In this document: positions 1-64,000 of the stretch, piece after piece
Numbering within the stretch: position 1 is the stretch's first letter
Layout: each line of letters opens with the position of its first letter
Source of the DNA: a virus
Length of the DNA: 64,000 bases
IMG/VR virus record: IMGVR_UViG_3300017991_000007
Span: 1 to 64,000 of that record
Reading direction: 5' to 3' (one strand)
The notes under the pieces: model-generated
Told to the model about the DNA's origin: nothing
Databases searched by the model: none
The model's input: the letters and a program-made list of their open reading frames with translations, nothing else
Translations under genes and position numbers: made by a program

Positions 1-2
1 GT

Positions 3-224
3 CAAATTCTGGAAACGGCCAAAAAGTTCAAGGTTCTCTACAAGGATAAGTCAAAATGGATTTTGGGGGAGCGGTCCTTTAAGACGCTGAATGAGATTGT
101 AGCGTGGGCTAAAGCAGAGCCTATTGAGTTTGAGTTTTTCCAACGGGCGTTGACTGAGTTGGTTTGCAGTATGCAAGCCGGATGGATATCTAAGGGCGTA
201 ATGAAAGCCGGGGGTACCTTATAA
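3..224 (+). CDS. C-terminal part of a RecA/UvsX-like recombinase (truncated by window start)
   Basis: Open frame 3 QILETAKKFKVLYKDKSKWILGERSFKTLNEIVAWAKAEP resembles the RecA C-terminal domain; TAA overlaps the next ATG; lies in a recombination cluster. Confidence 0.45.
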   Translation, partial: QILETAKKFKVLYKDKSKWILGERSFKTLNEIVAWAKAEPIEFEFFQRALTELVCSMQAGWISKGVMKAGGTL

Positions 225-622
225 TGGATATCCGAAAGCATCAACCAAAGAGGCGTACACCGTCCGGGGATATCAAGAGGTCGGATGAAAATACCGAGAC
301 TTGGAAAACGCAGGAAAAGAGAGTTGCCAAAAGAACGGGGGGTACCCGTACAAGGGGGTCCGGGTGCGGGTGTAATATAGAGGAAAAGGGTGATATCAAA
401 ATTCAGAATATTCGGTGTGAGTGCAAATCAACCAAACATCAATCCATATCCATAAAGGTAAAGCAGCTTGCCAAGATCACCTCAGAGGCAAACGCTATCG
501 GGAAAATTCCGGGGTTGGCTATAACCTTCAAAGACGTACCCGCCGGGGTTGACGATGATTGGATTTTATTGCCTTTAGGTTGCATTGAAAATCTGGAAAT
601 CACGCAAGTACCTGAAAAATAA
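224..622 (+). CDS. PD-(D/E)XK Holliday junction resolvase-like nuclease
   Basis: QEKRVAK..GG.R.RGSG, KGDI and ECK motifs. Confidence 0.7.
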   Translation: MDIRKHQPKRRTPSGDIKRSDENTETWKTQEKRVAKRTGGTRTRGSGCGCNIEEKGDIKIQNIRCECKSTKHQSISIKVKQLAKITSEANAIGKIPGLAITFKDVPAGVDDDWILLPLGCIENLEITQVPEK

Positions 623-640
623 GGGAAATAAAAATCGTAA

Positions 641-697
641 AAAAAGTGCAATTAATTGCATTTTTTACTTGACAAGCCCCTAGAGCTTTGATACACT
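641..697 (+). promoter_or_regulatory. Palindromic operator TGCAA-N4-TTGCA plus sigma70 promoter
   Basis: TGCAATTAATTGCA 647-660; TTGACA 669-674; 17 bp; TACACT 692-697. Confidence 0.8.
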
Positions 698-751
698 TTA
701 ACCATGATGATGAATGAAACGACACAACAAGCCAGCGAAGGGGGTAGCCAA

Positions 752-1117
752 ATGAACGTATCAATCAATAACCCAAATCAGTATCGTCACGGTATCATGG
801 TCAACTTGGAGGCTGCGGTTGCCGATGGTCATTTTGATCAATCTGCGGTGAATGCCAGAGTCCAGAGGGCAATGACCGTCCTGCGGACCTACGAAGTGGC
901 TGAGTTGGGTACCTATGTAAATGGATGGAATGAGAATGTCACCGGATATCGCCTGACAAGCCCCGCCGGACGTACCTATGAGGTTCAAATCAGGGCAAAC
1001 GGTCAAGGTTCCTGCAACTGCCCGGATTGGATTTATCGCAGACGGTCCAACGCCGGACTCTGCAAGCACGTTTTGGCAGTCCAAGGGTTGCATCAAGTGA
1101 TATCCCAAAGGGGATAA
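752..1117 (+). CDS. SWIM zinc-finger protein
   Basis: CNCPDW...CKH motif; GGGGGTAG RBS before ATG 752. Confidence 0.75.
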   Translation: MNVSINNPNQYRHGIMVNLEAAVADGHFDQSAVNARVQRAMTVLRTYEVAELGTYVNGWNENVTGYRLTSPAGRTYEVQIRANGQGSCNCPDWIYRRRSNAGLCKHVLAVQGLHQVISQRG

Positions 1118-1129
1118 ATGAAACCTACA

Positions 1130-1167
1130 ACTGAGGGGGGCTGCTAAAGCGGCCTCTTAGGTTTTTT
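1130..1167 (+). terminator. Rho-independent terminator
   Basis: GC-rich stem-loop followed by a T tract. Confidence 0.5.
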
Positions 1168-1178
1168 GGGGGTAGCTA

Positions 1179-1403
1179 ATGAGTGCCAAGAAAAAGATAA
1201 AGATTACGCTTAGAGCGGGTTATGTTTGCCCTGAAAAAAGGCGTAAAACTGAGGCAAAAGCTGAGTTGGATCACGGGTATCCGTGGCAATATGATGAAAC
1301 TTATTTCATAGAGCTTAACGTGAAACGGTGTCCGTTGTGTCGTAAGCCGCATACGTTTCATATGGATTTTGATGAGTGGAAAACGGGGAGTTTTCCGGTC
1401 TAA
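1179..1403 (+). CDS. Small Zn-binding hypothetical protein
   Basis: CPLC..PH motif; RBS present. Confidence 0.55.
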   Translation: MSAKKKIKITLRAGYVCPEKRRKTEAKAELDHGYPWQYDETYFIELNVKRCPLCRKPHTFHMDFDEWKTGSFPV

Positions 1404-1411
1404 GAGGTAGT

Positions 1412-2350
1412 ATGTCATCTAGTGCTTTATCGAAGTTGGCAAGGTCTACTCTATCCAAGGGTGGACCTATCGTTATTCCTGCCCTCAGAAAAGCCGTTTT
1501 AGAGCATGATTCGGAGCGGGATGAGTCTTACCTACACGCATCCGGTCTTGAGGATTACTGCCCACGTCTTAACGTCATATCTCACATTTTCGGTATCAAG
1601 GTTGAAACCGGAATAGAGATAAGCTTTCAGCTTGGAATGACGTTTGAGATTGGTCATGCAATCCACTCAAGGATTCAGAATAAGCTTTTAGGGGAGCGTG
1701 TGCATAAAGTCTTAGGGCTTTGGGTATGTCCGTTCTGCTTGTCCGTTGCGGGCGGTGTAGAGCCTAAACACTGGCAACCATGCCCAAGTGTCAAGGGATG
1801 CACTCAAAACAACGGTAGGCATTTTTGGAGGTTTGTGGAATCGTCTAATATAAGTGACCGGCTGAAAATTGGGGGATCAATCGACGGGGGTATCTACAAC
1901 TACGATAAGAGGGGTAACAAGGTTCTATCCGGCCTTGAGATTAAAACCATATCGGAAAAGGGATTCAACCGGCTCAATAAAGTCATGCCGGGTCATGTTC
2001 GCCAAGCCCAAATTTATATGTACTTATTCAACTTGCCAATGCAGACGTTTATTTATGTGTCGAAAGGTTGGCATGAACCAAGCGAAAAGATTGAGATTAT
2101 TCGTAAGAATCGGTTGAAAGACGTGCAAGGTTGGAGGTGCGGCCCGGTATTTGAAACTGTAGTTTATAGGGATGAGGCTTTGATTACTCAGCTTGTGGAA
2201 GGTCGCAAGGCTGAGTTGGCTGCGTATGAGTCCTTGGATGCAGGGTTTGAGGAATACCCTCAGAAATTGCCGGAATGCAAAAGCAGAATGGCAACGAAAG
2301 CCAAGAATTGTCCGGCGGCTCACATTTGTTTTGACTTGGAGAAAAAATGA
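1412..2350 (+). CDS. Cas4-like PD-(D/E)XK exonuclease
   Basis: N-terminal CPR, G..IH, GSIDG, LEIKT, Q.QIYM and three C-terminal Cys (Fe-S staple pattern). Confidence 0.75.
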   Translation: MSSSALSKLARSTLSKGGPIVIPALRKAVLEHDSERDESYLHASGLEDYCPRLNVISHIFGIKVETGIEISFQLGMTFEIGHAIHSRIQNKLLGERVHKVLGLWVCPFCLSVAGGVEPKHWQPCPSVKGCTQNNGRHFWRFVESSNISDRLKIGGSIDGGIYNYDKRGNKVLSGLEIKTISEKGFNRLNKVMPGHVRQAQIYMYLFNLPMQTFIYVSKGWHEPSEKIEIIRKNRLKDVQGWRCGPVFETVVYRDEALITQLVEGRKAELAAYESLDAGFEEYPQKLPECKSRMATKAKNCPAAHICFDLEKK

Positions 2351-2955
2351 GTATAGCAGTATGCGGTTTGGATATCAGTTTGCGTGGGACAGGTATTGTG
2401 ATTCTGCAAGATGGTCAAATTATGCACCGTGAAACCATCAAGTACAAGCCCGTTGCTAAGGAAATGACCATAACGAAATCCGGCAAGAGCAAGACGTTGA
2501 CGGAGAGACAGAAGATTGAGCGGTTGCTTTATGTTGCTGATCGGGTTGTAGGACTATGCGCTCAATTCGGGGTGCAAGCGATTGCCCGTGAGGATTACGC
2601 CTATTCCAAAAGCTCATCATCTGTTACCGGGCTGGCTGAGGTGACGGGTGTTTTGCGGACTCATATTTACAATCATGGGGGAGCCGTCTTGCATACCCTT
2701 GGAATCACTCAGTCTCGTAAGCTGGTTATGGGGGTGGGTACGGGTAGCAAGGCAAAGGCAAAGAAATGGTTGCAGGATCAAGGGTATGAATTCGATACGG
2801 ATGATGAGTACGATGCTTTCATGGTAGCTTTCACTCTCTATTATATCGTCAACAAGAAAAGCCGTGGGTCACTCAGCGTTTTACAGTTGGAGTACCTTGA
2901 TGAGCTTGAGACTGAGATTCAAAGAAAATTAGGTGTGCAAGCGATTGCATCTTGA
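2347..2955 (+). CDS. RuvC-like Holliday junction resolvase
   Basis: GLDISLRGTG, AREDY and DDEYDA acidic catalytic motifs. Confidence 0.8.
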   Translation: MSIAVCGLDISLRGTGIVILQDGQIMHRETIKYKPVAKEMTITKSGKSKTLTERQKIERLLYVADRVVGLCAQFGVQAIAREDYAYSKSSSSVTGLAEVTGVLRTHIYNHGGAVLHTLGITQSRKLVMGVGTGSKAKAKKWLQDQGYEFDTDDEYDAFMVAFTLYYIVNKKSRGSLSVLQLEYLDELETEIQRKLGVQAIAS

Positions 2956-2980
2956 CAAGTCAAAAAGACCTTGTTATATT
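2936..2980 (+). promoter_or_regulatory. Operator variant plus sigma70 promoter
   Basis: TGCAAGCGATTGCA 2936-2949, TTGACA 2952-2957, TGTTATATT. Confidence 0.65.
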
Positions 2981-3027
2981 ATGGATAGTTTTTTGAAACG
3001 GCAACTTTTAATTGTAAAGGGGTAGTT

Positions 3028-3255
3028 ATGACTTTGAAAATCGAAAAAGTGACCGCACAAGAGCCGTGGGATGCGTTCAAAGAGGAAATGCCTCAGTATT
3101 GTTCGGATGAAAGCGGCGAAAACATTGACGTGGTTTTGGCTGCGTTGCAGGAATACACCGCATGGCTTGAGCGCAAGGGTGTAAAGATGAATCAGTGCGT
3201 GGTATGTGAGCGGAAATTCAAAAACCGTAAAAAGGGGGTAGCACAAGATGACTGA
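3028..3255 (+). CDS. Hypothetical protein
   Basis: RBS present; CVVC motif. Confidence 0.55.
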   Translation: MTLKIEKVTAQEPWDAFKEEMPQYCSDESGENIDVVLAALQEYTAWLERKGVKMNQCVVCERKFKNRKKGVAQDD

Positions 3256-4012
3256 GGAAAAGAAATTTGACGAAAACCCGGAAACCAACCTTACAACTGA
3301 GGATATTGAGGCGTTGCGTCTTGAGGCCAAACGGCTTGCGGACGTGGTAGATACCTCATATTTTGAGCTTGGCGGGGTACTCAATACCATTTCGGAGTCC
3401 GGGTGCTATACCGAGTGGGGGCATGACACTTTCGGGGCATTCGTGGAATCGGATGATTTGGGGTTTGCCCGCCGTAAGGCTTTCTACCTTATGATGATCC
3501 ATGAACAATCTGAAAAGCTTGGGGTAGGAGTTGACGATTTGAGGGGCGTTGGATGGTCTAAGGCTAAAGAGTTCCTACCTATCTGCGAAACCCGGTCTGA
3601 ATTCGACGTGTGGGCTGATAAGGCCAAAAAACTCAGCCTCAAGGATATCACCAAAGAGGTTAAGCTTGCCAAAGGAGCGGACCCGGACGCTGGTAAGGAT
3701 GCTGAGGGCAACAAAATCACAACCAACCCTGAAACCGGTGAAACTTTCCACATTCTGACTTTTTCCCTTGCCGATAAGCAGTACGAAAACGTCTTGCTTG
3801 CTATCCAAAAGGCAAAGGAAATGGGTAAGAGCGAGTCCAAAGAGCATTTGATTGATATGATTGCCTTGGATTTCCTTTCCCACAATGCGACCTTTACCGA
3901 CTTGGCTGAAAAGCTTGCGGATTGGTTCGTACAAGACGGTGATCTGAATGTGCGGATTGCTGAGGCCGTTAATGCCAAGCTACTCAAAGCTGAGGATGAT
4001 GAAACCGAGTAA
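3248..4012 (+). CDS. Conserved phage protein (DUF3102-like helical DNA-binding type)
   Basis: ELGGVL...WGH.TF.AFVE..LGF.RRKA..LM pattern. Confidence 0.55.
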   Translation: MTEEKKFDENPETNLTTEDIEALRLEAKRLADVVDTSYFELGGVLNTISESGCYTEWGHDTFGAFVESDDLGFARRKAFYLMMIHEQSEKLGVGVDDLRGVGWSKAKEFLPICETRSEFDVWADKAKKLSLKDITKEVKLAKGADPDAGKDAEGNKITTNPETGETFHILTFSLADKQYENVLLAIQKAKEMGKSESKEHLIDMIALDFLSHNATFTDLAEKLADWFVQDGDLNVRIAEAVNAKLLKAEDDETE

Positions 4013-4098
4013 AGGTTTGTACTTGATATAGGGGCTTGCGAAAACTCGTAAGCCCTTGTATTATTATAAAAGTACATTTTTTGCTTTGGAGGTCTGCT

Positions 4099-5160
4099 AT
4101 GGCTAAGGGACGTTCTACCGGCGGCGGGGCTGCGGCGGGCGGTGCCGCACCTGAATTACCGGAGCGCACGGTACAAGAATTAGAGAAAGCGTGGGATCAA
4201 TTTCAAGGTCAAGTGGATAACGAGCTTAACTCTTTTGTGCCTGTCATTGAGGCATGGAATCTTGATTCAGCCCGTAAAGCCGCTATTCGGAATCCCATTG
4301 ACGTTACCGATATGAGCGTTGCTGATTCACGCCGGTTGCAGCGTTTCACTAAAACTGATAACCATGACGATGCCATGCGGATGCTTGCCCGTTTGGGCGG
4401 TGTTTCGGACGTTAATACCAATGGTATCAGTATCAATTTCAAGTATGGTGATCCAAATACATTGGTGGTATCGCAAATCGGTAATGGACGTAATATCCAA
4501 TATGACGTGAAATTCAAGGGGGGTCAGCCCTCAATCACTTATCATATGTTTGTGCCAAGACCGGGTGACTCAAACTCAGTTGCCCTTATGGGTACCCGTC
4601 TTACCTCTCTTGCCAATGACTTTGGTATCAAGAGGATCAATATTCCCTCAGCCGCAGGGTCCGGGGGTGGATTGGCGGGCGGTCCAAGGAAAGAAACTGG
4701 TTCTTACACCGGATACAGGCAGTGGTTGGGCGTTGGTGCCATGCCGAAAGGGTGGGGTACTCCCCGTGAACCCGGCGGTAGTTGGCGAAGTGCCGCTACC
4801 TCAGCTATGCGGAATGGCACGTTTGTCCGTTATGGAAACGAAGTTTATAAAGTGCGCCCGGAGGCAGTAAGGCAGCTTTTGGGTAGTGAGAGAAACCCCA
4901 AGTTCTTTTCGCCGCAACAGGTTGCACAAAATCCTATTCTTTTCGGGATTTGGTCGCAGTATGGTAGAGGCGGTCCAGCAACGGTCTTTCTTGGAGGGGC
5001 CAAAACGCAGGACGCTATCAGGAATTATACGAAACTCACAATGGCTCGTAAGATGCCGCAATTTCAGAATTTGGGGTATGGCAGACCGCATCCCCGTGAT
5101 TTACAGATGCCCACTCGTACCGAGTTGAGGCGGGTAGCACCCGATTTACCGAGAGGCTAA
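4099..5160 (+). CDS. MAKG-leader protein with possible GNAT-like domain
   Basis: GGAGG RBS before ATG 4099; begins MAKGRSTGGGAAAGG; A..FGIKRI...AA...TGY..W..VG pattern. Confidence 0.7.
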   Translation: MAKGRSTGGGAAAGGAAPELPERTVQELEKAWDQFQGQVDNELNSFVPVIEAWNLDSARKAAIRNPIDVTDMSVADSRRLQRFTKTDNHDDAMRMLARLGGVSDVNTNGISINFKYGDPNTLVVSQIGNGRNIQYDVKFKGGQPSITYHMFVPRPGDSNSVALMGTRLTSLANDFGIKRINIPSAAGSGGGLAGGPRKETGSYTGYRQWLGVGAMPKGWGTPREPGGSWRSAATSAMRNGTFVRYGNEVYKVRPEAVRQLLGSERNPKFFSPQQVAQNPILFGIWSQYGRGGPATVFLGGAKTQDAIRNYTKLTMARKMPQFQNLGYGRPHPRDLQMPTRTELRRVAPDLPRG

Positions 5161-5172
5161 AGGAGAAAGAAA

Positions 5173-5406
5173 ATGGCAAAGCCCAAAGACGGTAGCGTAA
5201 GGACCGTATCAGGCATGAAACCAGTGAGAGTCCCTAAGCAGGGCAAGAGCAACGCAATGGATTTTGATTTTGATGCCGGTGTTGGAGCCGCAGTCAACGC
5301 TACAAAGCCCAAAATGAGCAAGAAACTGAGGGAGCAAGCAGCGAAAATGGGTAAGACCTCGCAGCGCATCATGCGTATGAATGAGAGGCTTGGAAAGAAA
5401 AAGTAA
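5173..5406 (+). CDS. Small basic protein
   Basis: AGGAG RBS; Lys/Arg-rich, 77 aa. Confidence 0.7.
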   Translation: MAKPKDGSVRTVSGMKPVRVPKQGKSNAMDFDFDAGVGAAVNATKPKMSKKLREQAAKMGKTSQRIMRMNERLGKKK

Positions 5407-5409
5407 TGT

Positions 5410-6582
5410 ATGGGTTTTGAAATCAATCCCAAAAGAGAGGCCAATTACCGGCATACTCTAACTTCCCGTGATTATGAATATATGAAAAACTGTAAGGTCT
5501 GCCCCGTGGTGGACCTTTGCGGTGGTTGGTCCGTTTGGAATGATGCCCGTTGGTGTGTCGGACCCGGCCCGTGGTGCGTTGGTGGGGAACATCCTGACTA
5601 CCCGCACGGTTGCAGGGTGATTTGTTCCCGCTCATCCGAGAAAATTGAGGATGCTACTTACGCTTTAGGACCGAGCAACTATGAGTCCAATCTTGAGTGT
5701 GATCCAGAGAATCGCAAGCACTGTTGGGACGTAGAGGTGGTTCCTGACTTGGGTATCGTAGGAAAGCACAAATGGGAGCCGTGGGATTTTAATTGGCCGG
5801 ACGTTGGTTTTCAGCTTAACGCACATGCCAACTATCAACATCAAGACCTTTATACCATATCCCTCAAGCACCTATTCTATGCGACCCGTCGCACTTGGAG
5901 TCCGCAAAAGGATTTAAGGGAAAGATTCAAAATTCCTGAATCGGCTGCGGTTGCGATTACCAGTACCGTCCATGACGATATCCTTGACGTGCTTGCTCAA
6001 GATATTCCAACGTGGGCTGCGGCGTTGGCTGAGTACGAGGGTGTGACTTTCGTACTTGCTCCCAATTTTTCGGTTTATGACAACTATCCCCGGTTGGACA
6101 ATCTCTTTCATATAAAGCGGAAATTCGTTGCTTTGGAGGCGTTTCAGCGAGAGGGTATGAAGGTTGTACCGGATATCTGCTTTACGACCTCTAGGGATTT
6201 TAAGAATCAGGTTGCTTGGATGCGGGAAAATAAGTGTGAAATGATGCTTATGAACTTTCAGGTTCAAGCCGTTACAACCGATACCCCGCAGTGGAAAGCC
6301 CAAATTAAATCCGCATTAATGGTACAGGATGCCCTTGGTTGGCCGGTACGCATGATTGCCTATGGAGCTACCGGGGGTAAGAGAATGCAGGATATTGCAC
6401 GGCTTTATCCGAATACAACTTTTATTGATTCAAAGGCATATCGACTTGCTGAGTTTCATAAAGATTTGAATTTAGTAGTGGATAAGAGCATTCCGGTTAA
6501 GGATTTGTTTCATATGAATTGCGCCCAAAGTCTTGCCAGAATCCAAGAGGCCAAAGGACAAGCATTGAAATTGGGTGGGTAA
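5410..6582 (+). CDS. DUF4417-like protein with Cys-rich N-terminus
   Basis: APNFSVYDNYP..DN....KR.....FQREG..VVP motif; N-terminal Cys cluster. Confidence 0.7.
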   Translation: MGFEINPKREANYRHTLTSRDYEYMKNCKVCPVVDLCGGWSVWNDARWCVGPGPWCVGGEHPDYPHGCRVICSRSSEKIEDATYALGPSNYESNLECDPENRKHCWDVEVVPDLGIVGKHKWEPWDFNWPDVGFQLNAHANYQHQDLYTISLKHLFYATRRTWSPQKDLRERFKIPESAAVAITSTVHDDILDVLAQDIPTWAAALAEYEGVTFVLAPNFSVYDNYPRLDNLFHIKRKFVALEAFQREGMKVVPDICFTTSRDFKNQVAWMRENKCEMMLMNFQVQAVTTDTPQWKAQIKSALMVQDALGWPVRMIAYGATGGKRMQDIARLYPNTTFIDSKAYRLAEFHKDLNLVVDKSIPVKDLFHMNCAQSLARIQEAKGQALKLGG

Positions 6583-6621
6583 TCTGGTAAAACTGTAAAT
6601 AGGTCAAGCCGGATATGGAGT

Positions 6622-7785
6622 GTGACAATGCCAGAGATTTTAGATAGATGCGTAATGGGTCAAATGGAGAGGGGCGTTTCTCAATCCTCAGCTTTTGCTA
6701 TTTGTACGGCTGCTTTGCAAAGAGCGGGCAAATTGCCCCGTGGTAGGGGTAAGAGTGCCTTTCCTGGGTGGGCAAAAAGGGTTGCTTTACCGGAGCCGGT
6801 TTATTCTGGTATGGAGAATTCTTGGCCCACCCTAACGTCACCGGATCAATCACTTTTGAAAAGTCTTAGGAAAGTCCAGTTGACTGATAGAGAGGGTATC
6901 TTGGGGTCTGCCTTTCTGCATTCCAAAGTCATTGCGCTCAATCCCGAAATGTTGGAGAAAGCGGGCGGTCAACCCCTCTGGTACGGTGCTGTTGCTATCC
7001 ATGAAGCACAACACGCTCTTTACGGCTTTGGGGAGCATGAAGCTACACGGGCAGAACAAAGGTTCCTTGGAAAGTGCTTTGGAGAGTCCAAGATGGATTT
7101 CGATAGACCGGGCATGTTCCTTTCTTGCCGTGCAAGTACGGTTGCTCAAGCCCAAAGGATGAAAGACGTACACGTTAGGCATCGTCGCAATGATTATCAG
7201 TTCCTTGTTTCCTGCGGATATACCCCACGGGTTGCCCGTAAGATCATTGAGGGCGGTAAGAGGGCTTATAAGGCCCGTTTAGCGGCTGCAATGCCTATTC
7301 GATTGATTGCTGCTAAAGACGCTAAGGACTATTTCGAGTTGGATGATACCTATCTACATGCAGTTGTGGATAAGGAGTTTGCCGCCTCTTTGGATGAGTT
7401 CGTTGTGGAAAAAGTTTTTCCGGGCTTTGATATTTATGCCGGTAAGAGCGGTATGAAAGAGCCTGAGAGATTTGGTGGTTTTCGCAGCGTTATGGAGGGG
7501 TATATTCGTCAAGCGGTTGGACGGGGAGTTGGGGTTAGTGAGCGTGGACCTCTTGGAATCGTACCTGTTTTGCGCCGTCATAATTGGGATATTGATGCGT
7601 TGCCGGATGAGTGGCAGCAAAAGAGGGCAGACGCTTTGGCAGAACTTACCGAAAGCCTGAAAACCGAGGGGCTTTACAATGATGAGGGTGATCCTACCGA
7701 GCCTCATTTACTCTGCATTTTGAACGGTTGGACACCGGTACCACATTTGGTATTCTCAGACGTAACCACGTCAATTTCTGGTTGA
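6622..7785 (+). CDS. Hypothetical protein with HExxH zincin-like motif
   Basis: AIHEAQH...E..A; N-terminal SAFAICTA motif. Confidence 0.6.
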   Translation: MTMPEILDRCVMGQMERGVSQSSAFAICTAALQRAGKLPRGRGKSAFPGWAKRVALPEPVYSGMENSWPTLTSPDQSLLKSLRKVQLTDREGILGSAFLHSKVIALNPEMLEKAGGQPLWYGAVAIHEAQHALYGFGEHEATRAEQRFLGKCFGESKMDFDRPGMFLSCRASTVAQAQRMKDVHVRHRRNDYQFLVSCGYTPRVARKIIEGGKRAYKARLAAAMPIRLIAAKDAKDYFELDDTYLHAVVDKEFAASLDEFVVEKVFPGFDIYAGKSGMKEPERFGGFRSVMEGYIRQAVGRGVGVSERGPLGIVPVLRRHNWDIDALPDEWQQKRADALAELTESLKTEGLYNDEGDPTEPHLLCILNGWTPVPHLVFSDVTTSISG

Positions 7786-7850
7786 TCCATTCAAACATTC
7801 TTGCTTAGTCCTTTCAGCTTTGTTATAGTCAGGGGTGAAAAGGAGGCCGT

Positions 7851-8819
7851 ATGAGCAAAATCGACAAGTCCAAAATTGGGGGCTTGAAAGTCAAAGACCC
7901 TAAACGAGCCGCACCTGAGACAGTGGAGGAAAAGGATACCTCTGAGGATACGTCTTGGCTTGATGAGGGTTTCATTCCGGTAGAGGATGGTGTTGGTGAT
8001 TCGGAAATGGCGAATGTACCGGGCAATTATATAGATATTCCCGTTGATGACCTCATTCCGAATTCGTGGAATCCGAATCAAATGAATGATAAGACGTTTG
8101 ATATGCTGGTTCGTCGGATGCGGGAAGTTGGACCACTCAGACCTATTAACGTCATTGCGCTCAAAGATCAACCCGGAAAGTACATGATCATTGACGGGGA
8201 GCATCGTTGGAAAGCCGCAAAAGCCCTTGATTGGCCGTCTGTCTCTGCTCTGGTAATGGAGGGAACGCAGTTTGAGCAAGAGGATGCTCAAAAGTTCCTA
8301 ACCATGCAGCTTAATCAAATAGCTGGTAAGACAAGTCCTGAGAAATTCCTGAAACTCTACAACGAAATGGTAGCGAAGTACGGGGATAAAGCCCTGAAAG
8401 ACCTTATGGGGTTTACCGATTCTACTAAATGGAGGGTTTTGACGAAAGGGATTGCGGACGGCTTACCGGGGGAAATGAAAAAGAAATTCAAAGAGAAAAT
8501 GGAGGGGGCAAACCCGGATGAATTAGGAAATATCCTGCAAGAAATCATGGGGATGTACGGCAATGATATGCGGTATAACTTTATGGTTTTCACTTTCGAG
8601 GATAAAGAGCATGTGTGGATACGCATGAACAAAGATACGCATCAATTGGTCAAGGATTTGGCAGATACTTGTAGGGCTGTTGGTCTGGATATCAACATTC
8701 CTCTCATTGATGCCCTTGACTTTGCGTTGACTCAGTTTACGCCCGCAGATGACGGTTTGGAGTATTCCAATGAGCCAAGTGAGAAAGAGCAAGCTACAAT
8801 TCAAGAGGGCGGGGGATGA
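7851..8819 (+). CDS. ParB/Srx N-terminal domain protein
   Basis: PNSWNPN, PINV, IIDGEHRWKAA. Confidence 0.85.
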   Translation: MSKIDKSKIGGLKVKDPKRAAPETVEEKDTSEDTSWLDEGFIPVEDGVGDSEMANVPGNYIDIPVDDLIPNSWNPNQMNDKTFDMLVRRMREVGPLRPINVIALKDQPGKYMIIDGEHRWKAAKALDWPSVSALVMEGTQFEQEDAQKFLTMQLNQIAGKTSPEKFLKLYNEMVAKYGDKALKDLMGFTDSTKWRVLTKGIADGLPGEMKKKFKEKMEGANPDELGNILQEIMGMYGNDMRYNFMVFTFEDKEHVWIRMNKDTHQLVKDLADTCRAVGLDINIPLIDALDFALTQFTPADDGLEYSNEPSEKEQATIQEGGG

Positions 8820-9633
8820 TCTTAGAGCCTTAGATATTTACCCGGAAATTTACCGCCGGATAATGTCAGGGGAAGCGTCATACTCCGTTGCCAAGTGGTT
8901 AAAGTCCTTGGGGCATTTTGCCGAAATTAAAGAGGAATCTTTGCGTAAGAAGATTGACCGGGCAATTCCGAGTATTCAAAGAGAGGTACCACCCCAAGTC
9001 CAAGCAACTTATCTCCGTAAGAACGAAAACGAAACTGTAGAGCCGGAAATAGTTGAAAAACTTGATGAATCCGCTGAGGATTGTGTTGAAAAACTGCTTG
9101 AGTCGAAAGAAAAGCCGGGGGAAGTTGTCAAGGCTGAGGGGGATGAGGCTACTGAGGTGCAATCGGTTGCACCGGATGTAGTGGATTGTGAGCTTGTGCA
9201 AGACGATTTGCCGCCTAAACCGGTCCCGCCGCCGGTACCCCGGCCTCAGTTAAAAGAGGTTGCACAACTTGAGAAAGCCGCTGATATGCAATGGAGTAGG
9301 ATCAAGATGCTGCATGAAAACGAGAAAAAGATTCAGCATTTGTTCCCGCAGGGTAGGCAGGAATTCTCTGAGTACCGTGCCATGCTGCATACTCTTATCG
9401 ACAAGAAACGTGATCTTGGTATTGCCGGGTATGGACGCAGACAACCCAACATTACTCAGAACAATACCATCATTCAGGGTGACGTAAAGCAAGTTACCGA
9501 GCAAACCATGAATGTCATTGGTGATCCGAAAGCCCGCAGAAAAGTTTTGGATGTTCTCAGGCTTTTTAAGGTCCAAGAGGATGATGAGGATCAAAAACGG
9601 CTTGGTTCTAACGATGTAGCGGCTGAGGCATGA
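8749..9633 (+). CDS. Putative terminase small subunit (start uncertain)
   Basis: Overlaps the TerL start; helical, with an N-terminal HTH-like segment. Confidence 0.5.
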   Translation: MTVWSIPMSQVRKSKLQFKRAGDDLRALDIYPEIYRRIMSGEASYSVAKWLKSLGHFAEIKEESLRKKIDRAIPSIQREVPPQVQATYLRKNENETVEPEIVEKLDESAEDCVEKLLESKEKPGEVVKAEGDEATEVQSVAPDVVDCELVQDDLPPKPVPPPVPRPQLKEVAQLEKAADMQWSRIKMLHENEKKIQHLFPQGRQEFSEYRAMLHTLIDKKRDLGIAGYGRRQPNITQNNTIIQGDVKQVTEQTMNVIGDPKARRKVLDVLRLFKVQEDDEDQKRLGSNDVAAEA

Positions 9634-11459
9634 CGGAATTAAATCAAGATGAACAACGGCTACTTACTTCCCTTTCCCCGGAGGAACAGGACTTAGTTTT
9701 ACGGGTGTTGGAGGGGGATGAGGAAATACTTTCAGCCCTCTATCAAGAGGAATATGAGGAAGTACCAGTAAGCCCGCATAAGTTTTTTACCGACCCGTAC
9801 TATTTGGGGCAGACCGGAGCCGATTTATACCCACAAATCTTGAGTGACTTGGTTGACGTTTTCAGTACGGATTGTGTGGAAATTGTGCTTGGTGGTAGTA
9901 TCGGGTGGGGCAAATCCACGTTTACAGAGTTTGCAATTCTGCGGGTTTTGTATGAGGTTGCTTGCCTGAGAAATCCACAACGCTCTTTTGGTCTTATGGA
10001 GGGGTCCAGTATTGTCCTTATCAACCTTTCCGTTACCCACGCTCAAGCAAAGAAAGCCATTTTTACGGGTTTGCTTGCCAAGGTAAGGCAAAGCCCTTTT
10101 TTCAAAGAGAAATTCCCCTACGACCCGTCTGTTACCTCTGAGTTGCGCTTTCCAAAGAACATTACTATTTTTCCGGGTGCATCAACTGATAACTCTATCT
10201 TGGGGCTAAATGTCATAGGAGGTGCGGTTGACGAATCAAACTTTATGCCGGTAAGGGAGAAAGCCAAGATGCCGGGTATGAGGGGCGCAACCGTTGGTGT
10301 GTACGACAAGGCTGATTCTCTCTACAATGCTATGCTGAGGCGTATGAAATCCCGTTTTATGAAGCGGGGGAAGCTGCCCGGAAAGCTCTTTACCCTTTCC
10401 TCAGCCCAATACCCAAACGATTTTATTGAGCGTAAGACACGTCAAGCCTTGCATGATGACCGTATCTTTGTTCGTAACTACTCCCTTTGGGAAGTCAAGC
10501 CGCCGGGTGAGTATTCGGATGAGACTTTCAAGGTAGAGGTTGGCACGGATTTACAGGGATCACGGATACTCACCGGCAAAGAGCCGCCCAATACGATTGT
10601 CGGTAAGGTCATTGACGTTCCCATAGATTTTATAAAGGATTTTGAAAACGATATTGAGGGGTCCATTCGGGATATTGCCGGTATCTCTACTTTGACCGTT
10701 GACCAATTTATCAAGAATTTCAGAAAAGTAGTGGATTGCATCAATAAGAAAAGGCACCATGTTTTCACGGGGGAAAGCACAACTCTTGAGGATAATCATA
10801 AGTTTTATCGTCGGACCTATCTGAAACCAAATCCAGTTAAACCCAAGACTCGTAAGCCGGTCCTAATCCATAATCCAGAGGCCGTCCGGGTAGCGCACAT
10901 TGACCCTTCTGTATCCGGTGATGCGACGGGTATTGCGGTTGGTCATATCGCTGATATGGTCAAAGTGTCCAGAAAGCAGCCGGACGGTAGAAAAACTGAG
11001 GAATATGCACCTCTCATATTTTATGATTTGTTGCTTCAAATACGCCCGCCTTTGCATCGGGAAATTCAGTTTGACCGTGTTCGTGACGTTCTTTATGAGT
11101 TGATTAAGGATGGTATGAAAATCCAGATAGTTACGATGGACTCTTATCAGTCAGCCGAGCCTTTACAGCAACTTAGGCGTAAGGGATTGATAGCTGATTT
11201 GTTGTCAGTTGACCGGACAACCGACCCTTACGATATCCTCAAGGCCGCATTCTACGAAAACCGGGTGGATATGTACGAGCATAAGATTGCCATGCAAGAG
11301 CTTAGGCAGTTGGAGCATGACCGGCAAAAGAACAAGATTGATCACCCCGAAAGAGGCTCAAAGGACATTGCGGACGCTATGGCGGGGGTGGCATTCACTC
11401 TCACAACTTACGCATCCAGACTCTATAAACCCACTGTTGCCGTCCGAACATTCGGATAA
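9630..11459 (+). CDS. terL: Terminase large subunit
   Basis: Walker A GGSIGWGKS, Walker B AVDE, nuclease motifs HIDPS..GD and KIDHP..GSKDIADA. Confidence 0.92.
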   Translation: MTELNQDEQRLLTSLSPEEQDLVLRVLEGDEEILSALYQEEYEEVPVSPHKFFTDPYYLGQTGADLYPQILSDLVDVFSTDCVEIVLGGSIGWGKSTFTEFAILRVLYEVACLRNPQRSFGLMEGSSIVLINLSVTHAQAKKAIFTGLLAKVRQSPFFKEKFPYDPSVTSELRFPKNITIFPGASTDNSILGLNVIGGAVDESNFMPVREKAKMPGMRGATVGVYDKADSLYNAMLRRMKSRFMKRGKLPGKLFTLSSAQYPNDFIERKTRQALHDDRIFVRNYSLWEVKPPGEYSDETFKVEVGTDLQGSRILTGKEPPNTIVGKVIDVPIDFIKDFENDIEGSIRDIAGISTLTVDQFIKNFRKVVDCINKKRHHVFTGESTTLEDNHKFYRRTYLKPNPVKPKTRKPVLIHNPEAVRVAHIDPSVSGDATGIAVGHIADMVKVSRKQPDGRKTEEYAPLIFYDLLLQIRPPLHREIQFDRVRDVLYELIKDGMKIQIVTMDSYQSAEPLQQLRRKGLIADLLSVDRTTDPYDILKAAFYENRVDMYEHKIAMQELRQLEHDRQKNKIDHPERGSKDIADAMAGVAFTLTTYASRLYKPTVAVRTFG

Positions 11460-11555
11460 CACAAGATGTAGTAGAGCATGTATAAAAAACGTCATTTATT
11501 CTTGACAAGCGAGAAATGGCGTGTTATGTTTTAAGCAGAAAGGAGTGGTATATTT

Positions 11556-11981
11556 ATGAGCGAGAATGAAAAGCCAAAACGCAAAAGGTTGCCGTCCCAT
11601 ATCCGGGAACAGCTTATTAGCGAGCTTGGTACTGCCACGGATCAAGCGTTGGCTGATAAGTATTCAAAGCTTGTGGGTTTCACCATCGAAAGGCATACCG
11701 TATTCTATCTGCGAAATAGCCGGGGAATAGCTGCGTTTGCTCCCCGTCCATATACCCCACCCGCTTTCAAAGGTCGGTTTGAGGATGCGTATCCAGAGGT
11801 CAAAGAGCTTTTGGGCAGAGTACCTTTGCTGCATATCGCAAGGCGATACAATGTAAGCCGGTCATGCGTTAGAGCCGCCGCTGAGAGGCTTGGATTGCCC
11901 ACACGGGCGCAAGACTTTGAAAAGATTTTTGAGGATGCCGGGTCAAACCCGTTGCCAGATGAGGCAAGACAAGCCGGATAA
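11556..11981 (+). CDS. HTH-like DNA-binding protein
   Basis: Two HTH-like repeats (LGT.TD..LA; LLG......IARRYNVSRS.V); own TTGACA promoter. Confidence 0.55.
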   Translation: MSENEKPKRKRLPSHIREQLISELGTATDQALADKYSKLVGFTIERHTVFYLRNSRGIAAFAPRPYTPPAFKGRFEDAYPEVKELLGRVPLLHIARRYNVSRSCVRAAAERLGLPTRAQDFEKIFEDAGSNPLPDEARQAG

Positions 11982-12020
11982 ATTTGATACGTTGCGAGTC
12001 ATAGCACCCCACCTTATGAT

Positions 12021-12048
12021 TGCCCCCTTAACCGGGGGCATATTTTTA
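12021..12048 (+). terminator. Rho-independent terminator
   Basis: TGCCCCC-TTAACC-GGGGGCA then TATTTTT. Confidence 0.6.
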
Positions 12049-12112
12049 CTTGACAATTCAAAAGAGTGTTGTTATATTATGTGCGTGAAACATATTTTTG
12101 CGGGGGTGCGAA

Positions 12113-12463
12113 ATGACGCATGAAAGTGAGATTAATTGCTCCATAAGCAAGATTGAACACCGGGTATGGGGTGGTTCTTTGATTGCCACGGTGACGGTCC
12201 TGCCAACGGATGAGGATGATCCCGATGAGGTATCTTTTGGGGTTGATGTTGCTGAGTTCGTCAAACATCTTGAAGTTGAATCCAATCCATACACTGAGAT
12301 TCTTATCGACAAAACGGAGCCGAAAAAACGGTTTGTTCTGCGTACCGTTGATTTTGTGGGGGGTCTGGAATCAGCCGGGGTCTTAGCTGAGTTGGAAAAC
12401 GCCGGGGAAAGCGTAAATACGGATGCGCCGGACGGCATTGACGATGATGATATCCCATTTTGA
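12113..12463 (+). CDS. Hypothetical acidic protein
   Basis: ORF after promoter; ends DDDDIPF (SSB-like tail). Confidence 0.55.
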   Translation: MTHESEINCSISKIEHRVWGGSLIATVTVLPTDEDDPDEVSFGVDVAEFVKHLEVESNPYTEILIDKTEPKKRFVLRTVDFVGGLESAGVLAELENAGESVNTDAPDGIDDDDIPF

Positions 12464-12834
12464 GTAGGCAGTACAACATAAGCGGGCAAGACCGCAGCAT
12501 TCTCTTTCACCTGAAAAGACGTGGGGGAGAATGTGAACTGTTTACAATACTTTACTACGATCTTGATATGCCAATGGGACGGGCAAGGCAAAGCGTAATG
12601 CCTCTCGCTGCCCGGTTGCGGGAACGCAGATTAGTTGCGTTTCCTTCAAAGCAGCCCTTGGTTTGTGCTATAACTAGGGTTGGAGAAAAGGTCTTATCCA
12701 AAGACCAAAAATCCATTACCGTTAAGGAGCAAAATGATGATATTAAGAAGCGAGTCGGAACTAATGCAGGGGCTAAAAGCCGCCGAATTACCCGTTACCG
12801 ACCTACGACACCGCCTACCCCGTCACGAAAGTAG
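12460..12834 (+). CDS. Hypothetical protein (winged-helix-like)
   Basis: ORF coupled to the upstream gene. Confidence 0.35.
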   Translation: MSRQYNISGQDRSILFHLKRRGGECELFTILYYDLDMPMGRARQSVMPLAARLRERRLVAFPSKQPLVCAITRVGEKVLSKDQKSITVKEQNDDIKKRVGTNAGAKSRRITRYRPTTPPTPSRK

Positions 12835-13531
12835 AGCTTGGGGAAAGCGTGACCCGGCGGGCATTCAGGGAGTCGTCTATCACCATGCAGCAAGTACCGG
12901 AACCTTTGAGGCTGTTGCTAACTACCATATAAAACCCAACCACATTTCCAGCCGGGGTCTGCCCTCCATTTCGTACACAATGGGTATCGACACGGATGGT
13001 ACCATTGCGTTATTCAATGATTTCGTTTGGCGCACTTATTCTCAGGGATATTCCAAGCGTCCGGGGGATGAAAACGCTGAGTTTATGGCGGTCCTTATCC
13101 GGGGCAACCTTTGGAGTCCGCACAATCCCAACGGGCATGATCCAACGGAAAAGCAACTGTTTTCCGCAGCCGCACTTTACGATTGGCTGCATAGGAATTG
13201 GGGTTTGCATCCCTCAATGCTTTTCGGTCATTATCATTTTGGCAAGGCTTTGTGTCCGGGGTCCGCAGTCAAGAGATTGATTGAGACTATTCGGGGTGAC
13301 GTGGTAGAGCCTACTCCTACCATGCTGCCAGAAAAGCAAATTAACTTGGTTGCCGATAGGCAAATTAAGCTCAAGACTTTGGGGCATTATTCCGGCAATA
13401 TTGACGGTATTTGGGGTCCGCAGTCGGACTCTGCCCTAAGAGCATTTCAAGCTGAAAGCGGTTTGTATGTTGATGGTATTTGGGGCCGGAATACTGAGGC
13501 TGCTATGAAAGCTGCCCTAGCTGCAAAATAA
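12734..13531 (+). CDS. Endolysin, N-acetylmuramoyl-L-alanine amidase with peptidoglycan-binding domain
   Basis: VYHHAA, GH.....CPG Zn ligands; C-terminal DGIWGP...ALRAFQ...GL.VDGIWG; AGGAG RBS. Confidence 0.88.
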   Translation: MMILRSESELMQGLKAAELPVTDLRHRLPRHESRAWGKRDPAGIQGVVYHHAASTGTFEAVANYHIKPNHISSRGLPSISYTMGIDTDGTIALFNDFVWRTYSQGYSKRPGDENAEFMAVLIRGNLWSPHNPNGHDPTEKQLFSAAALYDWLHRNWGLHPSMLFGHYHFGKALCPGSAVKRLIETIRGDVVEPTPTMLPEKQINLVADRQIKLKTLGHYSGNIDGIWGPQSDSALRAFQAESGLYVDGIWGRNTEAAMKAALAAK

Positions 13532-13532
13532 A

Positions 13533-13557
13533 AAATGCCCGGTAGGAGTACCGGGTC
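13533..13557 (-). terminator. Terminator hairpin
   Basis: CCCGGTA/TACCGGG stem next to an A tract on the + strand. Confidence 0.6.
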
Positions 13558-13579
13558 TTGGTAGGATTCATTAGTGGGA

Positions 13580-13741
13580 TTAGGACACTCTTTGGGAACT
13601 ACCCTCTTGCATTTGCCCCTCAAAGAGTGCTTGTAGGTCCGCTAATTCCTGCCTTTGGCGGTCATTCAGGGGTTGACCGTTGTTATTGGAAAGTTCCTGA
13701 ATCATTATCTCAGTCTCTTGGATCATTTCAGAGTGTGTCAT
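13580..13741 (-). CDS. 53-aa hypothetical protein (below ORF-track cutoff)
   Basis: AAGGAG RBS; MTHSEMIQETE...QRVS. Confidence 0.55.
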   Translation of the reverse strand: MTHSEMIQETEIMIQELSNNNGQPLNDRQRQELADLQALFEGQMQEGSSQRVS

Positions 13742-13753
13742 TTTCAGACTCCT

Positions 13754-14230
13754 TTAGGCGATTGAGCCGGTAGTGTTGATATCGTTAATATGCCGGTATC
13801 CCGCTCCGATATTGACGCACACGGGGCCAAACCCGGTAGCAATAGACTCAGGGACCGTCAACCGCCGTCCGCAGCGTCCGCAACGCCCTTCATGCCAGAT
13901 TTCGACACTCTCAGGGAGATTGCCGGAAAGCAACCGGGTGAAAAACCAGTTGAAAACCCTTGCGCTTTGGGCATCCCGGCTGATTCGGGAACGCCGCCCG
14001 TGAAAGTACCGGGCATTCTCGGTACCCGCATCAAAGATGGTACCCAAAAAGGTGTAGTCACTGGAATTTTCCGGGCCGGTCAAAACGCTTACGAAGTGAG
14101 GCGCATCCTCATTGGGTTGCCGGACTCGGAAAGTGAGGCGATTGCCGGTATCGGTATTGAGTAGGGTAAAGTAAGCGTTTCCTGCCAAGACGAATTGCCG
14201 GATATTTTGCTCTATGATATGCCTTTCCAT
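13754..14230 (-). CDS. DUF6011-like zinc-ribbon protein
   Basis: CGRCGRRLTVPESIATGFGPVC. Confidence 0.75.
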   Translation of the reverse strand: MERHIIEQNIRQFVLAGNAYFTLLNTDTGNRLTFRVRQPNEDAPHFVSVLTGPENSSDYTFLGTIFDAGTENARYFHGRRSRISRDAQSARVFNWFFTRLLSGNLPESVEIWHEGRCGRCGRRLTVPESIATGFGPVCVNIGAGYRHINDINTTGSIA

Positions 14231-14279
14231 TTCGTTTCCCCTTTCGGTTTGTTGTGTCGTTTCATTAATCATCATGGTT

Positions 14280-14385
14280 GTACTATACCAAGGCTAAAAA
14301 GACTTGTCAAGTAAAAAATGCAAGCGATTGCACTTTTTTTAACAATTTTCTCTTGACGTGTTAAGTAGGTTTGCGCTATTAAATA
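14280..14385. promoter_or_regulatory. Operator with divergent promoters
   Basis: TGTCAA 14305-10 (minus-strand -35), TGCAAGCGATTGCA 14319-32, TTGACG on + strand. Confidence 0.75.
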
Positions 14386-14419
14386 TTTGTTATGGTTATT
14401 TGGTTACGAGAATTTTGAT

Positions 14420-14638
14420 ATGAGGTACCGGTGTAATGATCCCGTCACCGTTGCCGTATCCTATTGTCCTATGTGTCAGAAATCCGTAAATATTTTGTAC
14501 GTTGAGGCTCGTAAGGACCGTGTTCTTTGCCCGCATTGTTTTGGAGTTTTCACTTACACACAGCCGAAAAGAGTTATAGTAAACCGTGGCATGATTGCGT
14601 CTGATGGTATGGACGGGGAGTTTCTGTATGAGGATTGA
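14420..14638 (+). CDS. Zn-ribbon protein
   Basis: CPMC...CPHC. Confidence 0.55.
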   Translation: MRYRCNDPVTVAVSYCPMCQKSVNILYVEARKDRVLCPHCFGVFTYTQPKRVIVNRGMIASDGMDGEFLYED

Positions 14639-14945
14639 TGTGTTTAGAGCGACGGGTGACGGGTACGCACAGGACGTTACTGAGGGGGTTGAGGTTGCCA
14701 AGATTGTAGCCGCCTTGCTGAGTAATAGTCCGGGTGTGGTAGAGATTGATTTTGCGGGGGTCATAGCGGTAGAGCGGGTTTTTCTCTTTGGGCTATTCAA
14801 TTCGCTTTATCTACAGTTCTCGGTTGATGAGCTTCATACTCGGATTCGATTTAAGAACTTGGGAGATTTCGAGTTCGTAGTAAGACGGTGTGCGGTGTTG
14901 TCTTTGGAGAGTGTGCTGAAAATTCAATCATCCTCAGCAACGTAA
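14628..14945 (+). CDS. STAS-like (DUF4325-like) protein
   Basis: EG..V...VEIDFAGV.....FL..LF..L...F. Confidence 0.6.
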   Translation: MRIDVFRATGDGYAQDVTEGVEVAKIVAALLSNSPGVVEIDFAGVIAVERVFLFGLFNSLYLQFSVDELHTRIRFKNLGDFEFVVRRCAVLSLESVLKIQSSSAT

Positions 14946-15377
14946 TCAGTCTTTTTCAAGAGCGTACCGGGCTTTGCTGATTCTATCCAATAGATCATTT
15001 ACCCGTACAAAGGCGGTATCTAAGGTTTTTTCCGCAGCCTCTTGTTTTGAGTGTTTGGCCCGTCTATTTGCCATTAACACGAATAGATGTTCTCTAAAGG
15101 TTACTTTGGTTTCGGTGATTTTTTGGAGTTCTTTGCACCGGTCAAGTGTTTGATCCACTCGTATAAAATCGGCACCTATTTTGCCCCAATATTGTTGTTC
15201 TTGGAGGTCGGTACCTATCTCACTAGCCTCAATGCAGGAAAGTGCATTCTCTAATGTTTCGAGTCTATCACTTGCTTGGTGTAGAAGTTGCTCCAAGGCT
15301 TTCATAACTGATATACGAATTTGTGTATCCATTTTAATCATCCTCAGCAACGTAAAGGCCGTATTCAATAATAGCAT
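14946..15377 (-). CDS. Hypothetical coiled-coil protein (start uncertain)
   Basis: Helical ORF. Confidence 0.45.
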   Translation of the reverse strand: MLLLNTAFTLLRMIKMDTQIRISVMKALEQLLHQASDRLETLENALSCIEASEIGTDLQEQQYWGKIGADFIRVDQTLDRCKELQKITETKVTFREHLFVLMANRRAKHSKQEAAEKTLDTAFVRVNDLLDRISKARYALEKD

Positions 15378-15502
15378 CTAACAAGTCCGGGTGTTCGTCA
15401 AGTTTGTATCCGGTTGCCCTCTCAAATTCAAAGAAGATATCGCAGAAATGATTGGAGCCTTGATCTTTTGCTTTTGCCTCTCTATCGTCTGCTTGGCTCA
15501 TT

Positions 15503-15835
15503 TTACGCATCCCCCTCAGTTACGAGTACCCACCCCGGCCCGCTGGTAGGATTCTCAGGAATAGCCTCATAAGCGGCCCTTTGCATGGCCTCAGTCAAAT
15601 CCCGCCGGTATTGGGCATTGCGCCTATTTGCCGCATCCATAACGTAATCCAGAGGCAAGAAAGTACCATCCCCATATTCATAGTCCGGTAGTATGGATTC
15701 ATTTTCCATAAAGGTACCGTCCGGGGCAGTAATTAGAAGCTGCCAACCGTGATCATGGTACAACTCAAAATGAAAACCGCTATCACCGGTTGCCTCAAAT
15801 CCGCTACAAATCTCAGTCCATTCGATTGCTGCCAT
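15503..15835 (-). CDS. Hypothetical protein behind operator promoter
   Basis: Conserved leader and AGGGG RBS. Confidence 0.65.
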   Translation of the reverse strand: MAAIEWTEICSGFEATGDSGFHFELYHDHGWQLLITAPDGTFMENESILPDYEYGDGTFLPLDYVMDAANRRNAQYRRDLTEAMQRAAYEAIPENPTSGPGWVLVTEGDA

Positions 15836-15877
15836 TTCGTTGCCCCTTTGGTTTGTGCCATTAAGTACCATACGCAC

Positions 15878-15985
15878 ACTATAATAAGGCTAAAAAGTCT
15901 TGTCAAGTAAAAAATGCAATCACTTGCACTTTTTTTCATTAGTAACGATTTCTCTTGACAAGCCTAAAAGTGAGTGTTAGATTGA
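15878..15985. promoter_or_regulatory. Operator with divergent promoters
   Basis: TGTCAA 15901-06, TGCAATCACTTGCA 15915-28, TTGACA 15955-60. Confidence 0.75.
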
Positions 15986-16012
15986 TGGAAACTTTGACAA
16001 GCGGGGGTAGCA

Positions 16013-16285
16013 ATGGATAATCAAGAGCTTGCGAAAAAGATGATCAATGACCTTAGTTCCCACGTCAATAACATGGGTTTGGATGAGAATGAGTTTGCGG
16101 ATGAGTTCTTTCAGGCTTTGGCAAGGGAGCATAGGACGTTGCAAGCGTCTATTGTGCGTGTACTACTAAAAGGATTGGTCCGGTACGGTGAAAATATCAG
16201 TACCGACTTGCGGAATGAAGCTGCGAAAAAGGCGTGTAAGGCCGTTTCGGACGTAATCAGGTCTTGCCCTATCCCTTTTATCTAA
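16013..16285 (+). CDS. Hypothetical protein
   Basis: GGGGGTAGC RBS; HRTLQ motif. Confidence 0.65.
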   Translation: MDNQELAKKMINDLSSHVNNMGLDENEFADEFFQALAREHRTLQASIVRVLLKGLVRYGENISTDLRNEAAKKACKAVSDVIRSCPIPFI

Positions 16286-16402
16286 ATGGAGGTCTGAGGC
16301 TATGTGGGAGCATTTTAAGCAGACTTTTGAGGGTATGTCCAAGCTGGAAATTGCCTCTGAAATTGCCGGGGGCTTTATGGTCTTTGGGCTGATAGGTCTT
16401 TT

Positions 16403-16753
16403 GTGGACTCTTGCGGCGGTCTGGTAATGGTTTATATAGGTAGATTTTTAGGCGGGGGTGGGAACGTAGCTGAGATTGGTCCCATGCTTACTTGGCTTGT
16501 AAAAAAAGATATAAAAGCTGAGTTTGTTCTTTTTGCCAACGGGAATTTTGGTATTCGTTTACTTGAATCAGAGGTTTCAAAGCTGCCTACCTATGAGGAT
16601 AAACCTTATTTACCCGTACCGGATGAGTGGGGAAGGAATACGCAAGGCGGTCATTCGGTTTATAAAATACATGAAAACGAGGATTGGTCTAAGCGTGTCA
16701 AAGCCTTTGGAAAAAACACTGGTTGGATTAAGGTGGGGTTAGCAAATGTGTAG
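16403..16753 (+). CDS. Hypothetical protein
   Basis: ORF within operon. Confidence 0.5.
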   Translation: MDSCGGLVMVYIGRFLGGGGNVAEIGPMLTWLVKKDIKAEFVLFANGNFGIRLLESEVSKLPTYEDKPYLPVPDEWGRNTQGGHSVYKIHENEDWSKRVKAFGKNTGWIKVGLANV

Positions 16754-16925
16754 GGTCTGCGATTGGGAAAGTTACGTTGATAAGATTGAGGGTATGATTT
16801 CAGACGGGGAGTACAAGTGGGCTGAGGATACCCTTTCTGGTATTTTGGAGTGGGTAGAGGAAAATGGTCATATCACTGATAAGCAAATGCGGGCGGTTGA
16901 TAATATCGAATCAAGGGGTAATTGA

Positions 16926-17639
16926 GTGGGATTTTTCAGCAAGAAAAAGAAAGCCAAGCTAAAGGCTATTGAGGAATGCGTAACCGGAATCAAGATATGG
17001 ACGGATGGTTCATGTTTTCCAAATCCAGACGGAGAGGGCGGTTGGTCTTTTGTGATCCGTGCGGATGATTTATGCGTTGTGAGGTCCGGGTATATTCCAG
17101 AACCATGCACCAATAACCGGGCTGAGTTGCTTGGGGCTATTGCGGCGTTGAAACAACTGGACAAGAATACCCTGCTTTACAAACCCGTGACGCTATACAC
17201 CGATTCACAGTACGTCCAAAAAGGCATTACTCAGTGGATAAGTGGGTGGATAAGCCGGGGTTGGCGCAATGTTCAAGGTCAACCGACTCCGAATAAAAAG
17301 CTTTGGCAGTTGCTTTTGGATGCCAAGTCCGGCATTAAGGTCCAATTCAAGCACGTCCGGGGTCACACCGGGGAGCCTATGAATGAGCTTTGCGATTGGT
17401 TAGCCAATGCTGCCAGAGAAAATAAGGTGGGAGTGGTTTACCAAGGCTGTTTCGCTGATTTAGATGACTCTTTGCGGGATGTTATGGATAAAGAGGGTGA
17501 CGGTACCATGACTACCATTGCGCCGGATATCTCTGAGGATGATGTAATGGGAAAGCGGTCAAACCGGCCAAAACAAAAACCGGTTGATTGGAAAAAAGCC
17601 AATAACCCGTTTGGTGATAAAGACGATGATCCGTTTTAG
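16926..17639 (+). CDS. rnhA: Ribonuclease HI
   Basis: WTDGSC..NP, TNNRAEL, YTDSQYV, HVRGHTG..NE.CD.LA. Confidence 0.92.
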   Translation: MGFFSKKKKAKLKAIEECVTGIKIWTDGSCFPNPDGEGGWSFVIRADDLCVVRSGYIPEPCTNNRAELLGAIAALKQLDKNTLLYKPVTLYTDSQYVQKGITQWISGWISRGWRNVQGQPTPNKKLWQLLLDAKSGIKVQFKHVRGHTGEPMNELCDWLANAARENKVGVVYQGCFADLDDSLRDVMDKEGDGTMTTIAPDISEDDVMGKRSNRPKQKPVDWKKANNPFGDKDDDPF

Positions 17640-17647
17640 GAGAGACA

Positions 17648-18286
17648 ATGACTGAGAAAGCGAAAGTGCCAGAGGATTGCCCTAAGTCTTTTCAGGGAAT
17701 TGGGGATGAGCGTTGTTATGCGTGTCCTTTGGGATATGGTACGGATGCAGAACCATGTTGTCCGTTCAAGTTCGGAATTCCAAAAGAGGTACGGGATGCG
17801 GTATTGGCTGAGGATGATGAGGCGAAAGCGTCTTTTGATCCAGACGATTGCACCGGGAAGTATGATCCGGTCACAAAACCGTGCTGTATTTGCGGAATCA
17901 TTGACGAATGCCCGCACCGTCCGGCTCAAGTGGAAGTCCTGATACAATGGGATGATAAGGGCAGACCGGTTTGCGTGTGGGATAAACCCAACAATTACAT
18001 ACGTTTGCGGGCTATTGATTTCCCGGAGCAATGGTGGGTTATTCGGAAAGTGCCAAAATCAAGCTGCAAGCGTTGTTATGGCAGGGGTGTTGTGGGGCTT
18101 GATGCCAAAACGAAAGCCCCGGTATTCTGCGGATGCACCAAAGGCGGGATTCGGAAAGTGCCAAAACCAAACGTGAAAGATAGGGTACAGGCTATTATTG
18201 AGGGTGATTACCGTCCGGCTCTTGTGGGTGCGGATGGAAAACCCATACAAGGAGAGACAAATGGCAAAAGAAATGAAAAACATTGA
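17648..18286 (+). CDS. Cys-rich Zn-finger protein
   Basis: Multiple CxxC motifs, CKRCYGRG. Confidence 0.6.
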   Translation: MTEKAKVPEDCPKSFQGIGDERCYACPLGYGTDAEPCCPFKFGIPKEVRDAVLAEDDEAKASFDPDDCTGKYDPVTKPCCICGIIDECPHRPAQVEVLIQWDDKGRPVCVWDKPNNYIRLRAIDFPEQWWVIRKVPKSSCKRCYGRGVVGLDAKTKAPVFCGCTKGGIRKVPKPNVKDRVQAIIEGDYRPALVGADGKPIQGETNGKRNEKH

Positions 18287-18455
18287 CGCAACGATTGATG
18301 GTGACATTCTGACTCTGAAAATCGACTTGACTAAGGATTTTGGCCCGTCCAAGTCCGGCAAGACCGTCATTATCGCATCCTCAGCGGGAACGGTACCGGT
18401 AGAGGGTGCGGATGGTGTGAAAATGGGGGTGAATGTCTTTAAGAAAAAGGAATAA
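18261..18455 (+). CDS. Small conserved phage protein
   Basis: LTLKIDLTKDFGPSKSGKTVIIASS motif; GGAGAG RBS. Confidence 0.65.
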   Translation: MAKEMKNIDATIDGDILTLKIDLTKDFGPSKSGKTVIIASSAGTVPVEGADGVKMGVNVFKKKE

Positions 18456-18458
18456 GCC

Positions 18459-18932
18459 GTGGATGAGCAAGAGGAAAAACGGCGGGCTGAGGGTGATCTT
18501 TGGAAAAACATCTATGACCTTGTGTGCCATATCCTCAGCGGGGAGATAGAAAGCAAATGTGGGGATGCGTTTGGTTTGATCGGAGCCAAGTGTGACGGCC
18601 AACCGTGGGCTTGCCCCGGACCCGATGATGAGGATGGTGATGAAACTGTAGATGCGCTTTGCGACGGATGCAGTGGTAGTCCGGCGGTAAGACCTTTGGA
18701 GCTTGATGAGATTCTACCACCAAATCTAATGCAGCAAGACCTTGAGCGCATTCAGGCAGTCGCTTTGGAGCGGTCAACCTTTCCGGTATTGCCGGGGGAT
18801 GTTCGCACGGTGACGGTAAAGCAGCCGCAGTTGATTAAAGAGGTGATTCGGGAAGTGGAAAACCGAATTGAGATACCCATTATTGGGGGCGCACAAATGA
18901 CTTTTAGGAGTGCTAAAGATGAAAGCAACTGA
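18459..18932 (+). CDS. Cys-containing hypothetical protein
   Basis: Apparent paralog of the next ORF. Confidence 0.55.
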   Translation: MDEQEEKRRAEGDLWKNIYDLVCHILSGEIESKCGDAFGLIGAKCDGQPWACPGPDDEDGDETVDALCDGCSGSPAVRPLELDEILPPNLMQQDLERIQAVALERSTFPVLPGDVRTVTVKQPQLIKEVIREVENRIEIPIIGGAQMTFRSAKDESN

Positions 18933-19197
18933 TTTCTGGAAAGCTGTCCGTAACATGGCTGAGGCTTGCAAAACCGGTTTTGAGTTTGGCTGCGATGGTT
19001 CGCCTTGTAAGCGGGAACAGATGTTCCATGATCACGGTGAATGTGAGGGATGCCCCGGTGATTCTACCTTTAGTCCGGTAGCGGTAGAGGGCGTTACTAA
19101 GGCTGAGTTGGAGGAAATACGCATGATTGCCATTGCTAAGTTTACGGATGCGTCCGATACTGCGGAGATAAAGCTGAATGGCAAGGAAACCTCTTAA
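18919..19197 (+). CDS. Cys-containing hypothetical protein
   Basis: Apparent paralog of the previous ORF. Confidence 0.55.
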   Translation: MKATDFWKAVRNMAEACKTGFEFGCDGSPCKREQMFHDHGECEGCPGDSTFSPVAVEGVTKAELEEIRMIAIAKFTDASDTAEIKLNGKETS

Positions 19198-19681
19198 ATC
19201 AGAACATAGCGTAAGGGATTTTAGGCAAGCTTCACCCGCTGCATTGTTACCCCTAATCCCGTACCTGAAACCTGAATGGACGGTGTGGGATTGTGCGGCG
19301 GGTCAAGCTCGCTTTGTTAGGGCTTTGCTGAATCACGGCTTTACAGCTTTTGGCACGGACGTACTTACCGGCCAAGACTTTCTCACTTGGTTGCCCCAAG
19401 ATGATTGGGATTGCATCGTATCGGAGCCGCCTCTTTCCCGTTTGACGGGCTTTTTCCAGCAAGCATACGCCTTGGGTAAGCCTTTTGCCTTTTTGTGCGA
19501 TACCGGAGCGTTTGGTGGGCTGAAACGGCGTTTTCTATTCCGTTCTTATGGTGTAGAATTAATAATTCTGCCCGGTCAACTCGAAAATCTTGGAGAGGGC
19601 GCAAAGAGAGTGGAAATGACGTGGTTTACGCACGGTCTGAATATGGGTAAGGAGTTGACCTTTGCAGAACATTTGGTTTGA
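19178..19681 (+). CDS. Small phage adenine methyltransferase-like protein with degenerate motif IV
   Basis: VWDCAAG, GQDFL, IVSEPPLS (in place of NPPF), KPFAFL. Confidence 0.65.
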   Translation: MARKPLKSEHSVRDFRQASPAALLPLIPYLKPEWTVWDCAAGQARFVRALLNHGFTAFGTDVLTGQDFLTWLPQDDWDCIVSEPPLSRLTGFFQQAYALGKPFAFLCDTGAFGGLKRRFLFRSYGVELIILPGQLENLGEGAKRVEMTWFTHGLNMGKELTFAEHLV

Positions 19682-19729
19682 GGTCATATTTTTCTTGACA
19701 AGACCTTTTGACCTTGTTATAGTGTAGCC

Positions 19730-19815
19730 AATTGACGGGTACTTTCCCCGTTGGTTTTTGTGTCGGGTCTAAGGCTCGGTTGTCAAAATGGGTTGACACC
19801 GGGCCTTAACCTTTT
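19730..19815 (+). ncRNA. Putative small RNA (or structured leader) complementary to early-gene leaders
   Basis: TTGACA 19695-17bp-TATAGT promoter; TTTCCCCGTTGGTTTTTGTGTCG; 3' hairpin shared with 42486-42523. Confidence 0.45.
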
Positions 19816-19827
19816 AAGGAGAGTGGC

Positions 19828-20181
19828 ATGACATTTTTTGAATGGCTTTTACGTCCGTTACTTAGGTGGGCTGCGAAAGTGAGAGAGAAAGCGTATGAGG
19901 ATATGCTGCGGGGTTTATCTGAGGCTGAGTTGCAGCAAGTCAAGGAATGGCAGGATACCCGTGAAAAGGTTTTCCTCAAGTACAAGCACGGTGATCTTAA
20001 ATGGCGTGATACTCTTGGTTTGCGCTACTGTGATATGCTGAGTCCGATTGAGCAAAAGCGGTTTTCGACTCTTAATGATGTAGAACTTATATTCCGCAAT
20101 GAGCGGCTTAGACTACAAAGGATGGAAATAGATGGATATTGTCGTACCGGGCAAGAAACCAGTGCAAATGCCCAAGTGTAA
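19828..20181 (+). CDS. Hypothetical protein
   Basis: AGGAG RBS. Confidence 0.55.
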   Translation: MTFFEWLLRPLLRWAAKVREKAYEDMLRGLSEAELQQVKEWQDTREKVFLKYKHGDLKWRDTLGLRYCDMLSPIEQKRFSTLNDVELIFRNERLRLQRMEIDGYCRTGQETSANAQV

Positions 20182-20317
20182 GATTTGTGGATATCCAAAC
20201 ACTCTTATTGAAATGAGCTATCCGGGTATGTGTGGTAAGCAGCGGAAAAGGCGGCAATACGTTTGCACACGGGATGGTTGCTCAAACCGTGAAAGATACC
20301 GGATTCACCTTAAATAA
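20132..20317 (+). CDS. Small Zn-ribbon protein
   Basis: CKIC...CTRDGC. Confidence 0.45.
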   Translation: MDIVVPGKKPVQMPKCKICGYPNTLIEMSYPGMCGKQRKRRQYVCTRDGCSNRERYRIHLK

Positions 20318-20380
20318 ACTTGACAAGTCTCTAATGTGTTGTTAAATTGGTTAGATGAAACGACACGAAAGGAGCTTAAC

Positions 20381-20866
20381 GTGGAAAGTCAATTAATAGC
20401 AGTTGAAGGGGATCATCCCCTTGCAAAACTTTTGGAAAAGATGGTAGGGGGTAGAAAGCCCAAACACGTAAAACCTGAATTTGAGCGGGTACCGGATAAT
20501 GAGCTATTCGGTTTTCTTATGCACCTATATGACCAAGAGAGGTCTTTGCCGATACGTCTTGCACTGGCAAAATGCTGCGTTTGCGGGGTACCGGTTGACC
20601 CTCATAAGCAGACTTGCTCGGTTTGCAACTACTTTACCTCACTGCCCGCAATGGATGAGCGGGATTTGGTACTCAAGGAATTCGAGGGCAAGCGTCTTGA
20701 GCCTGAGACACCGGATGATGAGGGCTGCAACTGCCCCGCTTGTCAATTGAGAGACAAAATGCGTAACGGGGAGCCTTTTGATGAGGCTGATAAGGCATTG
20801 TTGACTGAATTGATGAGTCAGGGTCCACCTTTCCGCTTGGATGAGGATGAGGATGAGCGAGAATAA
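20381..20866 (+). CDS. Zn-finger hypothetical protein
   Basis: Promoter at 20320; AAGGAG RBS; CCVC/CSVC/CNCPAC. Confidence 0.6.
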   Translation: MESQLIAVEGDHPLAKLLEKMVGGRKPKHVKPEFERVPDNELFGFLMHLYDQERSLPIRLALAKCCVCGVPVDPHKQTCSVCNYFTSLPAMDERDLVLKEFEGKRLEPETPDDEGCNCPACQLRDKMRNGEPFDEADKALLTELMSQGPPFRLDEDEDERE

Positions 20867-21188
20867 GACACAACCGCCGGATGGTGAAAGGACGGGCATA
20901 CGGGTAGTTTCACAACCAAGCCCGGATGAATCAGAACTTTTAGAGCTATTCAAAGAGGTCGGTACGGATACCAAGGGGGAAAGTGCTGAGTTTTTCCGTT
21001 GGTATTCATGGCTGACTAACGCACACGTTGGAACCAGTTTCGTATCTGTTGACAAGGCTTTTGAGTTCATTAACACGCTGGCAGCGTTGATTCCAACTAA
21101 GCTTTACCGGTTGCCGGACATTGATCTTAATGCGGAAACACCCGAAACCCCTACCTATACTCTGGCAGACAAGACCTACAAGCACTGA
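20853..21188 (+). CDS. Hypothetical protein
   Basis: Coupled ORF. Confidence 0.5.
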   Translation: MSENKTQPPDGERTGIRVVSQPSPDESELLELFKEVGTDTKGESAEFFRWYSWLTNAHVGTSFVSVDKAFEFINTLAALIPTKLYRLPDIDLNAETPETPTYTLADKTYKH

Positions 21189-21197
21189 GGTTGATCC

Positions 21198-21623
21198 ATG
21201 TTTGATGCTACCTCTAATGACTTGATTTTTACTTTTGCGGATGGTTGGACAATACCGGCAAAGCTGAAATCGTTGGAACAGCACATGGATTCCCCGATTG
21301 AATACCGAGAGGGCGGTATATCAATAGCTATGCGTTTTCCGGGTCGCAGGGAGATTAATCTTACGGTTTATATGGAGGCTGCGGATGCTGCGGGTTGGCA
21401 AGAGCGTGTCAATTCGCTGGATAATTATAAAGCGGATGCGGTGTACGGTGATGCGGTACTGCATGGCTGTTGGCCCAAGAGTGTGCAAGTTGATATGGCT
21501 TGGGATGCGGCTGAGGTAGAGATTATCTCAGATTCGCTTATAGAGCCGCCTGAGATACCAGCGGTCAACTTGACTATTAAACCGGAGCGTCCGACAATGG
21601 CTAGAGTTCGTTTGATTGAATAA
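21198..21623 (+). CDS. Tail-tube (gp19)-like degenerate protein with C-terminal tag
   Basis: IEYREGG...FPG, GCWPKS; ends PTMARVRLIE. Confidence 0.6.
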   Translation: MFDATSNDLIFTFADGWTIPAKLKSLEQHMDSPIEYREGGISIAMRFPGRREINLTVYMEAADAAGWQERVNSLDNYKADAVYGDAVLHGCWPKSVQVDMAWDAAEVEIISDSLIEPPEIPAVNLTIKPERPTMARVRLIE

Positions 21624-21634
21624 AGGAGTACGTC

Positions 21635-22120
21635 ATGTATTGGCTGATAAAGTGCCTTTGGAAGCGAACAGCGGCAAGCAAGAGGGGTTATCCGAACCAG
21701 TGGCACAACAAAGACTTTAGAAATCGGGATACGCTTTTCCTGCGGATGCGGAAAGGCTCTTGGATGGATAAGTTCTTAGCGTGGGCAAGTATGAGTGGTA
21801 CGACTTACGGAGATTTGGTAGCCGTCCGAAATGACAGGTGGCACAAGGTCACTGCTTGCGACGGGGGCAATCCGCACTCCAAGTTTGTGATACATGAAAT
21901 GGTACATCATATGCAGTGTGAGAGGCGATTGACTTATGGAATGCAAGCGATTGCATATACCCTTGAGTGGGGTTGGAGGTGGGTTGCCGCCCTTTTCGGA
22001 AAGCAGACACACGCCCGGTACGATAACAAGTATGAGGTGGAAGCTTGGAATAAAGCCGGTCAAGATATCCGGGATTGGAAAGCCGATGGTCTTGATCCGA
22101 AACGCCCGTGGGTGATCTAA
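21635..22120 (+). CDS. Zincin-like (DUF4157-type) protein
   Basis: IHEMVHHMQ ... NKYEVEA. Confidence 0.6.
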   Translation: MYWLIKCLWKRTAASKRGYPNQWHNKDFRNRDTLFLRMRKGSWMDKFLAWASMSGTTYGDLVAVRNDRWHKVTACDGGNPHSKFVIHEMVHHMQCERRLTYGMQAIAYTLEWGWRWVAALFGKQTHARYDNKYEVEAWNKAGQDIRDWKADGLDPKRPWVI

Positions 22121-22401
22121 TGAAAGGCTTGCGGTATTTTGGTCATTTCAGGACACCGGCTGAGGCGATAAAGCATATCAAGTTTGTTGGTGAGGATTTG
22201 ATGCCGGGTGATTGGTTCTATAGTAAGCGGAATGGAGAGGCTTATATTTGGGACGGGGGAAACTGGATACTTATGCTTGGCAGTACCGGGGAGCCGCAGC
22301 CGATTTTCAGAAAAAAGGAGGGTAGATTCATGGAGGTCTATGAGGTCAATTACGATTTGCCGGGTAATACCCCAATGGCTGAGGTAAGGACTATTGAGTG
22401 A
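22120..22401 (+). CDS. C-terminal-tag family protein
   Basis: Ends TPMAEVRTIE. Confidence 0.65.
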   Translation: MKGLRYFGHFRTPAEAIKHIKFVGEDLMPGDWFYSKRNGEAYIWDGGNWILMLGSTGEPQPIFRKKEGRFMEVYEVNYDLPGNTPMAEVRTIE

Positions 22402-22633
22402 CTTCGACAAGAAAGAGGCCATGCGTGATCCGGGTATTGTGGGGATAGTTTCTCGCACCCTTGCACGGCATACCCATGTAACAGGTACGCCGGACCCGCT
22501 GAGTCCTGAGAAAGTTGCTGAGTGGGATGGTATGAGCAAAGTGAGGCAAGGGGATATAAAGCTGCCTAAAGGGGTTTACTATTGGGTGGGTGACTTCGAT
22601 TGCCCGATTGCAAAAGTAAGGACCATAGAATGA
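22394..22633 (+). CDS. C-terminal-tag family protein
   Basis: Ends CPIAKVRTIE; HTH tripeptide as in spike tips. Confidence 0.65.
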   Translation: MSDFDKKEAMRDPGIVGIVSRTLARHTHVTGTPDPLSPEKVAEWDGMSKVRQGDIKLPKGVYYWVGDFDCPIAKVRTIE

Positions 22634-22995
22634 GCAAACTACCAAAAGGTACGATAGTTACCAAGACGAAATTTGGGTACAAGCCTTATGTGGAATATCC
22701 GAGTATGGGGAATACTCATATCAATACATTGCAGGATTTGAAAGATTTTCTTGATGAGGTTGCCGCTGAGTATCTTTACAAACCAGCTACCAATGAACTG
22801 ATAAACCAAATCTACAGACGAATCAAAGCCGCCGTACCCGCTACCTTGGGGGTAAGGGTCAACCTGACAAGAGGTGGAAACGTCCGGGTTGAATTTGAGG
22901 GTGCTGAGGAAACCTTTGGTTGCTCCAATGACGATATGAAATACTTTTTCAGTGACCTTTCGTTTGACGTGGCAACCGTGCGGTGTATCCAATAA
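22630..22995 (+). CDS. C-terminal-tag family protein
   Basis: Ends FDVATVRCIQ. Confidence 0.65.
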   Translation: MSKLPKGTIVTKTKFGYKPYVEYPSMGNTHINTLQDLKDFLDEVAAEYLYKPATNELINQIYRRIKAAVPATLGVRVNLTRGGNVRVEFEGAEETFGCSNDDMKYFFSDLSFDVATVRCIQ

Positions 22996-23077
22996 AAAAA
23001 AAATGCCCGGTATGGGTACCGGGGCTTTGGAAGGGAATATGTGAATGGGTTTTTGTAGGCTTTATTCGTTTTTCAAT
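22995..23077 (-). ncRNA. Putative ~80-nt small RNA or empty promoter cassette
   Basis: Operator promoter (23084-23134) followed directly by a terminator at 23005-23024; no ORF between. Confidence 0.45.
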
Positions 23078-23083
23078 GATGCC

Positions 23084-23200
23084 ATTCTAGCAAGGCAGTA
23101 AAGCCTTGTCAAGTAAAAAATGCAATCAATTGCACTTTTTTTCAAAATAGTTTTTAACCCCTTGATTTTAGTTGACAATTCATAAAAGCAGTGTTAAGTT
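23084..23200. promoter_or_regulatory. Operator with divergent promoters
   Basis: TGTCAA 23107-12, TGCAATCAATTGCA 23121-34, TTGACA near 23172. Confidence 0.75.
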
Positions 23201-23206
23201 TCTTTT

Positions 23207-23482
23207 ATGGATGCGAAAAGATATAATCAAACGCCGTGCATAGGGTGTGGGTATTGTTGCCAAACCCCTTGCGTATTGGCTTTGCAGACTTACGGGATAG
23301 ACCGGCTCAAGAAAGAGCGTTGCCCGTCATTAAGGTGGGATGGTAAAAGATGGTTCTGCCAGCTTGCAGAAACGTCTGAGAGGGTCCGTAAAGACCTTTG
23401 GATAGGTGCGGGTTGTTGTTCTGCCTTAAATACCAATAGGAGAGAGAATAGACCTATTAAGCCGTGGGAATTTGGAAAATGA
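23207..23482 (+). CDS. Cys-cluster (CxxCxxCC) protein
   Basis: CIGCGYCC...CP.L...FC...GCC. Confidence 0.6.
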   Translation: MDAKRYNQTPCIGCGYCCQTPCVLALQTYGIDRLKKERCPSLRWDGKRWFCQLAETSERVRKDLWIGAGCCSALNTNRRENRPIKPWEFGK

Positions 23483-23844
23483 CTTTAAGCGGCCTCAGAA
23501 AGAAGGATAGGGATTTTGTCTTGGACCTCAAGGATTTCCTTGAGTACGAGTTGCAGAATTACGTTGTGAGGCGTTTTCAGCAAGGCGTGAATATCCTGAA
23601 TAAGCTCATATGCCAAAAAATGGAAAAGAAAATGGGTAAGGCGTATGCTATTCATAAATGGAGTTGGCAGATAAAAGAGCATCAAGGGTCGGACGTACCG
23701 GCTCATTCGCTTGGATTCCATTTGATTATATTTCCACCTAAGCCGTCACCCCTTACGTCATTCGTAGTTTCGATTGGAAAGCCGGGTTTTGAGTTTCCTT
23801 GGCCGGATCATATCGTTAAGGCAAAAGTGCGGTGTATCGCATGA
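23479..23844 (+). CDS. C-terminal-tag family protein
   Basis: Ends IVKAKVRCIA. Confidence 0.65.
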   Translation: MTLSGLRKKDRDFVLDLKDFLEYELQNYVVRRFQQGVNILNKLICQKMEKKMGKAYAIHKWSWQIKEHQGSDVPAHSLGFHLIIFPPKPSPLTSFVVSIGKPGFEFPWPDHIVKAKVRCIA

Positions 23845-24164
23845 AGCTACCCATAATATTTCCGAATCAGAATGAGAAAATAGTCCATGACTTTCGCAAG
23901 GCGTTGTCTGAGGATGAGTATTTCAATGCCTCTAAAACTTCTAAAGAGGCTAAAGAGTCTGCCTTTGGGTTTGCGAATAAATACTTGCCGAAAGGGTGGA
24001 CTTTTAATGTTAGAGATTTGGCCGGGTGGGGAGATACGGTCAAGATTCAGGTGAATTTGCAGCCGCCAAGAGGGAAGGAAATCTATACTGTAGAGGCGGT
24101 CTTGCTCATTGATGACGGGGTGTACCCGCCGCCTCTGGCAACGGTAAGGCTGGTTGGAAAGTGA
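23841..24164 (+). CDS. C-terminal-tag family protein
   Basis: Ends PPLATVRLVGK. Confidence 0.65.
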   Translation: MKLPIIFPNQNEKIVHDFRKALSEDEYFNASKTSKEAKESAFGFANKYLPKGWTFNVRDLAGWGDTVKIQVNLQPPRGKEIYTVEAVLLIDDGVYPPPLATVRLVGK

Positions 24165-24610
24165 TTGAACCACGCATAACCAAAGAGAAATTAGAGCATT
24201 TTCAGCGGACTATTGTGGATTTTCACCGCAGCAAGCTCATTATCTATGATCCCCAATACGAGTTTTATGATGCTACCCGTCAATTCTATGTTTGCACCGA
24301 TTATGATAGCTATCTAAGAAGGATTTACCGTGGATCAAAGCAGACAGATGCCGTTGTGTGGGCTGCTTTCGCTGAGGCTAAGATTCGGATGGTTGTCTTT
24401 ACCCCTATTCTCAAGTGCGCTTTGGACCGGCTTAGAAAAAAGACCCCTCGTAGGTCTAATGATCCGGTCTTTTTGAGTATGGTCCAGCTTGATACTCCTA
24501 CTATCCGAAAGTTTGAACATGCTTGCGCTCAAGGTAGTGTTTTGGGGCTTTGGGAAACGATGACCCGTGATCCCGCTCCGTTGCTTGCCCGTGTAAGGTT
24601 GGTAGGATGA
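24161..24610 (+). CDS. C-terminal-tag family protein
   Basis: Ends PLLARVRLVG. Confidence 0.65.
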   Translation: MIEPRITKEKLEHFQRTIVDFHRSKLIIYDPQYEFYDATRQFYVCTDYDSYLRRIYRGSKQTDAVVWAAFAEAKIRMVVFTPILKCALDRLRKKTPRRSNDPVFLSMVQLDTPTIRKFEHACAQGSVLGLWETMTRDPAPLLARVRLVG

Positions 24611-24945
24611 GTAGTATAACGGAAAGGCGATACAACCGCATAAAGAAAAAGCTATACGATGCCCTTGAGTACGATATGCCATTGCTCCATGATGAGAAAC
24701 AGGGGCAGGATGAGGTATATAGAACAATCAAAAGCGTTTTGAAATCTCCGAGTACGTGGGACGTTAAAGTGTGGGTAAACAAAACGGTCCAACCGGCATT
24801 AAAGCAACCGGGTATGTTCTATTATTGTGCAAAACTGCGGGTTTTGGGAACGCCGGATGAGGTTCATTTGAATATAGTAGCCGCTCAAGGGGGAGGTAGA
24901 GATATCAAGGAATTGCGGTTGGCAAGAGTGAGGTGTATTGCCTAA
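24607..24945 (+). CDS. C-terminal-tag family protein
   Basis: Ends LRLARVRCIA. Confidence 0.65.
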   Translation: MSSITERRYNRIKKKLYDALEYDMPLLHDEKQGQDEVYRTIKSVLKSPSTWDVKVWVNKTVQPALKQPGMFYYCAKLRVLGTPDEVHLNIVAAQGGGRDIKELRLARVRCIA

Positions 24946-25241
24946 TGGATAAAGTTGTGGTTGATGGATTCAGGCAATTATTGAAAGACGCTATGCGGGA
25001 ATGTATGAGGATCAAGGGTATCGACTCCCCCAATAAATTTGATGATACTGCTTTGGACTTTATTCAAAATGCGTTGGAAAGGCACCTATGGCCTCAGTAT
25101 GAGGTATCGGTGCGGGTTTATAGGGGAGTATTTGAGGCTAAGATAATCCATGTTGATAATAATGAGGTAGAATGGCTTTGGCCGTATTTGGATATGCTGA
25201 TTTATAGTAAGGAGTTGGCAGTGGTAAGGACAATACAATGA
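24945..25241 (+). CDS. C-terminal-tag family protein
   Basis: Ends ELAVVRTIQ. Confidence 0.65.
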   Translation: MDKVVVDGFRQLLKDAMRECMRIKGIDSPNKFDDTALDFIQNALERHLWPQYEVSVRVYRGVFEAKIIHVDNNEVEWLWPYLDMLIYSKELAVVRTIQ

Positions 25242-25486
25242 TTAAACCAATGAAAATAGTGTTTTGGTCTTTTTCCTTCGGAACCATGTTGATCATCGTT
25301 TTAGTGATTATGCTGCTACTTTTACCGGTTTCTATACCCTCAGATGCGGTAAGTGCAACCGATTGCACTGAAAACATAACTGTCAATCCGTGCCATGACT
25401 GCCCGCCGCCGGGTCTGAGGTGGCAAACACCCGAAACTCCAAGGATGCCCCAAGTAGAGCCGCCTTGGAAGGAAAGGAGAGAGTGA
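25238..25486 (+). CDS. Small membrane protein
   Basis: N-terminal hydrophobic helix. Confidence 0.5.
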   Translation: MIKPMKIVFWSFSFGTMLIIVLVIMLLLLPVSIPSDAVSATDCTENITVNPCHDCPPPGLRWQTPETPRMPQVEPPWKERRE

Positions 25487-25855
25487 ATGTACGAATACAA
25501 AGCCCGTGTGGTTAGAGTAGTTGACGGGGATACAATGGACGTATCCATTGATCTTGGTTTTGGGGTTTACAAAAGGGAGCGGATAAGGCTTGCGGGGATC
25601 AATACCCCTGAGACTTTCGGAGTCAAGAAAACAAGTGATGAATACGCCGCAGGAATGGCTGCTAAGGAGTTCGTACAATCGGTCTGCCCCGTTGATTCAA
25701 TCATCGTTATTCGCACCGATAAGGACAAACAGGGCAAGTATGGCCGGTACATTGCCTATGTGTTCTACCATGATTCAGGGGGTGACGAACCAAATCACTT
25801 GTGCCTGAATGAAACACTGCTTGCAGCCGGTCATGCGGAAAAGGTGGATTACTAA
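25487..25855 (+). CDS. Thermonuclease (SNase) family protein
   Basis: RVVDGDT, RIRLAGINTPE, GKYGRY. Confidence 0.9.
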   Translation: MYEYKARVVRVVDGDTMDVSIDLGFGVYKRERIRLAGINTPETFGVKKTSDEYAAGMAAKEFVQSVCPVDSIIVIRTDKDKQGKYGRYIAYVFYHDSGGDEPNHLCLNETLLAAGHAEKVDY

Positions 25856-26355
25856 TGAATGAAAGAGTCTTAGGGGATGTTACGGGTGACGGACCCCAAT
25901 ACATGACGTTGGTGTTTCCCTACGATTCAACGGGGATTCTCCTTGGCATGAAAAAAGAGGGATTCGGTAAAGGGCGTTGGAATGGTTTTGGAGGCAAGGT
26001 AAAGGAGGGAGAGCAATTAAAGGATGCTGCTGTACGAGAGTTGAAAGAGGAATGCGGCTTGGAAGCTTCCCCGGATGATCTTGTAGAGGCTGGAATCCTG
26101 AATTTCTATCCATATTATTGTGTGGTATTCGTGTATGGGTATAGGGTTAAGGGTGACTTGAGGCAGGAAAGACCCGTGGAAACGGAGGAAATGATACCAC
26201 GCCGGTTTGCTAATGAGGAAATACCTTTTGATCAAATGTGGGCCGATGATTCATATTGGCTCCCCTTGTTTTTGAAAGGTATCCCTTTTGTTGGAGAATT
26301 TCATTTTAACGGGGATGATTCAGTTAGAGAATGGTCCTTAGAGGGTATGCCGTGA
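25855..26355 (+). CDS. NUDIX hydrolase (8-oxo-dGTPase/MTH1-like)
   Basis: GFGGKV..GE....AAVRELKEECGL; IPFDQMWADD. Confidence 0.9.
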   Translation: MNERVLGDVTGDGPQYMTLVFPYDSTGILLGMKKEGFGKGRWNGFGGKVKEGEQLKDAAVRELKEECGLEASPDDLVEAGILNFYPYYCVVFVYGYRVKGDLRQERPVETEEMIPRRFANEEIPFDQMWADDSYWLPLFLKGIPFVGEFHFNGDDSVREWSLEGMP

Positions 26356-26376
26356 AGTAGGAAAGGTGGATTATTA

Positions 26377-26883
26377 ATGAGGCGATATTGGGCTTACTTG
26401 AAAGTGGTTTTGAGGCACAAATACTACGTTTACAAGGCGTGTCGGATAATGAAAGTGCCTTGGTGGATTGCGGTAGTCCATGATTGGCGCAAGTTCCTAC
26501 CGAGAGAGTTTATCCCATACGCTCACAACTTCTACAATGCGGACGGCTCCAAGCGTACTGTTCGGGATAAAACCGGTGCCTACGACCCTGCGGCTCAAGC
26601 AAATGCGTTTCAGCTTGCATGGCTGGATCATCAACGGGCAAGGCACCATTGGCAAGCTTGGTGCGTGATAGGTGACGGCGGTAAGCTGAGTCCAATGACG
26701 ATGCCGGAAATCTTTGTGAGGGAGTTGGTTGCCGATTGGATGGGAGCGGGGGCTGCTTACGACAATTACAGTCCGCAGGGTTGGTACAAAGCAAATAAAG
26801 ATTCTTTGGTTGTTACCCCGTCAACTACGATGCTCATTGAGCGATTGTTGCAGGATGAGGTACCGGTAGAGAATCCTTTTTAG
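26377..26883 (+). CDS. DUF5662-like HD-type protein
   Basis: HK..V, HDW.KF.P.EF, AW..H.....HHWQ.W, ADW. Confidence 0.7.
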   Translation: MRRYWAYLKVVLRHKYYVYKACRIMKVPWWIAVVHDWRKFLPREFIPYAHNFYNADGSKRTVRDKTGAYDPAAQANAFQLAWLDHQRARHHWQAWCVIGDGGKLSPMTMPEIFVRELVADWMGAGAAYDNYSPQGWYKANKDSLVVTPSTTMLIERLLQDEVPVENPF

Positions 26884-26892
26884 GGGGTAGAA

Positions 26893-27147
26893 ATGGCTAA
26901 GTATCGAAAGAAACCCGTTGTCATTGAGGCGTGGGAGTTTGGCTCCGGTACGCCTAAGCCTGAATGGTTGCAAAAGGCTTTTGATGAGGGAGTGATAGCG
27001 CATGATGGTCCTTTGCTCAAGGTCAAGACGCTTGAGGGAGAAATGAGTGCCTTTCCGGGCAGCTTTATCATTCAGGGAATCAAGGGAGAAATCTACCCTT
27101 GTGAGGCTGAGATATTTGAGGCTACTTATGAGCATGTTGACGATTAA
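26893..27147 (+). CDS. Conserved phage protein (YRKKPVVIEA family)
   Basis: KYRKKPVVIEA...TLEG...G.FII.G.KGE.YPC...IF..TYE. Confidence 0.75.
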   Translation: MAKYRKKPVVIEAWEFGSGTPKPEWLQKAFDEGVIAHDGPLLKVKTLEGEMSAFPGSFIIQGIKGEIYPCEAEIFEATYEHVDD

Positions 27148-27343
27148 AGCCGTGGATATCTATTACGGGGAGCATAGTCCAAGGTGGCAATATGACTGCT
27201 TTAGGTGCAAGTTTGGTTGGTCATGTGGTATGACGTGTGAGTGTGTGTTGCGAACATTCCTGATAGGAAAGATGCCGCCCGCTGAGAGGCAACAGCAAGT
27301 GAATGAGGCACTAATCTCAGCGGGCTTGGAGCCTGAGTTTTAG
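27128..27343 (+). CDS. Hypothetical Cys-containing protein
   Basis: CFRC...C...CEC. Confidence 0.45.
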   Translation: MSMLTIKAVDIYYGEHSPRWQYDCFRCKFGWSCGMTCECVLRTFLIGKMPPAERQQQVNEALISAGLEPEF

Positions 27344-27561
27344 GGTTTTCCCTGAGAATGTTTGTTGGTCTGCCTTTTGTTCGGCACGGTACCGATATCA
27401 GCATAGGTCCGGCGGTAGCGCACTCTTGCTTTTTCCAAGGCTCCTACCAGATTCACGCCTTGAACGCCCCGGACACCCTCATAGCCCTTTTTGCCTTGTT
27501 CCCGTACTTGCCGGTCCCTGAATCGTACCTTAGCGCATGGGTTTTTCTTTGGTCCTGCCAT
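27340..27561 (-). CDS. Small basic protein
   Basis: AGGAG RBS; K/R-rich; last gene of the MAKG operon. Confidence 0.65.
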   Translation of the reverse strand: MAGPKKNPCAKVRFRDRQVREQGKKGYEGVRGVQGVNLVGALEKARVRYRRTYADIGTVPNKRQTNKHSQGKP

Positions 27562-27572
27562 TGTATCTCTCC

Positions 27573-27908
27573 TTATTCCGGTACCGGTGTGGGGAATCCC
27601 CCCGGCGGTAAAGTGTTTAGCTTACTTTCAAGCCTTATATTCGAGTCACGCAATTGCTGTAATATCGCAGTTTGCGCTTTCTGGTTCTCTTGAACATCAT
27701 CCATTTCAATGCGGTAGATATCCTCATCAACCTTTGTATCGCCAAGCTCTTTCACGTCCGTTTGTAGGTTTTCAATCGCATGGTCCCTATCTGAGTTGAC
27801 GAAATCGGAGATAAAGATGATTGCGGTGCCAATGGCTACGATACCAACGGCAACAGCCACTATCTTGCTCCAAAGCGGGAAAGGTGTTTTCTCTCCATTT
27901 TTTGTCAT
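27573..27908 (-). CDS. Membrane-anchored coiled-coil protein
   Basis: Single TM helix then coiled coil. Confidence 0.65.
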   Translation of the reverse strand: MTKNGEKTPFPLWSKIVAVAVGIVAIGTAIIFISDFVNSDRDHAIENLQTDVKELGDTKVDEDIYRIEMDDVQENQKAQTAILQQLRDSNIRLESKLNTLPPGGFPTPVPE

Positions 27909-27920
27909 GGCTCAAGTCCT

Positions 27921-28589
27921 TTAGGTAATAGTACGTCTGCCTACCCTTGGTCCTTGCGGTGCTGCGGGTGTGGGGGTCGGTGTTCTCAGCGGACCTCTCA
28001 TACCGGCTACCACTTGTCTCATATCTATTGTACCCCATTGTGAGGCGGCTGGAAATGTGCCGTCCCTATGGATATTCCGAATACGGTTATCCAGATTGTT
28101 GACCCGGTTTACTATGCGGTCATTTTGGGCTATGAGCCGTTGCCTTTGGCCCGGTGTGGTACCTCTGGCATTTGCGTTGGCAATAACCCTATCCTGTTGC
28201 TGGATAAGACGGCGGCGTTGGTTGATGAGGGTTTGGGCTTGCCTATCCCGTTGCTGGACTGCCATTTGCGTAATATTACGTCTGGTTTCATGCCCACGCT
28301 GCCTTATTCGTTGATCCGCATTCAGCCTCACACCCTCAATCGCTGTAGCGGCTCTTTGGGAGTCAACTCCCCACCTGAATATCGTTTGGGTGGGTAGTCT
28401 GGTTGCAGCAAGTTCCTTAGCAATCCTTACTTGGTTTTGCTCGCTGAGATTGGAGCGTCCTAAATCCATCATATCAAGACTGCCTAAGAGTCTTTGGTGT
28501 TCCCTAACTATGTTTTCAACGGGAGTTGGTTCTATAATAGCAACAGCCCCGCCGCCCGCTGCGCCTCCACCTGATCTGCCTTTAGCCAT
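27921..28589 (-). CDS. MAKG-leader Arg-rich protein
   Basis: MAKGRSGGGAAGGG; R/Q-rich. Confidence 0.8.
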   Translation of the reverse strand: MAKGRSGGGAAGGGAVAIIEPTPVENIVREHQRLLGSLDMMDLGRSNLSEQNQVRIAKELAATRLPTQTIFRWGVDSQRAATAIEGVRLNADQRIRQRGHETRRNITQMAVQQRDRQAQTLINQRRRLIQQQDRVIANANARGTTPGQRQRLIAQNDRIVNRVNNLDNRIRNIHRDGTFPAASQWGTIDMRQVVAGMRGPLRTPTPTPAAPQGPRVGRRTIT

Positions 28590-29239
28590 TATCTACCTCC
28601 AATAACTCGACTACGTTCTACTGCAAGACTGAGTAATTCAACACGCCGTCGCATATCGTTTTGCGCCCCTGAAAGCCTAAAGTTGCCCTCATTCCGCATG
28701 GTAGCTGCTATTTTGGTTTCGGATGCTCTTGCGGCTGCTAGTCTGCGTTCAAGTTGTGCCGTGGGAAATGTCCGGGCAAGGCCGTCCGCTATTGGTGAAT
28801 TACCCCTGAAAGGCGGTGGAATGCTCCCAATTCTTGTGCTTCTATTCCACATACTATTACTCACACCGTCTGGTATGGTTGTTAGGTTGCGTTGACGGGT
28901 TGACAGTACGCCGATTGTCTCTGCGGGCGGTCTTGCTCTTGATGGTAAAGGTCGTGATCCGCTGCCTTGAAGGGGAGCGGTTGGTGCGTGTTCTACGAGT
29001 ATGCCCCGTTGCCGTGCGCCTTGGAGTGGACCGGACTTGGAGCGTTGTGCGGCAAGCTCTCTGGTTCGCCATTCAGCTACCTGTGTGTTCATGGCTGAGA
29101 TTGCTCCCGGTGTATGTCCGGGGAACGGAAAGCGGGCCATGACTCGGTTTTCCTCATCATTGAGCATTGTGTTAATATCGTTGTTACTTAATGGGGCGGC
29201 TCCCGCTGCGGCTCCCCCTCCCGCTCTGCCTTTAGCCAT
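28589..29239 (-). CDS. MAKG-leader Arg-rich protein
   Basis: MAKGRAGGGAAAG. Confidence 0.8.
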   Translation of the reverse strand: MAKGRAGGGAAAGAAPLSNNDINTMLNDEENRVMARFPFPGHTPGAISAMNTQVAEWRTRELAAQRSKSGPLQGARQRGILVEHAPTAPLQGSGSRPLPSRARPPAETIGVLSTRQRNLTTIPDGVSNSMWNRSTRIGSIPPPFRGNSPIADGLARTFPTAQLERRLAAARASETKIAATMRNEGNFRLSGAQNDMRRRVELLSLAVERSRVIGGR

Positions 29240-29249
29240 ACTTTATCTC

Positions 29250-29765
29250 CTATTCCGGTTGAATGCGCCTTGCCGCAATCCGGTTTACGTCCCTGCGGGG
29301 AGTTGGCGGTGTTGGTGTGGTACCGGCGGGTCTATTTACTCTTTGACCTCTTAGAAACATCGTATCAGGGTTTGCGCCCCGGATTCGGATACCGGCTCTT
29401 TCCATATGCTCAAATTGTCTCTGCGTTGATCCAATGCGGGATATGCCTCCAATTGCGTTGACATATCGAATGCGGGCAACCTCTTGCTGCCCTAAAGCTC
29501 TATCCCGTGCGGCTCCGGTAAGTACGGATGCTCTTTGTTGCCGTCTGCGTATCTCATTTGCCATAGAAACGAGTCTATCAGCACTCCTAGCAGTGGACCG
29601 TAATTGGCGAATCTCATTGACGGCAAAGGCACGGTCAATCAAATCACCCCCGGTAGCATCCTGAATGGCAAGACGTAGGGCATCAATCTCATTATTAAGC
29701 TGTTCGTTGGTGATATCACCCATTCCGGCGGTTCCACCACTCCCGCCCGCACGTCCTTTAGCCAT
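29250..29765 (-). CDS. MAKG-leader Arg-rich protein
   Basis: MAKGRAGGSGG; ends RIAARRIQPE. Confidence 0.8.
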   Translation of the reverse strand: MAKGRAGGSGGTAGMGDITNEQLNNEIDALRLAIQDATGGDLIDRAFAVNEIRQLRSTARSADRLVSMANEIRRRQQRASVLTGAARDRALGQQEVARIRYVNAIGGISRIGSTQRQFEHMERAGIRIRGANPDTMFLRGQRVNRPAGTTPTPPTPRRDVNRIAARRIQPE

Positions 29766-29778
29766 TGGTTACTCCTTT

Positions 29779-30423
29779 TTACGTTGGCTCAATACGCCGT
29801 CTTGCGATTCTTTCAGCTTGTTGCCGGGTAGCTGCCCTTTGAGGTGTTTGGGTGAATAGTCGGTTGGTCGCTGCATTGGCAACGGCTTGTGCTTCCCTGC
29901 GGGATGCTCCTGCGTCCCTTGCAGCCCTGAAAGCGTCCGCTCTTACCACGTCACGGTTTGCTGCGGTGTTAGCACCAAAAGCCCGGAATGTCCGGTTGGC
30001 GGCTCTATCCGCTGCCCGGATAGCAACAGGCGGTGCGCCGGTAGCAGTTCTGGTTTGGGTGCGGCGGTCAAGGGCATTGAGAATGATCCCATTTCGGACT
30101 GAGTGTGACCGGGTAGCTCTCTGCCTCATTGGACCAATTCTTCTACCCGCAACCCTCATATCAACACTTTCTTGGACAAAATCTCTGGAAAGACGGCCAA
30201 TGGTGCGAAGGTTGGCACTGGATATGACGCTATCGGCAAGCCTATCAGCAAGGCGTTGGAGTTGGGTGACGCTGGTTACGTTCCCAAGGTCGTTAAAGCC
30301 TCCAAGTATCTGATTCACACGGTCTGTTGCCCACTCGACATTGCCAAGTCCTGCGGCTCTACCTATTGCAGCCTCAACGCCGCCGCCCCCTGCGGCCCCG
30401 CCGCCTGATCTACCCTTTGCCAT
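29779..30423 (-). CDS. MAKG-leader Arg/Ala-rich protein
   Basis: MAKGRSGGGAAGGGG; ends RIARRRIEPT. Confidence 0.8.
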   Translation of the reverse strand: MAKGRSGGGAAGGGGVEAAIGRAAGLGNVEWATDRVNQILGGFNDLGNVTSVTQLQRLADRLADSVISSANLRTIGRLSRDFVQESVDMRVAGRRIGPMRQRATRSHSVRNGIILNALDRRTQTRTATGAPPVAIRAADRAANRTFRAFGANTAANRDVVRADAFRAARDAGASRREAQAVANAATNRLFTQTPQRAATRQQAERIARRRIEPT

Positions 30424-30453
30424 GACACGCTCCTAGAGGGAGAAAGGTAACTG

Positions 30454-30630
30454 TTATCCAGTGATTCGTCTTGCGGCAATGCGAGCTACGTTAGCTGCGG
30501 TGCGGGCAATCCGTCCAACCCTTTGCCGGGTGGTTGGGGTTGCGGCTCTGGCAGGACGTACACGGACGGTCTTTTCCTTTTCGATAACAACGCCGCCCCC
30601 GGCTCCCCCGCCTTTTGCTCCTTTAGCCAT
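30454..30630 (-). CDS. 58-aa MAKG-leader basic peptide (missed by ORF track)
   Basis: AAGGAG RBS; MAKGAKGGGAGGGVVIEKEKTVRVRPARAATPTTRQRVGRIARTAANVARIAARRITG. Confidence 0.8.
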   Translation of the reverse strand: MAKGAKGGGAGGGVVIEKEKTVRVRPARAATPTTRQRVGRIARTAANVARIAARRITG

Positions 30631-30739
30631 GACTGACTCCTTATAAGTAGTGATTTGTCAAAGCACAATACAATCTGTGCGCTCTTAAAGTATAGAATAT
30701 TGGGCAAGCCGTGGCAAGCTCCTTTTGGTGGGGAAAAGG

Positions 30740-30771
30740 AAAGCCCCCTACCATACGGCAAGGGGCTTTTC
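30740..30771 (-). terminator. Terminator hairpin
   Basis: AAAGCCCC...GGGGCTTTT. Confidence 0.55.
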
Positions 30772-30785
30772 AGTGGGGTAAGCTC

Positions 30786-31244
30786 TTAGGCTTTGGCGGG
30801 GTCCGGGTACTTTGAGCCGGGTATTTTGACCTCATAGGATTTAAGGTCATTTGGCAAGTCTTTCCAATCGGGTAGGCTATTGCCAGTATCGGACCATTGC
30901 ACCCTTACGGTACCGTCCTGCATGATTGTCAGCTTATACACATAAGCCCAATCGGTATCCCTTAGACTCTCAAAGAGGTCGGTAGGATATCCACTATAAC
31001 CACTAGACCATCCTTGCGCCCAAAGTTCTGAGGTAAGCACCATCATAAGCTTACTTACCTCATTCACTATGTTGGCAGGGGGGTAGTAATCCTCATTCGA
31101 GTTGATAAGCTGAGGTATGCGCCTCTCAGCGAACCATTGCAGGAAAGCTCCCATACCCTCTAGGTATCCATCATGGTGATGATAGATAGCTTGGGGTGTG
31201 TCACCGTCATGGCTTTCGATTAAGATACAACACCGGGTACTCAT
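30786..31244 (-). CDS. Conserved phage hypothetical protein
   Basis: MSTR..I...IYHHHDGY..G.G motif; GGAGG RBS. Confidence 0.7.
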   Translation of the reverse strand: MSTRCCILIESHDGDTPQAIYHHHDGYLEGMGAFLQWFAERRIPQLINSNEDYYPPANIVNEVSKLMMVLTSELWAQGWSSGYSGYPTDLFESLRDTDWAYVYKLTIMQDGTVRVQWSDTGNSLPDWKDLPNDLKSYEVKIPGSKYPDPAKA

Positions 31245-31309
31245 ACTCTACCTCCATTGATTTGAATGTCAAAGATACACATACTATAACACTACTCTAT
31301 AGCCTTGTC

Positions 31310-32200
31310 AAGTATAAAGTGGGCAGGGCATACCCCCTATGTCACACGGCGCATAATATAAATAGAGTAGTGTGACGTGCAAACGATTGCACTCACATAG
31401 CCTATGAATCAAGGCCGGGTGGGGGTGGATCAAAGGCGGGGGGAAACCTATATTCAAGGGGTCGGGTCGCCAAGCAGTAGAGGGGTGGGGTAGTAGTACA
31501 ACACAACACACAAAGCACCTACTGTCCGTCCTCACACAACACAACATCGGGGGTACCCTATACGGTGTCCACACGTTGTCCACATTCAGCGCATCAAACC
31601 CTTGTCTAACCTTCAAATATGGACGGTAGGGGGGTACCATCATTTTTGGGTCAAAAATAAAAGTCCCTTTTCAGAAAGTAACCCTAAGCCTCATGCCGTA
31701 CAACTATAACGCACAGGACATTTTAAGTAATTAAAACAAGCACTTGCACACCCCCTCCCCCCAAAAATATAAGATACTATGAGATAAGGACACCCATTAT
31801 GGACACTATGGACATATAACCCCTGAAAAGCGGGTGGTAGGCTTGGATTTGGCTTAATTTGCCTAAAATATAAGCAGAAACGGGGGAGCTAAGGTGGTTT
31901 GTGACTATCGGTTGCACCTAAAATCTTGGGGTATGGACACTTTAATTTTCGGGGGTGTCCATATTTTTCGTTGGGGCTGACTTAGTTCCCGCCTTGTGTA
32001 TCGGAGCGGACAGTTTGCCTTTGTTTTCGCATACTTGGGGCTAAATACTTTCCACATATGGAGTTAGTCAGGGCTTTGGTGCAAAAAATATATTTCGTGG
32101 TCCACCAAATATATGTATCGTAAGTACCTGAAACAGTTAGGCTTTTTCGTTTCGAGCGTGTAAAGGGTCATCAAAAGGCTTTTTCGTGGTCCTCTTTTGC
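31310..32200. other. Long non-coding region between divergent blocks; candidate replication origin or genome terminus
   Basis: No credible ORF; repeated GGACAC/TGGACA in both orientations, CA-rich tracts, homopolymer runs. Confidence 0.45.
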
Positions 32201-32754
32201 CTTATACTCTATCTATGAACAAACCAGCATTTCAGCCGTCCCTACAACTCGCACAGGCAAGGGGCATGATCCAAGACACTCAGGGGCGGTTGTTTACCCG
32301 GATTGTCTGCCATAGCTCCAAAGCATGTAGCGGCTGTTGCCGGGAGAGTGCAAACGTGGTCCTCACCCCCGACGAACTCCCCGTCATCATGGACCTTGCC
32401 AGAATCCGAAATATTCCCACCCCGCTTGTAGAAACCAATGACGAACAGGGCTTGATTGTTATGGCCCCGCAGCATGGCCGGTGCGTTTTCTTTTCACCGA
32501 GCAAGAATACCTGTGTGATTCATAAGGACAAGCCCTTATTCTGCCAACTTTATCCGATATGGCTCACACCCAAAGGGCCAATCATCGACGTGTCCTGTCC
32601 CATAGGTGATTTCTTTCGCAATCTTCTAAGGTCAAGAGACAAGGAAATGCTCACACTACTCCAAGCCGCCCAAGACCTACTGACACTCTACCCCACGCTT
32701 GCGAGCGTCCAAACTAATGCAATCGCTTGCACTGATTCTGTTAATTCAGATTAA
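32197..32754 (+). CDS. YkgJ-family Zn/Fe-chelating Cys-cluster protein
   Basis: CSGCC...CVFF...CVIHKDKPLFCQLYP. Confidence 0.75.
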   Translation: MPYTLSMNKPAFQPSLQLAQARGMIQDTQGRLFTRIVCHSSKACSGCCRESANVVLTPDELPVIMDLARIRNIPTPLVETNDEQGLIVMAPQHGRCVFFSPSKNTCVIHKDKPLFCQLYPIWLTPKGPIIDVSCPIGDFFRNLLRSRDKEMLTLLQAAQDLLTLYPTLASVQTNAIACTDSVNSD

Positions 32755-32808
32755 TCTTGACAAGCCCTTATAGTATTGTTATATTGTGCATTGAAAGGGG
32801 GTAGCTAA

Positions 32809-33204
32809 ATGAAATTTGTATTCCATGATTCTTGTTATTACTGCGGGGATGAGGTAGAGGCTGAGTTTCACCAATATGAAGTAACCCGAATGCAAGTTGG
32901 TACGGCTCTTATGTCAAAGGGGTGGGAACAATGTATTAATGCGTCCGGGTGGGACGTATGGAAATGCCCAAAGTGCCAAAAAGCGGAAAGTGAGGCAACG
33001 GTGAAATTACTTGTAGAGTGGCAACCATATGATGAGGCACCTCAGAAAAGTCAAATTAAGGTCAAGGATAAAAACAATACCGCTGAGGTAAAGAAAGCTT
33101 TGTATGCGGATTACATGGAGTCCGGCGGGTTGTCTGAGGATGATATGGATGGATTTACCCCGGATACTTTCGTAACCATTCTGGAAATGTGGGAATTAAA
33201 GTGA
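32809..33204 (+). CDS. Zn-ribbon hypothetical protein
   Basis: CYYC...CPKC; promoter at 32757 and GGGGGTAGC RBS. Confidence 0.6.
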   Translation: MKFVFHDSCYYCGDEVEAEFHQYEVTRMQVGTALMSKGWEQCINASGWDVWKCPKCQKAESEATVKLLVEWQPYDEAPQKSQIKVKDKNNTAEVKKALYADYMESGGLSEDDMDGFTPDTFVTILEMWELK

Positions 33205-33461
33205 CGGTCAAAATCCACAACCATGAATCTTGCCCCAAGTGCGGGTATGATTTTCAGAAATTGGCAGACCCCGTGTACGTCAAAGATATGTGTCCTTTCT
33301 GCGGTTGGCCGAATAAACCGAAAGCGATAGGGGAATTTGGTAAGACGGTTTTCATGGACGGGGGTAGAGCTTTTCCTGCGGATATCCTTGAGGGTATGGC
33401 TGAGAAATACGATAAGATGGTCAATAATCCACCAATGGCTAAAGCTAAAACGATTTGTTGA
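33201..33461 (+). CDS. C-terminal-tag family protein (Zn ribbon plus scaffold/protease-like fragment)
   Basis: CPKC/CPFC; DGGRAFP..ILEGMAEKYD; ends PPMAKAKTIC. Confidence 0.6.
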   Translation: MTVKIHNHESCPKCGYDFQKLADPVYVKDMCPFCGWPNKPKAIGEFGKTVFMDGGRAFPADILEGMAEKYDKMVNNPPMAKAKTIC

Positions 33462-33471
33462 GAGGTCTTGA

Positions 33472-33765
33472 GTGTACCTGAAATTCACCGGCAAAGATAA
33501 AGGCTCTTGGAAAATTGGATCATCGGTTTTCTGCTACAAGAACGGTGACGCTTTTCCTATGGGTAAGGTCATTGCTATCCATGAAAAAGAGGTATCAGTG
33601 GGTATCCGCTTTGTGTTTACCGCTGAGATAGAGCTTGCCTATTGGGGGGAAGCTTTGAAAATGGCAGATGGTTGTGAAAAGCTTTTTGAAAACGCCGGTC
33701 AAAAAATTTGGGTGGATATTGATCCTGAATGCCCGGAAATCGCTGAGGTACGGAGCATATGCTGA
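33472..33765 (+). CDS. C-terminal-tag family protein
   Basis: Ends PEIAEVRSIC. Confidence 0.65.
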   Translation: MYLKFTGKDKGSWKIGSSVFCYKNGDAFPMGKVIAIHEKEVSVGIRFVFTAEIELAYWGEALKMADGCEKLFENAGQKIWVDIDPECPEIAEVRSIC

Positions 33766-34157
33766 CTCACAAACAGCTTATGAAAGTTGCCGGTATTCGG
33801 ACTAGGACTGAGGCGGTAGAGAAATTGGCTGAGGGTAAGATAGGGGTTGATATGGGTATCAAAAAGAGAATTCCTTGGCTGAAAATCGACACCAAGAAAT
33901 ACAAAATCCGGGCTTGGAGTGATCCTAAAACCGGAATCCCTACGAGATATAGATTCACGGTAATTGACAAGGAATTGGTTAAGGTCGTACCGGCCTCAAA
34001 GGTTTTTCTGAATAGTGTTTGTGTGCTTGATGCAATGAGCAATAGACCCGTAACCGGGGCAGATATGGAGTGGAATGCCTACTCCCCCAATAGCCCGGAC
34101 TTGGATGTAGAGATAGATTTTAGACCGCTGCTTGCTCAAGTCCGATTAATTTCTTGA
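33759..34157 (+). CDS. C-terminal-tag family protein
   Basis: Ends PLLAQVRLIS. Confidence 0.65.
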   Translation: MLTHKQLMKVAGIRTRTEAVEKLAEGKIGVDMGIKKRIPWLKIDTKKYKIRAWSDPKTGIPTRYRFTVIDKELVKVVPASKVFLNSVCVLDAMSNRPVTGADMEWNAYSPNSPDLDVEIDFRPLLAQVRLIS

Positions 34158-34188
34158 CACTCCCTAAAAGTGTTGTTATATTATAGAT

Positions 34189-34375
34189 AGTTGCCCGTGG
34201 TAGCCGATGACCGGAGAGAGGCGGGGCAAGGACCGGGGAAACTCGCTACTGCATTGATAAGACGCTTACCGATGATAGCGGTGGACGCGCTGCTTAGTGG
34301 TAAGAAATGCCCTATGTCACGGGGTAAGGTCGCAACCGGTATTATGCGACCTTCGTTTAAGCCCCCACGGGTACC
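34189..34375 (+). ncRNA. Putative ~185-nt structured RNA
   Basis: TTGACA-17-TATATT promoter; 5' GCCCGTGG pairs with 3' CCACGGGT; internal AAGGTCGCA/TGCGACCTT stem. Confidence 0.5.
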
Positions 34376-34396
34376 TTAAATTTTCATAATGGAGGT

Positions 34397-34795
34397 TTGA
34401 AAATGGATGAGCTTAAAAAGGTGCGGGATAGGCTTGCTGAAATGCTCTATGCGTTGGATGAGTTGGTTACAAACCGAGCCGGGGTTAATTCTACAATAGA
34501 TAGGAAAAATATTTCCGTTGCCGGTGTTCCAATTTTTGAAAATGCGCTTAAAGAGCCGGGGGTGGGAGCCGTTTTTATGCTTACGGATAATGAAAGCCGT
34601 TTCACTCTTTCGGAAACCGGGGAAATGCAACTGTTTTCCGATAAAAAGAGCTATGCGACAAGATGGAATAGGTTTGAAATGGCTCATTATATCAGGGTTG
34701 GAATCAAGTCTTGCTTAGAGCGTATGTGCGAAGTTGCCGGATATCCGGTCAAAGAATTCACTTTTGCTAAATTTGTGGGGAATGTAGAGGATTGA
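34397..34795 (+). CDS. Hypothetical protein
   Basis: GGAGG RBS. Confidence 0.6.
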   Translation: MKMDELKKVRDRLAEMLYALDELVTNRAGVNSTIDRKNISVAGVPIFENALKEPGVGAVFMLTDNESRFTLSETGEMQLFSDKKSYATRWNRFEMAHYIRVGIKSCLERMCEVAGYPVKEFTFAKFVGNVED

Positions 34796-34826
34796 TTTTG
34801 CGATTTAGCTGAGTTTTTAGGAGAGA

Positions 34827-35021
34827 ATGATGACGGTATGTGAAAAGAGCGATTGTCCTTATAATCTCCAAGGGGCTTGCCAAGCCGATTGGAAAGTTAT
34901 GGAAATCACCTCTGAGGGTGTTTTTTATTGTGCCACTGCAATGCAGCTTGACCGTAACGCAAACGTCAAAAGGTCACATAGCTTTGACACCCCAATTCTT
35001 GCTGAGATAGGAAAGAAATAA
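34827..35021 (+). CDS. Small Cys protein
   Basis: C....C.YN....C motif. Confidence 0.5.
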   Translation: MMTVCEKSDCPYNLQGACQADWKVMEITSEGVFYCATAMQLDRNANVKRSHSFDTPILAEIGKK

Positions 35022-35251
35022 TGAACTTTGATCCTTTGGCACTTTGGAAAGACGGTAACGGAGTCAGTACCTTAACACTGAAAAGCGGTTTGTCGGTTAT
35101 CGTTGAGCGTAAGCGTTCTCAGTGGTGGGTGTATTTGCGGAAAGGTCCGATGAAAAACGGTAGGATTTTGCTGCGGAAAGAACGTACTAAAACGGAAGCC
35201 AAAGACAAAACCTACGAATGGTTGCAAGAGGTGGGTTTGGTCTTTGGCTAG
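35021..35251 (+). CDS. Hypothetical protein
   Basis: Coupled ORF. Confidence 0.55.
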   Translation: MNFDPLALWKDGNGVSTLTLKSGLSVIVERKRSQWWVYLRKGPMKNGRILLRKERTKTEAKDKTYEWLQEVGLVFG

Positions 35252-35289
35252 GGAAGGGTAAAATTTAAGAAGATACTCAGGGGGTAGTT

Positions 35290-35718
35290 ATGGCTGAATT
35301 GAGTAAAAAAGTAAAAGCGGCGGTAGAGGAATATCAATGTTCTGGTTGCGTTGGCGGGTCGGATACGTCCTGCTATGAAGCGGCTCAATTTCATGCCGGG
35401 TGTGAGAGACACGTTGCGGGTACCATCTTTGCGCCTCATATTGGCAGCATTCTTTTAGGAATGCCTAAAGGCTTTAACCGGCTTGGACTTTTGGGAGCGA
35501 AACAACCTATCTGTATTTTCAAGACTTTTGCGGATTCATCCTACACTTTCGATAAGTACAACGTACCGGTTTGGAAAATGGTGCTTAACGGGCATACGTT
35601 TGTGCGGGGCATATCCCCCCGGATCAACATGCCTTTCATTCTGGTTTTTCTTGAGGATTGTGCGGATAAGATAGATTGCTTGGAAATTACTGAGAAAGAC
35701 CTTGAGGAAATGGATTAA
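35290..35718 (+). CDS. Conserved phage hypothetical protein
   Basis: YQCSGCV.G...LGMPKGFNRLG. Confidence 0.65.
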   Translation: MAELSKKVKAAVEEYQCSGCVGGSDTSCYEAAQFHAGCERHVAGTIFAPHIGSILLGMPKGFNRLGLLGAKQPICIFKTFADSSYTFDKYNVPVWKMVLNGHTFVRGISPRINMPFILVFLEDCADKIDCLEITEKDLEEMD

Positions 35719-35731
35719 GGGGTAGAGTTAT

Positions 35732-35805
35732 GCGCTTATAGCTCAATGGTAGAGCAAGGGACTCTAAATCCCCGTGCATAGGTTCAAATCCTATTAAGCG
35801 CACCA
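35732..35805 (+). tRNA. tRNA with CUA anticodon (amber suppressor)
   Basis: GCGCTTA/TAAGCGC acceptor stem, GCTC/GAGC D stem, anticodon loop CTCTAAA, ATAGG-TTCAAAT-CCTAT T arm, encoded CCA. Confidence 0.9.
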
Positions 35806-35823
35806 AATAGAGAGGATTACTAG

Positions 35824-36285
35824 ATGAGTAAACCGACTTGTAATATCTGCGGGCAGTTCCTAGAGACAGTTGCCCAAAAATTTGCTGGATTCTGTGATAA
35901 ATGCTGCGATGATCTACTTGATTTGCGGGAAAAGGCCAAGAACTACAAGACCACCCCGCAGGATCAGGACCAACAGCTAAAGGCGGCTGAGAATTTCATG
36001 GAGAAAACCGACAAAATCCCTATTGCCAGCATGGACCCGCTGGTAGCTGAGGCCCGCCTTGCGATTCGCAACTTTCTGGAATTCTACAATGCGGCTGTTA
36101 CCTACCCGGATGTTGTCGAGGTGCTTGAGGATGTGATAAATCAGGCTTGCACCGTGGGGGATGAGCTTGATTCGAGTGCGCTATCTGCCTATGCGGGCGG
36201 GATGCGTCTGTTGGCGAAACTCGGACGGCTGGAAATTACAAAGGAGTACGGGCGGCGGGTTATCGGAAAGTGGGTGGCAGAATGA
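35824..36285 (+). CDS. Hypothetical protein with N-terminal Zn finger
   Basis: CNIC...CDKC; GAGG RBS. Confidence 0.6.
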   Translation: MSKPTCNICGQFLETVAQKFAGFCDKCCDDLLDLREKAKNYKTTPQDQDQQLKAAENFMEKTDKIPIASMDPLVAEARLAIRNFLEFYNAAVTYPDVVEVLEDVINQACTVGDELDSSALSAYAGGMRLLAKLGRLEITKEYGRRVIGKWVAE

Positions 36286-36581
36286 GTAGAGGCAAACATG
36301 ATCCGAAACAAGATTTTCCTAAATCTGCTACTCCCTTGCCAAAACCTAAAGATGAGCAAGTGGATTGGGATGCCTTGGTTGATGAGGTTGCTGCCAAGAT
36401 GAGGGAGTTTGTTAATGCCGGTCTGCTAAAGCCTACCCCTATGATTGACTGCGGGGAGTATTGGATTATCCCCCACGAAAACGGGGAGTGGGTTGACTCT
36501 GAGGGTCGGTTATTGATTCGTTGGAAAAAGCCGGTAGAGTATATCACCATGACGGTTATGATAGGTGGGGATGGTGAATAG
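36282..36581 (+). CDS. Tail-sheath C-terminal-domain-like fragment
   Basis: W..LVDEV...MREFV.AG.L ... KPVEYITMTV. Confidence 0.45.
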   Translation: MSRGKHDPKQDFPKSATPLPKPKDEQVDWDALVDEVAAKMREFVNAGLLKPTPMIDCGEYWIIPHENGEWVDSEGRLLIRWKKPVEYITMTVMIGGDGE

Positions 36582-36737
36582 TCTCATAGCTGTATTGATC
36601 ATAATTGCCGGGTGGGTTTTAGGTGTTTGGGCATTCGTCATTATCCCCTTGCAGATTTACGCCGGGGTAGATTGGAAAACCAACCCCTTTAAGGCGATTG
36701 AAAAGCAGTGGGATGAGGATAGAAAGCGATACAAGGA

Positions 36738-37196
36738 TTAGAAAAGTTCGTCACCTCTCCAATGGAAAATACCGTCAAGCAGATTATTGGAATTGAAGTC
36801 ACCCTCTGGTTGTACCTCAAGTTCATGCTCTTGGATTGGAGCGTCAAGGGATTCTCTGGTTAAGATAATGACCTTCATATCCTTGTGGGTAAAGGGTTTG
36901 TCATAGGGGTAATCCTTTGGCTCATTGGGGTACGCTTTATCATCATATTGCTCTCTAATGCGCCGGAAAAGCCTCAATATGTATTCCTCAGCGGTATCGA
37001 CTATAACCACGTCACCGCCCCGGAAATGGACCTCTAAGGCCAATTCTGCAAGCGCAAGGCGTTGCTCCGGGTAGGTCTGACTGAGGCTCCAAAAAGGCAT
37101 AAAGTTAGGCGGTTGTCCACCTAACTTGCCGGTAACGTATTCTTTGGCGTGATCCTTTTCTATCCAGTAGGTATTTGGAATATAGAACGTGATCAA
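36738..37196 (-). CDS. DUF3696/ABC-ATPase C-terminal-like fragment
   Basis: YPEQ..ALAEL...G.DVVIVDTAEEYILRLFRRIRE...G.F.....DGIF. Confidence 0.5.
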   Translation of the reverse strand: MITFYIPNTYWIEKDHAKEYVTGKLGGQPPNFMPFWSLSQTYPEQRLALAELALEVHFRGGDVVIVDTAEEYILRLFRRIREQYDDKAYPNEPKDYPYDKPFTHKDMKVIILTRESLDAPIQEHELEVQPEGDFNSNNLLDGIFHWRGDELF

Positions 37197-37344
37197 TCGG
37201 TATCCTCTCGTTTTTCTTTACCAAAGCAGTAAGGATCATCCTCAGCGCAATAGCAAACGCTCTTATTGCAGCAAGAGGTGTATCCATCATCGACTACCGG
37301 ATTTTCACGTCCGCAATTGCTACAATGCGGGGTGCCAAAATCTT

Positions 37345-37593
37345 TCATATGCCCACCTCAGCCATTAAAGCGGCGTTTGCAGCCTCATCAAAATCAGGGG
37401 GTACTTGTACCCGATAGGTCGCAAAATCCTCTACCGTTGCCGGACGTAAATTGGAAAAAGCTACATGCTGCGGACCCGGATGCAAAGCGAAAGGTGCGCC
37501 CCTCAAGACGCTTGCCCGCAGTACACCCATATTGACTGCATCAATCATATAGCCAAGAGTATGCTCATTTCGGACAACATAGCAGTTTAACAT
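37345..37593 (-). CDS. Hypothetical protein
   Basis: LRPATVEDF..YRV motif. Confidence 0.6.
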   Translation of the reverse strand: MLNCYVVRNEHTLGYMIDAVNMGVLRASVLRGAPFALHPGPQHVAFSNLRPATVEDFATYRVQVPPDFDEAANAALMAEVGI

Positions 37594-37862
37594 TCGTCTG
37601 CCTCTCCATTAATGATTTGCAGAAAACCGGTCAACCCGGCCTCAAAGTCACCTATCAATTCAGCTTCCCCGCAACCGTTATAATCCGGGTCAACCTCAAG
37701 AAAGCAGACGTGCGGATTTTCGTGATCCGGGTCATAAACATGGTGCATTTCGCCAAGCACTAAGCCGTTGCTGGAATCAATTACAAAGTAGGTAGCAACC
37801 GAGCCGTTGCCGTCTGCGGATGCCTCAGTAAGCTCCGTATGAATGTCATTGCGATTCAACAT
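37587..37862 (-). CDS. Hypothetical acidic protein
   Basis: Coupled ORF. Confidence 0.6.
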   Translation of the reverse strand: MLNRNDIHTELTEASADGNGSVATYFVIDSSNGLVLGEMHHVYDPDHENPHVCFLEVDPDYNGCGEAELIGDFEAGLTGFLQIINGEADEC

Positions 37863-38077
37863 TATACCACCTCATCAAAAACGTCATTGGCTATGTAGAA
37901 AACAATATCCGCTGCGGCTGCGTTGGCTATGCAGTCCAGACCCAAGGCGTTTGCGCCCGCAAGAGTGTTTTCCAAGTCGGTAGTTTCCGCAGTGAGTTCC
38001 TGCGGGGTCATGGAGTCGTAAAGGTCCAAGGCCAATTCGTCTGCTATTTCCAAGTTGTGTAAGGTTAAGTCAGTCAT
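37862..38077 (-). CDS. Hypothetical acidic protein
   Basis: Behind operator promoter and conserved leader. Confidence 0.6.
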   Translation of the reverse strand: MTDLTLHNLEIADELALDLYDSMTPQELTAETTDLENTLAGANALGLDCIANAAAADIVFYIANDVFDEVV

Positions 38078-38129
38078 TGCATTTCCCCTTTCGGTGTTGG
38101 CTTGTTGTGTCGTTTGATTCATCATGCGT

Positions 38130-38190
38130 AAAGTATAACAAGTCCCTAGAGCGTTGTCAACAAAAAAGTGCAATTAATTGCACTTTTTTA
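38130..38190 (-). promoter_or_regulatory. Operator plus sigma70 promoter
   Basis: TGTCAA 38155-60, TGCAATTAATTGCA 38169-82. Confidence 0.8.
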
Positions 38191-38215
38191 TAAGATGTTG
38201 AAAATAAAGAGCATT

Positions 38216-38473
38216 TTATCCATTCATTAAGAGTAAAGAGCCTAAGCCTCTATTCATAGCCTCTTGCCAAATTACGTGAAACTGAATTTCCAAGGTATGT
38301 ACTACCCGGTCAACCGTCCTACCGCCGTGGGGGTGATCCTCACAAAGCAGATTGATATTCCGGCGCAAGTCACCGCTGAAACGTACCAAGCTGAAATCAT
38401 CCATAGACATAGCGGTTATTCGGGTTGAAACGGCCAAATCCCTATCAAAATTTTCCTGATTAAAATTCGGCAT
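38216..38473 (-). CDS. Hypothetical protein
   Basis: AAGGAG RBS; operator promoter upstream. Confidence 0.6.
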   Translation of the reverse strand: MPNFNQENFDRDLAVSTRITAMSMDDFSLVRFSGDLRRNINLLCEDHPHGGRTVDRVVHTLEIQFHVIWQEAMNRGLGSLLLMNG

Positions 38474-38519
38474 TTCGTTTCTCCTTTCTTGGCTTATGTC
38501 ATTATTGGTTTCCATGCCC

Positions 38520-38625
38520 TAACTCTATCAAGGCTTAAAAGCCGTGTCAAGTAAAAAATGCAAGCGATTGCACTTTTTTATTTTTCAGAAATTACTTGAC
38601 AAGTCTTTTCAGGTGTGTTAGTATT
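38520..38625. promoter_or_regulatory. Operator with divergent promoters
   Basis: TGTCAA 38545-50, TGCAAGCGATTGCA 38559-72, TTGACA 38596-601. Confidence 0.75.
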
Positions 38626-38654
38626 CCTTTATAATTTACGCACGGGGGTAGCGA

Positions 38655-39194
38655 ATGGCAAAGAAAAAGCCGGTCAAATGGGAGCCTTTCAAAGAGGCAT
38701 ATTACCCGGATGATTTTCCGCTTGATGACGATAAGGTTTACAAGAATAATCAGTATCAGGTAGCAGCCAAGCTTTATCCCTCTCAAGGGGGTTTTCCTCA
38801 GTATGTGGGGCTTTCCATTAAGAAGCTGAATAAACACCCCGTACATGATTGGCGGGATTTGCAGCGTATAAAAAATGAGTTGTGCGGGATCAATTGTCAA
38901 GCTATTGAGATTTACCCGCCTGAGTCTGAGTTGGTGGATACTGCCAACCAATATCATCTTTGGGTATTCCCGCCGGGTATCTGCTTACCTATCGGATTTA
39001 GTGAGCGGCGTGTTTCGTGTGATCCTGAATTCCAAGAGCAATTAGAGCAAGATTGTGCTGGTATCGGGATTGATCCAAAGCAGTTGAATAAATCCAAGCA
39101 AAGAGAATTCAAAGAGCATCATAAATGCCGGACCTTGCCGGAAATCGGTAGGGTATGGCAGGATGTTGGCTATGAGGGGGTAGAGGATGATTGA
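38655..39194 (+). CDS. Conserved phage protein
   Basis: LSIK...HDWRDLQRIKNEL.G....AIEIYP.ES.LVD.ANQYHLW. Confidence 0.75.
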   Translation: MAKKKPVKWEPFKEAYYPDDFPLDDDKVYKNNQYQVAAKLYPSQGGFPQYVGLSIKKLNKHPVHDWRDLQRIKNELCGINCQAIEIYPPESELVDTANQYHLWVFPPGICLPIGFSERRVSCDPEFQEQLEQDCAGIGIDPKQLNKSKQREFKEHHKCRTLPEIGRVWQDVGYEGVEDD

Positions 39195-40947
39195 TATCAC
39201 TAAGCCCGTTACCACGGCAAAAGGGCAGCGTGTTATCGGATTGCAGCGGGTACCATGCAACTCTGAGGGTAGAAAAGTAACCTACCCTTTGAAGGGTAGC
39301 GTTGTGGTTTGTGAAAAGCCTTTCAGGACTGAGTACAATGTTTGGACTGATAGCGGCGTGTGGGATGTAGTCTGGAATAGGCACCCGGAACTTAACTTGA
39401 TTCAAGGGGGTTGAAAATGGCCTTAGTGAGTAGAGAGGAAAAGGACGGCGTTCATATTGACGTGGTTTGTGATCATTGCGGTGCGGTCAATGATGCGGAT
39501 GTAACGCATGATATTGCCGGAAATTATTGCAGCAAACCGGAGTGTCAAAAAGTTTGGTGGAAAAACCGAAAAAAAGGTAAGGCATTTATGGGTAAGCTTT
39601 TGAAAACCACTATGAATTTCATTGAGGGAATGGATGATCTTGCTAAAGAATTTGAGGAAAGTAAGAAATGACGGCGTTTACTTTTGTGGGAGTGTTGGCG
39701 GTTGGTTTCATCCTTGGGGTGATTTTAGGGCTTTCAATGGGGAGTCAAAAAAGAAAGCTACTTGAGGAATTGCAGGAAACTTATGAGGAAACGGTTGCCA
39801 AGCAAAAAGAGGCAATCAAGCATCAAGATTCTGCTATCGAAACTCAGAAAGAAGCTATTGAAAAGCTTATGCTGAGGCTCAAGGTAGATTATCCTTTTGT
39901 GTGAGGTAATAAATGAAATTCCGGCTTGAACCTATGGACCTTTTTCCTCTGAATAATATCAGCGGGAAAATCCCTATGGACCTTTTAATTAAAGTTCATT
40001 GGGGTGGTATGTCCAAGTCAAGCTTTTCGCTTGAGTCTTTTATCAGGCAGTACACGCCGGATAAGGTTATCTCATTTTCGGATGCAACGGGTGTGGGGGA
40101 ACCTCTTGTAATGAGGCATTCACAGCTTATGGAAAAGCTTGAGATTGAGGGTATCTTAAAAAAGTGGGAGCGCATTCAGGATGAGCGGGAAAACCGAAAG
40201 CGATAAAATTTTTGAGCAATGGCGCACTAAGGTCTATGACCCCAATGAGGGTGGGTTTGTAACCATTAAGCATAGGGATAGGAAGTTCATAGGTACCCTT
40301 TCTTGCGGACCCGGCGGGGTGGGTATCTTTGAGCCTTATGAGCCGTTGCACGTCAATTTTAAGTATGAAATCAATGTGTCTGAGTTGGACCCTGCGGTAG
40401 TTAAGTCGATAAAAGAATTCAGGGCGGGGTGGGGTGCAAAGAAAGTTGAAATAGCTTTAGATGATGATGAGGATTAATGGAGGCTCCTAAGCACATAAAA
40501 AGTATGAGGGAACTTGTAGATATTTTTGGGGATTTTTATCCGCAAACTACTTTGGAATTGCGTCACTCTGAAATGTTTTCCCCGGTTGGCAGACTCAAAA
40601 TGGGTAGTTGGTCTATTCCGGCTTATGATCCGGTTTCCAAGTACAATAGGACTGAGTACGTTGTGGTATTTACGGACTTTGGCGTTCAATACCGTGGGGA
40701 GCTTGACGTTGAAACTGGAATCATAACTATAGATAGTCATATCACGGGTGACGTGAAAAAGATTGTAACAATGGAGGTCGTAACCTGCGGGTATGCGCCC
40801 GGTGTGGACCCTGATAGACTCGAATACTTTGAGGAAAGGCGGTTGGCGAATTTACCCATTGGGGTACCGTCGCAGTCTTTCAATACACAACACAATGCTT
40901 GGTTTAGGATTCATAGTTTTAGAGAATTGAGGGATAGACCCCCTTAA
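39187..40947 (+). CDS. Run of six small hypothetical ORFs (39187-39414, 39411-39671, 39668-39904, 39913-40206, 40181-40477, 40477-40947)
   Basis: Overlapping or adjacent start/stop codons on the same strand. Confidence 0.55.
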
Positions 40948-40989
40948 AAAATACTTGACAATCCAAATAAGCGGTGTATATTAACCAAC

Positions 40990-41482
40990 CATTACGGCGG
41001 CAAACCGTGACTCTGGATAGCGATTTGTTAGCTGTATTTGCTCAATTTTATTAGGAAAGGGGTGATTAAACGTGTCAAGATTTTGAAGTTCATTTTGATG
41101 AAAGTCTGCTTTTGGACGTAACTCACTGCGAAGTGGGGTACCCCTTGGTAGGGCAGCTTTTTGAATCTCTGGTTTTGTCTTGGCCCTTTATCCGTGATTT
41201 TGATTCACGGGGCAAGTCAGGGGAAAATCAGGCTAAAGAGTCTCTAAGCTTGTGATCTGCGGGGGAACGCTCCGGTAACTATACGGGAAAGAGCCTGAAC
41301 GAGCGAACAGGTCATTTCCTTAAACACCGTGCCGGGGTTTCAACGGAGTTGGCTGCAATCCTATCCAATGTGATCATAGGGCTGCGGTGTTTGGAGGCGG
41401 GTGACTTAGAACATGAAAGGATAGAACTTTGAATAGTTTTACGAGGTAGAGGCCGTTTCCATTGGGAGCGGCCTTTGCTTTT
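40990..41482 (+). ncRNA. Putative ~490-nt structured non-coding RNA
   Basis: Own promoter (TTGACA 40955) and terminator (41450-41482); no + strand ORF; many complementary segments. Confidence 0.55.
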
Positions 41483-41530
41483 TGTGCTATGATGTAAAAA
41501 TGTTTCACATGAAACAATTGGAGCTACCCA

Positions 41531-42418
41531 ATGAGCAAAGGCGAAAACCAAACCAATATTACCATCCAAGGCAAGAGCTTCCAACACTACCTATTTTTTC
41601 CACTGTTAATCATAGCTTGCGCTGCTATCGCTATCGGAGTGTACCAATACTATGCCCACCAAAAAGACCTTGATGCGGCCTCAGTTGACGCAAAGAGCCT
41701 GAAAGACCTTGTGAAAAACCTCAAGAAAGCGAATGCGGGGTATGAGCAAGAGATAGATGCCCTTGCAAAACTGGCAACCGACCTCAGAGACAAGCTGGAA
41801 AACGCTGAGTCAGAGGTGCGGGTAGAGGTGCGGACTCGTACAATCCGAATTCCGGGGCAACCAACCGACCCCGTGCAACCGATTGCACTACCACCGTCTT
41901 GTGAGGACTGTCTGCCTCAAATCGAAATGCCCTATCACTTTGAAAATACTTATGTGACGCTGGATGACCTACTCAAATGGTCTGAGGATGACAAAACCTT
42001 TGTTTCGGATGAGGATTACCGCAAGTTCAAACTGAAACCGGAGTTTGATGCGCTGCTTTTGACCCAAGGCACTGAGAATATTGTGGAACAGGATGAGAAA
42101 ATTCTGAGGGCAAGGTGGATCATTGGTGTTGACGGGGGTATCCGTACTCTGAATGATGAGGATAAGCCCGGTGAATTGGGGGCTACTGAGGTTGGCATTA
42201 ATTCCGGGGTTGAATTCCTGAATTTTAAGAAGCTGATAAAGGCACCCTTGGGCATGGCAGCAACAGCCTCAGTCACGCCCGCCGATTGGGAGCAATCGCA
42301 CCTCTCTTTGGGGATGACCTACCGGCCTTTCAGGAATGTTGCCGTGTCTGTTGGCTATGGTCGGTCCATGCAATCCGATATGGCTCTTGTGGGGCTTGGT
42401 GTTTTTCCTATGAAGTAA
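41531..42418 (+). CDS. Membrane-anchored coiled-coil protein with C-terminal beta-rich domain (spanin-like candidate)
   Basis: N-terminal TM, coiled coil, amphipathic beta strands at the C-terminus. Confidence 0.5.
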   Translation: MSKGENQTNITIQGKSFQHYLFFPLLIIACAAIAIGVYQYYAHQKDLDAASVDAKSLKDLVKNLKKANAGYEQEIDALAKLATDLRDKLENAESEVRVEVRTRTIRIPGQPTDPVQPIALPPSCEDCLPQIEMPYHFENTYVTLDDLLKWSEDDKTFVSDEDYRKFKLKPEFDALLLTQGTENIVEQDEKILRARWIIGVDGGIRTLNDEDKPGELGATEVGINSGVEFLNFKKLIKAPLGMAATASVTPADWEQSHLSLGMTYRPFRNVAVSVGYGRSMQSDMALVGLGVFPMK

Positions 42419-42444
42419 ATGAAAAGGTGTGTTATGATTTAGGT

Positions 42445-42530
42445 GGTACATTTTGGTTGCCGTTTTGCTATCTTTCCTTTCTGAAAGGCCGGTGTTGTCG
42501 CTACCCCCGTTGACACCGGCCTTTCCCTTT
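42445..42530 (+). ncRNA. Putative small RNA with anti-RBS loop
   Basis: Extended -10 TGTTATGAT 42430-38; hairpin AAAGGCCGGTGT..GCTACCCCC..ACACCGGCCTTT. Confidence 0.5.
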
Positions 42531-42613
42531 GAAAATTGTTTGCCAGCTAAAATAGTTCCTGCTATCATTATGTAGGTTATAACCGTTAATTTCTTTGCAA
42601 AGGAGTGAGGTAA

Positions 42614-43114
42614 ATGGCTTACGATGTAGAACTGATTAGGTCGGACGGTGAGGGAAGTCTAAACTTTAACGAGCTTGAGGCGAAAATCAAAGATTTCGTT
42701 GACGCTCTTTCGGTACCGGTGAAAGTGTCGGTTGGAGAGGGTGAGGATGGTCTGTTCGCCGTGATCGAATACGGTACCGACCTTGCCGGTGCGGGTCTTG
42801 TTGGTCCGGCGGGTCCGGCGGGTCCGGCGGGTGATCCAACCGTTCTTTACCCGGTGGAATTTGTCGGGTCCAACGGTGCGGGTCCATGCACCCCGGCCTC
42901 AAAATCGGATGAGGCAATCAACGTGGGTGACAAGCTGGTTCATATCGTTGGATATGTGACGGCTGCGGGTACCTTCGTTGCTACCCCCACATTGGCTGAG
43001 GCTATTGGTTCGGCTGATTTCGATTCGCTGATTACGGCGGGTCCGGTTGTTACGCAGAATAATGTAGCGAATTGGTCCACCAATACCTACATTGCGTTGG
43101 TTGCTCGTACCTAA
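42614..43114 (+). CDS. Putative virion-associated protein with short collagen-like repeat
   Basis: GPAGPAGPAGD; AGGAG RBS. Confidence 0.6.
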   Translation: MAYDVELIRSDGEGSLNFNELEAKIKDFVDALSVPVKVSVGEGEDGLFAVIEYGTDLAGAGLVGPAGPAGPAGDPTVLYPVEFVGSNGAGPCTPASKSDEAINVGDKLVHIVGYVTAAGTFVATPTLAEAIGSADFDSLITAGPVVTQNNVANWSTNTYIALVART

Positions 43115-43136
43115 GTAACCGAGCATTTACAGTGGA

Positions 43137-43165
43137 AAGCCCCGGCGTAAAAACCGGGGCTTTTT
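43137..43165. terminator. Bidirectional terminator
   Basis: AAAGCCCCGG-CGTAAAAA-CCGGGGCTTTTT between convergent units. Confidence 0.75.
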
Positions 43166-43483
43166 ATTAAGAGGGGGATAGGCATTTCAGCCTACCGTTT
43201 CCGCTTACTTGTATGAACGGCAATTCTCCAAAAGGTACCCGCCGGTACATCTTGGCCTCAGCGGTGTTTTTCAATAACCCGGTCCTAAAGTCGGTTGCCG
43301 CCAACCATTACCCCCGAATCACCTCAAACTACCCCTCTTAGCAAATCAAAGAAATAACGGCTTGCTCCCCGTGCCTACCGCCTGAATCAGCCCCAAAAAT
43401 CCTTTGCTGAAACTTCCCTATCGGGTACCTCTAGTTAAGCGGGTAAAAACCCCGAAACGCCCCTAGTCGTATTTCAAAAGTAA

Positions 43484-43580
43484 GGCGGGATGAGCCGGGG
43501 ATTCAAACCCCGTCGCCATTGTAGCGGCTTTACCATTCGTGATCATATCCGTTTGCAACCGGATACTCCCACCTCATCCC
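43484..43580 (-). ncRNA. tRNA-like element
   Basis: Minus strand: GGGATGAG/CTCATCCC closing stem, CGGGG-TTTGAAT-CCCCG T-arm, TATCCG/CGGATA hairpin. Confidence 0.45.
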
Positions 43581-43744
43581 TACTCTCTTGAGAGGTCTTT
43601 TTTCATTTCCCTCTTGAATACCCTGCGGGTCTTACGGCGCAAGGCTTTCCGTTCTTTTCCGGGTGGGGGTCCGCAGCATGAACAATTCATCCCGCCGGGT
43701 CCAACCCATTTCCAAGAGGTTTTCTTGAATTCATCTATTGTCAT
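43580..43744 (-). CDS. 54-aa basic peptide with CSCC motif
   Basis: MTIDEFKK...GPGGMNCSCCGPPPGKERKALRRK; overlaps the stop of the upstream ORF. Confidence 0.55.
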   Translation of the reverse strand: MTIDEFKKTSWKWVGPGGMNCSCCGPPPGKERKALRRKTRRVFKREMKKDLSRE

Positions 43745-43941
43745 TTTCGCTCATTCCTTTCCCAAAAAAGATCATCCCACATTTCAACCGCCTCAGCTTT
43801 GGTGCGTCCTAACGGTCCCTCAGAGTCACAACTTATGCAAGCTACTCTGAAACCTACTATCATCGGAGCGCAACCGGCGGGTGGGCTTTCCTCCATTTCA
43901 GCCCAAAGCATACCGGAGCCGCCTAAGCACTCAAAGCACAA
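43741..43941 (-). CDS. Lar-like Zn-ribbon protein
   Basis: CFEC...VACISC..EGP...TKAEAVEMW. Confidence 0.45.
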   Translation of the reverse strand: MCFECLGGSGMLWAEMEESPPAGCAPMIVGFRVACISCDSEGPLGRTKAEAVEMWDDLFWERNERK

Positions 43942-44011
43942 CTCCTTTGGTTTTGGCTCATTTCGTACCCCATTTTGAGGCTCCTTTCATGCAAACTGAT
44001 TATCAACTGAC

Positions 44012-44112
44012 TGCATCATAACAACGCTCTTTTGGTGTGTCAAGTAAAAAGTGCAATTGCTTGCATTTTTTCTTAAAAAATACTTGACACGGCTATTTAG
44101 GTGTGTTAGGGT
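44012..44112. promoter_or_regulatory. Operator with divergent promoters
   Basis: TGTCAA 44038-43, TGCAATTGCTTGCA 44052-65, TTGACA 44084-89. Confidence 0.75.
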
Positions 44113-44155
44113 TAAGATAGGTTGAAAACTTGGCAACTGAAAAGGGGTAGCAAAA

Positions 44156-44500
44156 ATGTTAAACGAACACTTTTTAGTGATTGCGGGCAACGGGGGTCAA
44201 CATGACGCTGAGGTTACTGAATTAACCTCTCAGGGTGTGGACCTTTGCCGTGTGCAACGTATTCAACACGGGCGGGGGCGGCGTACTGCGGAATTGGTAA
44301 GGACTATTTACGGATGGTCCGTCCGTCACGGTAGCGGCCTCAATAATTTCGGGATCATGCGTCATTCGTGTCCTTTTGAGGATGCCGTTCAATTCGGTAT
44401 CAATTGGGCAAACCGTGATCCTGATAATCGGGAATTTTTTGTCCGGCGGTCTGCATTCAGCAATATGACTGAGGATGACCGGCGGTTAATTGGTGCGTAA
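44156..44500 (+). CDS. Hypothetical protein
   Basis: GGGGTAGC RBS. Confidence 0.65.
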   Translation: MLNEHFLVIAGNGGQHDAEVTELTSQGVDLCRVQRIQHGRGRRTAELVRTIYGWSVRHGSGLNNFGIMRHSCPFEDAVQFGINWANRDPDNREFFVRRSAFSNMTEDDRRLIGA

Positions 44501-44517
44501 GAAACGGGGGTAGCAAA

Positions 44518-44763
44518 ATGGAAACGACACGAATTGAACGTACACGAATTGAGCCAACCGACTCAATGACACCGCAAGAGCTACTTGAGGCTGCGAATGT
44601 CATTATGAATCGGGTTGCAGCGGACCCTGAGAGGTTGCCTTTCGCTGAGGCAGTGCGTATCAACACGCTCTTGCTTGAGGCTGAAAGGACCGGACGGGAT
44701 TACGATTGGGAAGTGCTTGAGGTTGCAATCCTGCAATTCCAAGAGGCGCACGGGGATGCCTAA
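44518..44763 (+). CDS. Hypothetical protein
   Basis: GGGGGTAGC RBS; TDSMTPQEL resembles DSMTPQEL in 37862-38077. Confidence 0.6.
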   Translation: METTRIERTRIEPTDSMTPQELLEAANVIMNRVAADPERLPFAEAVRINTLLLEAERTGRDYDWEVLEVAILQFQEAHGDA

Positions 44764-45187
44764 AGGTGACTGCTTTCAGGCAGCTTTTAACCTACTCCAT
44801 GATATGAGGGATGCCTACTTAGTTCATGCGGTCTGCATAGGCAGGGGCGGGGCTATTACGGGCATTCCTTTTATCCATGCGTGGGTAGAGAAAGATCATA
44901 CCGTATTCGATTATTCCAATGATACTGAGGATGAGATTTTTGCGGACTTGTACTATGGGATAGGTAACGTCCGTTGGATACGAAAATATGATTTTGATGC
45001 GGCGTGTCATAGAGCCGTGGCAACGGAAATCTATGGACCTTGGGATATTGACGTGGACTCTGATACCGGGGATATCTTTGACTGCTTTCCGGGTAAGGGT
45101 GATCCTATAAAAAATGCCTTTGATCCTTGGACCTATTGTAGAGGTCTTTGGGGGATCAAGGATATCTTGGGAGTTAGAGTTGGATAA
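44756..45187 (+). CDS. Hypothetical protein with Cys/His papain-like motifs
   Basis: GDCF..A...LVH....HAWVE....DYS. Confidence 0.55.
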   Translation: MPKGDCFQAAFNLLHDMRDAYLVHAVCIGRGGAITGIPFIHAWVEKDHTVFDYSNDTEDEIFADLYYGIGNVRWIRKYDFDAACHRAVATEIYGPWDIDVDSDTGDIFDCFPGKGDPIKNAFDPWTYCRGLWGIKDILGVRVG

Positions 45188-46040
45188 GACGTGTAAGACT
45201 TGTAAGCACCGTTTTATAGACTATGGTACGCAAAATTGCTGGCATACACGCCGGGAAATACCTCTTGAGGGAACGTGTGAAAAGTGGGAGTCAAAGATGA
45301 CTGAAACAATAACGATACCGTCTGAGAGTAAAATGTGCGGCTTGTGCAAGCATTTCAATTGGGATGAGTTGTACGATAGGGGCTTGGAAAAGCCTTTTCC
45401 GGCCAACGTCAAATCCTCTTGTCTTGAGAGTGTGGGTACGCTCGTAAAAGCAAATGGTTTGGGAATACCGGGCATAAATAAGTGCGACTTTTTTGAGGCT
45501 GCGGGTACTGCCCCTACTCCGAAAGGTAGAAAAAGACCGGTATCGGGTGGGGATTTTAAGAAAAAGGCTGAGGCTTTTTTAGAGATTCTAAGAGAGTTGA
45601 ATCCGGGTATGCCGGTAGAGGCAATCAAAGACTTGACTGAGTTTTCGCTAAAGGCTGCGGATAGAGGTCATGCTTTGGGGGTGATCATGGATGATGATAA
45701 GACCGGTACTGAGGTCAATTTTAGCGTTCCTAAGAATGCTGGTAGTGTAGAGAGGGATGAATTTAGTCTGAGTTGGGCGGTTACGCCGGGGTATGAGTAC
45801 AACGGCGTAAAAGTAGTTGTGGGGTGGGGAGCGGGAGATTTTACTGAAACCACAACGGTAGCGCACTTGCTCCAAGTTTTAGAGACACACCATGACGATA
45901 CTGCTTTTATTGATATGGAGCATTTCAGGCTTGGTACGCCGGGATGCAAGCTTGTTATAACCAAGGGGGAGCTACTTTCTGCCCTTGAGGAATCCGGGGC
46001 ATTGGCAGCTTACGATAGGGTAAGGGAGAGTGAGGAATGA
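45114..46040 (+). CDS. Hypothetical protein with Cys clusters
   Basis: CKTCKH and CGLCKH repeats. Confidence 0.5.
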   Translation: MPLILGPIVEVFGGSRISWELELDKTCKTCKHRFIDYGTQNCWHTRREIPLEGTCEKWESKMTETITIPSESKMCGLCKHFNWDELYDRGLEKPFPANVKSSCLESVGTLVKANGLGIPGINKCDFFEAAGTAPTPKGRKRPVSGGDFKKKAEAFLEILRELNPGMPVEAIKDLTEFSLKAADRGHALGVIMDDDKTGTEVNFSVPKNAGSVERDEFSLSWAVTPGYEYNGVKVVVGWGAGDFTETTTVAHLLQVLETHHDDTAFIDMEHFRLGTPGCKLVITKGELLSALEESGALAAYDRVRESEE

Positions 46041-46441
46041 AACGGTTGATTCGATATGGATTGCATAATGTGGATACTTGGGGTCCAAAGAGGGTCCGTA
46101 TTCGCTTGAATAAGCTAATGCCTATTGAAACGCATTTTGATGGTGTGAATTGGTTTGCAACGGCTTGCGGCGGGGTCATTAAAGGTGATACGGAAATCTT
46201 TGACGATAAGACTGAGGCACGGGCAATTTGGGATTTGCGGCAAGAGATTGGTGGGCTTGTGGGTAGGGATCATTTTATGTACGCAAGAAATGATTTTACG
46301 GAAAAAGGGATGCGGTCTTTTGAGCGGGAACGGGATGCCCTTATGCCTTTCTTACCTGAGAATAAATGGCCTTTTGCTGCGGTGATTGAGGAAAAGTACG
46401 GATATAAATCTAAAAGACTTGACAACCCGAAAACGGGGTAG
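46037..46441 (+). CDS. Hypothetical protein
   Basis: Coupled ORF. Confidence 0.55.
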   Translation: MKRLIRYGLHNVDTWGPKRVRIRLNKLMPIETHFDGVNWFATACGGVIKGDTEIFDDKTEARAIWDLRQEIGGLVGRDHFMYARNDFTEKGMRSFERERDALMPFLPENKWPFAAVIEEKYGYKSKRLDNPKTG

Positions 46442-46479
46442 TAGAGTAAATCGTTAGTAACAATTAAGGGGTAGAATCC

Positions 46480-46713
46480 TTGTCTTTGATCCAGAAAGAT
46501 ATGAAAGGTGATTTGGGGGGAGTAGCCTGTATTCGTGATACACGCATTGCCGTGTGGGAAGTTGTCAGGCTATGGCGAATGAACCTTTTGGACAAGGATG
46601 TTTTCAAGCAATATCCAGAACTAACAAAAGAGGATTTAGAGGCTGCTTGGCAATACTATCTCAAGCATTCCTCTGAGATTCTAGGGGAAATTCAGAAACG
46701 GAAAGAGGGGTAG
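46480..46713 (+). CDS. DUF433-family protein
   Basis: GG.ACIRDTRIAV..VV...YPELTKEDL.AA..Y. Confidence 0.8.
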   Translation: MSLIQKDMKGDLGGVACIRDTRIAVWEVVRLWRMNLLDKDVFKQYPELTKEDLEAAWQYYLKHSSEILGEIQKRKEG

Positions 46714-46716
46714 AAA

Positions 46717-47214
46717 ATGGTTAAGGCAACCAAACCGCCGAGTGTGTCCGATTCAATTTTTGAGGGCAAACAGTACGTCCAAAAAGGGATGAAAAACGGG
46801 GGCGTGAAATGCCCTTGCTGCGGTAAAAAGGCAAAGATTTGGACACGGGGAATCACCTCATCAATGGCAAAATCGCTGATTAACTTGGTGCGCCGTTACC
46901 TGAAAGAGAGAAAGGCGTATCATATCAGTCAGTTTTATGCCAAAACATCCGGCTCTTGGGGTGGTGATTTCGCTCTTATGCGTCATTGGGGATTGATTGA
47001 GGGTGTATATGATCCCAAGACCGGAAAACGCATTCAAGCAATGTGGACACCCACAGACAAGGGGATTGATTTTGTTTTGGGCAAGATCAGGGTAATCCGG
47101 TCTGCGGATACCTACAATGGAAAAATCCTTGCATGGTCTGAGGATAAGGTGGATATCAGGGATGCCCTTGGTAACAAATTCGATTATGATAAGCTGGTAG
47201 CGGGGCTGCTTTAA
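46717..47214 (+). CDS. Conserved phage protein (Zn ribbon plus winged helix)
   Basis: CPCCG...L.HWGLIE...W.PT.KG.DF. Confidence 0.65.
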   Translation: MVKATKPPSVSDSIFEGKQYVQKGMKNGGVKCPCCGKKAKIWTRGITSSMAKSLINLVRRYLKERKAYHISQFYAKTSGSWGGDFALMRHWGLIEGVYDPKTGKRIQAMWTPTDKGIDFVLGKIRVIRSADTYNGKILAWSEDKVDIRDALGNKFDYDKLVAGLL

Positions 47215-47831
47215 TGCAAGTGGCAAAAGAGGTCCAAGTAAAAGCTTACACTCTAGCGGACGGTAATATTGATATGGAGGCTCTTTTTTGGGCTATGTTC
47301 CCGTCCGTTTTTATTCCAGACCGGTCCACTCTTACGGTTTATCTTGAGTCCTTTGGAAAAGTCTTTGATCCTGCGGCGGCAAAAGCAGCCTGTATTAATG
47401 CAGCGGCCTTATTCGATAAGCCCCCAAACATGGCAGGGAGCGGGGAGGAATTCGGTAAGTCTCAGGCTTTGGCAGATATGATCAGAGGTCCGAGCGGGTA
47501 TATGGTTACGGATGCTTTGCAGGATACTTTCAAGACGTGGGCTGAGGGGTTGATTGCGGGTGCTGAAATTCGTATGAGTAATAAGATAACCGACCTCAAA
47601 GCCGTGCTTGATACCAAAGACAATAAAGGCAGACAAGCGATTGAACTCAAGGCGGGCAGTACCCATATTCTCGTACATGCAGACGGATTCTATTTCAACG
47701 GTGAAAAGCGGGATGATCCTTTTGGAGTCTATGACGCTTTTGTAAGTTTTCTTGAGGAATCGGGGCATATTGACCCGGAAAAGGTCTTTGCGGATGCCAC
47801 GAAAACTGAGGATGATGAGGATGAGGAATAG
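47214..47831 (+). CDS. Hypothetical protein
   Basis: Coupled ORF, acidic tail. Confidence 0.6.
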   Translation: MQVAKEVQVKAYTLADGNIDMEALFWAMFPSVFIPDRSTLTVYLESFGKVFDPAAAKAACINAAALFDKPPNMAGSGEEFGKSQALADMIRGPSGYMVTDALQDTFKTWAEGLIAGAEIRMSNKITDLKAVLDTKDNKGRQAIELKAGSTHILVHADGFYFNGEKRDDPFGVYDAFVSFLEESGHIDPEKVFADATKTEDDEDEE

Positions 47832-47913
47832 TGTGGTATGCTTTATCTTTTTTCGCAGGGCTGTCCGTGGGAATATTCATAATGGCGATTGCAAATATGC
47901 TGAGGGATGATGA

Positions 47914-48213
47914 ATGGTAAGTCAAGGTAACGGTGAAAGCCGGAAATTGAAAATTGTGCGGACGGGGTTGCTTGCCGTCATGTTGCAGATTGTTGTTGGT
48001 CTTTTCGCAGTTGGGTATTTCCCGGTTGAAAAGGCTGCGGTAGTCGGACAAATACTGGCAGCATCCCTTACCGTAACGGGAATCATTTGTGGGGGCTATG
48101 TTGGAATTCAGGGTTGGGCAGATGGACGTGCTGTTACCGGGCATTATCATGCTCAAGCCAACCCGAATATAGCCGCAACTAATTCAATAGGAGAGGATGA
48201 GCAAGCAGTATGA
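47914..48213 (+). CDS. Holin-like two-TM membrane protein
   Basis: SRK..., two hydrophobic helices, YVG.QG.AD. Confidence 0.55.
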   Translation: MVSQGNGESRKLKIVRTGLLAVMLQIVVGLFAVGYFPVEKAAVVGQILAASLTVTGIICGGYVGIQGWADGRAVTGHYHAQANPNIAATNSIGEDEQAV

Positions 48214-48518
48214 GCCAAAGAAGTAATAACAAGCACCGACTGAGGCAGGGACAGGTTTGCCGAATACTTAATTTTTCATCCCCACGTCTGAGTGTTCTGC
48301 GGAATGAGGGGCGGCTTAGGGAAACGGGGATAGATAAGCAAGGTCGGTATTGGAGTCCGCAAACTATTATGACTTATGTTGAATTTCAAGAAAGGGCCGG
48401 ACGTTTGGAGGATGCAGCCACGTATCGAAAAATGGTTCAACAGAGATTGCGAGAGGAAATGTACGGATTAGAACATCATGCAGCGGCGGGCAGACCCGCA
48501 AAAGGAGATAGCAAATGA
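48210..48518 (+). CDS. HTH (MerR/excisionase-like) protein
   Basis: QVCRIL..S..RL......GRL.......GRYW. Confidence 0.5.
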   Translation: MSQRSNNKHRLRQGQVCRILNFSSPRLSVLRNEGRLRETGIDKQGRYWSPQTIMTYVEFQERAGRLEDAATYRKMVQQRLREEMYGLEHHAAAGRPAKGDSK

Positions 48519-49156
48519 TATTGACAGGCAGCGAGATTGAGAAAGAAGTGAAAGCCGGGAAAATCATTATTGACCCGTTTGACCCGGAATGCTTGGGACC
48601 GAATTCCTATGATATCGCTTTGGGACCAAACATTAAACTTTATGAGTTGGCTCCCCCGGATTCACTCATTCGGCAACGTACCATTATGAGTACGGATGGA
48701 AAACCAATACAAGCAGTGGTACCGTCCGTAATTGACCCCTCAGACCCGAATCATCCTATCTTTGATGTTGTCATGCCTGAGAGTGGGTTGATCCTTTGGC
48801 CGGATAAGCTTTACCTTGCACATACGGTAGAGGCGTTTGGCAGTGATCATTTCGTACCCCGAATTACCGGGCGGTCAAGTTTTGGCCGGTACGGTGTAAA
48901 TGTGCATTGCACTGCGGGCTTTGGTGATCTTGGTTATAAGTCTCAGTGGACCTTGGAAATTACGGTCATGCAGCCTATCCTTTTAAGACCGGGTATGCGT
49001 ATCGCACAAGCGTATTTCTATGAGGTCAAAGGAGAGAAAACCAAGCTTTACCGGGGCAAGTATCTGAATGCCAAAGGTGTGATTGAAAGCCGTGCTTATG
49101 AGGAAATCAAGAAACCGGCTCCCCCGCAGCAACCGGGTAGTCAGCAAAAACATTAA
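48515..49156 (+). CDS. dcd: dCTP deaminase
   Basis: MILT..EI, GPNSYD, GRSSFGR.G, TAGFGD.GY...WTLEI, PGMRIAQ. Confidence 0.92.
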   Translation: MILTGSEIEKEVKAGKIIIDPFDPECLGPNSYDIALGPNIKLYELAPPDSLIRQRTIMSTDGKPIQAVVPSVIDPSDPNHPIFDVVMPESGLILWPDKLYLAHTVEAFGSDHFVPRITGRSSFGRYGVNVHCTAGFGDLGYKSQWTLEITVMQPILLRPGMRIAQAYFYEVKGEKTKLYRGKYLNAKGVIESRAYEEIKKPAPPQQPGSQQKH

Positions 49157-49212
49157 AAAGTGCAAGCGAGTGCATTTTTTACTTGACAAGGCTCTTTTGC
49201 ATTGTTATGGTT
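49155..49212 (+). promoter_or_regulatory. Operator variant plus sigma70 promoter
   Basis: TGCAAGCGAGTGCA 49161-74, TTGACA 49183-88. Confidence 0.7.
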
Positions 49213-49254
49213 AGGCAAGTTGATTGAAACGCAAACTTGCAAAGGGGTATGCAA

Positions 49255-49863
49255 ATGGCGAAAGCTAAGGCAACTAAGAAAAAAGAGGTCACTGAGATTC
49301 CTTTCACTGAGGATATTCAGACTCTTTTTACTGCGACAATGGCTACCGCTGAGGAATTGAAGGGTGGTACGGTTAAACCGAATACTGAGGATGCTCTTTT
49401 CATCCATGCCGGTTACAAGGGCATTGAAAAGGCTGCAAAGGCCGGTATTGATGCAGTACGTCCGATTCTCCAAAAGGCGGCTGAGGATACTGAGGGTGGT
49501 ACTTTTGAGGGTGCCAACGGGAAAGCTACCTATACATGGATTCAGGGTGACGATACCGTGAATTTCACTGAGGCAACTACCGAATTGCTTGAGCAAAAAG
49601 GTGTCTTGGATGATAGCGTGGTTATCCATGCGACTCTCAAACCGGGCGTTGAAGTGGAAAAGATAACCGAAAAAGAGCTTGAGGTTATTCAAAAATACTT
49701 CGATGTAGAGTACACTCTTTCCCATGAAAAAATTGCGGCTCAAGTCACTCTTGAAAAACTCACTCAAGAGGAATTGGACGCAACGGTAGAGCGTGTTCCT
49801 GCAAAGGGTTACGGTAGGCTGAATGTCACACCGGCAAAAGAGGTTAAGAAGTCTTTTTCCTAA
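49255..49863 (+). CDS. Hypothetical protein
   Basis: Monocistronic unit with promoter and terminator (49899-49933). Confidence 0.7.
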   Translation: MAKAKATKKKEVTEIPFTEDIQTLFTATMATAEELKGGTVKPNTEDALFIHAGYKGIEKAAKAGIDAVRPILQKAAEDTEGGTFEGANGKATYTWIQGDDTVNFTEATTELLEQKGVLDDSVVIHATLKPGVEVEKITEKELEVIQKYFDVEYTLSHEKIAAQVTLEKLTQEELDATVERVPAKGYGRLNVTPAKEVKKSFS

Positions 49864-49952
49864 GCCTCTAAGACACACCGGATTGATAAACTCTTTATAA
49901 GACGTAAGGGTGTAATGCCCTTGCGTCTTTTTTGCTTTGAGGGATAGGTGCT

Positions 49953-51932
49953 ATGGATAATGTGTTTCGATTGACTGAGGGATTCCTTGATAAGTACAAA
50001 GGCCGTCAACCAAATTGGGGGTACGGCGTTGTGGGGTGGGTGACGTACAAGCGCACCTATGCCCGGTTAAAACCGGACGGCAATTTAGAGGATTGGTGGG
50101 AAACGGTAAAGCGGGTAGTAGAGGGTTGCTACAATGTTCAAAAGCTTCATTGTGAGGCACACCGCTTACCGTGGAATGGTAACAAGGGGCAGCTATCAGC
50201 CCAAAAGATGTATGACTTGATCTTTAATATGAAATTTCTACCGCCGGGTAGAGGGCTTTGGGCAATGGGTACTGAGTATGTTTCGGAGCGTGGCAGTGCG
50301 GCTTTGAATAATTGTGGATTTGTCAGTACCAAGGATATCAAGAGGGACTTTGCCCGTCCTTTCTGTTTTCTTATGGATATGAGTATGCTTGGAGTGGGGG
50401 TGGGAGCGGATACCAAAGGGGCCGGTACTTTCACCTTGACGCAACCGGATTACGATGATGAGCCTTATATCATTCCAGACTCAAGAGAGGGTTGGGTTGA
50501 TTCGCTCAAGGCTATTTTGGATGCGTTTTCCGGGCGTGGTAGGTTGCCCGCCAAATTCGATTACTCCCAAATCAGACCGCAGGGCGCAACTCTCAGGGGG
50601 TTTGGGGGTAAAGCCTCTGGACCCGGACCTTTGAAGCTACTCCATAAAGACGTGATCCGAATGCTGCATAAGCAAGTGTATGAAAAGAATGGAGAGGTAA
50701 CGTCAACTGTTATCGTAGATATTTTCAACATGGCAGGGCGTTGTGTTGTAGCGGGTGGTATTCGTAGGTCCGCTGAAATCATGCTTGGGGATTCTGAGGA
50801 TGCTGATTTTCTGGACTTGAAAAACCCTGCTAAGTGGAAAAAGGAGTTGAATTCGCATAGGTGGGCATCCAATAACTCAGTGTTCGCTGAGGTTGGCATG
50901 GACTATGAGCCTTTTGTGGATCAAATCATGGAAAACGGGGAGCCGGGTTTCGTTTGGTTGGATAATGCCCGGAATTATGGACGGATGATTGATGGATTCA
51001 ATGAGGATGCGGACCCGTTTGTAATGGGATGTAACCCGTGCGGCGAACAGTCGCTTGAATCTTATGAGCTTTGCAATCTGGTAGAGACTTTTCCGGCATT
51101 CCACGAATCTTATGAGGAATTTCAGTTTACACTGAAATATGCGTACCTATACGCAAAGACCGTATCCCTGATTCCCACGCATGATCCCAACGCAAATGCG
51201 ATTATCGGACGTAACCGGCGCATTGGCACGTCCGTATCCGGTATCACTCAGGCAATTCAGAGGTTTGGTTTTCGGAGTTTTATTCAAATGCTTGATAAGG
51301 GCTACCAATATCTGCGGCAACTGGACAATATTTATGCCCGCTGGTTATGTGTGCCAAACTCAATCAAACTAACATCCGTGAAACCATCCGGTACCATTTC
51401 CCTCTTGACGGGTGCGACCCCCGGTATCCATTTCCCCGAATCTGAATACTACATAAGAAACATCCGGTTTGATCCCGGCTCCCCGCTTTTGGAGCGGCTT
51501 GAGGCTGCGGGCTACCCGGTAGAACCATCCATTCAGAAAGATAATACATTAGTAGTGAGCTTTCCCGTCCGGCAAGAGCTTTTCAGCAAATCTAAGTATG
51601 ACGTGACGGTTTGGGAACAATTTGAGCTTGCCAGCCAGATACAGAAGCATTGGAGCGATAATCAGGTATCGGTCACTATCACGGTGCAAGAGGGAGAGGC
51701 GCAAGATGTTCCACGCTGCCTTTCGATGTACGAGAGTAGGCTGAAATCGGTATCAATGCTGCCTTTAGGGGAGCATGGTTATAAGCAAGCCCCGTATATT
51801 CCAATTACCAAGGCTGAGTATGATAAGATGATGAGAAAGTTAAAACCTTTGGACTTCAATGTGTCCGAGAAAGAGTGCCATGACCAAGAAGATAAATTCT
51901 GCGATTCAGAAAGCTGCGAAATCAAAACCTAA
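49953..51932 (+). CDS. nrdJ: Class II (B12-dependent) ribonucleotide reductase, monomeric RTPR type
   Basis: RTYAR, PPGRGLW, NNC, RRSA, GCNPCGEQ, TSVKPSGT, C-terminal CDSESC. Confidence 0.92.
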   Translation: MDNVFRLTEGFLDKYKGRQPNWGYGVVGWVTYKRTYARLKPDGNLEDWWETVKRVVEGCYNVQKLHCEAHRLPWNGNKGQLSAQKMYDLIFNMKFLPPGRGLWAMGTEYVSERGSAALNNCGFVSTKDIKRDFARPFCFLMDMSMLGVGVGADTKGAGTFTLTQPDYDDEPYIIPDSREGWVDSLKAILDAFSGRGRLPAKFDYSQIRPQGATLRGFGGKASGPGPLKLLHKDVIRMLHKQVYEKNGEVTSTVIVDIFNMAGRCVVAGGIRRSAEIMLGDSEDADFLDLKNPAKWKKELNSHRWASNNSVFAEVGMDYEPFVDQIMENGEPGFVWLDNARNYGRMIDGFNEDADPFVMGCNPCGEQSLESYELCNLVETFPAFHESYEEFQFTLKYAYLYAKTVSLIPTHDPNANAIIGRNRRIGTSVSGITQAIQRFGFRSFIQMLDKGYQYLRQLDNIYARWLCVPNSIKLTSVKPSGTISLLTGATPGIHFPESEYYIRNIRFDPGSPLLERLEAAGYPVEPSIQKDNTLVVSFPVRQELFSKSKYDVTVWEQFELASQIQKHWSDNQVSVTITVQEGEAQDVPRCLSMYESRLKSVSMLPLGEHGYKQAPYIPITKAEYDKMMRKLKPLDFNVSEKECHDQEDKFCDSESCEIKT

Positions 51933-52100
51933 GTTCGTACCAAGGGAACGGTTGCGTTCCTGTAGGAAGTGTGGGAGCATATTTCGTAGTGATGACCATT
52001 ATTTGTGTCGTAATTGTCGGGGTAAAGAGGCGAAAAAGCATACCCCGAAAAAGAAGTTTGATAATGAGAGTATGATTGTCCGTCTGCAAGGGGGTCCGAA

Positions 52101-53942
52101 ATGAGTAAGGGTAAGAAGTCCACAAAGAAAAAAGGTGTGGAAGGGCAGCGTACCAGACCGCCGGTAGAGGAATACATTATGGAGAAAGTAGTTGACTCTC
52201 AAGAGGTCGTAGTCAAGGTCTTTGGCGGCGGCGGTATTGACGGTCATTCTCAAATTGGAAAGATGGAAAGATTTGGAGCAAGGTCTAAGCAGCTTCCCCC
52301 GGATCATTTTGAGCAAGATATCCGAGCCGGAAATGTTATTGCTCCCCTTTATGATCCTGCGGTTTGGGCTTTCCTCTTAGAGCAAAATACAAGGCTAAAT
52401 AAGCTTGTCAACTCAATGGCGTGTAACACCGTTGGTTTGGGTTGGAAAATCGTACCGGTTAAAGAGGATGAGACTTATATTGAACAAAACAAGAAAGAGA
52501 TTGAGGCAGAAAAGGAACTGTTGATCCCCCTTTTCCAGCATCCTAATCCAGAGGTTCCCTTTACCGAGCTTATGAAAATGGTCAAGGTTGATGAGGAAAG
52601 CACGGGGCAGGGTTGGATGGAGGTTATCAGAAATCTCAAGGGTGACAAGGTTGCAAATATGAATCATTTGCCGTCCTACACCATGCGGGTTGCTAAAGGT
52701 GGGGATAGGTTTGTTCAAATGCGTCCCTCTGATACTTCCAAGAAAGTGTATTTCAAGCCTTTCGGAGTAGAGAGGAAATTGGATTCTTTAACCGGAGAGT
52801 GGGAGAAACCGGGTCAACCGATACCGGCTGATAGAGAGGCTAATGAAGTTCTTTACTGGAAAATTTACAACCCACGCTCATCTTTTTATGGTGCGCCAAG
52901 AGTTGTATCCGCAGCACCGGCTGTTGCTGGTACACGCCTTGCCCACAAACGAAACGTGGCATTCTTTGAAAACGATGCGACCCCACGCCTTGCGATTATC
53001 GTAAATGGAGGGCAGCTTTCGGATGAATCAATGAAAATGATTGAGGATTTTGTTGATGCCCGTGGAAAAGGACCGGGTAATGCTGGTAGATTGATGGTTT
53101 TGCAAGCACGGGGAGCCGATTCAATGCTTGCGGATGCGAGTCAACTCAATATTAACCTTATGCCGCTTACCGTGGGAGTCCAAGATGATGCCAGCTTTAG
53201 CCGGTACCTCACTCAGAATAATGAGGAAGTACGAGAGGCATTTGGTATTGGACAAATTTTCATTGGTACCTCAGACGATGTAAACCGAGCGGTTGCTTTG
53301 GCGATGAAACAATTGACTGTAGAGCAAGTTTTTGAGCCTGAATCACGGCGTTATGAGTATCGAATCAATGAAACAATCGTAAAGACTTTCAATGTCAAAC
53401 ACGTCCGGCTCAAATTTATCAGACCCCGGACTACCGATATGCAAGCTGAGTCTCAAGCATACTCTATGCTTGCTGCGGTTGGCGGCGTAACTCCCAATGA
53501 CGTGCGTGATTTCCTTGAGAAACCGAGATTTGAGGGCAAGTGGGCAAATACTCCGCTTTCGGTCCTGCGTTCTGGAATGATGGAAATTCAGGATAACCCG
53601 GATGCTACTATGTGGACTGAGTATGGTGACAAAATTCCTCAGCAAGAGTTGGTTGATGCTCAAGCCGATAAAGTCCGCATGGAGGTTGGTATGGCAGGGG
53701 CGCAAGCTACGACCCCACAAAAGATGCCAACTGAGGGTGCTACGATAACCCCGCCGGGTATTATGGACCGTGATAAGATCAAAGAAGCGGTTAGAGCAAC
53801 CCCGGAAAACCGGGAAGCGGCCAAAGAAGCATTGAAAGAGTTTCCCGCTGAGAGTATCCAAGAATCTATAGATGAAATGCAAGCGATTGCACAAGGTCTT
53901 AGGGATATGGGATTCAATGTGGAAGTCACTTTACCTGAGTAA
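52101..53942 (+). CDS. Portal protein (PBSX-like)
   Basis: YGAP, FFENDATP, EAFGI....IG, TPNDVR..L; first gene of the head module. Confidence 0.88.
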   Translation: MSKGKKSTKKKGVEGQRTRPPVEEYIMEKVVDSQEVVVKVFGGGGIDGHSQIGKMERFGARSKQLPPDHFEQDIRAGNVIAPLYDPAVWAFLLEQNTRLNKLVNSMACNTVGLGWKIVPVKEDETYIEQNKKEIEAEKELLIPLFQHPNPEVPFTELMKMVKVDEESTGQGWMEVIRNLKGDKVANMNHLPSYTMRVAKGGDRFVQMRPSDTSKKVYFKPFGVERKLDSLTGEWEKPGQPIPADREANEVLYWKIYNPRSSFYGAPRVVSAAPAVAGTRLAHKRNVAFFENDATPRLAIIVNGGQLSDESMKMIEDFVDARGKGPGNAGRLMVLQARGADSMLADASQLNINLMPLTVGVQDDASFSRYLTQNNEEVREAFGIGQIFIGTSDDVNRAVALAMKQLTVEQVFEPESRRYEYRINETIVKTFNVKHVRLKFIRPRTTDMQAESQAYSMLAAVGGVTPNDVRDFLEKPRFEGKWANTPLSVLRSGMMEIQDNPDATMWTEYGDKIPQQELVDAQADKVRMEVGMAGAQATTPQKMPTEGATITPPGIMDRDKIKEAVRATPENREAAKEALKEFPAESIQESIDEMQAIAQGLRDMGFNVEVTLPE

Positions 53943-54074
53943 AGACGTGAAAAAAGCCTTACACACCATTTTAGGAAACGCAAAGATATAGGGTTGACAA
54001 AAATTTTTTGCATAAGTACACTGATTTCTGTATGATACTTGGTATAGAAACCTAAAGTTTCAAGGAGAACGACA

Positions 54075-54293
54075 ATGCCGATGCCTAAGTACAAATCCCC
54101 CAACAAAAATGCGAGAGTTGCAGACGTGTCTTTGGTTGGTACCCGTGCTAACGTGGTTCGTCACGGCGCACCCCGTATGGCTGACCAAACCGCAGCCGGG
54201 AATGTCAATACTGCATCAAGCCGGAATACTTCAAACTATTCCGACCTGAATCAGAAACGGAACAAGGGTGCTGGTAAGGACATGATTAGCTAA
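54075..54293 (+). CDS. Small basic protein
   Basis: AAGGAG RBS after promoter at 53994. Confidence 0.6.
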   Translation: MPMPKYKSPNKNARVADVSLVGTRANVVRHGAPRMADQTAAGNVNTASSRNTSNYSDLNQKRNKGAGKDMIS

Positions 54294-54329
54294 ATCCAGC
54301 GTTTCGGTTCTAAAGCAGTAGGAGTAGGG

Positions 54330-56762
54330 ATGAAAGACCGTTTTGAATTCGATCTGTTCGTTCAAAAAGCGGAGGAACGGGAGGGCCGTCCTTTCTTGAC
54401 GATCTATGCCACCGATACGGCTGAGGATCAACACAAGGAAAGATGTTCCCGTACTTGTCTTGAACGGATGCAGGATCAAATCAAACGTCATTCCGTTGAC
54501 CTATTGAATTCCCACCATGACGCAGTAGGTATGGGGAAAGCGGTTGATTCCTTCATTGTTGATGCCGGACAATTCGATTCGGAGCTTAACGGGGAAACGG
54601 CTCTACTGGTTGATGTAGAGCTTGATCCCCGTTTTCCGCAAGCGGTTGCGCTGCATGAATCAGCAATGAAGGGGGAGCATAAACATAAATTCTCCATAGG
54701 CGGGCGGCTTAACAGGCAGAATCCAAAACCTTTCTATTATGAGCGTGGTAAGAAAGTGCTTGATGACGTGGAATTAGACCATATCACTGCTTGCCGTGCG
54801 CCCAAAGCGTCAAATCAAAGGACTCACATTGCAGAGGCCGTATTCAAGACTTTGGATATGACTGAGGATGATGAGGTTTTGATTCTTGGGGATACCGAGG
54901 ATGACGGGTTGGAGTTTGATAAGAAAGGTATGGGAGGTCTGTTGCCGATTGGCGATAGAGCAAGACCTTGGGATGCGTCCGGGGCAGTTCGGCGTGTGCG
55001 AGATTGGGCAAACGCCAATGAAAAGCCGAATGCCAAGTATGGACGTGCCTTTCTCTGGCATGACAAGACCAACCCGGATGTATTCGGAGCTTATAAGCTG
55101 CCCTATGCTGATATTGTGAATGGTCAATTGACTGCAATGCCAAGAGGTCTTTTTGCAGCGGCGGCTGCGGTCCAAGGCGCAAGAGGCGGCGTGGACATTC
55201 CTGCGGCTGATAGAGGAATGGTGCAACGAAAGCTTGCCTCTTATTATAGTAAGATGCGGACTCAGTTTGACGATGCCAATATTCAGGTGCCTTGGGCGCA
55301 TGAAATGGCTATTGAGAAAGTCTTTGGGTCTGATTTCTTTACTGTACTCAAATCTTTGGACTCAGCGTACTTTGAGGGTGAAACCGCACCCGCTGGTAAA
55401 GGTCCAAGGGAGCATACCCATAAATTCACCGGACGGTTGAATGGGGAGAGTGGTACGTTAATCGGTATGACTACAAGTTGGTCTGCGGGGGAACGTCACG
55501 CTCATATGGTTGATCTTGTTGGTAAGGATGAGGCGGTAACGGCCCCGGCAAGCAGGGGATTTAATCATACTCACAACTTAGAAATGCCGAGCGTTTCATC
55601 CATTACCGAGAAACAGTTTGACAAGGTTCTAATGGAAGCAGCCAAGGAACTACCGATTATGTTCTTTGGGAATGATAAATTGAAAAAACTTGCAGAAAAG
55701 GCCGTTTCAAGACAAGAGCCGGAAAGCGAGCATGAAATGGATAAGGACAAGATCGAAAACGTAGAGGCGGGCGCACCGGTAGAGGAAACCCCTGATACCG
55801 AGACTATTGATACGCCTGAAAACGCAGAAAGCGAGCAAGCCGCTGAGAGCGTTACCGAGCCGGTTGAAACCGAGACACCCTCTGAGGATGATCCTATGGA
55901 GCTTACCAAAGAGGATACCGGGATTCTGCGTAAGATTGTCAATGCTTTTCGGAGTGATCCGAAAGAGGATAACCGTCCTTTGCAGGATAGGATTATCGAC
56001 GCTGCGGACCATATCACTGAAAACTCAGTTTCGCAGGACAACTTTGATGAGGTTGCGGGCGCAAGCCTTTACCTGTTGAAGCGTCTTACCGGACTTGAGT
56101 TGGACCGTGATGAGCTTGCCGTTAAGTCTGCAAGGCTCTTGAGTCAGCTTGAAATGATTGCGGATAAGGATGCCCCGGTTGCCCTTGAGGTGGAAACGCC
56201 TGAAAGTGTCGATACGGGGGAGCCGTCTGATGACGTGTCCAAAACCACTGAGGACGGGGATACCCCGGAGGACACAGAAACTACTCCAATGGAGGTTGAG
56301 GAAATGAATGCTGAGGAATTAAAAGCCTTTGGCAAGGAGTTGGCAACCGGTTTGGTGGAAGGTCTTACCCCGGCAATTACGCAGGGAGTAGTTGACACAT
56401 TCCGCAAAGAGGGTTTGCTGCCCGCCGCAAAGGAAATCGAAACTGAAACCCCGGCTGAGGCTCCGAAAGAGGCCGCACCGGAAACCACTGAGGCTCCGAA
56501 AGAGGAAACTCCTAAAGAGACTCAGACCCCCGAAACACCGGAAACTGAAACCGAGACACCCGCTGAAACCCCGAATGAGGTTGCCAAGACTAAAGACGTT
56601 TTGGATGAAATTCTGAAAACCGTCCAAGGTCTTGATACCCGCATTACGGAGATTGAGGGACGGCCCGGACCATCCCGCAGCATTGCCGGTCAAGACCCCG
56701 CTCCTGCATTGCCGCAAAAGAAAAACAACGGCATTTTCGCAGGTGCATTGTTTCGGAAATAA
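54330..56762 (+). CDS. Prohead protease fused to insertion domains and scaffold
   Basis: YAT...D.H.ER, H, FSIGG, LDHI.....ASN; acidic TPE-repeat C-terminus. Confidence 0.85.
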   Translation: MKDRFEFDLFVQKAEEREGRPFLTIYATDTAEDQHKERCSRTCLERMQDQIKRHSVDLLNSHHDAVGMGKAVDSFIVDAGQFDSELNGETALLVDVELDPRFPQAVALHESAMKGEHKHKFSIGGRLNRQNPKPFYYERGKKVLDDVELDHITACRAPKASNQRTHIAEAVFKTLDMTEDDEVLILGDTEDDGLEFDKKGMGGLLPIGDRARPWDASGAVRRVRDWANANEKPNAKYGRAFLWHDKTNPDVFGAYKLPYADIVNGQLTAMPRGLFAAAAAVQGARGGVDIPAADRGMVQRKLASYYSKMRTQFDDANIQVPWAHEMAIEKVFGSDFFTVLKSLDSAYFEGETAPAGKGPREHTHKFTGRLNGESGTLIGMTTSWSAGERHAHMVDLVGKDEAVTAPASRGFNHTHNLEMPSVSSITEKQFDKVLMEAAKELPIMFFGNDKLKKLAEKAVSRQEPESEHEMDKDKIENVEAGAPVEETPDTETIDTPENAESEQAAESVTEPVETETPSEDDPMELTKEDTGILRKIVNAFRSDPKEDNRPLQDRIIDAADHITENSVSQDNFDEVAGASLYLLKRLTGLELDRDELAVKSARLLSQLEMIADKDAPVALEVETPESVDTGEPSDDVSKTTEDGDTPEDTETTPMEVEEMNAEELKAFGKELATGLVEGLTPAITQGVVDTFRKEGLLPAAKEIETETPAEAPKEAAPETTEAPKEETPKETQTPETPETETETPAETPNEVAKTKDVLDEILKTVQGLDTRITEIEGRPGPSRSIAGQDPAPALPQKKNNGIFAGALFRK

Positions 56763-56832
56763 GCTAGGGTAAAACTTGGCTTAAAAGAGACTAAGGTATT
56801 GATCTGTAAACACATTTCTATAGGAGGCTGCA

Positions 56833-58146
56833 ATGCCTAACGAGAATGAACAAATTGTAGAGAAAACAATCTCTACCGATATGATGCTTACGGGTGGTCG
56901 CCTGAATCCGGTCCAGCAGGATGCGTTTGTCCAGTTGGTGAAAGACAACTCCGTAATGCTGGCAATGGTCCGCTACGAGCAAATGGCCGTTTCCAGAAAG
57001 CAGATTGACAAGCTCTACATTGGTGAGCCTGTTACCGCCGGTATCGCTGAAAACATCTGCACCAACAACGATTCCCGCACCGTCTTTGATCAGGTCAACC
57101 TGAATGCGGATAAGCTGAAATCCGATTGGTCCATTACCACGGAAACCTTGCAGGAAAACATCGAAGGTGAAAACTTCGAGGATACCGTGATGGATATGAT
57201 GACCAAGCGTATCGCTACCGATATTGAACTGCTTGGAATTCAGGGTGATACCAACATTACGCCGGGTACCCCGCTTACCAACTTGCTTTCCGTTGCGGAC
57301 GGTTGGGATAAGCTGACTGATTCCTCTCATCTGCTTGACGCTGCGGGTGCTACCATTGAGAAAGAAATCTTTGCGGGCGCAATCCGCAAGATGCCGGAAC
57401 AGTACCTCCAAGACCCGGATTTGCGCTGGTTCATGCCCCGCTCGGTTGCTACCGATTGGGCTGAGTACCTTGCATCCCGTGAAACCGTTGGTGGTGACGC
57501 TGCCCTGAGTGGAAATTCCATGCGTCCGTTTGGCTATCCCGTCACAATCGTTCCCAATATGCCTCAGCGTAAGCCGCTTGCGGCGGGTGCTGCTACCCCG
57601 GCTCTTGTTACCGGCGGTGAATTCGCACCTTATGAGGTCATTGCGGGCGTGAATGATGCAGTCACAATCAACGTGGACGGCGGCGGCAATGTTGCAGTCA
57701 CCATTCCGGCGGGCGTTTATACGGTAGTCGAGTTCATCCCGGTCCTGCGGGCTGCGATGATTGCTACCGGCGCAACCGGTATCGCTGCGAGTGCTGCCCT
57801 GAATATGTATGATGATGGAGAGGGCCGGGTTGTATTCCAGACCGTTGCAACCGGAGCCGCATCAAGCATTCAGTTCGTGGCTGTTGCCAACGATATGTAC
57901 GATGAGCTTGGAGTGACCGCTGCAACCACAACCGGAGCCGATTCCGGCGGTGATACCAACGATGGTACAATCATGTGGTTGGCGAATCCCCGCAACTTCA
58001 TTTACGGTATGGTTGATGACACCCGTATCTACACCGAATTCAACAAAGATTGTGACCGTCACGAATTCGTGATCTACAATCAGGTCGCATACAACATTGA
58101 GAATACGGACGCTATCGTTAAGGTGATCAACCTGAAACGTGGTTAA
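56833..58146 (+). CDS. Major capsid protein (HK97 fold) with insertion
   Basis: GGRLNP.Q...F, LQENIEG..FE, D.ELL...GD, NP.N.I.G; follows the protease. Confidence 0.9.
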   Translation: MPNENEQIVEKTISTDMMLTGGRLNPVQQDAFVQLVKDNSVMLAMVRYEQMAVSRKQIDKLYIGEPVTAGIAENICTNNDSRTVFDQVNLNADKLKSDWSITTETLQENIEGENFEDTVMDMMTKRIATDIELLGIQGDTNITPGTPLTNLLSVADGWDKLTDSSHLLDAAGATIEKEIFAGAIRKMPEQYLQDPDLRWFMPRSVATDWAEYLASRETVGGDAALSGNSMRPFGYPVTIVPNMPQRKPLAAGAATPALVTGGEFAPYEVIAGVNDAVTINVDGGGNVAVTIPAGVYTVVEFIPVLRAAMIATGATGIAASAALNMYDDGEGRVVFQTVATGAASSIQFVAVANDMYDELGVTAATTTGADSGGDTNDGTIMWLANPRNFIYGMVDDTRIYTEFNKDCDRHEFVIYNQVAYNIENTDAIVKVINLKRG

Positions 58147-58164
58147 TCTCTGATTCCCTGAAAG

Positions 58165-58196
58165 GTGGGGGCTGAAATATGCCCCCGGCCTTTTTA
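58165..58196 (+). terminator. Terminator after the capsid gene
   Basis: GGGGGC...GCCCCC then TTTTT. Confidence 0.6.
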
Positions 58197-58217
58197 ACCA
58201 GTTTTAGGGAGTAAACA

Positions 58218-58715
58218 ATGGCTGAAAAGCACTACTACCGACCCGAAAGCAAGAAACTCAGCATTCACTTGCCGAGTGGAAAATTCTGCCTGTTCTATCA
58301 CAAAAACCCTCAGAGGAATGTGATTACGGATGAGCGGGATATTGCTTACTTGGGTAAAATCGACAATATCCATGAAGTAGTACAACTTCCAGACGGACGT
58401 TGGGTACGCAAGCCGGACGGCGGTGTGAATCCCGCAAGAGGCGTTGTGATCGAATCCCAAGAGCCTGAGAGTGTGCCAAGTGGGGCAGAACACCCCTTAG
58501 CCAAGCAGCTTGAGGATGAGCCGCCTTTGCCTGAGACTGAGGATGATGAGTCCGATAGTGACGATGATGACGGCTATTCCAAAGAGGATTTAGAGGCTTT
58601 TACCAAAGATGAACTACTTGAGCTTGCGGATGAGGATTTTTCCGACCTTGAGCTTAAATCGTCAATGAAAAAAGCCGATATGGTTGACGCAATCTTAAAG
58701 GCACAAGACAAGTAA
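58218..58715 (+). CDS. Head-module protein with C-terminal Rho-N/HeH-like motif
   Basis: TKDELLELA......L.SSMKKADMVDAIL. Confidence 0.65.
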   Translation: MAEKHYYRPESKKLSIHLPSGKFCLFYHKNPQRNVITDERDIAYLGKIDNIHEVVQLPDGRWVRKPDGGVNPARGVVIESQEPESVPSGAEHPLAKQLEDEPPLPETEDDESDSDDDDGYSKEDLEAFTKDELLELADEDFSDLELKSSMKKADMVDAILKAQDK

Positions 58716-58738
58716 CATTTTGAAAAGGGATAATCAGT

Positions 58739-59839
58739 GTGCTTCCGGTATTCAGATATGCTACCATTCAGCAAATTAAGGATAGGATCAACCCTGAGTT
58801 ATTAGTTGATCCAGGTCCACCCCCGGAAACCATCATTTCTGATTCCCAAATTCTTGAGCGCATACAAGCTGCGTCCATGATGATCAATAAATGGACTAAG
58901 CAGTATTTCCAGCCTGTTCCACAAATCTACCGAGTTAGCGCAAGAGGTGATCGGCTTTTGACCGGACCTCAAATGCTACCTTTTATTGTTCTCAAGCAAA
59001 TCGGAATGATTGATGATAGAACAACCGGGCAGTTTGAGGGTGCTAATCGGGTGATTCCTGATTCTATTGCCCCTGAAAGAGTGTACCAGTGGCGAACAGG
59101 CGGGCGTTGTGCGTGTACCATTCCCCTTTATTATGACCGTGGCTCTATCAGGTGGGGAGAGGTTGCTTGGGAGCTTGGAAGTCGTACTATTGAAATGATT
59201 GTACGTCAACACGGCTTTACCCGTGGGTATCGTAACGTGGAAATGACGGGTTGGTGGGCTTGGTTGGAAAACTACAAGGTAGTTGAAACCGAGCTTACTC
59301 AAGCTATTCCGGGCGGGTCTGGAAATGTAACTCAAATCAGGATCAAAGATGCCGTTGATGCAAATAGCGGTGACTTTATTGAGGTGGGTGACACCCTTGT
59401 TTTGGACGTAAAGCCCGTGTCAGGTTCGTTGATCCCCACTCATATTGAACCTGTAATAGTGCAAGAGATTGCAGAGGGTACCGGGGAGTACCAAGTTAAT
59501 ATTGATCCGCTGCGGACCTATCCTTTTGAGATTCCCGTTGGTGCGCCGGTTTATTGTTATGGACGTACACCGTCTGCCCTTGCGGACGTGACTCAGTTTT
59601 TGGCGGTCAAGCTGATAGAGGGGCTTTCCGCTGAGATAACCGGTGATCCAGTAACCTCAGCATCCTCTCAAGGCATGTTGATTTCGGAAAGGACTGACAA
59701 CTATAACTACACTCTTGCGGACGTAAGCGGTAGCTCTAAATCGAATTTTGGGAGCCTTGGTAAGTACACTGGTTCCCCACGCATGGATTTGGTGCTTAGG
59801 GAGTTTGCACAACCCACGGTAGCAGTGAGTTTGATATAA
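58739..59839 (+). CDS. Head-tail adaptor
   Basis: YAT...IK, I..AS.MI..WT...F, SERTDNY.YT. Confidence 0.7.
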   Translation: MLPVFRYATIQQIKDRINPELLVDPGPPPETIISDSQILERIQAASMMINKWTKQYFQPVPQIYRVSARGDRLLTGPQMLPFIVLKQIGMIDDRTTGQFEGANRVIPDSIAPERVYQWRTGGRCACTIPLYYDRGSIRWGEVAWELGSRTIEMIVRQHGFTRGYRNVEMTGWWAWLENYKVVETELTQAIPGGSGNVTQIRIKDAVDANSGDFIEVGDTLVLDVKPVSGSLIPTHIEPVIVQEIAEGTGEYQVNIDPLRTYPFEIPVGAPVYCYGRTPSALADVTQFLAVKLIEGLSAEITGDPVTSASSQGMLISERTDNYNYTLADVSGSSKSNFGSLGKYTGSPRMDLVLREFAQPTVAVSLI

Positions 59840-60249
59840 TGGCTATTCCGCATCGTTATAATCCGGTCAACTGCCAATACAAGAGATTCTTGCCGGGTAG
59901 TACCCGTGTTGATGATGATTGGGGAGAGCCGAAAGTGGGGGCTGAGAAACAATATTCAGACCCTATTGATATTGTCGCTCAAATTGCATGGACAAATAAA
60001 GAGCGACGGGAAAGAGCCGTTACCGGTGATCCCTCCAATTCGGATGGTCACTTGTGCCTAAAGAGGGCTGTAGTATTGTCAAATGGGTGGGTATTCGCTA
60101 AAGGCGATATCATTACAAGTATTGCCGATTTTCCAGTGAATCTCACTATCATAGAAGTGCGTCCGTCCGGTCATTTGAGAGGTAAGGCAAATCTGCTTAT
60201 GCTATACTTTAAGGAAAATGAGGAAACCAACCCGGTTTTAAGGAGATAA
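59839..60249 (+). CDS. Head closure/stopper protein
   Basis: DDDWGEP motif; position after the adaptor. Confidence 0.65.
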   Translation: MAIPHRYNPVNCQYKRFLPGSTRVDDDWGEPKVGAEKQYSDPIDIVAQIAWTNKERRERAVTGDPSNSDGHLCLKRAVVLSNGWVFAKGDIITSIADFPVNLTIIEVRPSGHLRGKANLLMLYFKENEETNPVLRR

Positions 60250-60251
60250 AG

Positions 60252-60605
60252 ATGCCAGCTAATATTATGAAATTTACGCATTCCGTTCCCGCAGGGCAGC
60301 AACTTGATGGTACGCCGGGTAAGGGTGAATTCGTTGAATTGGACGCTCAAGAAACCGGTTGCATCGTTTCTCAGATTGCGGTTGCGGTAGGGACCGGAGC
60401 GGCTACAACCGTGAATATCTATCTCAGACAATACGGCGTAACGCCTGATATTCCTATTGTAAAACAAGCTCTTTTATCCACTGAGGAAGCTTATTTCCTT
60501 TCGGATGTAAAACTTATGATAGGTCCAAAAGACCGAATCGTTATTGAAACCACTGGCTGCATAAACCGAGTCTATGCGACGATTTATGTAAATTCCAAGG
60601 CATAA
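60252..60605 (+). CDS. Putative virion protein
   Basis: Beta-rich ORF in the structural operon. Confidence 0.55.
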   Translation: MPANIMKFTHSVPAGQQLDGTPGKGEFVELDAQETGCIVSQIAVAVGTGAATTVNIYLRQYGVTPDIPIVKQALLSTEEAYFLSDVKLMIGPKDRIVIETTGCINRVYATIYVNSKA

Positions 60606-60618
60606 TAGGGGGAAAGCC

Positions 60619-63600
60619 ATGCAACAATCAGGTTCCGGGTTCATTCAGTATCCCCCTATTGAGGTTAATGCCGTTCAAATTCAAGGCATTCCCGTTGCTC
60701 CACCCCCGCCAACAGACGGTGATATCATGGTCTATGATGGTGGGACGGGCATATGGGATTATACTAACTATCAGTCCGGGTTGACCTATCGGGGCGGGTG
60801 GGATGCCAATACCAACACTCCAAACATTATCACCATTGGAAAAAGTGCGAATGACTATTGGATTGTTACCGTTGCAGGGTCCACTGATTTAGGCGGCGGG
60901 CCGGGTACGGATTCTTGGGCAATTGGTGATTGGGCAGTATGGAATGGTACCCAATTCGATAAGGTGGATAACTCTGCAAATGTCACCTCAGTAAATACGC
61001 AAACCGGGGCAGTTGTACTTGATACGGATGATATCTCTGAGGGTGCTACCAATAAGTATTACTCGGATGCTCTTGTAGCTCTTGCCCCTGCGGTAGTTGC
61101 GAATACGGCCAAAGTGTCTGCGGACGGCTCGGTAACTACTCATTCAGACGTGACAAGTGCGGGGTCCGGCCAAATCATTACCACGGGTGAAAGAAACAAG
61201 CTGATAGGTATTGAGGCCGGGGCGCAAGTCAACACTGTAGATTCAGTCAACACGAAAACCGGGGCAGTTGTACTCAATGCTGCGGACGTGGGAGCGGATG
61301 CTGCGGGTACTGCGGCGGCTGCTATTTCGACACACGAAAGTACCTATGACCATACCAAGATTGCTCATACAAACCGGGCGGTCTTGGACGGTATTTCCGG
61401 TGTAGGTAGTGGGTCTATTATCACCGTTGCTGAAAGATCAAAGCTTACTAATATTGAGGCCGGGGCTGAGGTCAATAAGGCTTACCCGGTTATCAGCGTC
61501 AATACTACAACCCCGCCGGGTGGTACTCCGTCTGCGGGAAATCGTTATATTGTAGGTCCGGGTGCTACCGGCGCATGGTTAGGGCATGACAATGAGCTTG
61601 CCATTGCGGATGGTGCGGGTGGTTGGACTTTCAGGATAGAGCCAAATGGTGTGCGGGTTTATAGCACGTCACAAGCCCGTTTCTACTTTTATGATAATGT
61701 TACCGGTACTTGGATTTTAGAGGATTCTATAATCCAGCATAATAGTTTGAACACTTCTACTGGTATTCAGGGCGGCTCTGCTACTGAGAGGTATCACCTT
61801 GCCCTCACTGAATATACTACTTTGAGGGGTGGGAGTGCGGATGCCTCAAGTCTGCATAATCATGCCTCTCTTTATGCCCCAATTGGACACGTTGGAGCGG
61901 GCGGGGCCGCACACGCTCTTGTGACTATAACAGTTGCCGGTTTTATGAGTGCGGCTGATAAAGTCAAACTGAATGGGATCACTGCGGGGGCAGAACCTAA
62001 TGCAGTTGATTCAGTTAATACTCAGACCGGGGCAGTCGTTTTAGATTACACGGATGTTGGAGCGGACCCTGCGGGTGCGGGAGCGGCGGCTGTTGCAACC
62101 CATGAATCAACCTATGACCATACTTTACTCCATGATCCCGTCACTCTCGGAACTGCCAACGGTTTAGGTTTGAGTGGGGTTGGCGGTCAAGTGCTATCGC
62201 TTGCACTCGCAACGCCCTCTACTGCGGGGGCAATGAGCGCAACCGACAAAACGAACCTGAATACTTTGACCGGCGGCGGGGAAACTTCTCTGCATGAACA
62301 CCCCACAAGTGCTATCAACATGCCGGTTATCGGTACGCCAACGTATGACACGCTCAAAGACCTTATTGATACGCTGCAATCTGCGGCTGCAATCTCAGGT
62401 GGGGTCATTTCGGATGCCGGGTCCGGGCAGATCAATGTGACTGCGGGTACCGGAGTTATCAAGACAACGGATTCAGACGTTGGAGAAAACCGATTCTTTG
62501 ATTGGTCCGCTGCAACGGGTGTAGCTCTTACGGACAACTCAATAAATTGGGTGTACGTGGATTACAATGCGGGAAGCCCTCAAATAGCGGTGACTGCCTC
62601 ATTTTCCGGGTTGAATCTACACACTCATGTAGTGCTTGGAAGGGTGTACCGGGAAGGTACCGCCCTGCATTTTGTGAATGTGGGGATGTATTTTGCGGAC
62701 TATATGCGTAAGGACTGCTTGAAATCCTTTGAGGTCAACGGCGTTCAAAGAGCGTCCGGTATTATTGTCTCAGAAACGGGTACCAGAAACATTGCGATTA
62801 CGGCGGGTGTCCTTTGGTGCGGTCCTAATAGGCTGACTTTCCCCGCTTTTGATTCGTCCGGTGCGGATACTTTCGACTACTGGTACCGAAATTCACCGTC
62901 CGGGTGGCTCAAACAAACGGCTCAAAGTCAAATCAGTAACACACAGTATGATGACGGGTCTGGTACGCTTCAAAACCTCACCGTCAATAGGTATGGTGTT
63001 GCGTGGGTTTATGCTGCTTTGGACGGGCATGTTGATGTGCTTTATGGGCAGGGAAACTATGCTACTCTTGCGGCGGCTGAAAACGCTACCCCTCCAAGCT
63101 CGGTACCGGGTATAGTTGAAAACTTTGGGATTCTTGCTGCTAAGATCATTATTCAGCAAGGCGCAAGTGTATTTACCGTTTTGGAAAGTGCCTTTGACAC
63201 TGAGTTTGGTGGTACGCAGATACCGGATCATAATCAATTGGGCGGCTTGCAGGGCGGGTCTGCCACTGAGAGATATCACCTTACCCTTGCACAATTAAAT
63301 GGTCTGAGTGCGCTTGGCGATATTCATACTGCATCCGATGAAACTGAAAGTTCTACAACGGCAACAAGCGCACAAAACAAGCTCACCACACCTTTCACCC
63401 CGGCTTATACTGGCAATTATAAGGTGGAATGGTCGTTTGAGGTTGCTTGTAGCGATAAGGATAAGCCCACTGCCTCTACTGTTACCTTTAATGATGGTGG
63501 GGGTGGGGGTGATGTGGAAGTAGAAAAAGCCGTTTCAAACGTGTCGCAAGATAATCAAAAATATGTAAATGGGGGGTGGTTTCCGATTTCAGGCTTTAAG

Positions 63601-63711
63601 GTGGTTGCTCTAACCGCCTCACAAGCTACGTCCACTAAGGTAAATTGGTGGCAAACCAGTGATAAAACTTCCTATATTCGCCGTGTAAGGGTAGTAATTA
63701 CAAAACTTTAA
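60619..63711 (+). CDS. Large fibre-like virion protein
   Basis: Repeats V.SVNT.TGAVVL (x3), QGGSATERYHL (x2), HESTYDH (x2); DUF2793-like RYIVG.GATGAW.GHDN. Confidence 0.75.
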   Translation: MQQSGSGFIQYPPIEVNAVQIQGIPVAPPPPTDGDIMVYDGGTGIWDYTNYQSGLTYRGGWDANTNTPNIITIGKSANDYWIVTVAGSTDLGGGPGTDSWAIGDWAVWNGTQFDKVDNSANVTSVNTQTGAVVLDTDDISEGATNKYYSDALVALAPAVVANTAKVSADGSVTTHSDVTSAGSGQIITTGERNKLIGIEAGAQVNTVDSVNTKTGAVVLNAADVGADAAGTAAAAISTHESTYDHTKIAHTNRAVLDGISGVGSGSIITVAERSKLTNIEAGAEVNKAYPVISVNTTTPPGGTPSAGNRYIVGPGATGAWLGHDNELAIADGAGGWTFRIEPNGVRVYSTSQARFYFYDNVTGTWILEDSIIQHNSLNTSTGIQGGSATERYHLALTEYTTLRGGSADASSLHNHASLYAPIGHVGAGGAAHALVTITVAGFMSAADKVKLNGITAGAEPNAVDSVNTQTGAVVLDYTDVGADPAGAGAAAVATHESTYDHTLLHDPVTLGTANGLGLSGVGGQVLSLALATPSTAGAMSATDKTNLNTLTGGGETSLHEHPTSAINMPVIGTPTYDTLKDLIDTLQSAAAISGGVISDAGSGQINVTAGTGVIKTTDSDVGENRFFDWSAATGVALTDNSINWVYVDYNAGSPQIAVTASFSGLNLHTHVVLGRVYREGTALHFVNVGMYFADYMRKDCLKSFEVNGVQRASGIIVSETGTRNIAITAGVLWCGPNRLTFPAFDSSGADTFDYWYRNSPSGWLKQTAQSQISNTQYDDGSGTLQNLTVNRYGVAWVYAALDGHVDVLYGQGNYATLAAAENATPPSSVPGIVENFGILAAKIIIQQGASVFTVLESAFDTEFGGTQIPDHNQLGGLQGGSATERYHLTLAQLNGLSALGDIHTASDETESSTTATSAQNKLTTPFTPAYTGNYKVEWSFEVACSDKDKPTASTVTFNDGGGGGDVEVEKAVSNVSQDNQKYVNGGWFPISGFKVVALTASQATSTKVNWWQTSDKTSYIRRVRVVITKL

Positions 63712-63721
63712 GGGGTAGGGC

Positions 63722-63925
63722 ATGGAATACGATTATGAAAATATAACCGAATCCCCGGATTTGGATGCTATCACTTTGGCAATATCGGTTTCTGCCATGA
63801 CGGACAAGAATTTGGATTATCTCAGGTGGGATGAGAGTATTGCCACTCTGCATGTAGCTTGGCAGGATGAGCTTTCAGCCGGGGATAAGGCAATCTTGGA
63901 TCAAATTGTAGCGGACAACACATAA
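63722..63925 (+). CDS. Small fibre-associated protein
   Basis: Directly after the fibre gene; LS..DK.ILD.IVA. Confidence 0.6.
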   Translation: MEYDYENITESPDLDAITLAISVSAMTDKNLDYLRWDESIATLHVAWQDELSAGDKAILDQIVADNT

Positions 63926-63934
63926 GGGGTTGAA

Positions 63935-64000
63935 ATGGCTGATAAATACACGCTTGTAAAAACTTGTGATGGTGATCATGCAGACCATACCCCGCCGGGT
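63935..64000 (+). CDS. Start of next structural ORF (truncated)
   Basis: AGGGG RBS; MADKYTLVK... Confidence 0.45.
   Translation, partial: MADKYTLVKTCDGDHADHTPPG

Follow-up and report, generated by a model that had tools for sequence, protein, structure and literature searches.

A DUF4417-family protein with a transglycosylase-like predicted fold is encoded beside proteins with Gly-rich N-terminal tags just 5' of phage terminase genes

Why would a phage keep a glycine-tagged protein, a cysteine-rich DUF4417-family protein, a HExxH protein and a ParB-like protein next to its terminase genes? We addressed this question in a window of 64,000 nucleotides from an uncultivated 107-kb phage, where positions 4099–11459 form a single compact unit that runs into the DNA-packaging genes (Table 1). 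The gene order proposed in an earlier note was borne out, with every gene lying where that note had placed it: Gly-tagged protein, small basic ORF, Cys-rich DUF4417 protein, HExxH protein, ParB-N protein, putative small terminase subunit (TerS) and large terminase subunit (TerL). As an answer, we propose an enzyme-plus-tag system that would process or load DNA-associated cargo at packaging. We give this interpretation about an even chance, and the relation between enzyme and tag in it is drawn from gene neighbourhood.

Table 1. Position and description of the features discussed in the text.
Feature	Position	Strand	Description
Intergenic region	4010–4098	+	GC hairpin, AT-rich stretch, promoter-like site (4036–4064) and GGAGG ribosome-binding site, predicted from sequence
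Tagged protein	4099–5160	+	353 aa, pI 10.2; N-terminal Gly/Ala-rich tag of ~17 residues (4099–4149), fast-evolving body
Small Lys-rich ORF	5173–5406	+	77 aa, candidate coding
DUF4417-family protein	5410–6582	+	Cys-rich N-terminal metal module, ~residues 28–72; TIM barrel, ~residues 123–387
HExxH protein	6628–7785 (alternative start 6622)	+	Zincin-like domain, ~residues 45–222; clade-specific C-terminal extension
ParB/Srx-fold N-terminal NTPase-type domain protein	7851–8819	+	Motif DGEHR-WKAA
Putative small terminase subunit	8749–9633	+	Assigned by position only; true start maybe 3' of the ParB overlap
Large terminase subunit	9630–11459	+	P-loop ATPase and nuclease; assigned by structural match and synteny
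Conserved protein closing the unit	11556–11981	+	141 aa
Terminator-like hairpin	12021–12040		3' of the 141-aa gene
Array of five more tagged genes	27921–30630	−	27921–28589, 28589–29239, 29250–29765, 29779–30423, 30454–30630
Protein between portal and capsid genes	54330–56762	+	810 aa

Neither terminase subunit was recognized by family searches in Pfam, PHROG and NCBIfam, the putative TerS matching no family and TerL no terminase. The putative TerS has a 34% identical homologue in the same place in the related genome G001. TerL was matched in the Atlas to viral, intein-bearing MJ0330_N P-loop clusters (0.99, TM 0.85), and its homologues in G001, G003 and G005 are 42–65% identical. In G003 and L127 the TerL homologue is located directly 5' of the portal gene, and portal and capsid genes come after it in the relatives.

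The protein that opens the unit starts with MAKGR-ST-GGG, followed by an Ala/Gly run, and found no match in Pfam, PHROG or NCBIfam; its Atlas model reaches TM 0.46–0.49 to GNAT/FemX-type folds, which we take as a lead only. Its tag is common to six ORFs of the genome, five of which lie in tandem and encode Arg-rich, mostly Lys-poor proteins with a pI of 11.7–12. Since this 27.9–30.6 kb array bears the same tag, its earlier reading as extra cargo is consistent with our data. Across the clade, the 25 tagged proteins have a pI of 10–12, 11–17% Arg and mostly <2% Lys, and all of them carry Ala or Gly at residue 2, followed by a Gly/Ala run of 13–17 residues. In the positional orthologue in G001 the tag is retained while the rest of the protein can scarcely be aligned (E 0.11), and tag residues are conserved while synonymous codons vary. 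Our observations show that it is the peptide sequence of the tag that is conserved, across proteins that change rapidly and are otherwise unrelated. The tag also occurs well above chance expectation, with ~6 tag-like starts per 100 kb in the clade versus ~0.1–0.4 per 100 kb in control DNA (unselected starts: ~1 across 271 kb from other phages, ~1 across 755 kb from bacteria).

The DUF4417 protein scores 28.4 bits against PF14386, 0.5 under the cut-off of 28.9, and aligns to profile positions 63–118 only; 68 of 100 relatives pass the Pfam threshold. With hhalign, it was aligned to DUF4417 proteins of cultured phages, themselves at E 1e-59 to 1e-64 on PF14386, with probabilities of 98.1% and 98.4% (E 1e-13 and 1e-14), and the core motif P-N-F-S-x-Y-x-N-x-P-R is present at residues 218–228. 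Judged by sequence comparison, the 5410–6582 product is homologous to bona fide DUF4417 proteins despite its sub-threshold Pfam score. Its N-terminal module holds 7–8 conserved Cys, and Asp189 and Asp263 are nearly invariant.

The fold prediction suggested in the earlier note for this protein yielded a transglycosylase-like barrel (pLDDT 94.7). Foldseek alone put generic barrels at the top, and in a structure search of 48,161 chains the top four were all members of the TGT family, namely ArcTGT (Z 17.0, 253 residues aligned), QTRT2 (Z 15.2), TGT (Z 14.6) and DpdA (Z 14.2, 242 residues); Cap10 followed with Z 13.2, and unrelated barrels gave Z ≤13.9 over ≤~200 residues. The predicted model thus shows a TIM barrel with TGT-type elaborations, closest to the base-exchanging tRNA/DNA guanine transglycosylases. 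At the sequence level we detected no similarity to a four-sequence bacterial TGT profile (hhalign probability 0.35%), and the canonical TGT family PF01702 had no match anywhere in five clade genomes.

The ParB-N protein exceeds the cut-off of ParB_N (37.5 bits vs 26.3), with the nucleotide-binding G-x-x-R-x-x-A box read as D-G-E-H-R-W-K-A-A, and matches PHROG 26387 (7e-47) and Noc/ParB structures (E 3e-9). The protein does not fit a canonical partition ParB: only the N-terminal domain is matched, with no partition-type HTH or dimerisation domain detected, TIGR00180 stays below its cut-off (39 vs 58.45) and no ParA was found among the genes examined. PHROG 940 covers ParB-N plus DUF4417, we confirmed a ParB-DUF4417 fusion protein in Streptococcus phage IPP14, and such fusions have been reported to be enriched in phages and prophages (bioRxiv 10.1101/2025.10.10.680097). 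The fusions support the view that ParB is the partner of DUF4417. As far as the passages of that report naming DUF4417 go, the fusions combine the same ParB-CTPase fold and DUF4417 domains, whereas here these are separate genes with the HExxH gene between them and DUF4417 has an extra Cys-rich module; the same passages assign no function to DUF4417 and do not mention tagged neighbours.

In the HExxH protein, HEAQH at residues 127–131 is invariant in 7 homologues, the invariant residues being H127, E128, H131, E138 and E145, and shorter homologues (170–235 aa) adjoin DUF4417 in G003, G004 and G005. We found no Pfam or PDB sequence match. The model is confident for residues 45–222 only, and its best fold matches are HExxH domains with Z 7.8 and 7.6 over ~145–150 residues, a level at which the resemblance may be confined to the overall arrangement; Foldseek related it to minigluzincins with a probability of 0.75. 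The predicted arrangement, an invariant HExxH on a helix following a small sheet, is like that of minigluzincins (selecase, abylysin) and of alpha-ketoglutarate-dependent HEXXH RiPP enzymes (PMC12636437; PDB 8S5F, 22OB), which differ from the phage protein in that it has no sequence-family match.

The association of DUF4417 with tagged proteins extends well beyond this phage. In six phage-family lineages (G000, which is this phage, G001, G003, G004, G005 and G002, the last with a borderline tag), tagged ORFs are found at most two genes away from DUF4417, with variation in gene order and in the wording of the tag (MAKGR, MGKGR, MGRGG, MGDAR/MGDGK). We also sampled five cultured phages, and in four of them (Mycobacterium phage Tubs, Gordonia phage Rosalind, Streptococcus phage A25 and Dorea phage DO134P1), whose DUF4417 genes have Pfam E values of 1e-59 to 1e-70, the ORF right after DUF4417 starts with MGGRG and lies 5' of TerS/TerL. 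In the fifth, IPP14, the following ORF as annotated has a GGGRG motif only at 66 codons from its start. The co-occurrence of DUF4417 with Gly-rich starts such as MGGRG, which the earlier note had put forward, is upheld by six lineages and four of the five sampled cultured phages. These data show that DUF4417 homologues adjoin ORFs with short Gly-rich starts in phages of widely differing kinds, almost always immediately 5' of the terminase. The pairing is not universal: no tagged neighbours were seen at 49 loci of a bacterial DUF4417 subfamily or at two other viral DUF4417 loci, and at one viral locus DUF4417 stands, with no tag, among a DNA methyltransferase, a nucleoside deoxyribosyltransferase-like protein and an amidoligase. 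The system at 4099–11459 is a divergent, multi-cargo variant of this pairing with an added HExxH partner. In a literature search, we could not find a published description of the enzyme-plus-tag pairing. Its recurrence in unrelated cultured phages, together with this absence from print, points to an as yet undescribed handling of proteins that travel with phage DNA.

Known systems offer parallels to parts of the module. Dpd 7-deazaguanine DNA modification in Salmonella Montevideo likewise brings together on DNA a TGT-fold barrel, DpdA, and a ParB-fold NTPase, its partner DpdB having been described as ParB-like (PMC10164549; PDB 7UI4); in phages, ParB adjoins DUF4417, as here, or is fused to it, as elsewhere. 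On the other hand, DUF4417 has no sequence similarity to DpdA/TGT and carries an N-terminal Cys cluster, replacing the C-terminal zinc site of TGT. Moreover, no preQ0 pathway gene was found in the clade genomes searched, and Dpd itself lacks partner proteins with a tag.

In type IV CBASS and Qat, a Gly-rich N-terminal tail serves as a reactive handle in a TGT-like pocket (bioRxiv 10.1101/2025.04.06.647259; PMC13376578). The tagged proteins are like the substrates CdnD and QatB in that, after Met removal, they would expose a small residue 2 and a flexible Gly-rich N-terminal tail; the TGT-like Cap10 of type IV CBASS, which holds the tail in its base pocket, is the Z 13.2 match of our DUF4417 model. 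Cap9/Cap10/CdnD, which carries out N-terminal deazaguanylation, and QatB/QatC are bacterial defence systems with a single substrate protein and a QueC-family ligase, whereas the phage module is encoded next to the terminase and has many swappable substrates. We did not find QueC: PF06508 was absent from G000, G001, G003, G004 and G005, whereas all 14 control genomes gave a match, and none of the 30 larger proteins scanned with Pfam is a QueC-family enzyme. CBASS-type chemistry would therefore have to proceed here without its activating enzyme.

Considering these parallels, the block may represent the opening of the phage late DNA-packaging unit and house a system in which a DUF4417 enzyme is paired with N-terminal tags. 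Upon removal of Met1, the flexible tag would enter the DUF4417 pocket, and the ParB-type NTPase would place DUF4417 on DNA. DUF4417 could then process or anchor the tagged proteins, here arginine-rich DNA binders, which would travel with the genome into the capsid and then into the next host. The HExxH zincin-like protein would be an accessory added in this clade, perhaps trimming or releasing the tag. A bolder version, which we regard as unlikely, is that a transglycosylase-type DUF4417, loaded on DNA by ParB, joins the alpha-amine of the tag to phage DNA, directly or via a base-like adduct, with HExxH as the releasing or trimming peptidase. If this were true, the cargo, arginine-rich DNA binders in this phage and toxins in others, would be covalently tethered to the genome, packaged and injected with it.

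One may instead suppose that two separate things share one late operon, an alternative that we hold to be somewhat improbable. DUF4417 and ParB would then constitute a DpdA/DpdB-like base-modification enzyme or a DNA enzyme linked to packaging, in either case without contact with the tag, and the tag would be a capsid-targeting or scaffold-binding signal of the T4 kind, which the machinery of head assembly would recognize and which the prohead protease or the HExxH peptidase might cleave off. The internal proteins of T4 (IPI–III, Alt) carry a capsid-targeting sequence, a short N-terminal peptide on unrelated, fast-evolving, basic proteins, some of them arrayed; it is not Gly-rich, the prohead protease cuts after Glu, and we know of no DUF4417-type partner for it. 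Our tagged proteins, known here from genes alone, resemble them as polycationic, hypervariable proteins with a common N-terminal peptide. The TGT-like fold and ParB partner of DUF4417, and the viral locus where it stands untagged among DNA-modification genes, would also suit separate systems, as would the distance of ~21 kb between most tagged genes and DUF4417 in this phage; most tagged genes of the G001/G006 species, too, lie apart from DUF4417. A probable protease domain lies between the portal and capsid genes, where the conserved N-terminal 180 residues of the 810-aa protein, with His62 and Ser122 invariant, may form a candidate prohead protease domain, but this assignment is sub-threshold (Peptidase_S78 E 0.076 and DUF2213 E 0.071, both in one of five members). 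Likewise, Glu occurs ≤5 residues past the tag end in 14 of the 25 proteins against ~8–9 expected, a weak pattern. Tag and DUF4417, moreover, recur side by side, often with overlapping stop and start codons, in phages otherwise without detectable common features, so that co-timing alone is no explanation, and the tag stays GGRG-like though capsid and portal families differ among these phages.

It is also conceivable, but quite doubtful, that the tag is a translation-initiation feature or a leader read by a non-phage factor such as host export or quality control, with DUF4417 as its neighbour for unrelated reasons, for example a moron hot spot before the terminase. Accessory genes commonly sit 5' of the terminase, and some tagged proteins elsewhere are toxin-like, as exemplified by Rosalind gp2, annotated as an ADP-ribosyltransferase. 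Codon-level variation nevertheless speaks against an RNA or DNA signal, no signal-peptide-like hydrophobic core was seen after the tag, and tag and enzyme family go together in Actinobacteria and Firmicutes as well as in this uncultivated clade. That the common start is a functionless remnant of gene duplication within the array seems hardly credible. The tandem arrangement of five of the six tagged genes, three of which also share a C-terminal Arg-rich motif, would agree with it, but the bodies cannot be aligned while the tag persists in differing codons, tags of this kind begin unrelated proteins of phages that are themselves unrelated, and tag-like starts are 15–40 times rarer in control DNA.

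Two small genes complete the unit. The 77-aa ORF had no family match in Pfam and PHROG searches, and tblastn in the relatives, including the nearest one, gave no match. The 141-aa product, negative in a Pfam search, has a 60% identical homologue located 3' of TerL in G001.

We found that DUF4417 genes and ORFs with a short Gly-rich N-terminal start (the tag) are neighbours well beyond the phage family of the present genome, G000, and we conclude that this association is real and general, yet not universal. The earlier note had pointed to such a link, and five further family lineages and four of five cultured phages bear it out. The latter, from different hosts, were opened from 312 records with DUF4417-like matches in the cultured-phage collection, many of them mycobacteriophages, retrieved with a remote member of the DUF4417 family as query. 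In Mycobacterium phage Tubs, Gordonia phage Rosalind, Streptococcus phage A25 and Dorea phage DO134P1, a genuine DUF4417 gene is immediately followed by an ORF that starts with MGGRG and lies just upstream of the terminase genes. Two of the four records seem to place the start of this ORF too far downstream, which hides the tag: an in-frame ATG 237 nt upstream in Rosalind gp2, and 27 nt upstream in A25_23, gives an MGGRG start overlapping the end of the DUF4417 gene. The Rosalind protein is annotated as an ADP-ribosyltransferase. The fifth phage, Streptococcus phage IPP14, encodes a ParB-DUF4417 fusion; GGGRG occurs there 66 codons into the following ORF as annotated.

The five further lineages (G001 to G005), recovered by database and contig searches, share with G000 42-65% identity in TerL, 44-64% in the capsid protein and 27-60% in DUF4417. 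Each has tagged ORFs near DUF4417, in varying wording and order. A MAGKGR-tagged gene lies directly upstream of DUF4417 in G001, which also has an array of MGKGR genes; six MGRGG genes are interleaved with DUF4417, HExxH and ParB in G005; four MGDAR/MGDGK genes stand between DUF4417 and TerL in G003; and two tagged genes follow ParB in G004. In G002, an ORF between DUF4417 and ParB has a good ribosome-binding site and a Gly-rich start that is borderline.

On the other hand, no tagged neighbours were found in two viral loci (L070 and L071) and in 49 bacterial loci (L072-L120); genomic contexts were read for a minority of the 549 database relatives of DUF4417. In the bacterial loci, mostly from Alphaproteobacteria and Planctomycetota, a Cys-rich DUF4417 subfamily occupies a conserved four-gene cassette. 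Upstream are a ~190-aa protein (47 of 49 loci) and a ~118-aa protein (37 of 49); downstream is a 250-290-aa protein whose counterpart in L071 has a weak HATPase_c_2 match. Some loci also have OLD-type ATPase or HipA-like genes close by, and PADLOC returned no match for these loci. This cassette may represent a separate, undescribed system. In L070, DUF4417 is found amid a DNA methyltransferase, a nucleoside 2-deoxyribosyltransferase-like protein and a SWIM plus Amidoligase_2 protein, together with an ORF with a Met-Cys start that by eye resembles an Ntn-type amidotransferase; judged by its genes, this tag-less context looks like one of DNA hypermodification. In the passages of the literature that name DUF4417, no function is assigned to it and the pairing is not described.

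In G000, six proteins have MAKG starts (MAKGR in five, MAKGA in one) followed by a Gly/Ala run; one is encoded at the head of the packaging block and five in a distant array. Their tag codons vary freely while the residues are constant, and the upstream DNA varies too; therefore, selection acts on the peptide. Residue 2 is Ala or Gly in all 25 tagged proteins of G000 and its relatives, and these are Arg-rich and strongly basic (pI 10-12 in 23), most of them being nearly Lys-free. Counted by one fixed rule, one unselected tag-like start occurred in 271 kb of other phage loci and one in 755 kb of bacterial loci. Three array proteins have a common C-terminal Arg-rich motif, R-I-A-(A/R)-R-R-I, and some cargo proteins are therefore conserved at both ends. 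A cleavage motif with Glu following the tag had too weak a signal to be claimed. The Atlas model of the body of the first tagged protein (353 aa in all) shows resemblance to GNAT/FemX-type acyltransferase folds as well as to a Mu-F-linked viral cluster; with TM scores of 0.46-0.49, below 0.5, an internal-protein reading is a lead only, too weak to name.

Within the packaging block, every gene listed in the earlier note was found at its place. The block begins after a hairpin and a promoter-like site, and its junctions are short or overlapping through TerL to a conserved 141-aa gene, where a terminator-like hairpin closes the unit. The ParB-N assignment is solid, while that of the putative TerS comes from position alone. 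TerL has no curated family match; it belongs to viral, intein-bearing P-loop clusters and precedes the portal gene in relatives. The 77-aa ORF is not conserved in relatives. PADLOC detected no defence-system match. The HExxH motif does not vary among seven homologues, and the confident fold is limited to residues 45-222, where a small sheet is predicted to lead into the HExxH helix and then into a helix with two invariant Glu. Its best structural matches are HExxH domains and minigluzincins, with scores that prove little. Since this protein adjoins DUF4417 in five of the six family lineages and none was seen in the sampled cultured phages, it is a clade-specific accessory.

Coordinates of the features discussed
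Feature	Sequence	Position	Strand
Hairpin and promoter-like site	window	~4030-4064	
First tagged gene	window	4099-5160	
Terminator-like hairpin	window	12021-12040	
Array of five tagged genes	window	27.9-30.6 kb	opposite to block
Array proteins with C-terminal motif (ends 29250, 29779, 30454)	window	29250-30630	-
dCTP-deaminase-like protein and ribonucleotide reductase	window	48515-51932	
810-aa protein, first 180 residues	window	54330-54929	
Sir2-family protein	G000	104220-104957	
TerL homologue	G002, L003	4001-7531	
Tagged protein in small-terminase position	G003, L054	7237-7785 (record 47237-47785)	
gp2	Rosalind, L134, NC_030694.1	1245-2132	
A25_23	A25, L133	2980-3390	
DUF4417 locus without tag	L070, IMGVR_UViG_3300031463_000450	6459-11458	

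The DUF4417 protein of the window falls 0.5 bit below the Pfam threshold. What secures the assignment is that 68 of 100 relatives do pass it and that hhalign aligned the family of this protein with undoubted DUF4417 proteins at 98% probability. The fold prediction proposed in the earlier note, run with a 100-sequence alignment in AlphaFold, gave a model with a pLDDT of 94.7, and transglycosylases headed the exhaustive structural comparison: ArcTGT (Z 17.0 over 253 aligned residues), QTRT2 (15.2), bacterial TGT (14.6) and DpdA, the DNA preQ0 insertase (14.2). Cap10 of CBASS scored 13.2, and other TIM barrels reached at most 13.9 over shorter alignments. Since Foldseek alone returned generic barrels and profile comparison by hhalign found no similarity between DUF4417 and TGT, the relation is at the level of the fold, where the margin is some 3 Z units. 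The seven or eight conserved N-terminal Cys residues suggest a metal site. A radical-SAM reading of this cluster was not adopted: the spacing is variable (C-x3-C-x2-C in relatives, C-x6-C-x11-C-x3-C in the window), the cluster is not part of the barrel, and radical-SAM enzymes are missing from the 50 best fold matches. When DUF4417, supplied as a 100-row alignment, was co-folded with the stretch from residue 2 to 46 of the first tagged protein, the score was 0.00 in a run without controls, which is uninformative either way.

Two known types of system offer a comparison. In Dpd, DpdA needs DpdB, a ParB-fold ATPase; in G000 a ParB gene adjoins DUF4417, and in other phages the two are fused. Type IV CBASS joins a deazaguanine to Gly2 of CdnD, whose Gly-rich N-terminus sits in the pocket of the TGT-like protein Cap10, and QatB of the Qat system behaves similarly. 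We see about an even chance that DUF4417 and the tag form one system, in which DUF4417 would process or anchor swappable tagged proteins during packaging and ParB would be its DNA-side partner. The main rival, to us rather unlikely, is that DUF4417 and ParB act as a DNA enzyme, while the tag directs proteins to the capsid as a signal that the head machinery recognises. The boldest idea of the earlier note, covalent tethering of cargo to DNA, would fit the fold and these precedents; the QueC-type activating enzyme for such tethering is absent by Pfam from the clade genomes searched, and we hold the idea to be quite improbable. A 7-deazaguanine pathway of the phage's own was dropped because neither QueC nor TGT had a Pfam match in the clade.

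If DUF4417 does read or modify the tag, this would be an unrecognised route, common to many phages, by which virions or injected DNA are supplied with exchangeable proteins, for example polycations that coat DNA, ADP-ribosyltransferases and further effectors. It would also explain what a widespread, uncharacterised domain and its fusions with ParB do, and would extend to phages the N-terminal nucleobase-protein conjugation chemistry recently found in bacterial defence. The window is a divergent case, with up to six cargo genes, a putative metal-binding DUF4417 and an extra HExxH partner, and its divergence helps to define the essential parts of such a system.

The whole record, of which the window is the first 64 kb, spans 106,648 bp, has direct terminal repeats and is rated complete. 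Elsewhere it encodes a portal, an HK97-type capsid protein, tail proteins and a replication set of DnaB, primase, family A polymerase, RecA, ribonucleotide reductase (RNR) and a dCTP-deaminase-like protein. In the cultured-phage collection, neither the block DNA, nor the DUF4417 protein by tblastn, nor the queries P0003 and P0049 found a match, and close-relative scans of viral and metagenome contigs yielded a handful of loci. By sequence, no PDB entry matched DUF4417, HExxH, TerL or the N-terminal domain of the 810-aa protein.

The dCTP-deaminase-like gene adjoins the RNR gene, which is of B12 type, and a Sir2-family gene lies close to the right end; these nucleotide- or NAD-related genes might bear on DNA modification or counter-defence. 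In G003, a 182-aa tagged protein occupies the small-terminase position, with a stop codon that overlaps the start of TerL; that locus yielded no homologue of the putative TerS of the window. The TerL homologue of G002, at 1176 aa, probably carries an intein, as the Atlas neighbours of TerL often do. Finally, the first 180 residues of the 810-aa protein, encoded between the portal and capsid genes, are kept in all relatives with His62 and Ser122 invariant; they have sub-threshold matches to Peptidase_S78 and DUF2213, and the protein probably joins a prohead protease to a scaffold-like region.

Follow-up and report, generated by a model that had tools for sequence, protein, structure and literature searches.

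The locus considered here lies in the initial 64 kb of an IMG/VR virus record of 106,648 bp, and this whole stretch of DNA is referred to as the window. The complete record carries direct terminal repeats, which together with the gene content suggest a virulent lifestyle for this phage. Genes are mostly oriented rightward, and near-consensus promoters of the sigma-70 type, equipped with an extended -10, are numerous in the genome: the window contains 23 matches to the pattern where 3.8 would be expected, and a stricter scan of the genome returned 28 candidates. A repeated cassette, in which a bidirectional terminator hairpin with A/T flanks is joined to a consensus promoter, occurs at several positions, and in the version designated class A it is extended by a conserved 5' region. 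The cassettes at 622-755, 14228-14349 and 38098-38199 share about 80% identity over 105-125 bp, and further ones are found at 15878-15936, 23084-23142, 38522-38579 and 49155-49211. The neighbours of the element starting at 19695 comprise an RNase H gene and a methyltransferase-like ORF (Table 1), the remaining ones being orphan ORFs.

Two further traits of the genome concern its translation. A tRNA with anticodon CUA (amber suppressor), labelled Pyl by ARAGORN, is encoded at 35732-35805 on the plus strand; the late long ORFs read normally in code 11, and wholesale TAG recoding therefore seems unlikely. The ribosome-site motif GGGG(G)TAGC, unusually long and conserved, lies upstream of the promoter-proximal gene at many promoters (741-16004 and beyond), with 14 plus-strand copies genome-wide, 11 of them in ribosome-binding position. 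Judged by eye, its TAGC is unexplained by pairing with the canonical 16S 3' end.

The strong promoter that the original prediction had placed at the head of the element is present with all elements and spacing in place: the -35 hexamer (19695-19700) and the spacing are perfect, the TG of the extended -10 is found at 19715-19716, and the -10 hexamer (19718-19723) agrees with the consensus at five of six positions. The promoter block is identical to the leftward block at 15906 at 35 of 41 positions, and it falls into one subclass with the leftward promoters at 14310 and 15906. The leader that follows measures 98 nt, as compared to about 25-55 nt for most other promoter-to-start distances in the genome, and it is highly structured. 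A fold of 112 nt reached -43.1 kcal/mol (z -4.0), a stability attained by none of 200 shuffles, and is composed of two hairpins separated by an 8-nt linker rich in U and G. The hairpin claimed in the original prediction proved real, folding at 19765-19812 with -27.6 kcal/mol and a z of -5.6 (hairpin 2), and it is preceded by a 5'-terminal one (hairpin 1), in which the C-rich half of a stretch complementary to class-A leaders falls into the loop and the 3' arm. Both hairpins, as well as a related one at 42483-42525, fold better on the plus strand because of their G-U pairs.

Hairpin 2 is followed by a short run of three to four U and then by purines, the AAGGAG-type ribosome site of the ORF at 19828 beginning 4-5 nt past the stem. 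No second promoter for this ORF was found between 19695 and its ATG. The alternative named in the original prediction itself, that the region is only the 5' UTR of 19828, thus holds in part, since the region adjoins the ORF and carries its sole promoter. A 57-aa ORF on the minus strand (19626-19799) was discarded, being without a promoter and overlapping both the upstream gene and the promoter at 19695. The idea that the C-rich loop masks the 19828 ribosome site within the same RNA was likewise set aside, the 7-8 or so pairs counted by eye including two G-U and being absent from the minimum-energy fold. Among Rfam families, the whole window gave one tRNA only at the gathering threshold, and cmscan of 19650-19900 and 42380-42620 with E values up to 10 returned noise (best 14-18 bits vs. 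gathering thresholds of 31-105), and membership in any of them was rejected; the model of the C4 antisense RNA (RF01695) matched neither element in sequence or structure.

Table 1. Features at and around the 19695 element and related regions of the window.
Feature	Position	Strand	Remarks
RNase H gene	16926-17639		Neighbour of the 19695 element
Methyltransferase-like ORF	19178-19681		Neighbour of the 19695 element
Strong sigma-70-type promoter	19695-19723	+	TTGACA, 17-nt spacer, TATAGT
Predicted transcription start	A19730	+	7 nt after the -10, expected from spacing
Hairpin 1	19730-19756	+	5'-terminal 10-bp stem, 7-nt loop, -9.6 kcal/mol
Anti-leader stretch	19743-19765	+	Complements class-A mRNA bases ~+16 to +40, including the internal ribosome-binding site
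Hairpin 2	19765-19812	+	20 bp, two 1-nt bulges, two G-U pairs, 6-nt loop
U run (3-4 U), AAGGAGAG ribosome-binding site, ATG	19813-19830	+	
Orphan ORF gp19828	19828-20181	+	117 aa, sole database match is itself
Class-A promoter and 5' region	14231-14310	-	Top predicted target, best colinear match to the inverted element
Class-A promoter and 5' region, SWIM-finger gene	669-751	+	Second predicted target
Class-A promoter and 5' region	38078-38160	-	Third predicted target
Class-A 5' region	698-751	+	
Class-A 5' region	14231-14281	-	
Class-A 5' region	15836-15877	-	
Class-A 5' region	20349-20380	+	
Class-A 5' region	38078-38131	-	
Class-A 5' region	38474-38521	-	
Partner hairpin	42483-42525	+	Flanked by the stop at 42418 and the promoter at 42540

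The arrangement of promoter, hairpins, ribosome site and gene is consistent with a structured 5' leader, or attenuator, of the 19828 operon (19730-19827) that acts in cis, the reading to which we tentatively give the first place, with a confidence falling just short of even. The sole promoter and the closeness of the ribosome site to hairpin 2 argue for it, as do the stability and the strand specificity of the leader fold. Using a promoter that ranks among the strongest in the phage, host RNA polymerase would initiate near A19730, and the RNA would open with a stem-loop and continue into the 20-bp hairpin that ends shortly ahead of the ribosome-binding site. The pair of hairpins would most likely shield the 5' end of the message from nucleases. 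Hairpin 2 and its short U run may in addition halt some of the polymerases, yielding a read-through mRNA and, as a by-product, a leader RNA of about 85 nt. The promoter, the fold, its position and the colinearity described below are observed, and the start site, the stabilisation and the partial termination at 19828 are putative.

Termination features point in the same direction. The terminator scan of the stretch around the locus flagged hairpin 1, with its U/G-rich tail, and not hairpin 2, which has a strong stem but just three to four U in its tail, next to a perfect promoter. A tract of 6-10 T is found in the terminators flagged there and in the terminator-promoter cassettes, and the short U run, unlike these and unlike the 10 U of a genuine promoter-to-terminator unit at 23112-22994, fits a leader that terminates only in part. 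The latter unit (22994-23112, minus strand) stands alone as a leftward element within a rightward region: its strong promoter (23112-23084) is followed by about 84 nt without an ORF and by a terminator hairpin at 23023-23006 that precedes the 10 U. It constitutes a cleaner candidate for a small-RNA gene than the 19695 element, and no convincing target was found for it. A strong hairpin was also observed at 58153-58213 on the plus strand, 3' of the gene at 56833-58146, and its 3' end, its tail and the next ribosome site resemble, by eye, the 3' end of hairpin 2 and the 19828 ribosome site.

The class-A 5' regions show a peculiar organization. In all six class-A cassettes an ATG coincides with the predicted start site, exactly 6 nt after the -10, and the predicted start A19730 occupies the position at which these cassettes have the A of that ATG. 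In five of the six, the ATG at +1 is in frame, and without intervening stop, with an ATG led by a Shine-Dalgarno sequence located 36, 42, 45, 48 and 48 nt downstream; the indels among the 5' regions are all multiples of three, and the proteins encoded downstream are unrelated to each other. Given this uninterrupted reading frame between the two ATGs, class-A mRNAs are probably leaderless, with a shared short translated N-terminal extension and an internal second start. This pattern of six early promoters, ATG at the start site, is maybe a more testable lead than the antisense RNA discussed below.

The original prediction had regarded a 23-mer of the element as close to the reverse complement of the leader of the 14230 gene. 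It was located at 19743-19765, and its reverse complement agrees with the 5' region of that gene in 22 of 25 columns, with two gaps. Of the related leaders that had been listed with it, matches were recovered at 719-733, 38099-38113, about 15840-15845 and about 20360; all are weaker than that to 14230, and the last two are the loosest. The class-A genes with ATG at 752, 14230 and 38077 are accordingly the main predicted targets of the stretch, 20381 and 15835 being weaker ones, and the pairing site probably lies inside the N-terminal extension. When the leader was co-folded with 155 start regions, the three class-A regions ranked first to third, with net gains of -20.2, -19.7 and -16.4 kcal/mol as compared to a mean of -5.5 (sd 3.3) for all 155; hairpin 1 opens in these co-folds and hairpin 2 stays intact, the seed being placed in part in the loop and in part in the single-stranded linker. 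That class-A regions are the top three of 155 predicted partners speaks against the cis leader.

This ranking is instead what would be expected of the antisense RNA proposed originally, about 85 nt long, transcribed from 19695 and either derived from the leader or standing alone, an explanation that we consider somewhat unlikely. Transcripts stopping at hairpin 2 would accumulate, guarded at both ends by hairpins; hairpin 1 would open and 19743-19765 would pair with class-A messages, covering the internal ribosome site, so that class-A translation might be shut off as infection proceeds. The C-rich loop, the U-rich linker and the 3' hairpin follow a layout typical of base-pairing small RNAs, and the genes directly 3' of the 19695 element and of the partner hairpin use a different, AAGGAG-type ribosome site. 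The weak U-tract argues against a terminated RNA of this kind, and since the supposed targets have promoters of the same class as the element, the regulator would be synthesised at the same time as they are and at a comparable level.

The weight of the complementarity depends on how chance is reckoned. With the site held fixed, shuffled 26-mers reached the best observed duplex in 8 of 506 cases and the observed sum of the top four in 1 of 506 (p 0.002-0.016), in favour of an antisense function. Because such a match could have been noticed anywhere, we also performed a genome-wide test, in which all 64 intergenic regions (7.3 kb) were compared to all 155 start regions. Once homologous leader, promoter and terminator repeats were set aside, the two best genuine antisense matches were 19743-19765 (25.6 bits) and the loop at 42498-42510 (24.7 bits). 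Dinucleotide shuffles of the intergenic set contained a match of at least 25.6 bits in 55% of the sets, and two or more matches of at least 24.7 bits in 49% of them, which counts against the antisense explanation. When the two regions were fixed, dinucleotide shuffles gave p values of 0.015 for the region of 19743-19765 and 0.072 for that of 42498-42510, values that favour the antisense explanation, and a joint p of about 0.001 for these regions, the only two intergenic ones in which the hairpin is shared. The antisense matches are thus unusual only if both regions are fixed beforehand, and their genome-wide strength is ordinary. The coincident presence of an anti-ribosome-site sequence in the partner hairpin, at the joint p just given, is nonetheless left unexplained by a purely cis role.

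The origin of the element offers a simple account of its complementarity. The stretch 19736-19835 is colinear with the class-A cassette at 14310 on the opposite strand, first along the leader block and then along the block of spacer and -35, the latter now forming the 5' arm of hairpin 2; between the two blocks the -10 and the initial 30 nt of the leader are missing. The score of the colinear match (40.25) exceeded every one of 200 shuffles (mean 21.4, maximum 36.5). Read in reverse complement, the -35 and spacer of a class-A promoter are similar to this 5' arm, which reached p 0.038 when it alone was compared to inverted promoters. The similarity of the 3' arm and ribosome site to a decayed forward promoter was not significant (118 of 300) and was dismissed. 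The element is therefore best explained, as far as the alignment can tell, as a descendant of an inverted and internally deleted class-A promoter-leader cassette, so that the decayed inverted cassette named in the original prediction as an objection is borne out as far as ancestry is concerned. If so, the complementarity was probably inherited: in the cis leader, the sequence would be built from a wrecked cassette and its match to class-A messages would not have been selected. The colinear inverted cassette and the chance level found genome-wide both argue for the cis leader, and descent from the cassette accounts for the very complementarity on which an antisense function is built. Such an origin is compatible with a possible later use as a regulator. 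A compact phage genome should moreover shed a useless relic, and the anti-leader stretch, having been retained, may be in use, a point against the cis leader.

The same colinearity with an inverted, internally deleted cassette of class A, the recurrence of the ~80% identical cassettes and the chance level of the complementarity could also be taken to mean that the element is an inert relic, i.e., debris of recombination between repeated terminator-promoter-leader cassettes that is transcribed as mere spacer. We judge this to be quite unlikely: hairpin 2 is a near-perfect 20-bp helix with a z of -5.6 and strand-specific G-U pairs, which a promoter decaying at random would neither produce nor preserve, and the leader is longer than usual for this genome.

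The hairpin at 42483-42525 had been invoked in the original prediction as the other member of a family sharing hairpin 2 as a scaffold. An identical 11-base core of the 3' arm and a matching 5' arm were indeed found; the similarity is weak (23.8 bits, E 0.44 vs. the genome), ties with a random match, and the pairing registers deduced from the sequence alignment are one base apart, with unrelated loops. No third copy was detected in the 106.6-kb genome with up to three edits per arm. The contexts differ as well, hairpin 2 following a promoter, the other hairpin following a stop and preceding the next promoter in a terminator-like position. This position fits a terminator of the gene at 41531-42418, and a weak extended -10 promoter was noticed at 42410-42438. 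Over 13 nt, the loop is exactly complementary to the ribosome-site region of the 38655 gene.

More broadly, the loop of 42483-42525 is complementary to ribosome sites of the GGGGGTAGC type in about 18 genes, with pairing energies of -17 to -26 kcal/mol as compared to a mean of -9.6 kcal/mol. This pairing supports the antisense explanation, according to which the loop would act on GGGGGTAGC-type sites as 19743-19765 would on class-A messages; the hairpin homology, weak at an E value of 0.44, tells against it. In its fullest form, two small RNAs with a common scaffold, both born by inverted duplication of target leader cassettes, would shut off the promoter-proximal early genes of the phage itself, the one (19730-19815) directed against the apparently leaderless class-A messages and the other (about 42445-42530) against the GGGGGTAGC-type sites of about 18 genes, a proposal that we regard as plainly unlikely.

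Two related, strand-specific helices in early intergenic regions could alternatively be recognition sites for a protein or for the polymerase. A 20-bp stem belongs to the size class cut by RNase III, and the put sites of HK022 form a promoter-proximal two-hairpin leader, as is the case with hairpin 2. The shared hairpin might thus serve RNase III-type processing (cf. T7 and SP82 early transcripts) or nut/put-like antitermination behind early promoters, and we hold either role, as well as the recognition hairpin in general, to be very improbable. The loops are unrelated and the stems one base apart in register, the similarity is weak, one hairpin lies after a promoter and the other before one, and neither a candidate binding protein nor an Rfam match was found.

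Relatives of the locus were sought at several levels. No relative was recovered by blastn against GenBank phages, by protein-seeded scans of IMG/VR with gp19828, gp19178 and TerL, or by a scan of metagenomes with gp19828, and a search of 5.8 billion proteins with gp19828 returned the query itself only; this lack of relatives counts against an antisense RNA. A DNA-pattern scan for the class-A leader gave no matches, the one for the hairpin gave 42, all unrelated by tblastx, and the one for the terminator-promoter cassette gave 51, which reflect a generic strong promoter and include only distant relatives in replication genes. The best GenBank match of TerL is about 36% identical, and a distant relative of 99.9 kb (57% GC) is without this promoter architecture. 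Of 13 matches to the leader in metagenomes, all but one were due to chance, the exception being a fragment with 99.9% identity to 622-1797. The fragment in question (Ga0180437_10319690, positions 1-1176) stems from a different metagenome, which places the phage in at least two samples and may allow variants within its population to be retrieved.

For the present, the locus is best described as a structured leader whose gene and phage are both orphans. Were the antisense explanation true, a virulent-type phage would time its early genes by RNA-RNA pairing, by means of a regulator born from an inverted copy of the leader of its target. There is also a methodological gain, in that a striking complementarity turned out to lie within genome-wide chance and to have a simple evolutionary explanation.

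Several known systems share traits with the locus. Stem-loops at the 5' end stabilise messages such as those with the E. coli ompA leader, B. subtilis aprE and the early RNA of phage SP82. The 19695 leader resembles them in having a hairpin at the 5' end of the message and a second structure beside the ribosome site, and differs from them in the weakness of hairpin 1 (-9.6 kcal/mol), stabilisation being putative. In Firmicutes, small RNAs with C-rich loops (RsaE/RoxS, RNAIII-type UCCC motifs) use unpaired C-rich motifs to pair with G-rich ribosome-binding sites. The RsaE/RoxS type is host-encoded, conserved and experimentally shown, whereas the 19695 element is a single orphan locus known from its sequence. 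The origin suggested for two scaffold-sharing RNAs could be likened, by analogy, to the early shut-off by RegA/RegB in T4 and to the birth of plant microRNAs by inverted duplication.

As for the cassettes, the promoter-early stem-loops (PeSL) of T4-type phages, repeated units of a terminator hairpin and an early promoter described by Arbiol et al. in 2010, can reportedly shuffle genes and leave rearranged fragments behind. The cassettes of the present phage differ in also possessing a conserved 5' region of about 45 nt with an ATG at the start site. A PeSL-like recombination is suggested here by the colinear inverted match alone.

The c4 RNA of P1/P7 is an RNA of an operon leader that pairs in trans through exposed segments and blocks translation at a ribosome-binding region located elsewhere (PMC12197685). 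Should the antisense explanation apply, the 19695 RNA might share this logic, being made from a leader, acting in trans and blocking ribosome sites. However, c4 is released by processing, addresses one mRNA on its own transcript and serves the immunity of temperate phages (PMC12197685), while several early mRNAs would be the targets here, in a phage of suggested virulent lifestyle.

The closest parallel to a leader acting in cis is offered by virulent Pseudomonas phages, in which terminators in 5' UTRs giving a short RNA and a read-through mRNA have been found to be common by ONT-cappable-seq (PMC10914365). RNA ends were measured in those phages, whereas the 19695 unit is predicted from its sequence, has a short U-tract and is of a possibly unrelated host and phage lineage. 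The order is nevertheless the same, with a promoter, a short hairpin-ended RNA in the 5' UTR and then the gene, and this published precedent is a further reason to prefer a structured leader of the 19828 operon acting in cis (PMC10914365).

Follow-up and report, generated by a model that had tools for sequence, protein, structure and literature searches.

Why should twelve unlike small proteins of a single phage end in the same few residues, and what could read such an ending? The question is raised by a window of 64,000 nucleotides, the whole stretch of DNA analysed here, which belongs to an uncultivated phage with a contractile tail, a myovirus with a genome of 106,648 bp (~107 kb). Twelve ORFs on the + strand, coding for 79 to 149 aa and here numbered t1 to t12 in their order, share the C-terminal tag (P)-x-h-A-x-V-R-x-[I/V]-x(1-2)-stop. 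A preliminary description of the sequence had claimed this, and all ORFs and C-termini were indeed present, each at the stop where it had been placed.

The tag genes and their terminal motif

The first four tag genes lie in an operon downstream of a sigma70-type promoter with an extended -10 (20320..20348, +; 10 of 12 matches in a consensus scan). The protein t1 (21198..21623, 141 aa) ends in RPTMARVRLIE, t2 (22108..22401, 97 aa) in NTPMAEVRTIE, t3 (22394..22633, 79 aa), which has a gene call on record, in DCPIAKVRTIE, and t4 (22630..22995) in SFDVATVRCIQ, the latter comprising 121 aa from ATG 22630 within a longest ORF that begins at TTG 22600. This run also contains an untagged gene (21635..22120, +) for a protein of 161 aa with the sequence HEMVHHMQ (HExxH), which gave zero family matches and is, by position only, a candidate tag-associated peptidase. 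Further downstream follow t5 (23464..23844, 126 aa, HIVKAKVRCIA), t6 (23841..24164, 107 aa, PPPLATVRLVGK), t7 (24161..24610, 149 aa, APLLARVRLVG), t8 (24607..24945, 112 aa, ELRLARVRCIA), and t9 (24945..25241, 98 aa, SKELAVVRTIQ). Another operon, again downstream of a sigma70-type promoter with an extended -10 (32757..32785, +; 11 of 12 matches), harbors t10 (33189..33461, 90 aa) with the divergent tag NPPMAKAKTIC, t11 (33472..33765, 97 aa, CPEIAEVRSIC), and t12 (33759..34157, 132 aa, RPLLAQVRLIS). The tag genes at 21-25 and 33-34 kb thus lie in sigma70-promoter operons of an accessory region, which argues against the virion loading that had been considered for their products, and the tail module is located at 64-90 kb, so that we rejected them as candidate baseplate or tail-module genes.

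In the six-frame ORFs of at least 40 aa of the whole 106,648-bp genome the pattern A.VR.[IV] occurs 13 times, and 11 of these 13 matches end one or two residues ahead of the stop. All 11 lie on the + strand, either between 21198 and 25241 or between 33472 and 34157, whereas the remaining member (33189-33461) reads AKAKTIC instead. For 171 ORFs only ~0.013 C-terminal matches are expected (Poisson P(>=11) ~4e-29), and the shuffled-tail control, a check that the preliminary description had suggested, averaged 0.013 matches and never exceeded 1. Scored with a PSSM, the 12 tags reach 22.6-27.0 bits versus 11.9 bits for the next best site. Behind the I/V position there is one residue in 10 of the 12 tags, two in t6, and none in a possible thirteenth member, and a Pro is located two or three residues ahead of the Ala in 8 of 12. 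The tag motif is therefore real and strictly terminal.

Outside this genome the motif is rare. The DNA pattern of the tag plus stop was found once in 38 TerL-related virus records versus 10-11 times here, and no homologs of the tested tag proteins were found: t1 gave only spurious matches to repeat proteins when 1.84 billion representatives were searched in full with phmmer, and t7 matched only itself among 5.8 billion proteins and nothing in a tblastn search of 50,697 phage records. Judged by these searches, the tag is restricted to a single lineage of phages. The TerL of the phage had been described as ending in a near match, but this is a coincidence, because K-P-x-V-x-V-x-[TV]-F-G is how this TerL family ends, and the relatives lack the Arg.

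Peptide and ribosome-binding constraints at the gene junctions

The conservation of the tag is 3-periodic at the nucleotide level, with codon positions 1 and 2 fixed and position 3 free. The information at the three positions amounts to 2.0/2.0/0.67 bits for Ala, 2.0/1.59/0.27 bits for Val, and 1.35/2.0/0.54 bits for Ile/Val, and the tags draw on all four Val codons, on three for Ala, three for Ile, and four for Arg. The tag is therefore under purifying selection as a peptide. The V-R codon pairs had been quoted correctly, and t1 and t12 retain V-R through the non-SD codons GTT CGT and GTC CGA, respectively. V-R is also kept at operon ends, as had been stated: behind t4 there is a terminator-like hairpin (23006-23023) and behind t12 a further sigma70-type promoter (34154-34182), the -35 box of which overlaps the t12 stop.

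From this it had been argued that the apparent target of selection is the peptide rather than an overlapping ribosome-binding site. The first part holds, whereas the second does not, since GTA AGG is present in 6 of the 8 junctions with an overlapping next start versus 0 of the 4 others. The GTA AGG of t2 also acts as Shine-Dalgarno sequence (SD) for the t3 start (TTG 22394), that of t3 is located 8 nt upstream of ATG 22630 at an ATGA overlap, and in t11 GTA CGG AGC (GGAG) precedes ATG 33759. Further overlaps are ATGA (t5 with t6), GTGA (t6 with t7), ATGA (t7 with t8), TAATG (t8 with t9), and ATGA between t9 and the gene of an 82-aa hydrophobic protein (25238-25486). In t1 the SD (AGGAG) and the ATG of the next gene both lie downstream of the stop, as does the SD (GAGG) of the gene following t10. 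Altogether, an SD-like hexamer 5-9 nt before a stop-overlapping start, as is typical for translational coupling, was found in 8 of 12 junctions. The V-R codons are thus also recruited as SD of the overlapping next gene, which is a second constraint overlaid on the first.

One could go further and regard the motif as a mere by-product of translational coupling, i.e., as a junction cassette that was inherited with each gene and encodes a functionless peptide. With this would agree that 8 of the 12 junctions have GTA AGG or G(A/C)GG 7-9 nt ahead of the overlapping start, that AGG and GTA each occur in 6 of the 8 junctions with an overlap versus genome frequencies of 20% and 24%, respectively, that the SD spacing fits the fixed distance to the stop, and that V-R is lost in t10, the next-gene SD of which is downstream. 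However, no RNA role explains why the Ala (GCN) and Ile (ATH) codons vary at their third position only, V-R is retained in t1, t4, and t12 without an overlapping start, and the non-SD codons of t1 and t12 are reached only via synonymous changes, which makes it a very remote explanation.

Bodies and predicted folds

By sequence, the bodies in front of the tag resemble one another no more than they resemble controls. Smith-Waterman z-scores of the 12 bodies among themselves have a mean of 0.18 versus 0.12 for control small ORFs, leave-one-out HMMs of the bodies did not recover the other members, and a Pfam and PHROG search of the 12 tag proteins assigned no family. At the fold level, the claim of largely unrelated bodies does not hold for all of them, as t6 and t8 fall into one fold class. 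The AF2 model of t6 (pLDDT 82.3, pTM 0.74), the sole confident one, shows three helices, three strands, a Pro-rich loop of low confidence (pLDDT 58), and finally the tag strand (E101-106, pLDDT 83), which is packed within the sheet of t6 itself. Its best structural matches are the gp25-like 2ia7 (Z 8.5, rmsd 2.6 over 89 aa) and IraD (6od1_B, Z 7.6). The ESM Atlas model of t8 (pTM 0.61) has neighbours in the Phage_sheath_1C, GPW_gp25, and Sheath_initiator clusters (TM 0.55-0.63), so that the likeness to gp25 and the sheath C-terminal domain (sheath-C), with middling scores, refers to 2 of the 12 proteins. Sequence profiles do not reproduce it: the PF04965, PF17482, and PF10934 HMMs matched 0 of 12 tag proteins even at E up to 10, in a test in which the phage's genuine gp25 and sheath do match, and sheath-C profiles detected none by HMM or hhalign. 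The t12 Atlas model is poor, and so is the AF2 model of t2 (pLDDT 59.6, <50 in the tag region), which suggests a beta-alpha-beta3 order unlike that of t6. The protein t10 contains two zinc-ribbon-like Cys pairs with a Zn_Ribbon_1 match (E 7.6e-4) below the cut-off. Taken together, these results support the tag being carried by at least three body architectures, gp25/sheath-C-like in t6 and t8, beta-alpha-beta3 in t2, and zinc ribbons in t10. The previously proposed constant terminal beta-strand on variable bodies is thereby upheld in part, with the strand seen in the one confident model and at least three predicted architectures on one side, and the fold class shared by t6 and t8 on the other.

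The fold class shared by t6 and t8 makes it probable that some of the twelve proteins form a family of paralogs that have diverged. Moreover, since the t6 model packs the tag into its own sheet, the tag could be purely structural. In its full form this would mean one fast-evolving family that arose by tandem duplication, with the tag as last strand of a gp25/sheath-C-like fold kept for folding or self-association, without any external reader. The independent resemblance of t6 and t8 to the same class and the integrated tag strand would agree with it, and so would the gene arrays, in which the most similar tags are found in neighbouring genes (t2/t3 and t6/t7; those of t4 and t5 have 12 identical nucleotides). 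The hexapeptide DLKDFL is common to t4 and t5 with synonymous differences, which like the neighbour tags fits tandem duplication of one family, and a MAFFT alignment suggests a common penultimate strand and turn ahead of the tag. There is also a precedent in RssB, the XBR-like C-terminus of which turned out to be integral to the fold (PMC7226468). On the other hand, t10 has zinc ribbons and t2 another order of secondary structures, t3 is with 79 aa short for such a fold, body similarity is no higher than in the controls, and a merely structural strand is unlikely to stay identical at four positions amid an unrecognisable core. As an account of all twelve proteins we regard this as unlikely, though well worth keeping in mind.

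Possible readers of the tag and known terminal peptides

The explanation that we tentatively favour, at slightly less than an even chance, is that of lineage-specific small early proteins whose sole conserved element is a terminal beta-strand motif, a common plug read by one putative acceptor. We take the tag for a recognition element because the motif stays identical while all else has diverged past detection, unlike what would be expected for an ordinary core strand. The plug would dock by beta-sheet augmentation, so that a single acceptor could read several different body domains, at least two of them gp25/sheath-handshake-like and the others of a beta-rich and a zinc-ribbon type. In the isolated protein the strand may fold back on the sheet of its own body, which is what the t6 model shows. 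The restriction of the tag to one lineage, its packing in this model, and the similarity of tags in neighbouring genes weigh against such a plug. As acceptor we would rank a host quality-control docking site of the ClpX N-domain type highest, followed by a handshake-type gp25/sheath sheet, which might be provided by the phage's own proteins, by the tag proteins, or by the contractile machine of a competitor.

The more specific version of the first candidate is that the tag mimics the XB tail of SspB, so that the proteins would be tethered for timed degradation or would be adaptors bringing host targets to ClpXP. The SspB C-terminal (XB) peptide RGGRPALRVVK-COOH binds the ClpX N-domain (PMC3983244, PMC8808172) and has the core h-R-x-[VI]-x-COOH in common with the tag, which is likewise located at the extreme C-terminus, with the free carboxylate one residue past the last hydrophobic one and Pro/Ala just before the core. 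The tag genes are early genes, the phage SPO1 provides with Gp53 an adaptor-like protein acting on ClpCP (PMC6873191), and t6 is similar to IraD, which serves as anti-adaptor in the ClpXP pathway, although this similarity is weak as it follows from the gp25 fold. However, the match is of low information (~8 bits by estimate), Pro and Ala are 1-2 residues out of register, the last residue is variable and not Lys, the t6 model has the tag packed, and RssB shows that such a likeness may mislead. Furthermore, no prophage relatives were found in a search of genome contigs. We consider this version improbable.

Even somewhat more doubtful is the idea of a donor strand like those of contractile sheaths. 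In this case the tag would imitate the C-terminal arm of the sheath and insert into a handshake-type sheet, be it that of the phage's gp25 or sheath, of the tag proteins themselves, of a host tailocin or T6SS, or of a rival phage, and would cap, decoy, or decorate the assembly. The phage has its own sheath (67018-69789) and gp25 (79868-80443), two tag proteins resemble gp25 and the sheath C-terminal domain, the tag follows a loop at the position of the sheath terminal arm in the t6 model, and the own sheath C-terminus GGAIVTEI fits A.V..I. However, the sheath of the nearest relative ends in GGVVAVNEL, so that the likeness is not conserved, and the middling fold scores, the failure of the sheath-C profiles, the early genes outside the tail module, and the different folds of other tagged bodies all speak against it.

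Among known terminal motifs, the bacterial sliding-clamp binding motif is a QL[SD]LF-type pentapeptide and was rejected, as the tags have neither Gln nor an aromatic residue and carry an invariant Arg mid-motif. ClpXP C-terminal degrons are either ssrA-like (LAA) or contain a MuA-like basic C-motif 2, in which basic residues precede a hydrophobic end; LAA is absent from the tags, and endings such as AKVRTIE, AKAKTIC, and AKVKTI show a basic-x-basic-x-I pattern that is loosely MuA-like. The capsid targeting sequence of T4 (IPI-III, Alt) is located at the N-terminus of late or virion proteins, where the prohead protease cleaves it. Like the tag, it is one short terminal peptide serving as address on otherwise unrelated phage proteins; unlike it, the tag is C-terminal, on early-operon proteins, and without an evident cleavage site, and its position and the early-type operons rule out such a sequence here. 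In the contractile sheath, the C-terminal arm is a donor strand accepted by the handshake domain of sheath and gp25/TssE (PF17482, PF04965). It resembles the tag as a terminal beta-strand on a linker completing a small alpha/beta sheet, a fold that t6 and t8 recall, but there is no sequence relation and the sheath arms here lack the Arg. Gp53 of SPO1 and IraD, which has a gp25-like fold (PDB 6od1), are small proteins, encoded by or derived from phages, that redirect a Clp protease of the host, as the tag proteins might; unlike the tag proteins, they are single proteins without a shared terminal tag. Another close analogy is the SspB XB tail, also a short extreme C-terminal peptide after a flexible linker, by which a variable binding domain is connected with a single hub. 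SspB is, however, one adaptor family, whereas the phage would have placed a putative ClpX-binding peptide on twelve unlike proteins.

Frequency of the C-terminal tag

The twelve tag-bearing ORFs (t1 to t12, 79-149 aa, plus strand) are arranged in three runs at 21198-22995 (t1-t4), 23464-25241 (t5-t9) and 33189-34157 (t10-t12), and all of them were confirmed with the endings assigned to them in the preliminary description. The tag follows the scheme (P)-x-h-A-x-V-R-x-[I/V]-x(1-2)-stop, with h being a hydrophobic residue. Among six-frame ORFs of at least 40 aa in the whole genome, A.VR.[IV] occurs 13 times, and 11 of these occurrences end one or two residues ahead of the stop codon, all on the plus strand and in the three runs; the twelfth member, t10, ends with AKAKTIC. 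For 171 ORFs about 0.013 C-terminal occurrences are expected (Poisson P ~4e-29), and the control with shuffled C-termini gave the same mean (0.013), with a maximum of one. Scored with a position matrix, the twelve tags reach 22.6-27.0 bits, and the best value elsewhere in the genome is 11.9 bits. Outside the window and close to the right end of the genome, a 150-aa ORF (104954-105406, +) terminates in ESKIAKVKTI-stop and scores 10.4 bits with its IAKVKTI end; it is a possible thirteenth, degenerate tag with zero residues after the Ile. When the phage genome was searched without bias for C-terminal patterns that recur, A.VR and A.V..I ranked top, and a de novo search for a different end tag in G001, a metagenomic relative found via the terminase TerL, returned composition-driven patterns only. 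The DNA pattern of tag plus stop is present once in 38 TerL-related virus records.

The end of the phage's own TerL (PTVAVRTFG) had been regarded as a near match to the tag. This was rejected, because TerL relatives end with K-P-x-V-x-V-x-[TV]-F-G without Arg; the ending is intrinsic to the family and the likeness a coincidence. Between runs 2 and 3, five tandem basic proteins are encoded on the minus strand (27921-30630), which all begin with MAKG(R/A)xGGG. Three of the five have the C-terminus R-I-A-[AR]-R-R-I-x in common, and the end I-A-A-R-R-I-T-G bears a loose likeness to the tag L-A-R-V-R-L-V-G in a differing register.

The phage and the surroundings of the tag genes

The IMG/VR record is complete, comprising 106,648 bp with direct terminal repeats, and the window covers its first 64 kb. 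The phage is a myovirus that encodes a portal, a virion protein, a tail fibre, a tail sheath (67018-69789) and gp25 (79868-80443) as well as tube, tape measure, baseplate hub and baseplate J. It has no close cultured relative, its TerL being at most 38% identical to that of any GenBank phage, and a scan of genome contigs found no prophage relatives. The TerL proteins of the nearest metagenomic relatives reach 60-67% identity; one of these relatives, G001 (86,920 bp, 82% complete), was examined over its whole sequence. Among the TerL relatives P0010, P0037, P0056, P0058, P0071 and P0114, several homologs are ~1,000 aa long instead of ~610-680 aa. Since some of them carry PF14890 and PF14528, intein-related Pfam domains that are absent from the phage's own TerL, the long relatives are probably intein-bearing terminases.

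The tag genes sit in an accessory region of ~36 kb (11981-48515), which spans from the gene after TerL to the gene before ribonucleotide reductase and in which nearly all extra genes are ORFans. The syntenic stretch between the corresponding genes of G001 comprises only ~9 kb (41303-50288). Consensus sigma70-type promoters with extended -10 boxes are present ahead of operons at 20320, 32757 and 34154, a hairpin follows 3' of t4, and the t12 stop overlaps the -35 box of the next promoter. The tag genes are early-type and not virion genes. Inside run 1, an untagged gene for a 161-aa protein (21635-22120, +) overlaps the start of t2; its product contains HEMVHHMQ, a zincin-like HExxH motif, and searches of Pfam, NCBIfam and PDB with it gave no match. 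The run 2 operon starts with a gene for a 91-aa Cys-rich protein (CIGCGYCC..., 23207-23482, +) that has no Pfam match, and a PF03692 CxxCxxCC protein (E 1.4e-8; 32197-32754, +) is encoded directly upstream of run 3. The placement of both Cys-rich genes beside tag runs may or may not be meaningful. The last gene of run 2, t9, is translationally coupled to a gene for a protein of 82 aa whose N-terminal segment is long and hydrophobic, likely a membrane protein (25238-25486, +), after which SNase, NUDIX and DUF5662 genes come. A tRNA with the anticodon CUA (amber suppressor type; ARAGORN tRNA-Pyl, Rfam tRNA 72.6 bits) is located at 35732-35805 (+); none of the twelve tag genes uses a TAG stop, and recoding is not evident, as the large genes are open under table 11. 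Between t4 and the next operon, the minus strand has a strong sigma70-type promoter (23112-23084; 11/12, extended -10) directed towards a good terminator (hairpin 23023-23006 + T8), and the predicted transcript of ~60-70 nt contains no ORF.

Sequence and fold of the bodies

The remaining parts of the twelve proteins, here referred to as bodies, had been described as largely unrelated, which holds for their sequences but not entirely for their folds. With the tags removed, Smith-Waterman-type local alignments among the bodies gave a mean z-score of 0.18 compared to 0.12 against small ORFs of this genome used as controls, and z=2 was exceeded by five of 66 pairs among the twelve and by six of 72 against the controls. 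Leave-one-out HMMs of the five most similar-looking members (t4, t5, t6, t8, t9) did not retrieve the omitted one, thus paralogy was not recovered, and no tag protein matches a family in Pfam, PHROG or NCBIfam. The hexapeptide DLKDFL, common to t4 and t5 with five synonymous differences, is the one clear trace of common descent among the bodies. The tags of t4 and t5 have 12 identical nucleotides in common, and the most similar tags tend to sit on neighbouring genes (t2/t3, t6/t7). A search of 5.8 billion proteins with t7 returned only t7 itself, t1 gave only spurious Sushi, Calx-beta and RTX repeat-protein matches when 1.84 billion representatives were searched in full with HMMER, tblastn of t6, t7, t8 and t10 against 50,697 GenBank phage records gave no match, and G001 has no homolog of any tag gene. 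As these searches came back empty, the tag is lineage-specific and carried by one phage lineage only. The 90% clusters of the tag proteins hold no variant sequences, and neither megablast of 20000-35000 nor single-protein scans of viral contigs gave a match.

The model of t6, made without an alignment, is confident (pLDDT 82.3, pTM 0.74). It comprises three helices and three strands, then a low-confidence Pro-rich loop (pLDDT 58) and, as fourth strand, the tag (pLDDT 83), and thereby bears out, for this model, the earlier proposal that the tag is a terminal beta-strand. Its best structural match among 48,161 PDB representatives is the gp25-like 2ia7 (Z 8.5, rmsd 2.6 over 89 residues) and the second IraD (6od1_B, Z 7.6), both with middling Z; next in rank come gp25 proteins of T6SS and phage baseplates along with sheath domains. 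With a Foldseek threshold of E<=0.001, neither PDB nor BFVD yielded a match to t6. For the ESM Atlas model of t8 (pTM 0.61) the nearest clusters are Phage_sheath_1C, GPW_gp25, Sheath_initiator, Mu gp46 and DUF2634 (TM 0.55-0.63). From the matches of t6 and the independent neighbours of t8, both can be assigned to the gp25/sheath C-terminal "handshake" fold class. The model of t2 is poor and its secondary-structure order differs, t10 has two zinc-ribbon-like Cys pairs, and t12 is modelled poorly in the ESM Atlas. The differences between the handshake members, t2 and t10 indicate that the tag is carried by at least three kinds of body, and part of the set is, judging from the models, probably a diverged paralog family.

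Selection on the tag and its possible readers

Across the twelve tags, nucleotide conservation is 3-periodic, with 2.0/2.0/0.67 bits for the three codon positions of Ala, 2.0/1.59/0.27 for Val and 1.35/2.0/0.54 for Ile/Val, and three different codons each for Ala and Ile and four each for Val and Arg occur in the tags. As an RNA or DNA element would not free exactly the third positions, selection acts on the peptide. That selection concerns the peptide and not an overlapping ribosome-binding site, as originally stated, is right in its first part, since Val-Arg is kept without a Shine-Dalgarno sequence (SD) as GTT CGT in t1 and GTC CGA in t12. However, the ribosome-binding site is not irrelevant: V-R codon choice is not neutral, and a second constraint is overlaid on peptide selection. 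In eight tags (t2, t3, t5-t9, t11) the next start overlaps the stop (ATGA, GTGA, TAATG and similar), and GTA and AGG are each used in six of these, resulting in TAAGG or GAGG 7-9 nt ahead of the start, compared to genome-wide frequencies of 24% and 20%, respectively; AGG is found in none of the four tags without an overlapping start. Therefore, the same six bases encode a conserved dipeptide and a ribosome-binding site. The tag as a pure by-product of translational coupling would go along with this bias and with t10, which has its SD 3' of the stop and is the sole tag with V-R changed to A-K, but is highly unlikely, because the peptide is retained even where the SD is not needed.

With confidence somewhat short of even, we favour the tag as a docking strand common to these proteins, which a single acceptor reads via beta-sheet augmentation, because the motif is identical at four positions while the proteins have diverged beyond detection and have more than one architecture. 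The tag would thus behave as a recognition element, unlike an ordinary core strand. As the main alternative, the proteins would form a single paralog family, in which the last strand, the tag, is kept for folding or self-association. The common handshake class of t6 and t8 is in line with such a family, whereas the control-level body alignments and the three kinds of body are not, and we consider it rather unlikely.

For the docking strand, the ClpX N-domain and the handshake sheet are two candidate readers with some support. In sheaths and gp25, a neighbouring subunit contributes the C-terminal arm that completes the handshake fold, the class to which the models of t6 and t8 are similar. The phage sheath ends with GGAIVTEI, and the end of the G001 sheath (GGVVAVNEL) counts against a handshake reading. 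A sheath-C profile did not match the tag proteins by hmmsearch or hhalign, nor did the phage gp25 and sheath by blastp. Regarding ClpX, the ClpX-binding tail of SspB is RGGRPALRVVK-COOH (PMC3983244, PMC8808172), which has the core h-R-x-[V/I]-x-COOH, the terminal position and Pro/Ala just upstream in common with the tags, a match low in information. In RssB, a similar C-terminal motif is part of the fold and not a docking site (PMC7226468), and given the tag as a strand in the t6 model this is a direct warning. That the tag might be a portable tether docking a dozen early domains on the ClpX N-domain, as an SspB-like family of adaptors that would bring various host proteins, a different one each, to ClpXP, or a common timer degron, is improbable.

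The statistics and codon evidence for the tag are strong, and the case is clean and statistically unambiguous, with 12 early ORFan proteins, one peptide and selection on it that shows directly in the codons. In addition, the locus provides a clear case of a 6-nt stretch doubling as conserved dipeptide and ribosome-binding site. Naming the reader would place a block of dark-matter genes in a shared pathway at once, and the tag could yield a small portable tool with which proteins are recruited, or their stability controlled, in the host. Literature searches returned no description of the tag. The use of a short terminal peptide to direct many dissimilar proteins to a single reader is well established in cells and eukaryotic viruses; in phages, to our knowledge, shared terminal address peptides are documented in few cases only, e.g., the T4 capsid targeting sequence. 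The tag belongs to this known kind of terminal docking or address peptides, but is itself new.

Follow-up and report, generated by a model that had tools for sequence, protein, structure and literature searches.

An early region of orphan genes in a myophage, with one probable tail-tube look-alike

Tube paralogs, terminal peptides and the phage examined

Contractile systems often carry a second tube paralog, for example Afp5, Pvc5, the T4 tube initiators gp48 and gp54, and gp3. The genes for these proteins lie in tail or baseplate modules, are conserved in relatives and encode parts of the virion. ORF 21198-21623, the subject of this report, resembles them as a probable second, diverged version of the tube fold encoded by the same genome, but it shares none of these three properties. 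Short peptides at the C-terminus that direct targeting or turnover are familiar too, among them encapsulin cargo-loading peptides, ssrA-type degrons and clamp-binding tails. The phage considered here uses a tag that is like these peptides in its length of 7-9 residues, in its position at the extreme C-terminus and in its occurrence on unrelated protein bodies; to our knowledge, its pattern, h-A-x-V-R-x-I/V, fits no encapsulin, ssrA-type or clamp-binding motif. Nor are we aware of any phage protein that has been demonstrated to counteract virion-sensing immunity by mimicking a structural protein. According to three reports, the defense protein DSR2 is triggered by the tail tube of phage SPR and is blocked by DSAD1 (PMC10981675, PMC11087589, PMC11263360). 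This arrangement, in which a tube is sensed by immunity and small phage proteins occupy the sensor, would supply the logic for reading ORF 21198-21623 as a mimic.

The source genome, IMGVR_UViG_3300017991_000007, is that of a complete myophage of 106,648 bp that originates from sediment and seawater metagenomes, and the window analyzed is the stretch from position 1 to 64,000. A first-pass annotation had proposed, by eye, that eleven ORFs dispersed between 21 and 41 kb resemble degenerate pieces of virion proteins that might act as decoys. All of these ORFs exist at or near the positions given, and each was examined by Pfam, PHROGs, BLASTP and 27 unfiltered (--max) profiles built from the virion module, with genome-wide profile searches covering 586 ORFs. 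Coordinates are collected in Table 1, and ORFs are named below by their first position.

Table 1. Features of the early region and the true tail genes
Feature	Position	Strand	Description
Early-type promoter	20320-20348	+	TTGACAAG-N-TGTTAAATT; heads the operon containing 21198
ORF 21198	21198-21623	+	141 aa, intact; core about aa 1-128, then Pro-rich linker, then C-terminal tag
Hairpin-tip motif IEYREGG..FPG	21282-21359	+	aa 29-54; matches tube beta3-loop-beta4 hairpin
Second collinear tube motif CWP..DA..EV	21456-21527	+	aa 87-110; HMM positions 111-133
Tag MARVRLIE + stop	21597-21623	+	end of ORF 21198
HExxH protein	21635-22120	+	161 aa, untagged; inside the tagged run
ORF 22120	22120-22401	+	tagged orphan; no virion similarity; best virion-profile E 22
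ORF 22394	22394-22633	+	tagged orphan; no virion similarity; best virion-profile E 15
ORF 22630	22630-22995	+	tagged orphan; no virion similarity; best E 7.1; absent from sheath-profile list
Early-type promoter	23172-23200	+	heads the 23207-27147 operon, second half of tag cluster 1
ORF 23479	23479-23844	+	tagged orphan; no virion similarity; sheath profile E 130
ORF 23841	23841-24164	+	tagged orphan; no virion similarity; sheath profile E 95
Three further tagged orphans	24161-25241	+	24161-24610, 24607-24945, 24945-25241
Early-type promoter	32757-32785	+	heads the tag-cluster-2 cassette, 32809-34157
ORF 33201	33201-33461	+	tagged zinc-ribbon protein; Pfam Zn_Ribbon_1 E 6.7e-4, weak, below cut-off
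ORF 33472	33472-33765	+	tagged orphan; no virion similarity (Pfam, PHROGs, virion profiles)
ORF 33759	33759-34157	+	tagged orphan; no virion similarity (Pfam, PHROGs, virion profiles)
ORF 36282	36282-36581	+	untagged orphan; no virion similarity; sheath profile E 89
ORF 40477	40477-40947	+	untagged orphan; sheath profile E 3.7, 0.9 bits; no virion similarity, no homologs
True tail sheath	67018-69789 of genome		beyond the 64-kb window
True tail tube, gp19/CIS-type	69801-70277 of genome		beyond the 64-kb window

Tube likeness of ORF 21198

One of the eleven resemblances has substance. Against a 49-sequence tube profile, ORF 21198 is the top non-self match among the 586 ORFs (E 0.0026, 12.7 bits), and none of 5000 shuffles of the sequence reaches the real score, the shuffle maximum being 8.2 bits. 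The match falls in two collinear pieces. A single 27-residue motif, the hairpin tip (HMM positions 35-61, 9.6 bits), contributes most of the HMMER score and corresponds to strand E38-44, loop and strand E54-61 in the secondary structure mapped on an AF2 model of the true tube; the string EYREG occurs in two places only, this ORF and the true tube, and positions 21300-21313 are identical to 14 nt of the tube gene. When the hairpin motif is taken out, the rest of the ORF towards its C-terminus matches on its own through WP..DA..V (p about 0.008, 3000 shuffles). The E-value depends on the profile, moving through 0.14, 0.01 and 0.0026 and being weaker for narrower profiles; with 29 sequences the ORF is again the top non-self match, but at E 0.14. 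A single BLASTP comparison with the phage's own tube gives E 0.004.

Beyond the motifs, MAFFT can align the ORF with the tube end to end, the motifs standing in the correct order (EYREG..PG hairpin tip, helix Trp, WP..DA..V.iE), and from this alignment all secondary-structure elements of the tube appear to be kept, in order. Twelve of the 23 tube columns conserved at 80% or more are retained, a weak test given that 150 shuffles keep 3-11 and three of them reach 11. An ESM Atlas model, of low confidence (pLDDT 0.56), has TM scores of 0.52-0.59 to tube-fold clusters; its neighbors include Dit, Sipho_tail, gp19 and Phage_tail_2 and one PF06841 cluster, with alignments over residues 5-120 and tube-fold families in 7 of 10 rows. 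The language model behind this prediction may itself be cued by the tube motif. The single-sequence AF2 model is unusable (pLDDT 37), hhalign against the tube reaches only 9% probability over 23 columns, PF06841 has no row for the ORF at E<=1 in Pfam, six-frame Pfam scans with sheath and tube models found only the true sheath and true tube genes and did not flag it, and no match exists among 1.84 billion representative proteins.

Compared with PF06841 tubes (the phage's own, All3324 7b5h, AlgoCIS 7adz, Afp1 6rao and Pvc1 6j0b), the ORF has the same order of elements by alignment, and it shares with them the EYREG..PG hairpin tip, the helix Trp, the WP..DA..V before the last strands and a similarly small size. 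It differs in that its core lacks about 30 residues, several strands having been cut back, in that it scores below the Pfam threshold and adds a 25-residue C-terminal extension terminating in the tag, and in that it sits in an early accessory operon, not next to a sheath gene, and has no orthologs, the nearest relative included. The earlier description of a degenerate tail tube thus holds for the tube likeness but not for the degeneracy, as the ORF is intact and alignable throughout. The ORF is probably a highly diverged tail-tube paralog, whole but shortened, as opposed to a fragment.

The remaining ORFs, the shared tag and the early operons

The other ten flagged ORFs tell a different story. 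Pfam and PHROGs place them in no virion family, the 27 virion profiles give best E-values of 3.7-33, and BLASTP against all ORFs of the genome returns noise only. Five of them (22630, 23479, 23841, 33759 and 36282) had been taken for C-terminal pieces of the tail sheath and 40477 for its N-terminus; profile searches detect no sheath similarity (PF04984, PF17482) in any of the six, the 71-row sheath profile giving E 89-130 for 36282, 23841, 33759 and 23479. The supposed spike tip 22394 has no profile match, and the HTH tripeptide on which it was based is trivial, HxH occurring 20 times and HTH 5 times in plus-strand ORFs. For 22120, read as a fibre module, no Pfam, PHROG or fibre-profile match was found, and the fibre profiles 60619 and 82229 match each other only. 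Neither 33201 nor 33472 has the GpO-type scaffold or protease similarity ascribed to them, as judged by Pfam, PHROGs and head-module profiles. At the fold level, the Atlas neighbors of 33759 are heterogeneous and include no virion families. Thus, a dispersed set of virion-protein pieces is borne out by profile search for 1 of 11 ORFs; by the criterion that the first-pass annotation itself gave for refutation, the premise fails for the other ten because these searches find no structural matches in them. To judge from their sequences, the ten are probably unremarkable early genes, orphans in which no kinship to virion proteins is detected. When virion proteins are recognized by eye in small orphan genes, the likeness is mostly noise, as it was in 10 of 11 cases here.

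The C-terminal tag that had been noticed by eye is real. The pattern followed by 1-2 residues ends 12 ORFs, as against 0.15 expected and a maximum of 3 among shuffled ORFs. Since the codons for its A, V and R vary synonymously (for example AGG, CGG, CGT and CGA; GTA, GTG, GTT and GTC), what is conserved is the amino-acid sequence of the tag. The tagged proteins have bodies with no relation to one another; apart from ORF 21198, the tag is found on eleven unrelated small early proteins, all non-structural orphans, and it ends no virion ORF.

Every tagged gene lies inside a sigma-70-type early operon, and the tagged run from 24161 to 25241 is translationally coupled through ATGA, GTGA or TAATG overlaps. 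Promoters of the one early-type family number 24 in the genome, and there are none between 49.2 and 90.4 kb, the 41-kb virion block. From these promoters, the 21-41 kb region is apparently read by host sigma-70 RNA polymerase. ORF 21198 is 48 kb away from the tail operon. It has no homolog in three related phages (G001, G002 and G003), though their tail genes are 30-65% identical, and the nearest relative, in which all the tail genes are present, has no tagged genes. The untagged HExxH protein beside ORF 21198 is one of the few accessory genes in common with a relative phage (29% identity in G002); it has a weak PHROG 'protease' match (E 0.034).

Possible roles of the tube look-alike

Taken as a whole, we think it probable that the 21-41 kb part of the window is an early accessory region full of lineage-specific orphan genes and not a collection of virion fragments, with ORF 21198 alone being virion-derived and, we infer, a possible mimic. 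What might have produced its tube likeness otherwise? If chance were responsible, or convergence in a short motif, ORF 21198 would be one more orphan early gene and the region would contain no virion-derived sequence at all. The concentration of the signal in about 27 residues, the missing Pfam match and the low pLDDT of the Atlas model are all in keeping with this explanation, and by our estimate a 14-nt exact match to the tube gene is not rare by itself within a 107-kb genome. Chance alone, however, does not readily account for the genome-wide E-value and the shuffling result, for an independent second motif in collinear position, for a score that climbs with profile diversity or for the tube-fold Atlas rows, of which the control ORF 33759 has none. 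We therefore regard coincidence as unlikely. Might the product instead serve its own tail as a minor part or assembly factor, such as a tube initiator, cap or chaperone? Two or more tube paralogs are often found in contractile systems, the pairs Afp1/Afp5 and Pvc1/Pvc5 are among the PDB matches, and the hairpin motif is kept. This role is nonetheless distinctly improbable given an early-type promoter of a kind that the virion block lacks, the absence of the gene from a relative with a full set of tail genes and a tag common only to non-structural orphans. A stoichiometric place in the tail is likewise unlikely because the gene is 48 kb from the tail operon, belongs to an early-type operon and is missing from the closest relative.

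The full model of the first-pass annotation, in which many accessory ORFs descend from tube, sheath, spike, fibre and scaffold proteins and work together through the tag as baits or poisons, draws on the existence of one tagged tube-like gene and on the clustering of twelve tagged genes in early operons. It is hardly credible when no profile test supports ten of the eleven resemblances, the tagged bodies are unrelated to one another and the only other tagged ORF viewed at the fold level, 33759, has no virion neighbors. With ten ORFs being orphans in which no virion likeness is detected, a many-part decoy system is therefore unsupported. ORF 21198 by itself is the sort of gene that the annotation envisaged, and a decoy, sequestering, degradative or dominant-negative action would be a hypothetical role for this one gene.

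Returning to the reading of ORF 21198 as a mimic, its product would be made early as a soluble look-alike of the tube subunit and could occupy something that recognizes tube subunits; candidates are a sensor in the host and, in a competing phage or tailocin, the subunits of tube or sheath. The tag might serve as a short peptide for docking or turnover, through which a dozen early proteins would reach the same partner. The specific proposal that the look-alike blunts a host sensor or poisons rival tails, and that the tag routes it and eleven effectors to one partner (a hub, a protease or a modifying enzyme), is speculative and, in our estimation, rather unlikely. If true, this phage would possess an early effector set that is addressed by a tag and includes a mimic of a structural protein. 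Bacterial immunity senses virion proteins, tail tubes included, and a tagged, dispensable copy of a tube in an early operon represents a concrete and cheap test case.

A probable, diverged tail-tube relative outside the virion module

The virus record is complete and terminally repeated (106,648 bp, of which bases 1-64000 form the window), and the phage is a myophage whose portal, head and fibre genes start at 52 kb. Its true tail tube belongs to the contractile-injection-system branch, with All3324, the AlgoCIS tube, Afp1 and Pvc1 as its best solved relatives. The 21-41 kb region is made up of short, tightly packed plus-strand ORFs and one minus-strand block; the genes recognizable there encode an SNase, a NUDIX protein, DUF5662, a CxxCxxCC protein and DUF7694, and the remainder are orphans. 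Among them is ORF 21198 (small ORFs are named here by their start coordinates), the top non-self match to the tube profile in all versions tried: E 0.14 with 29 close tubes, 0.01 with a jackhmmer profile and 0.0026 (12.7 bits) with 49 diverse tubes. A score that climbs with profile diversity is the pattern expected of true remote homology. The match consists of two collinear pieces, residues 29-54 (IEYREGG..FPG) at profile positions 35-61 and residues 87-110 (CWP..DA..EV) at positions 111-133. The string EYREG is found in only two ORFs of the genome, 21198 and the true tube, encoded by the same 14 nt at window 21300-21313 and genome 69927-69940 with fully diverged flanking DNA; identical codons are, by our estimate, a ~3% event given the amino acids, and thus a weak hint of common descent.

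What can be said of the fold? The true tube, folded with an alignment, reached pLDDT 77, and the first motif maps to the tip of its beta3-beta4 hairpin. Judged from its sequence, 21198 appears to have all the tube elements in the tube's order, several strands being shorter, and a MAFFT alignment of the two proteins is collinear end to end, keeping 12 of the 23 columns that are strongly conserved (shuffles keep 3-11, which makes this a weak test). The ESM Atlas model of 21198 is of low confidence (pLDDT 0.56); seven of the ten neighbour rows for this pLDDT 0.56 model are tube-fold families, including Dit, Sipho_tail, Dit_like/Gp38, a PF06841 cluster (TM 0.59) and Phage_tail_2, with alignments that cover residues 5-120. 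An AF2 single-sequence model reached only pLDDT 37, too low to be of use. The first-pass annotation had called 21198 a degenerate fragment, which is wrong: it is an intact 141-aa ORF encoding a whole compact domain, followed by a 25-residue Pro-rich C-terminal extension that ends in MARVRLIE.

Coordinates of the virion genes, operon promoters and tagged ORFs
Feature	Position	Length	Evidence
Tail sheath	67018-69789	923 aa	PF04984 E 2.7e-13, PF17482 E 2.6e-9; sole sheath in six-frame Pfam scans
gp19-family tail tube	69801-70277		PF06841 E 9e-37; sole tube in six-frame Pfam scans
Early-type promoters heading tagged-gene operons	20320, 23172, 32757
Tagged ORF ends, cluster 1	21623, 22401, 22633, 22995, 23844, 24164, 24610, 24945, 25241
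Tagged ORF ends, cluster 2	33461, 33765, 34157

The other flagged resemblances

Eleven ORFs, 21198 included, had been flagged by eye as virion-protein look-alikes. With tail regions from 30 related viral contigs and two whole relatives as the sequence source, 27 jackhmmer profiles built from virion-module ORFs were run against all 586 ORFs of at least 50 aa with HMMER filters off. Ten of the eleven scored no higher than 2.3 bits, with best E values of 3.7-33, a range that takes in the supposed fibre module (22120) and GpO-type segments (33201 and 33472), for which we see no basis. Nor do the sheath claims hold with the 71-row sheath profile: 40477, read as a sheath N-terminus, scored E 3.7, and of five proposed C-terminal pieces four scored E 89-130 and one, 22630, was unlisted. 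The HTH tripeptide behind the spike-tip assignment of 22394 is uninformative, as HxH occurs 20 times in plus-strand ORFs. At E<=1, neither Pfam nor PHROGs placed any flagged ORF in a virion family, and BLASTP of all eleven against every genome ORF gave noise only. ORF 33201 has weak zinc-ribbon matches (Pfam scan, E<=1), 33759 has a poor ESM Atlas model with heterogeneous structural neighbours and no virion families among them, and the homolog search with 40477 returned itself or repetitive long proteins only. A match of the minus-strand ORF 37862-38173 to the tape-measure profile (E 0.005) was set aside as helical and low in information.

A shared C-terminal tag in early-type operons

Twelve ORFs share the ending h-A-x-V-R-x-I/V, followed by one or two more residues, often with a proline 2-3 residues ahead of the motif; shuffled ORFs average 0.15. 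Stripped of the tag, these proteins have no detectable paralogy among themselves, and the ending is absent from all virion ORFs. The tag arginine is encoded by AGG, CGG, CGT or CGA and the valine by all four of its codons, and the motif is also present at 22995 and 34157, where there is no coupled downstream gene; both observations point to selection on the tag as a peptide, even if in six cases GTAAGG could also serve as a ribosome site. Beyond the window, at genome 104954-105406, a 150-aa ORF ends in ..KIAKVKTI, near the MAKAKTIC of 33201; this could make it a thirteenth tagged ORF, or the likeness could be accidental in a helical tail. Literature searches on tube decoys and on shared C-terminal tags of phage early proteins found nothing relevant.

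One promoter family has 24 copies in the genome (TTGACAAG, then TGTTAtAnT as extended -10), all within 669-49183 or 90362-103289 and none in the 41-kb virion block (49.2-90.4 kb), so that a clean early/late partition seems readable from the DNA itself. Since promoters of this family head the tagged-gene operons, we regard these as early-type host-polymerase units, apart from the tail genes. At 23172-23209 the -10 box ends ~6 nt ahead of the ATG of ORF 23207, and the mRNA may be leaderless. On the minus strand, only ~55 nt separate a strong promoter (TTGACA-17-TAGAAT with TG, 23112-23084) from the terminator it faces (stem 23023-23006 plus T-run), an arrangement that predicts an RNA of ~75 nt ending just beyond the stop codon of ORF 22630-22995. 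In each of the four metagenome runs, 23086-23142 shows many loose ends and a joint that goes back 56; the intergenic stretch that separates the first half of tag cluster 1 from the second is a repeat or a mosaic junction whose neighbours differ in related genomes.

Inside the first tagged run, ORF 21635-22120 encodes a small, untagged HExxH protein (PHROG 'protease', E 0.034), possibly a zinc protease. Cys-rich CxxCxxCC genes lie just before or upstream of both later tagged runs (23207-23482 and 32197-32754); 32197 is a PF03692 protein (E 1.4e-8), 23207 has CIGCGYCC by eye and no Pfam match, and BLASTP detects no similarity between the two. The flagellin lysine methylase FliB presumably belongs to the PF03692 CxxCxxCC family, and this, with the conserved Arg/Lys in the tag, makes a tag-modifying enzyme a lead.

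Dispensability and the readings of ORF 21198

Two metagenome runs contain a contig in which 32733 is followed, after two letters, by 34150, so that 32809, 33201, 33472 and 33759 are skipped; other contigs of the same runs include this four-gene cassette, which carries tag cluster 2. The promoter-led cassette is thus optional in the population, and because the promoters on its two sides are near-identical, it looks like a moron-like unit. Sediment and seawater runs of several studies contain contigs that match the phage exactly over the stretch compared; four DNA runs gave no variants at 21-25 kb, in identical, low-depth contigs.

How, then, should 21198 be read? Chance likeness to the tube is an improbable explanation that still deserves some weight: the PF06841 Pfam model did not report 21198, hhalign of the single sequence with the true tube gave 9% probability only, phmmer against PDB sequences returned no tube chain, and homolog searches found 21198 itself or repetitive long proteins only. 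On the other side, 5000 shuffles of the protein peaked at 8.2 bits, and the C-terminal remainder, scored without the first motif, matched its collinear site at a level that only 0.8% of shuffles reach. We consider 21198 very probably tube-derived. A tube-like protein could also be a genuine, if minor, component of the tail or of its assembly, which is less likely again. The nearest relative phage, whose genome the records G001 and G002 appear to cover jointly by mapping, has a tube 64% identical and retains the virion and replication sets in full; the NUDIX gene and the HExxH ORF 21635 are all that it shares of the 20-41 kb genes, and neither record has a 21198 homolog or a tagged ORF. The multi-protein decoy system of the first-pass annotation, of whose eleven resemblances one has profile support, is the least credible of these alternatives.

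What remains is an early-operon, dispensable and tagged gene among orphans, very probably a diverged tube paralog. Its product would act as a soluble mimic of the tube subunit, and the tag may be a shared docking or turnover peptide.
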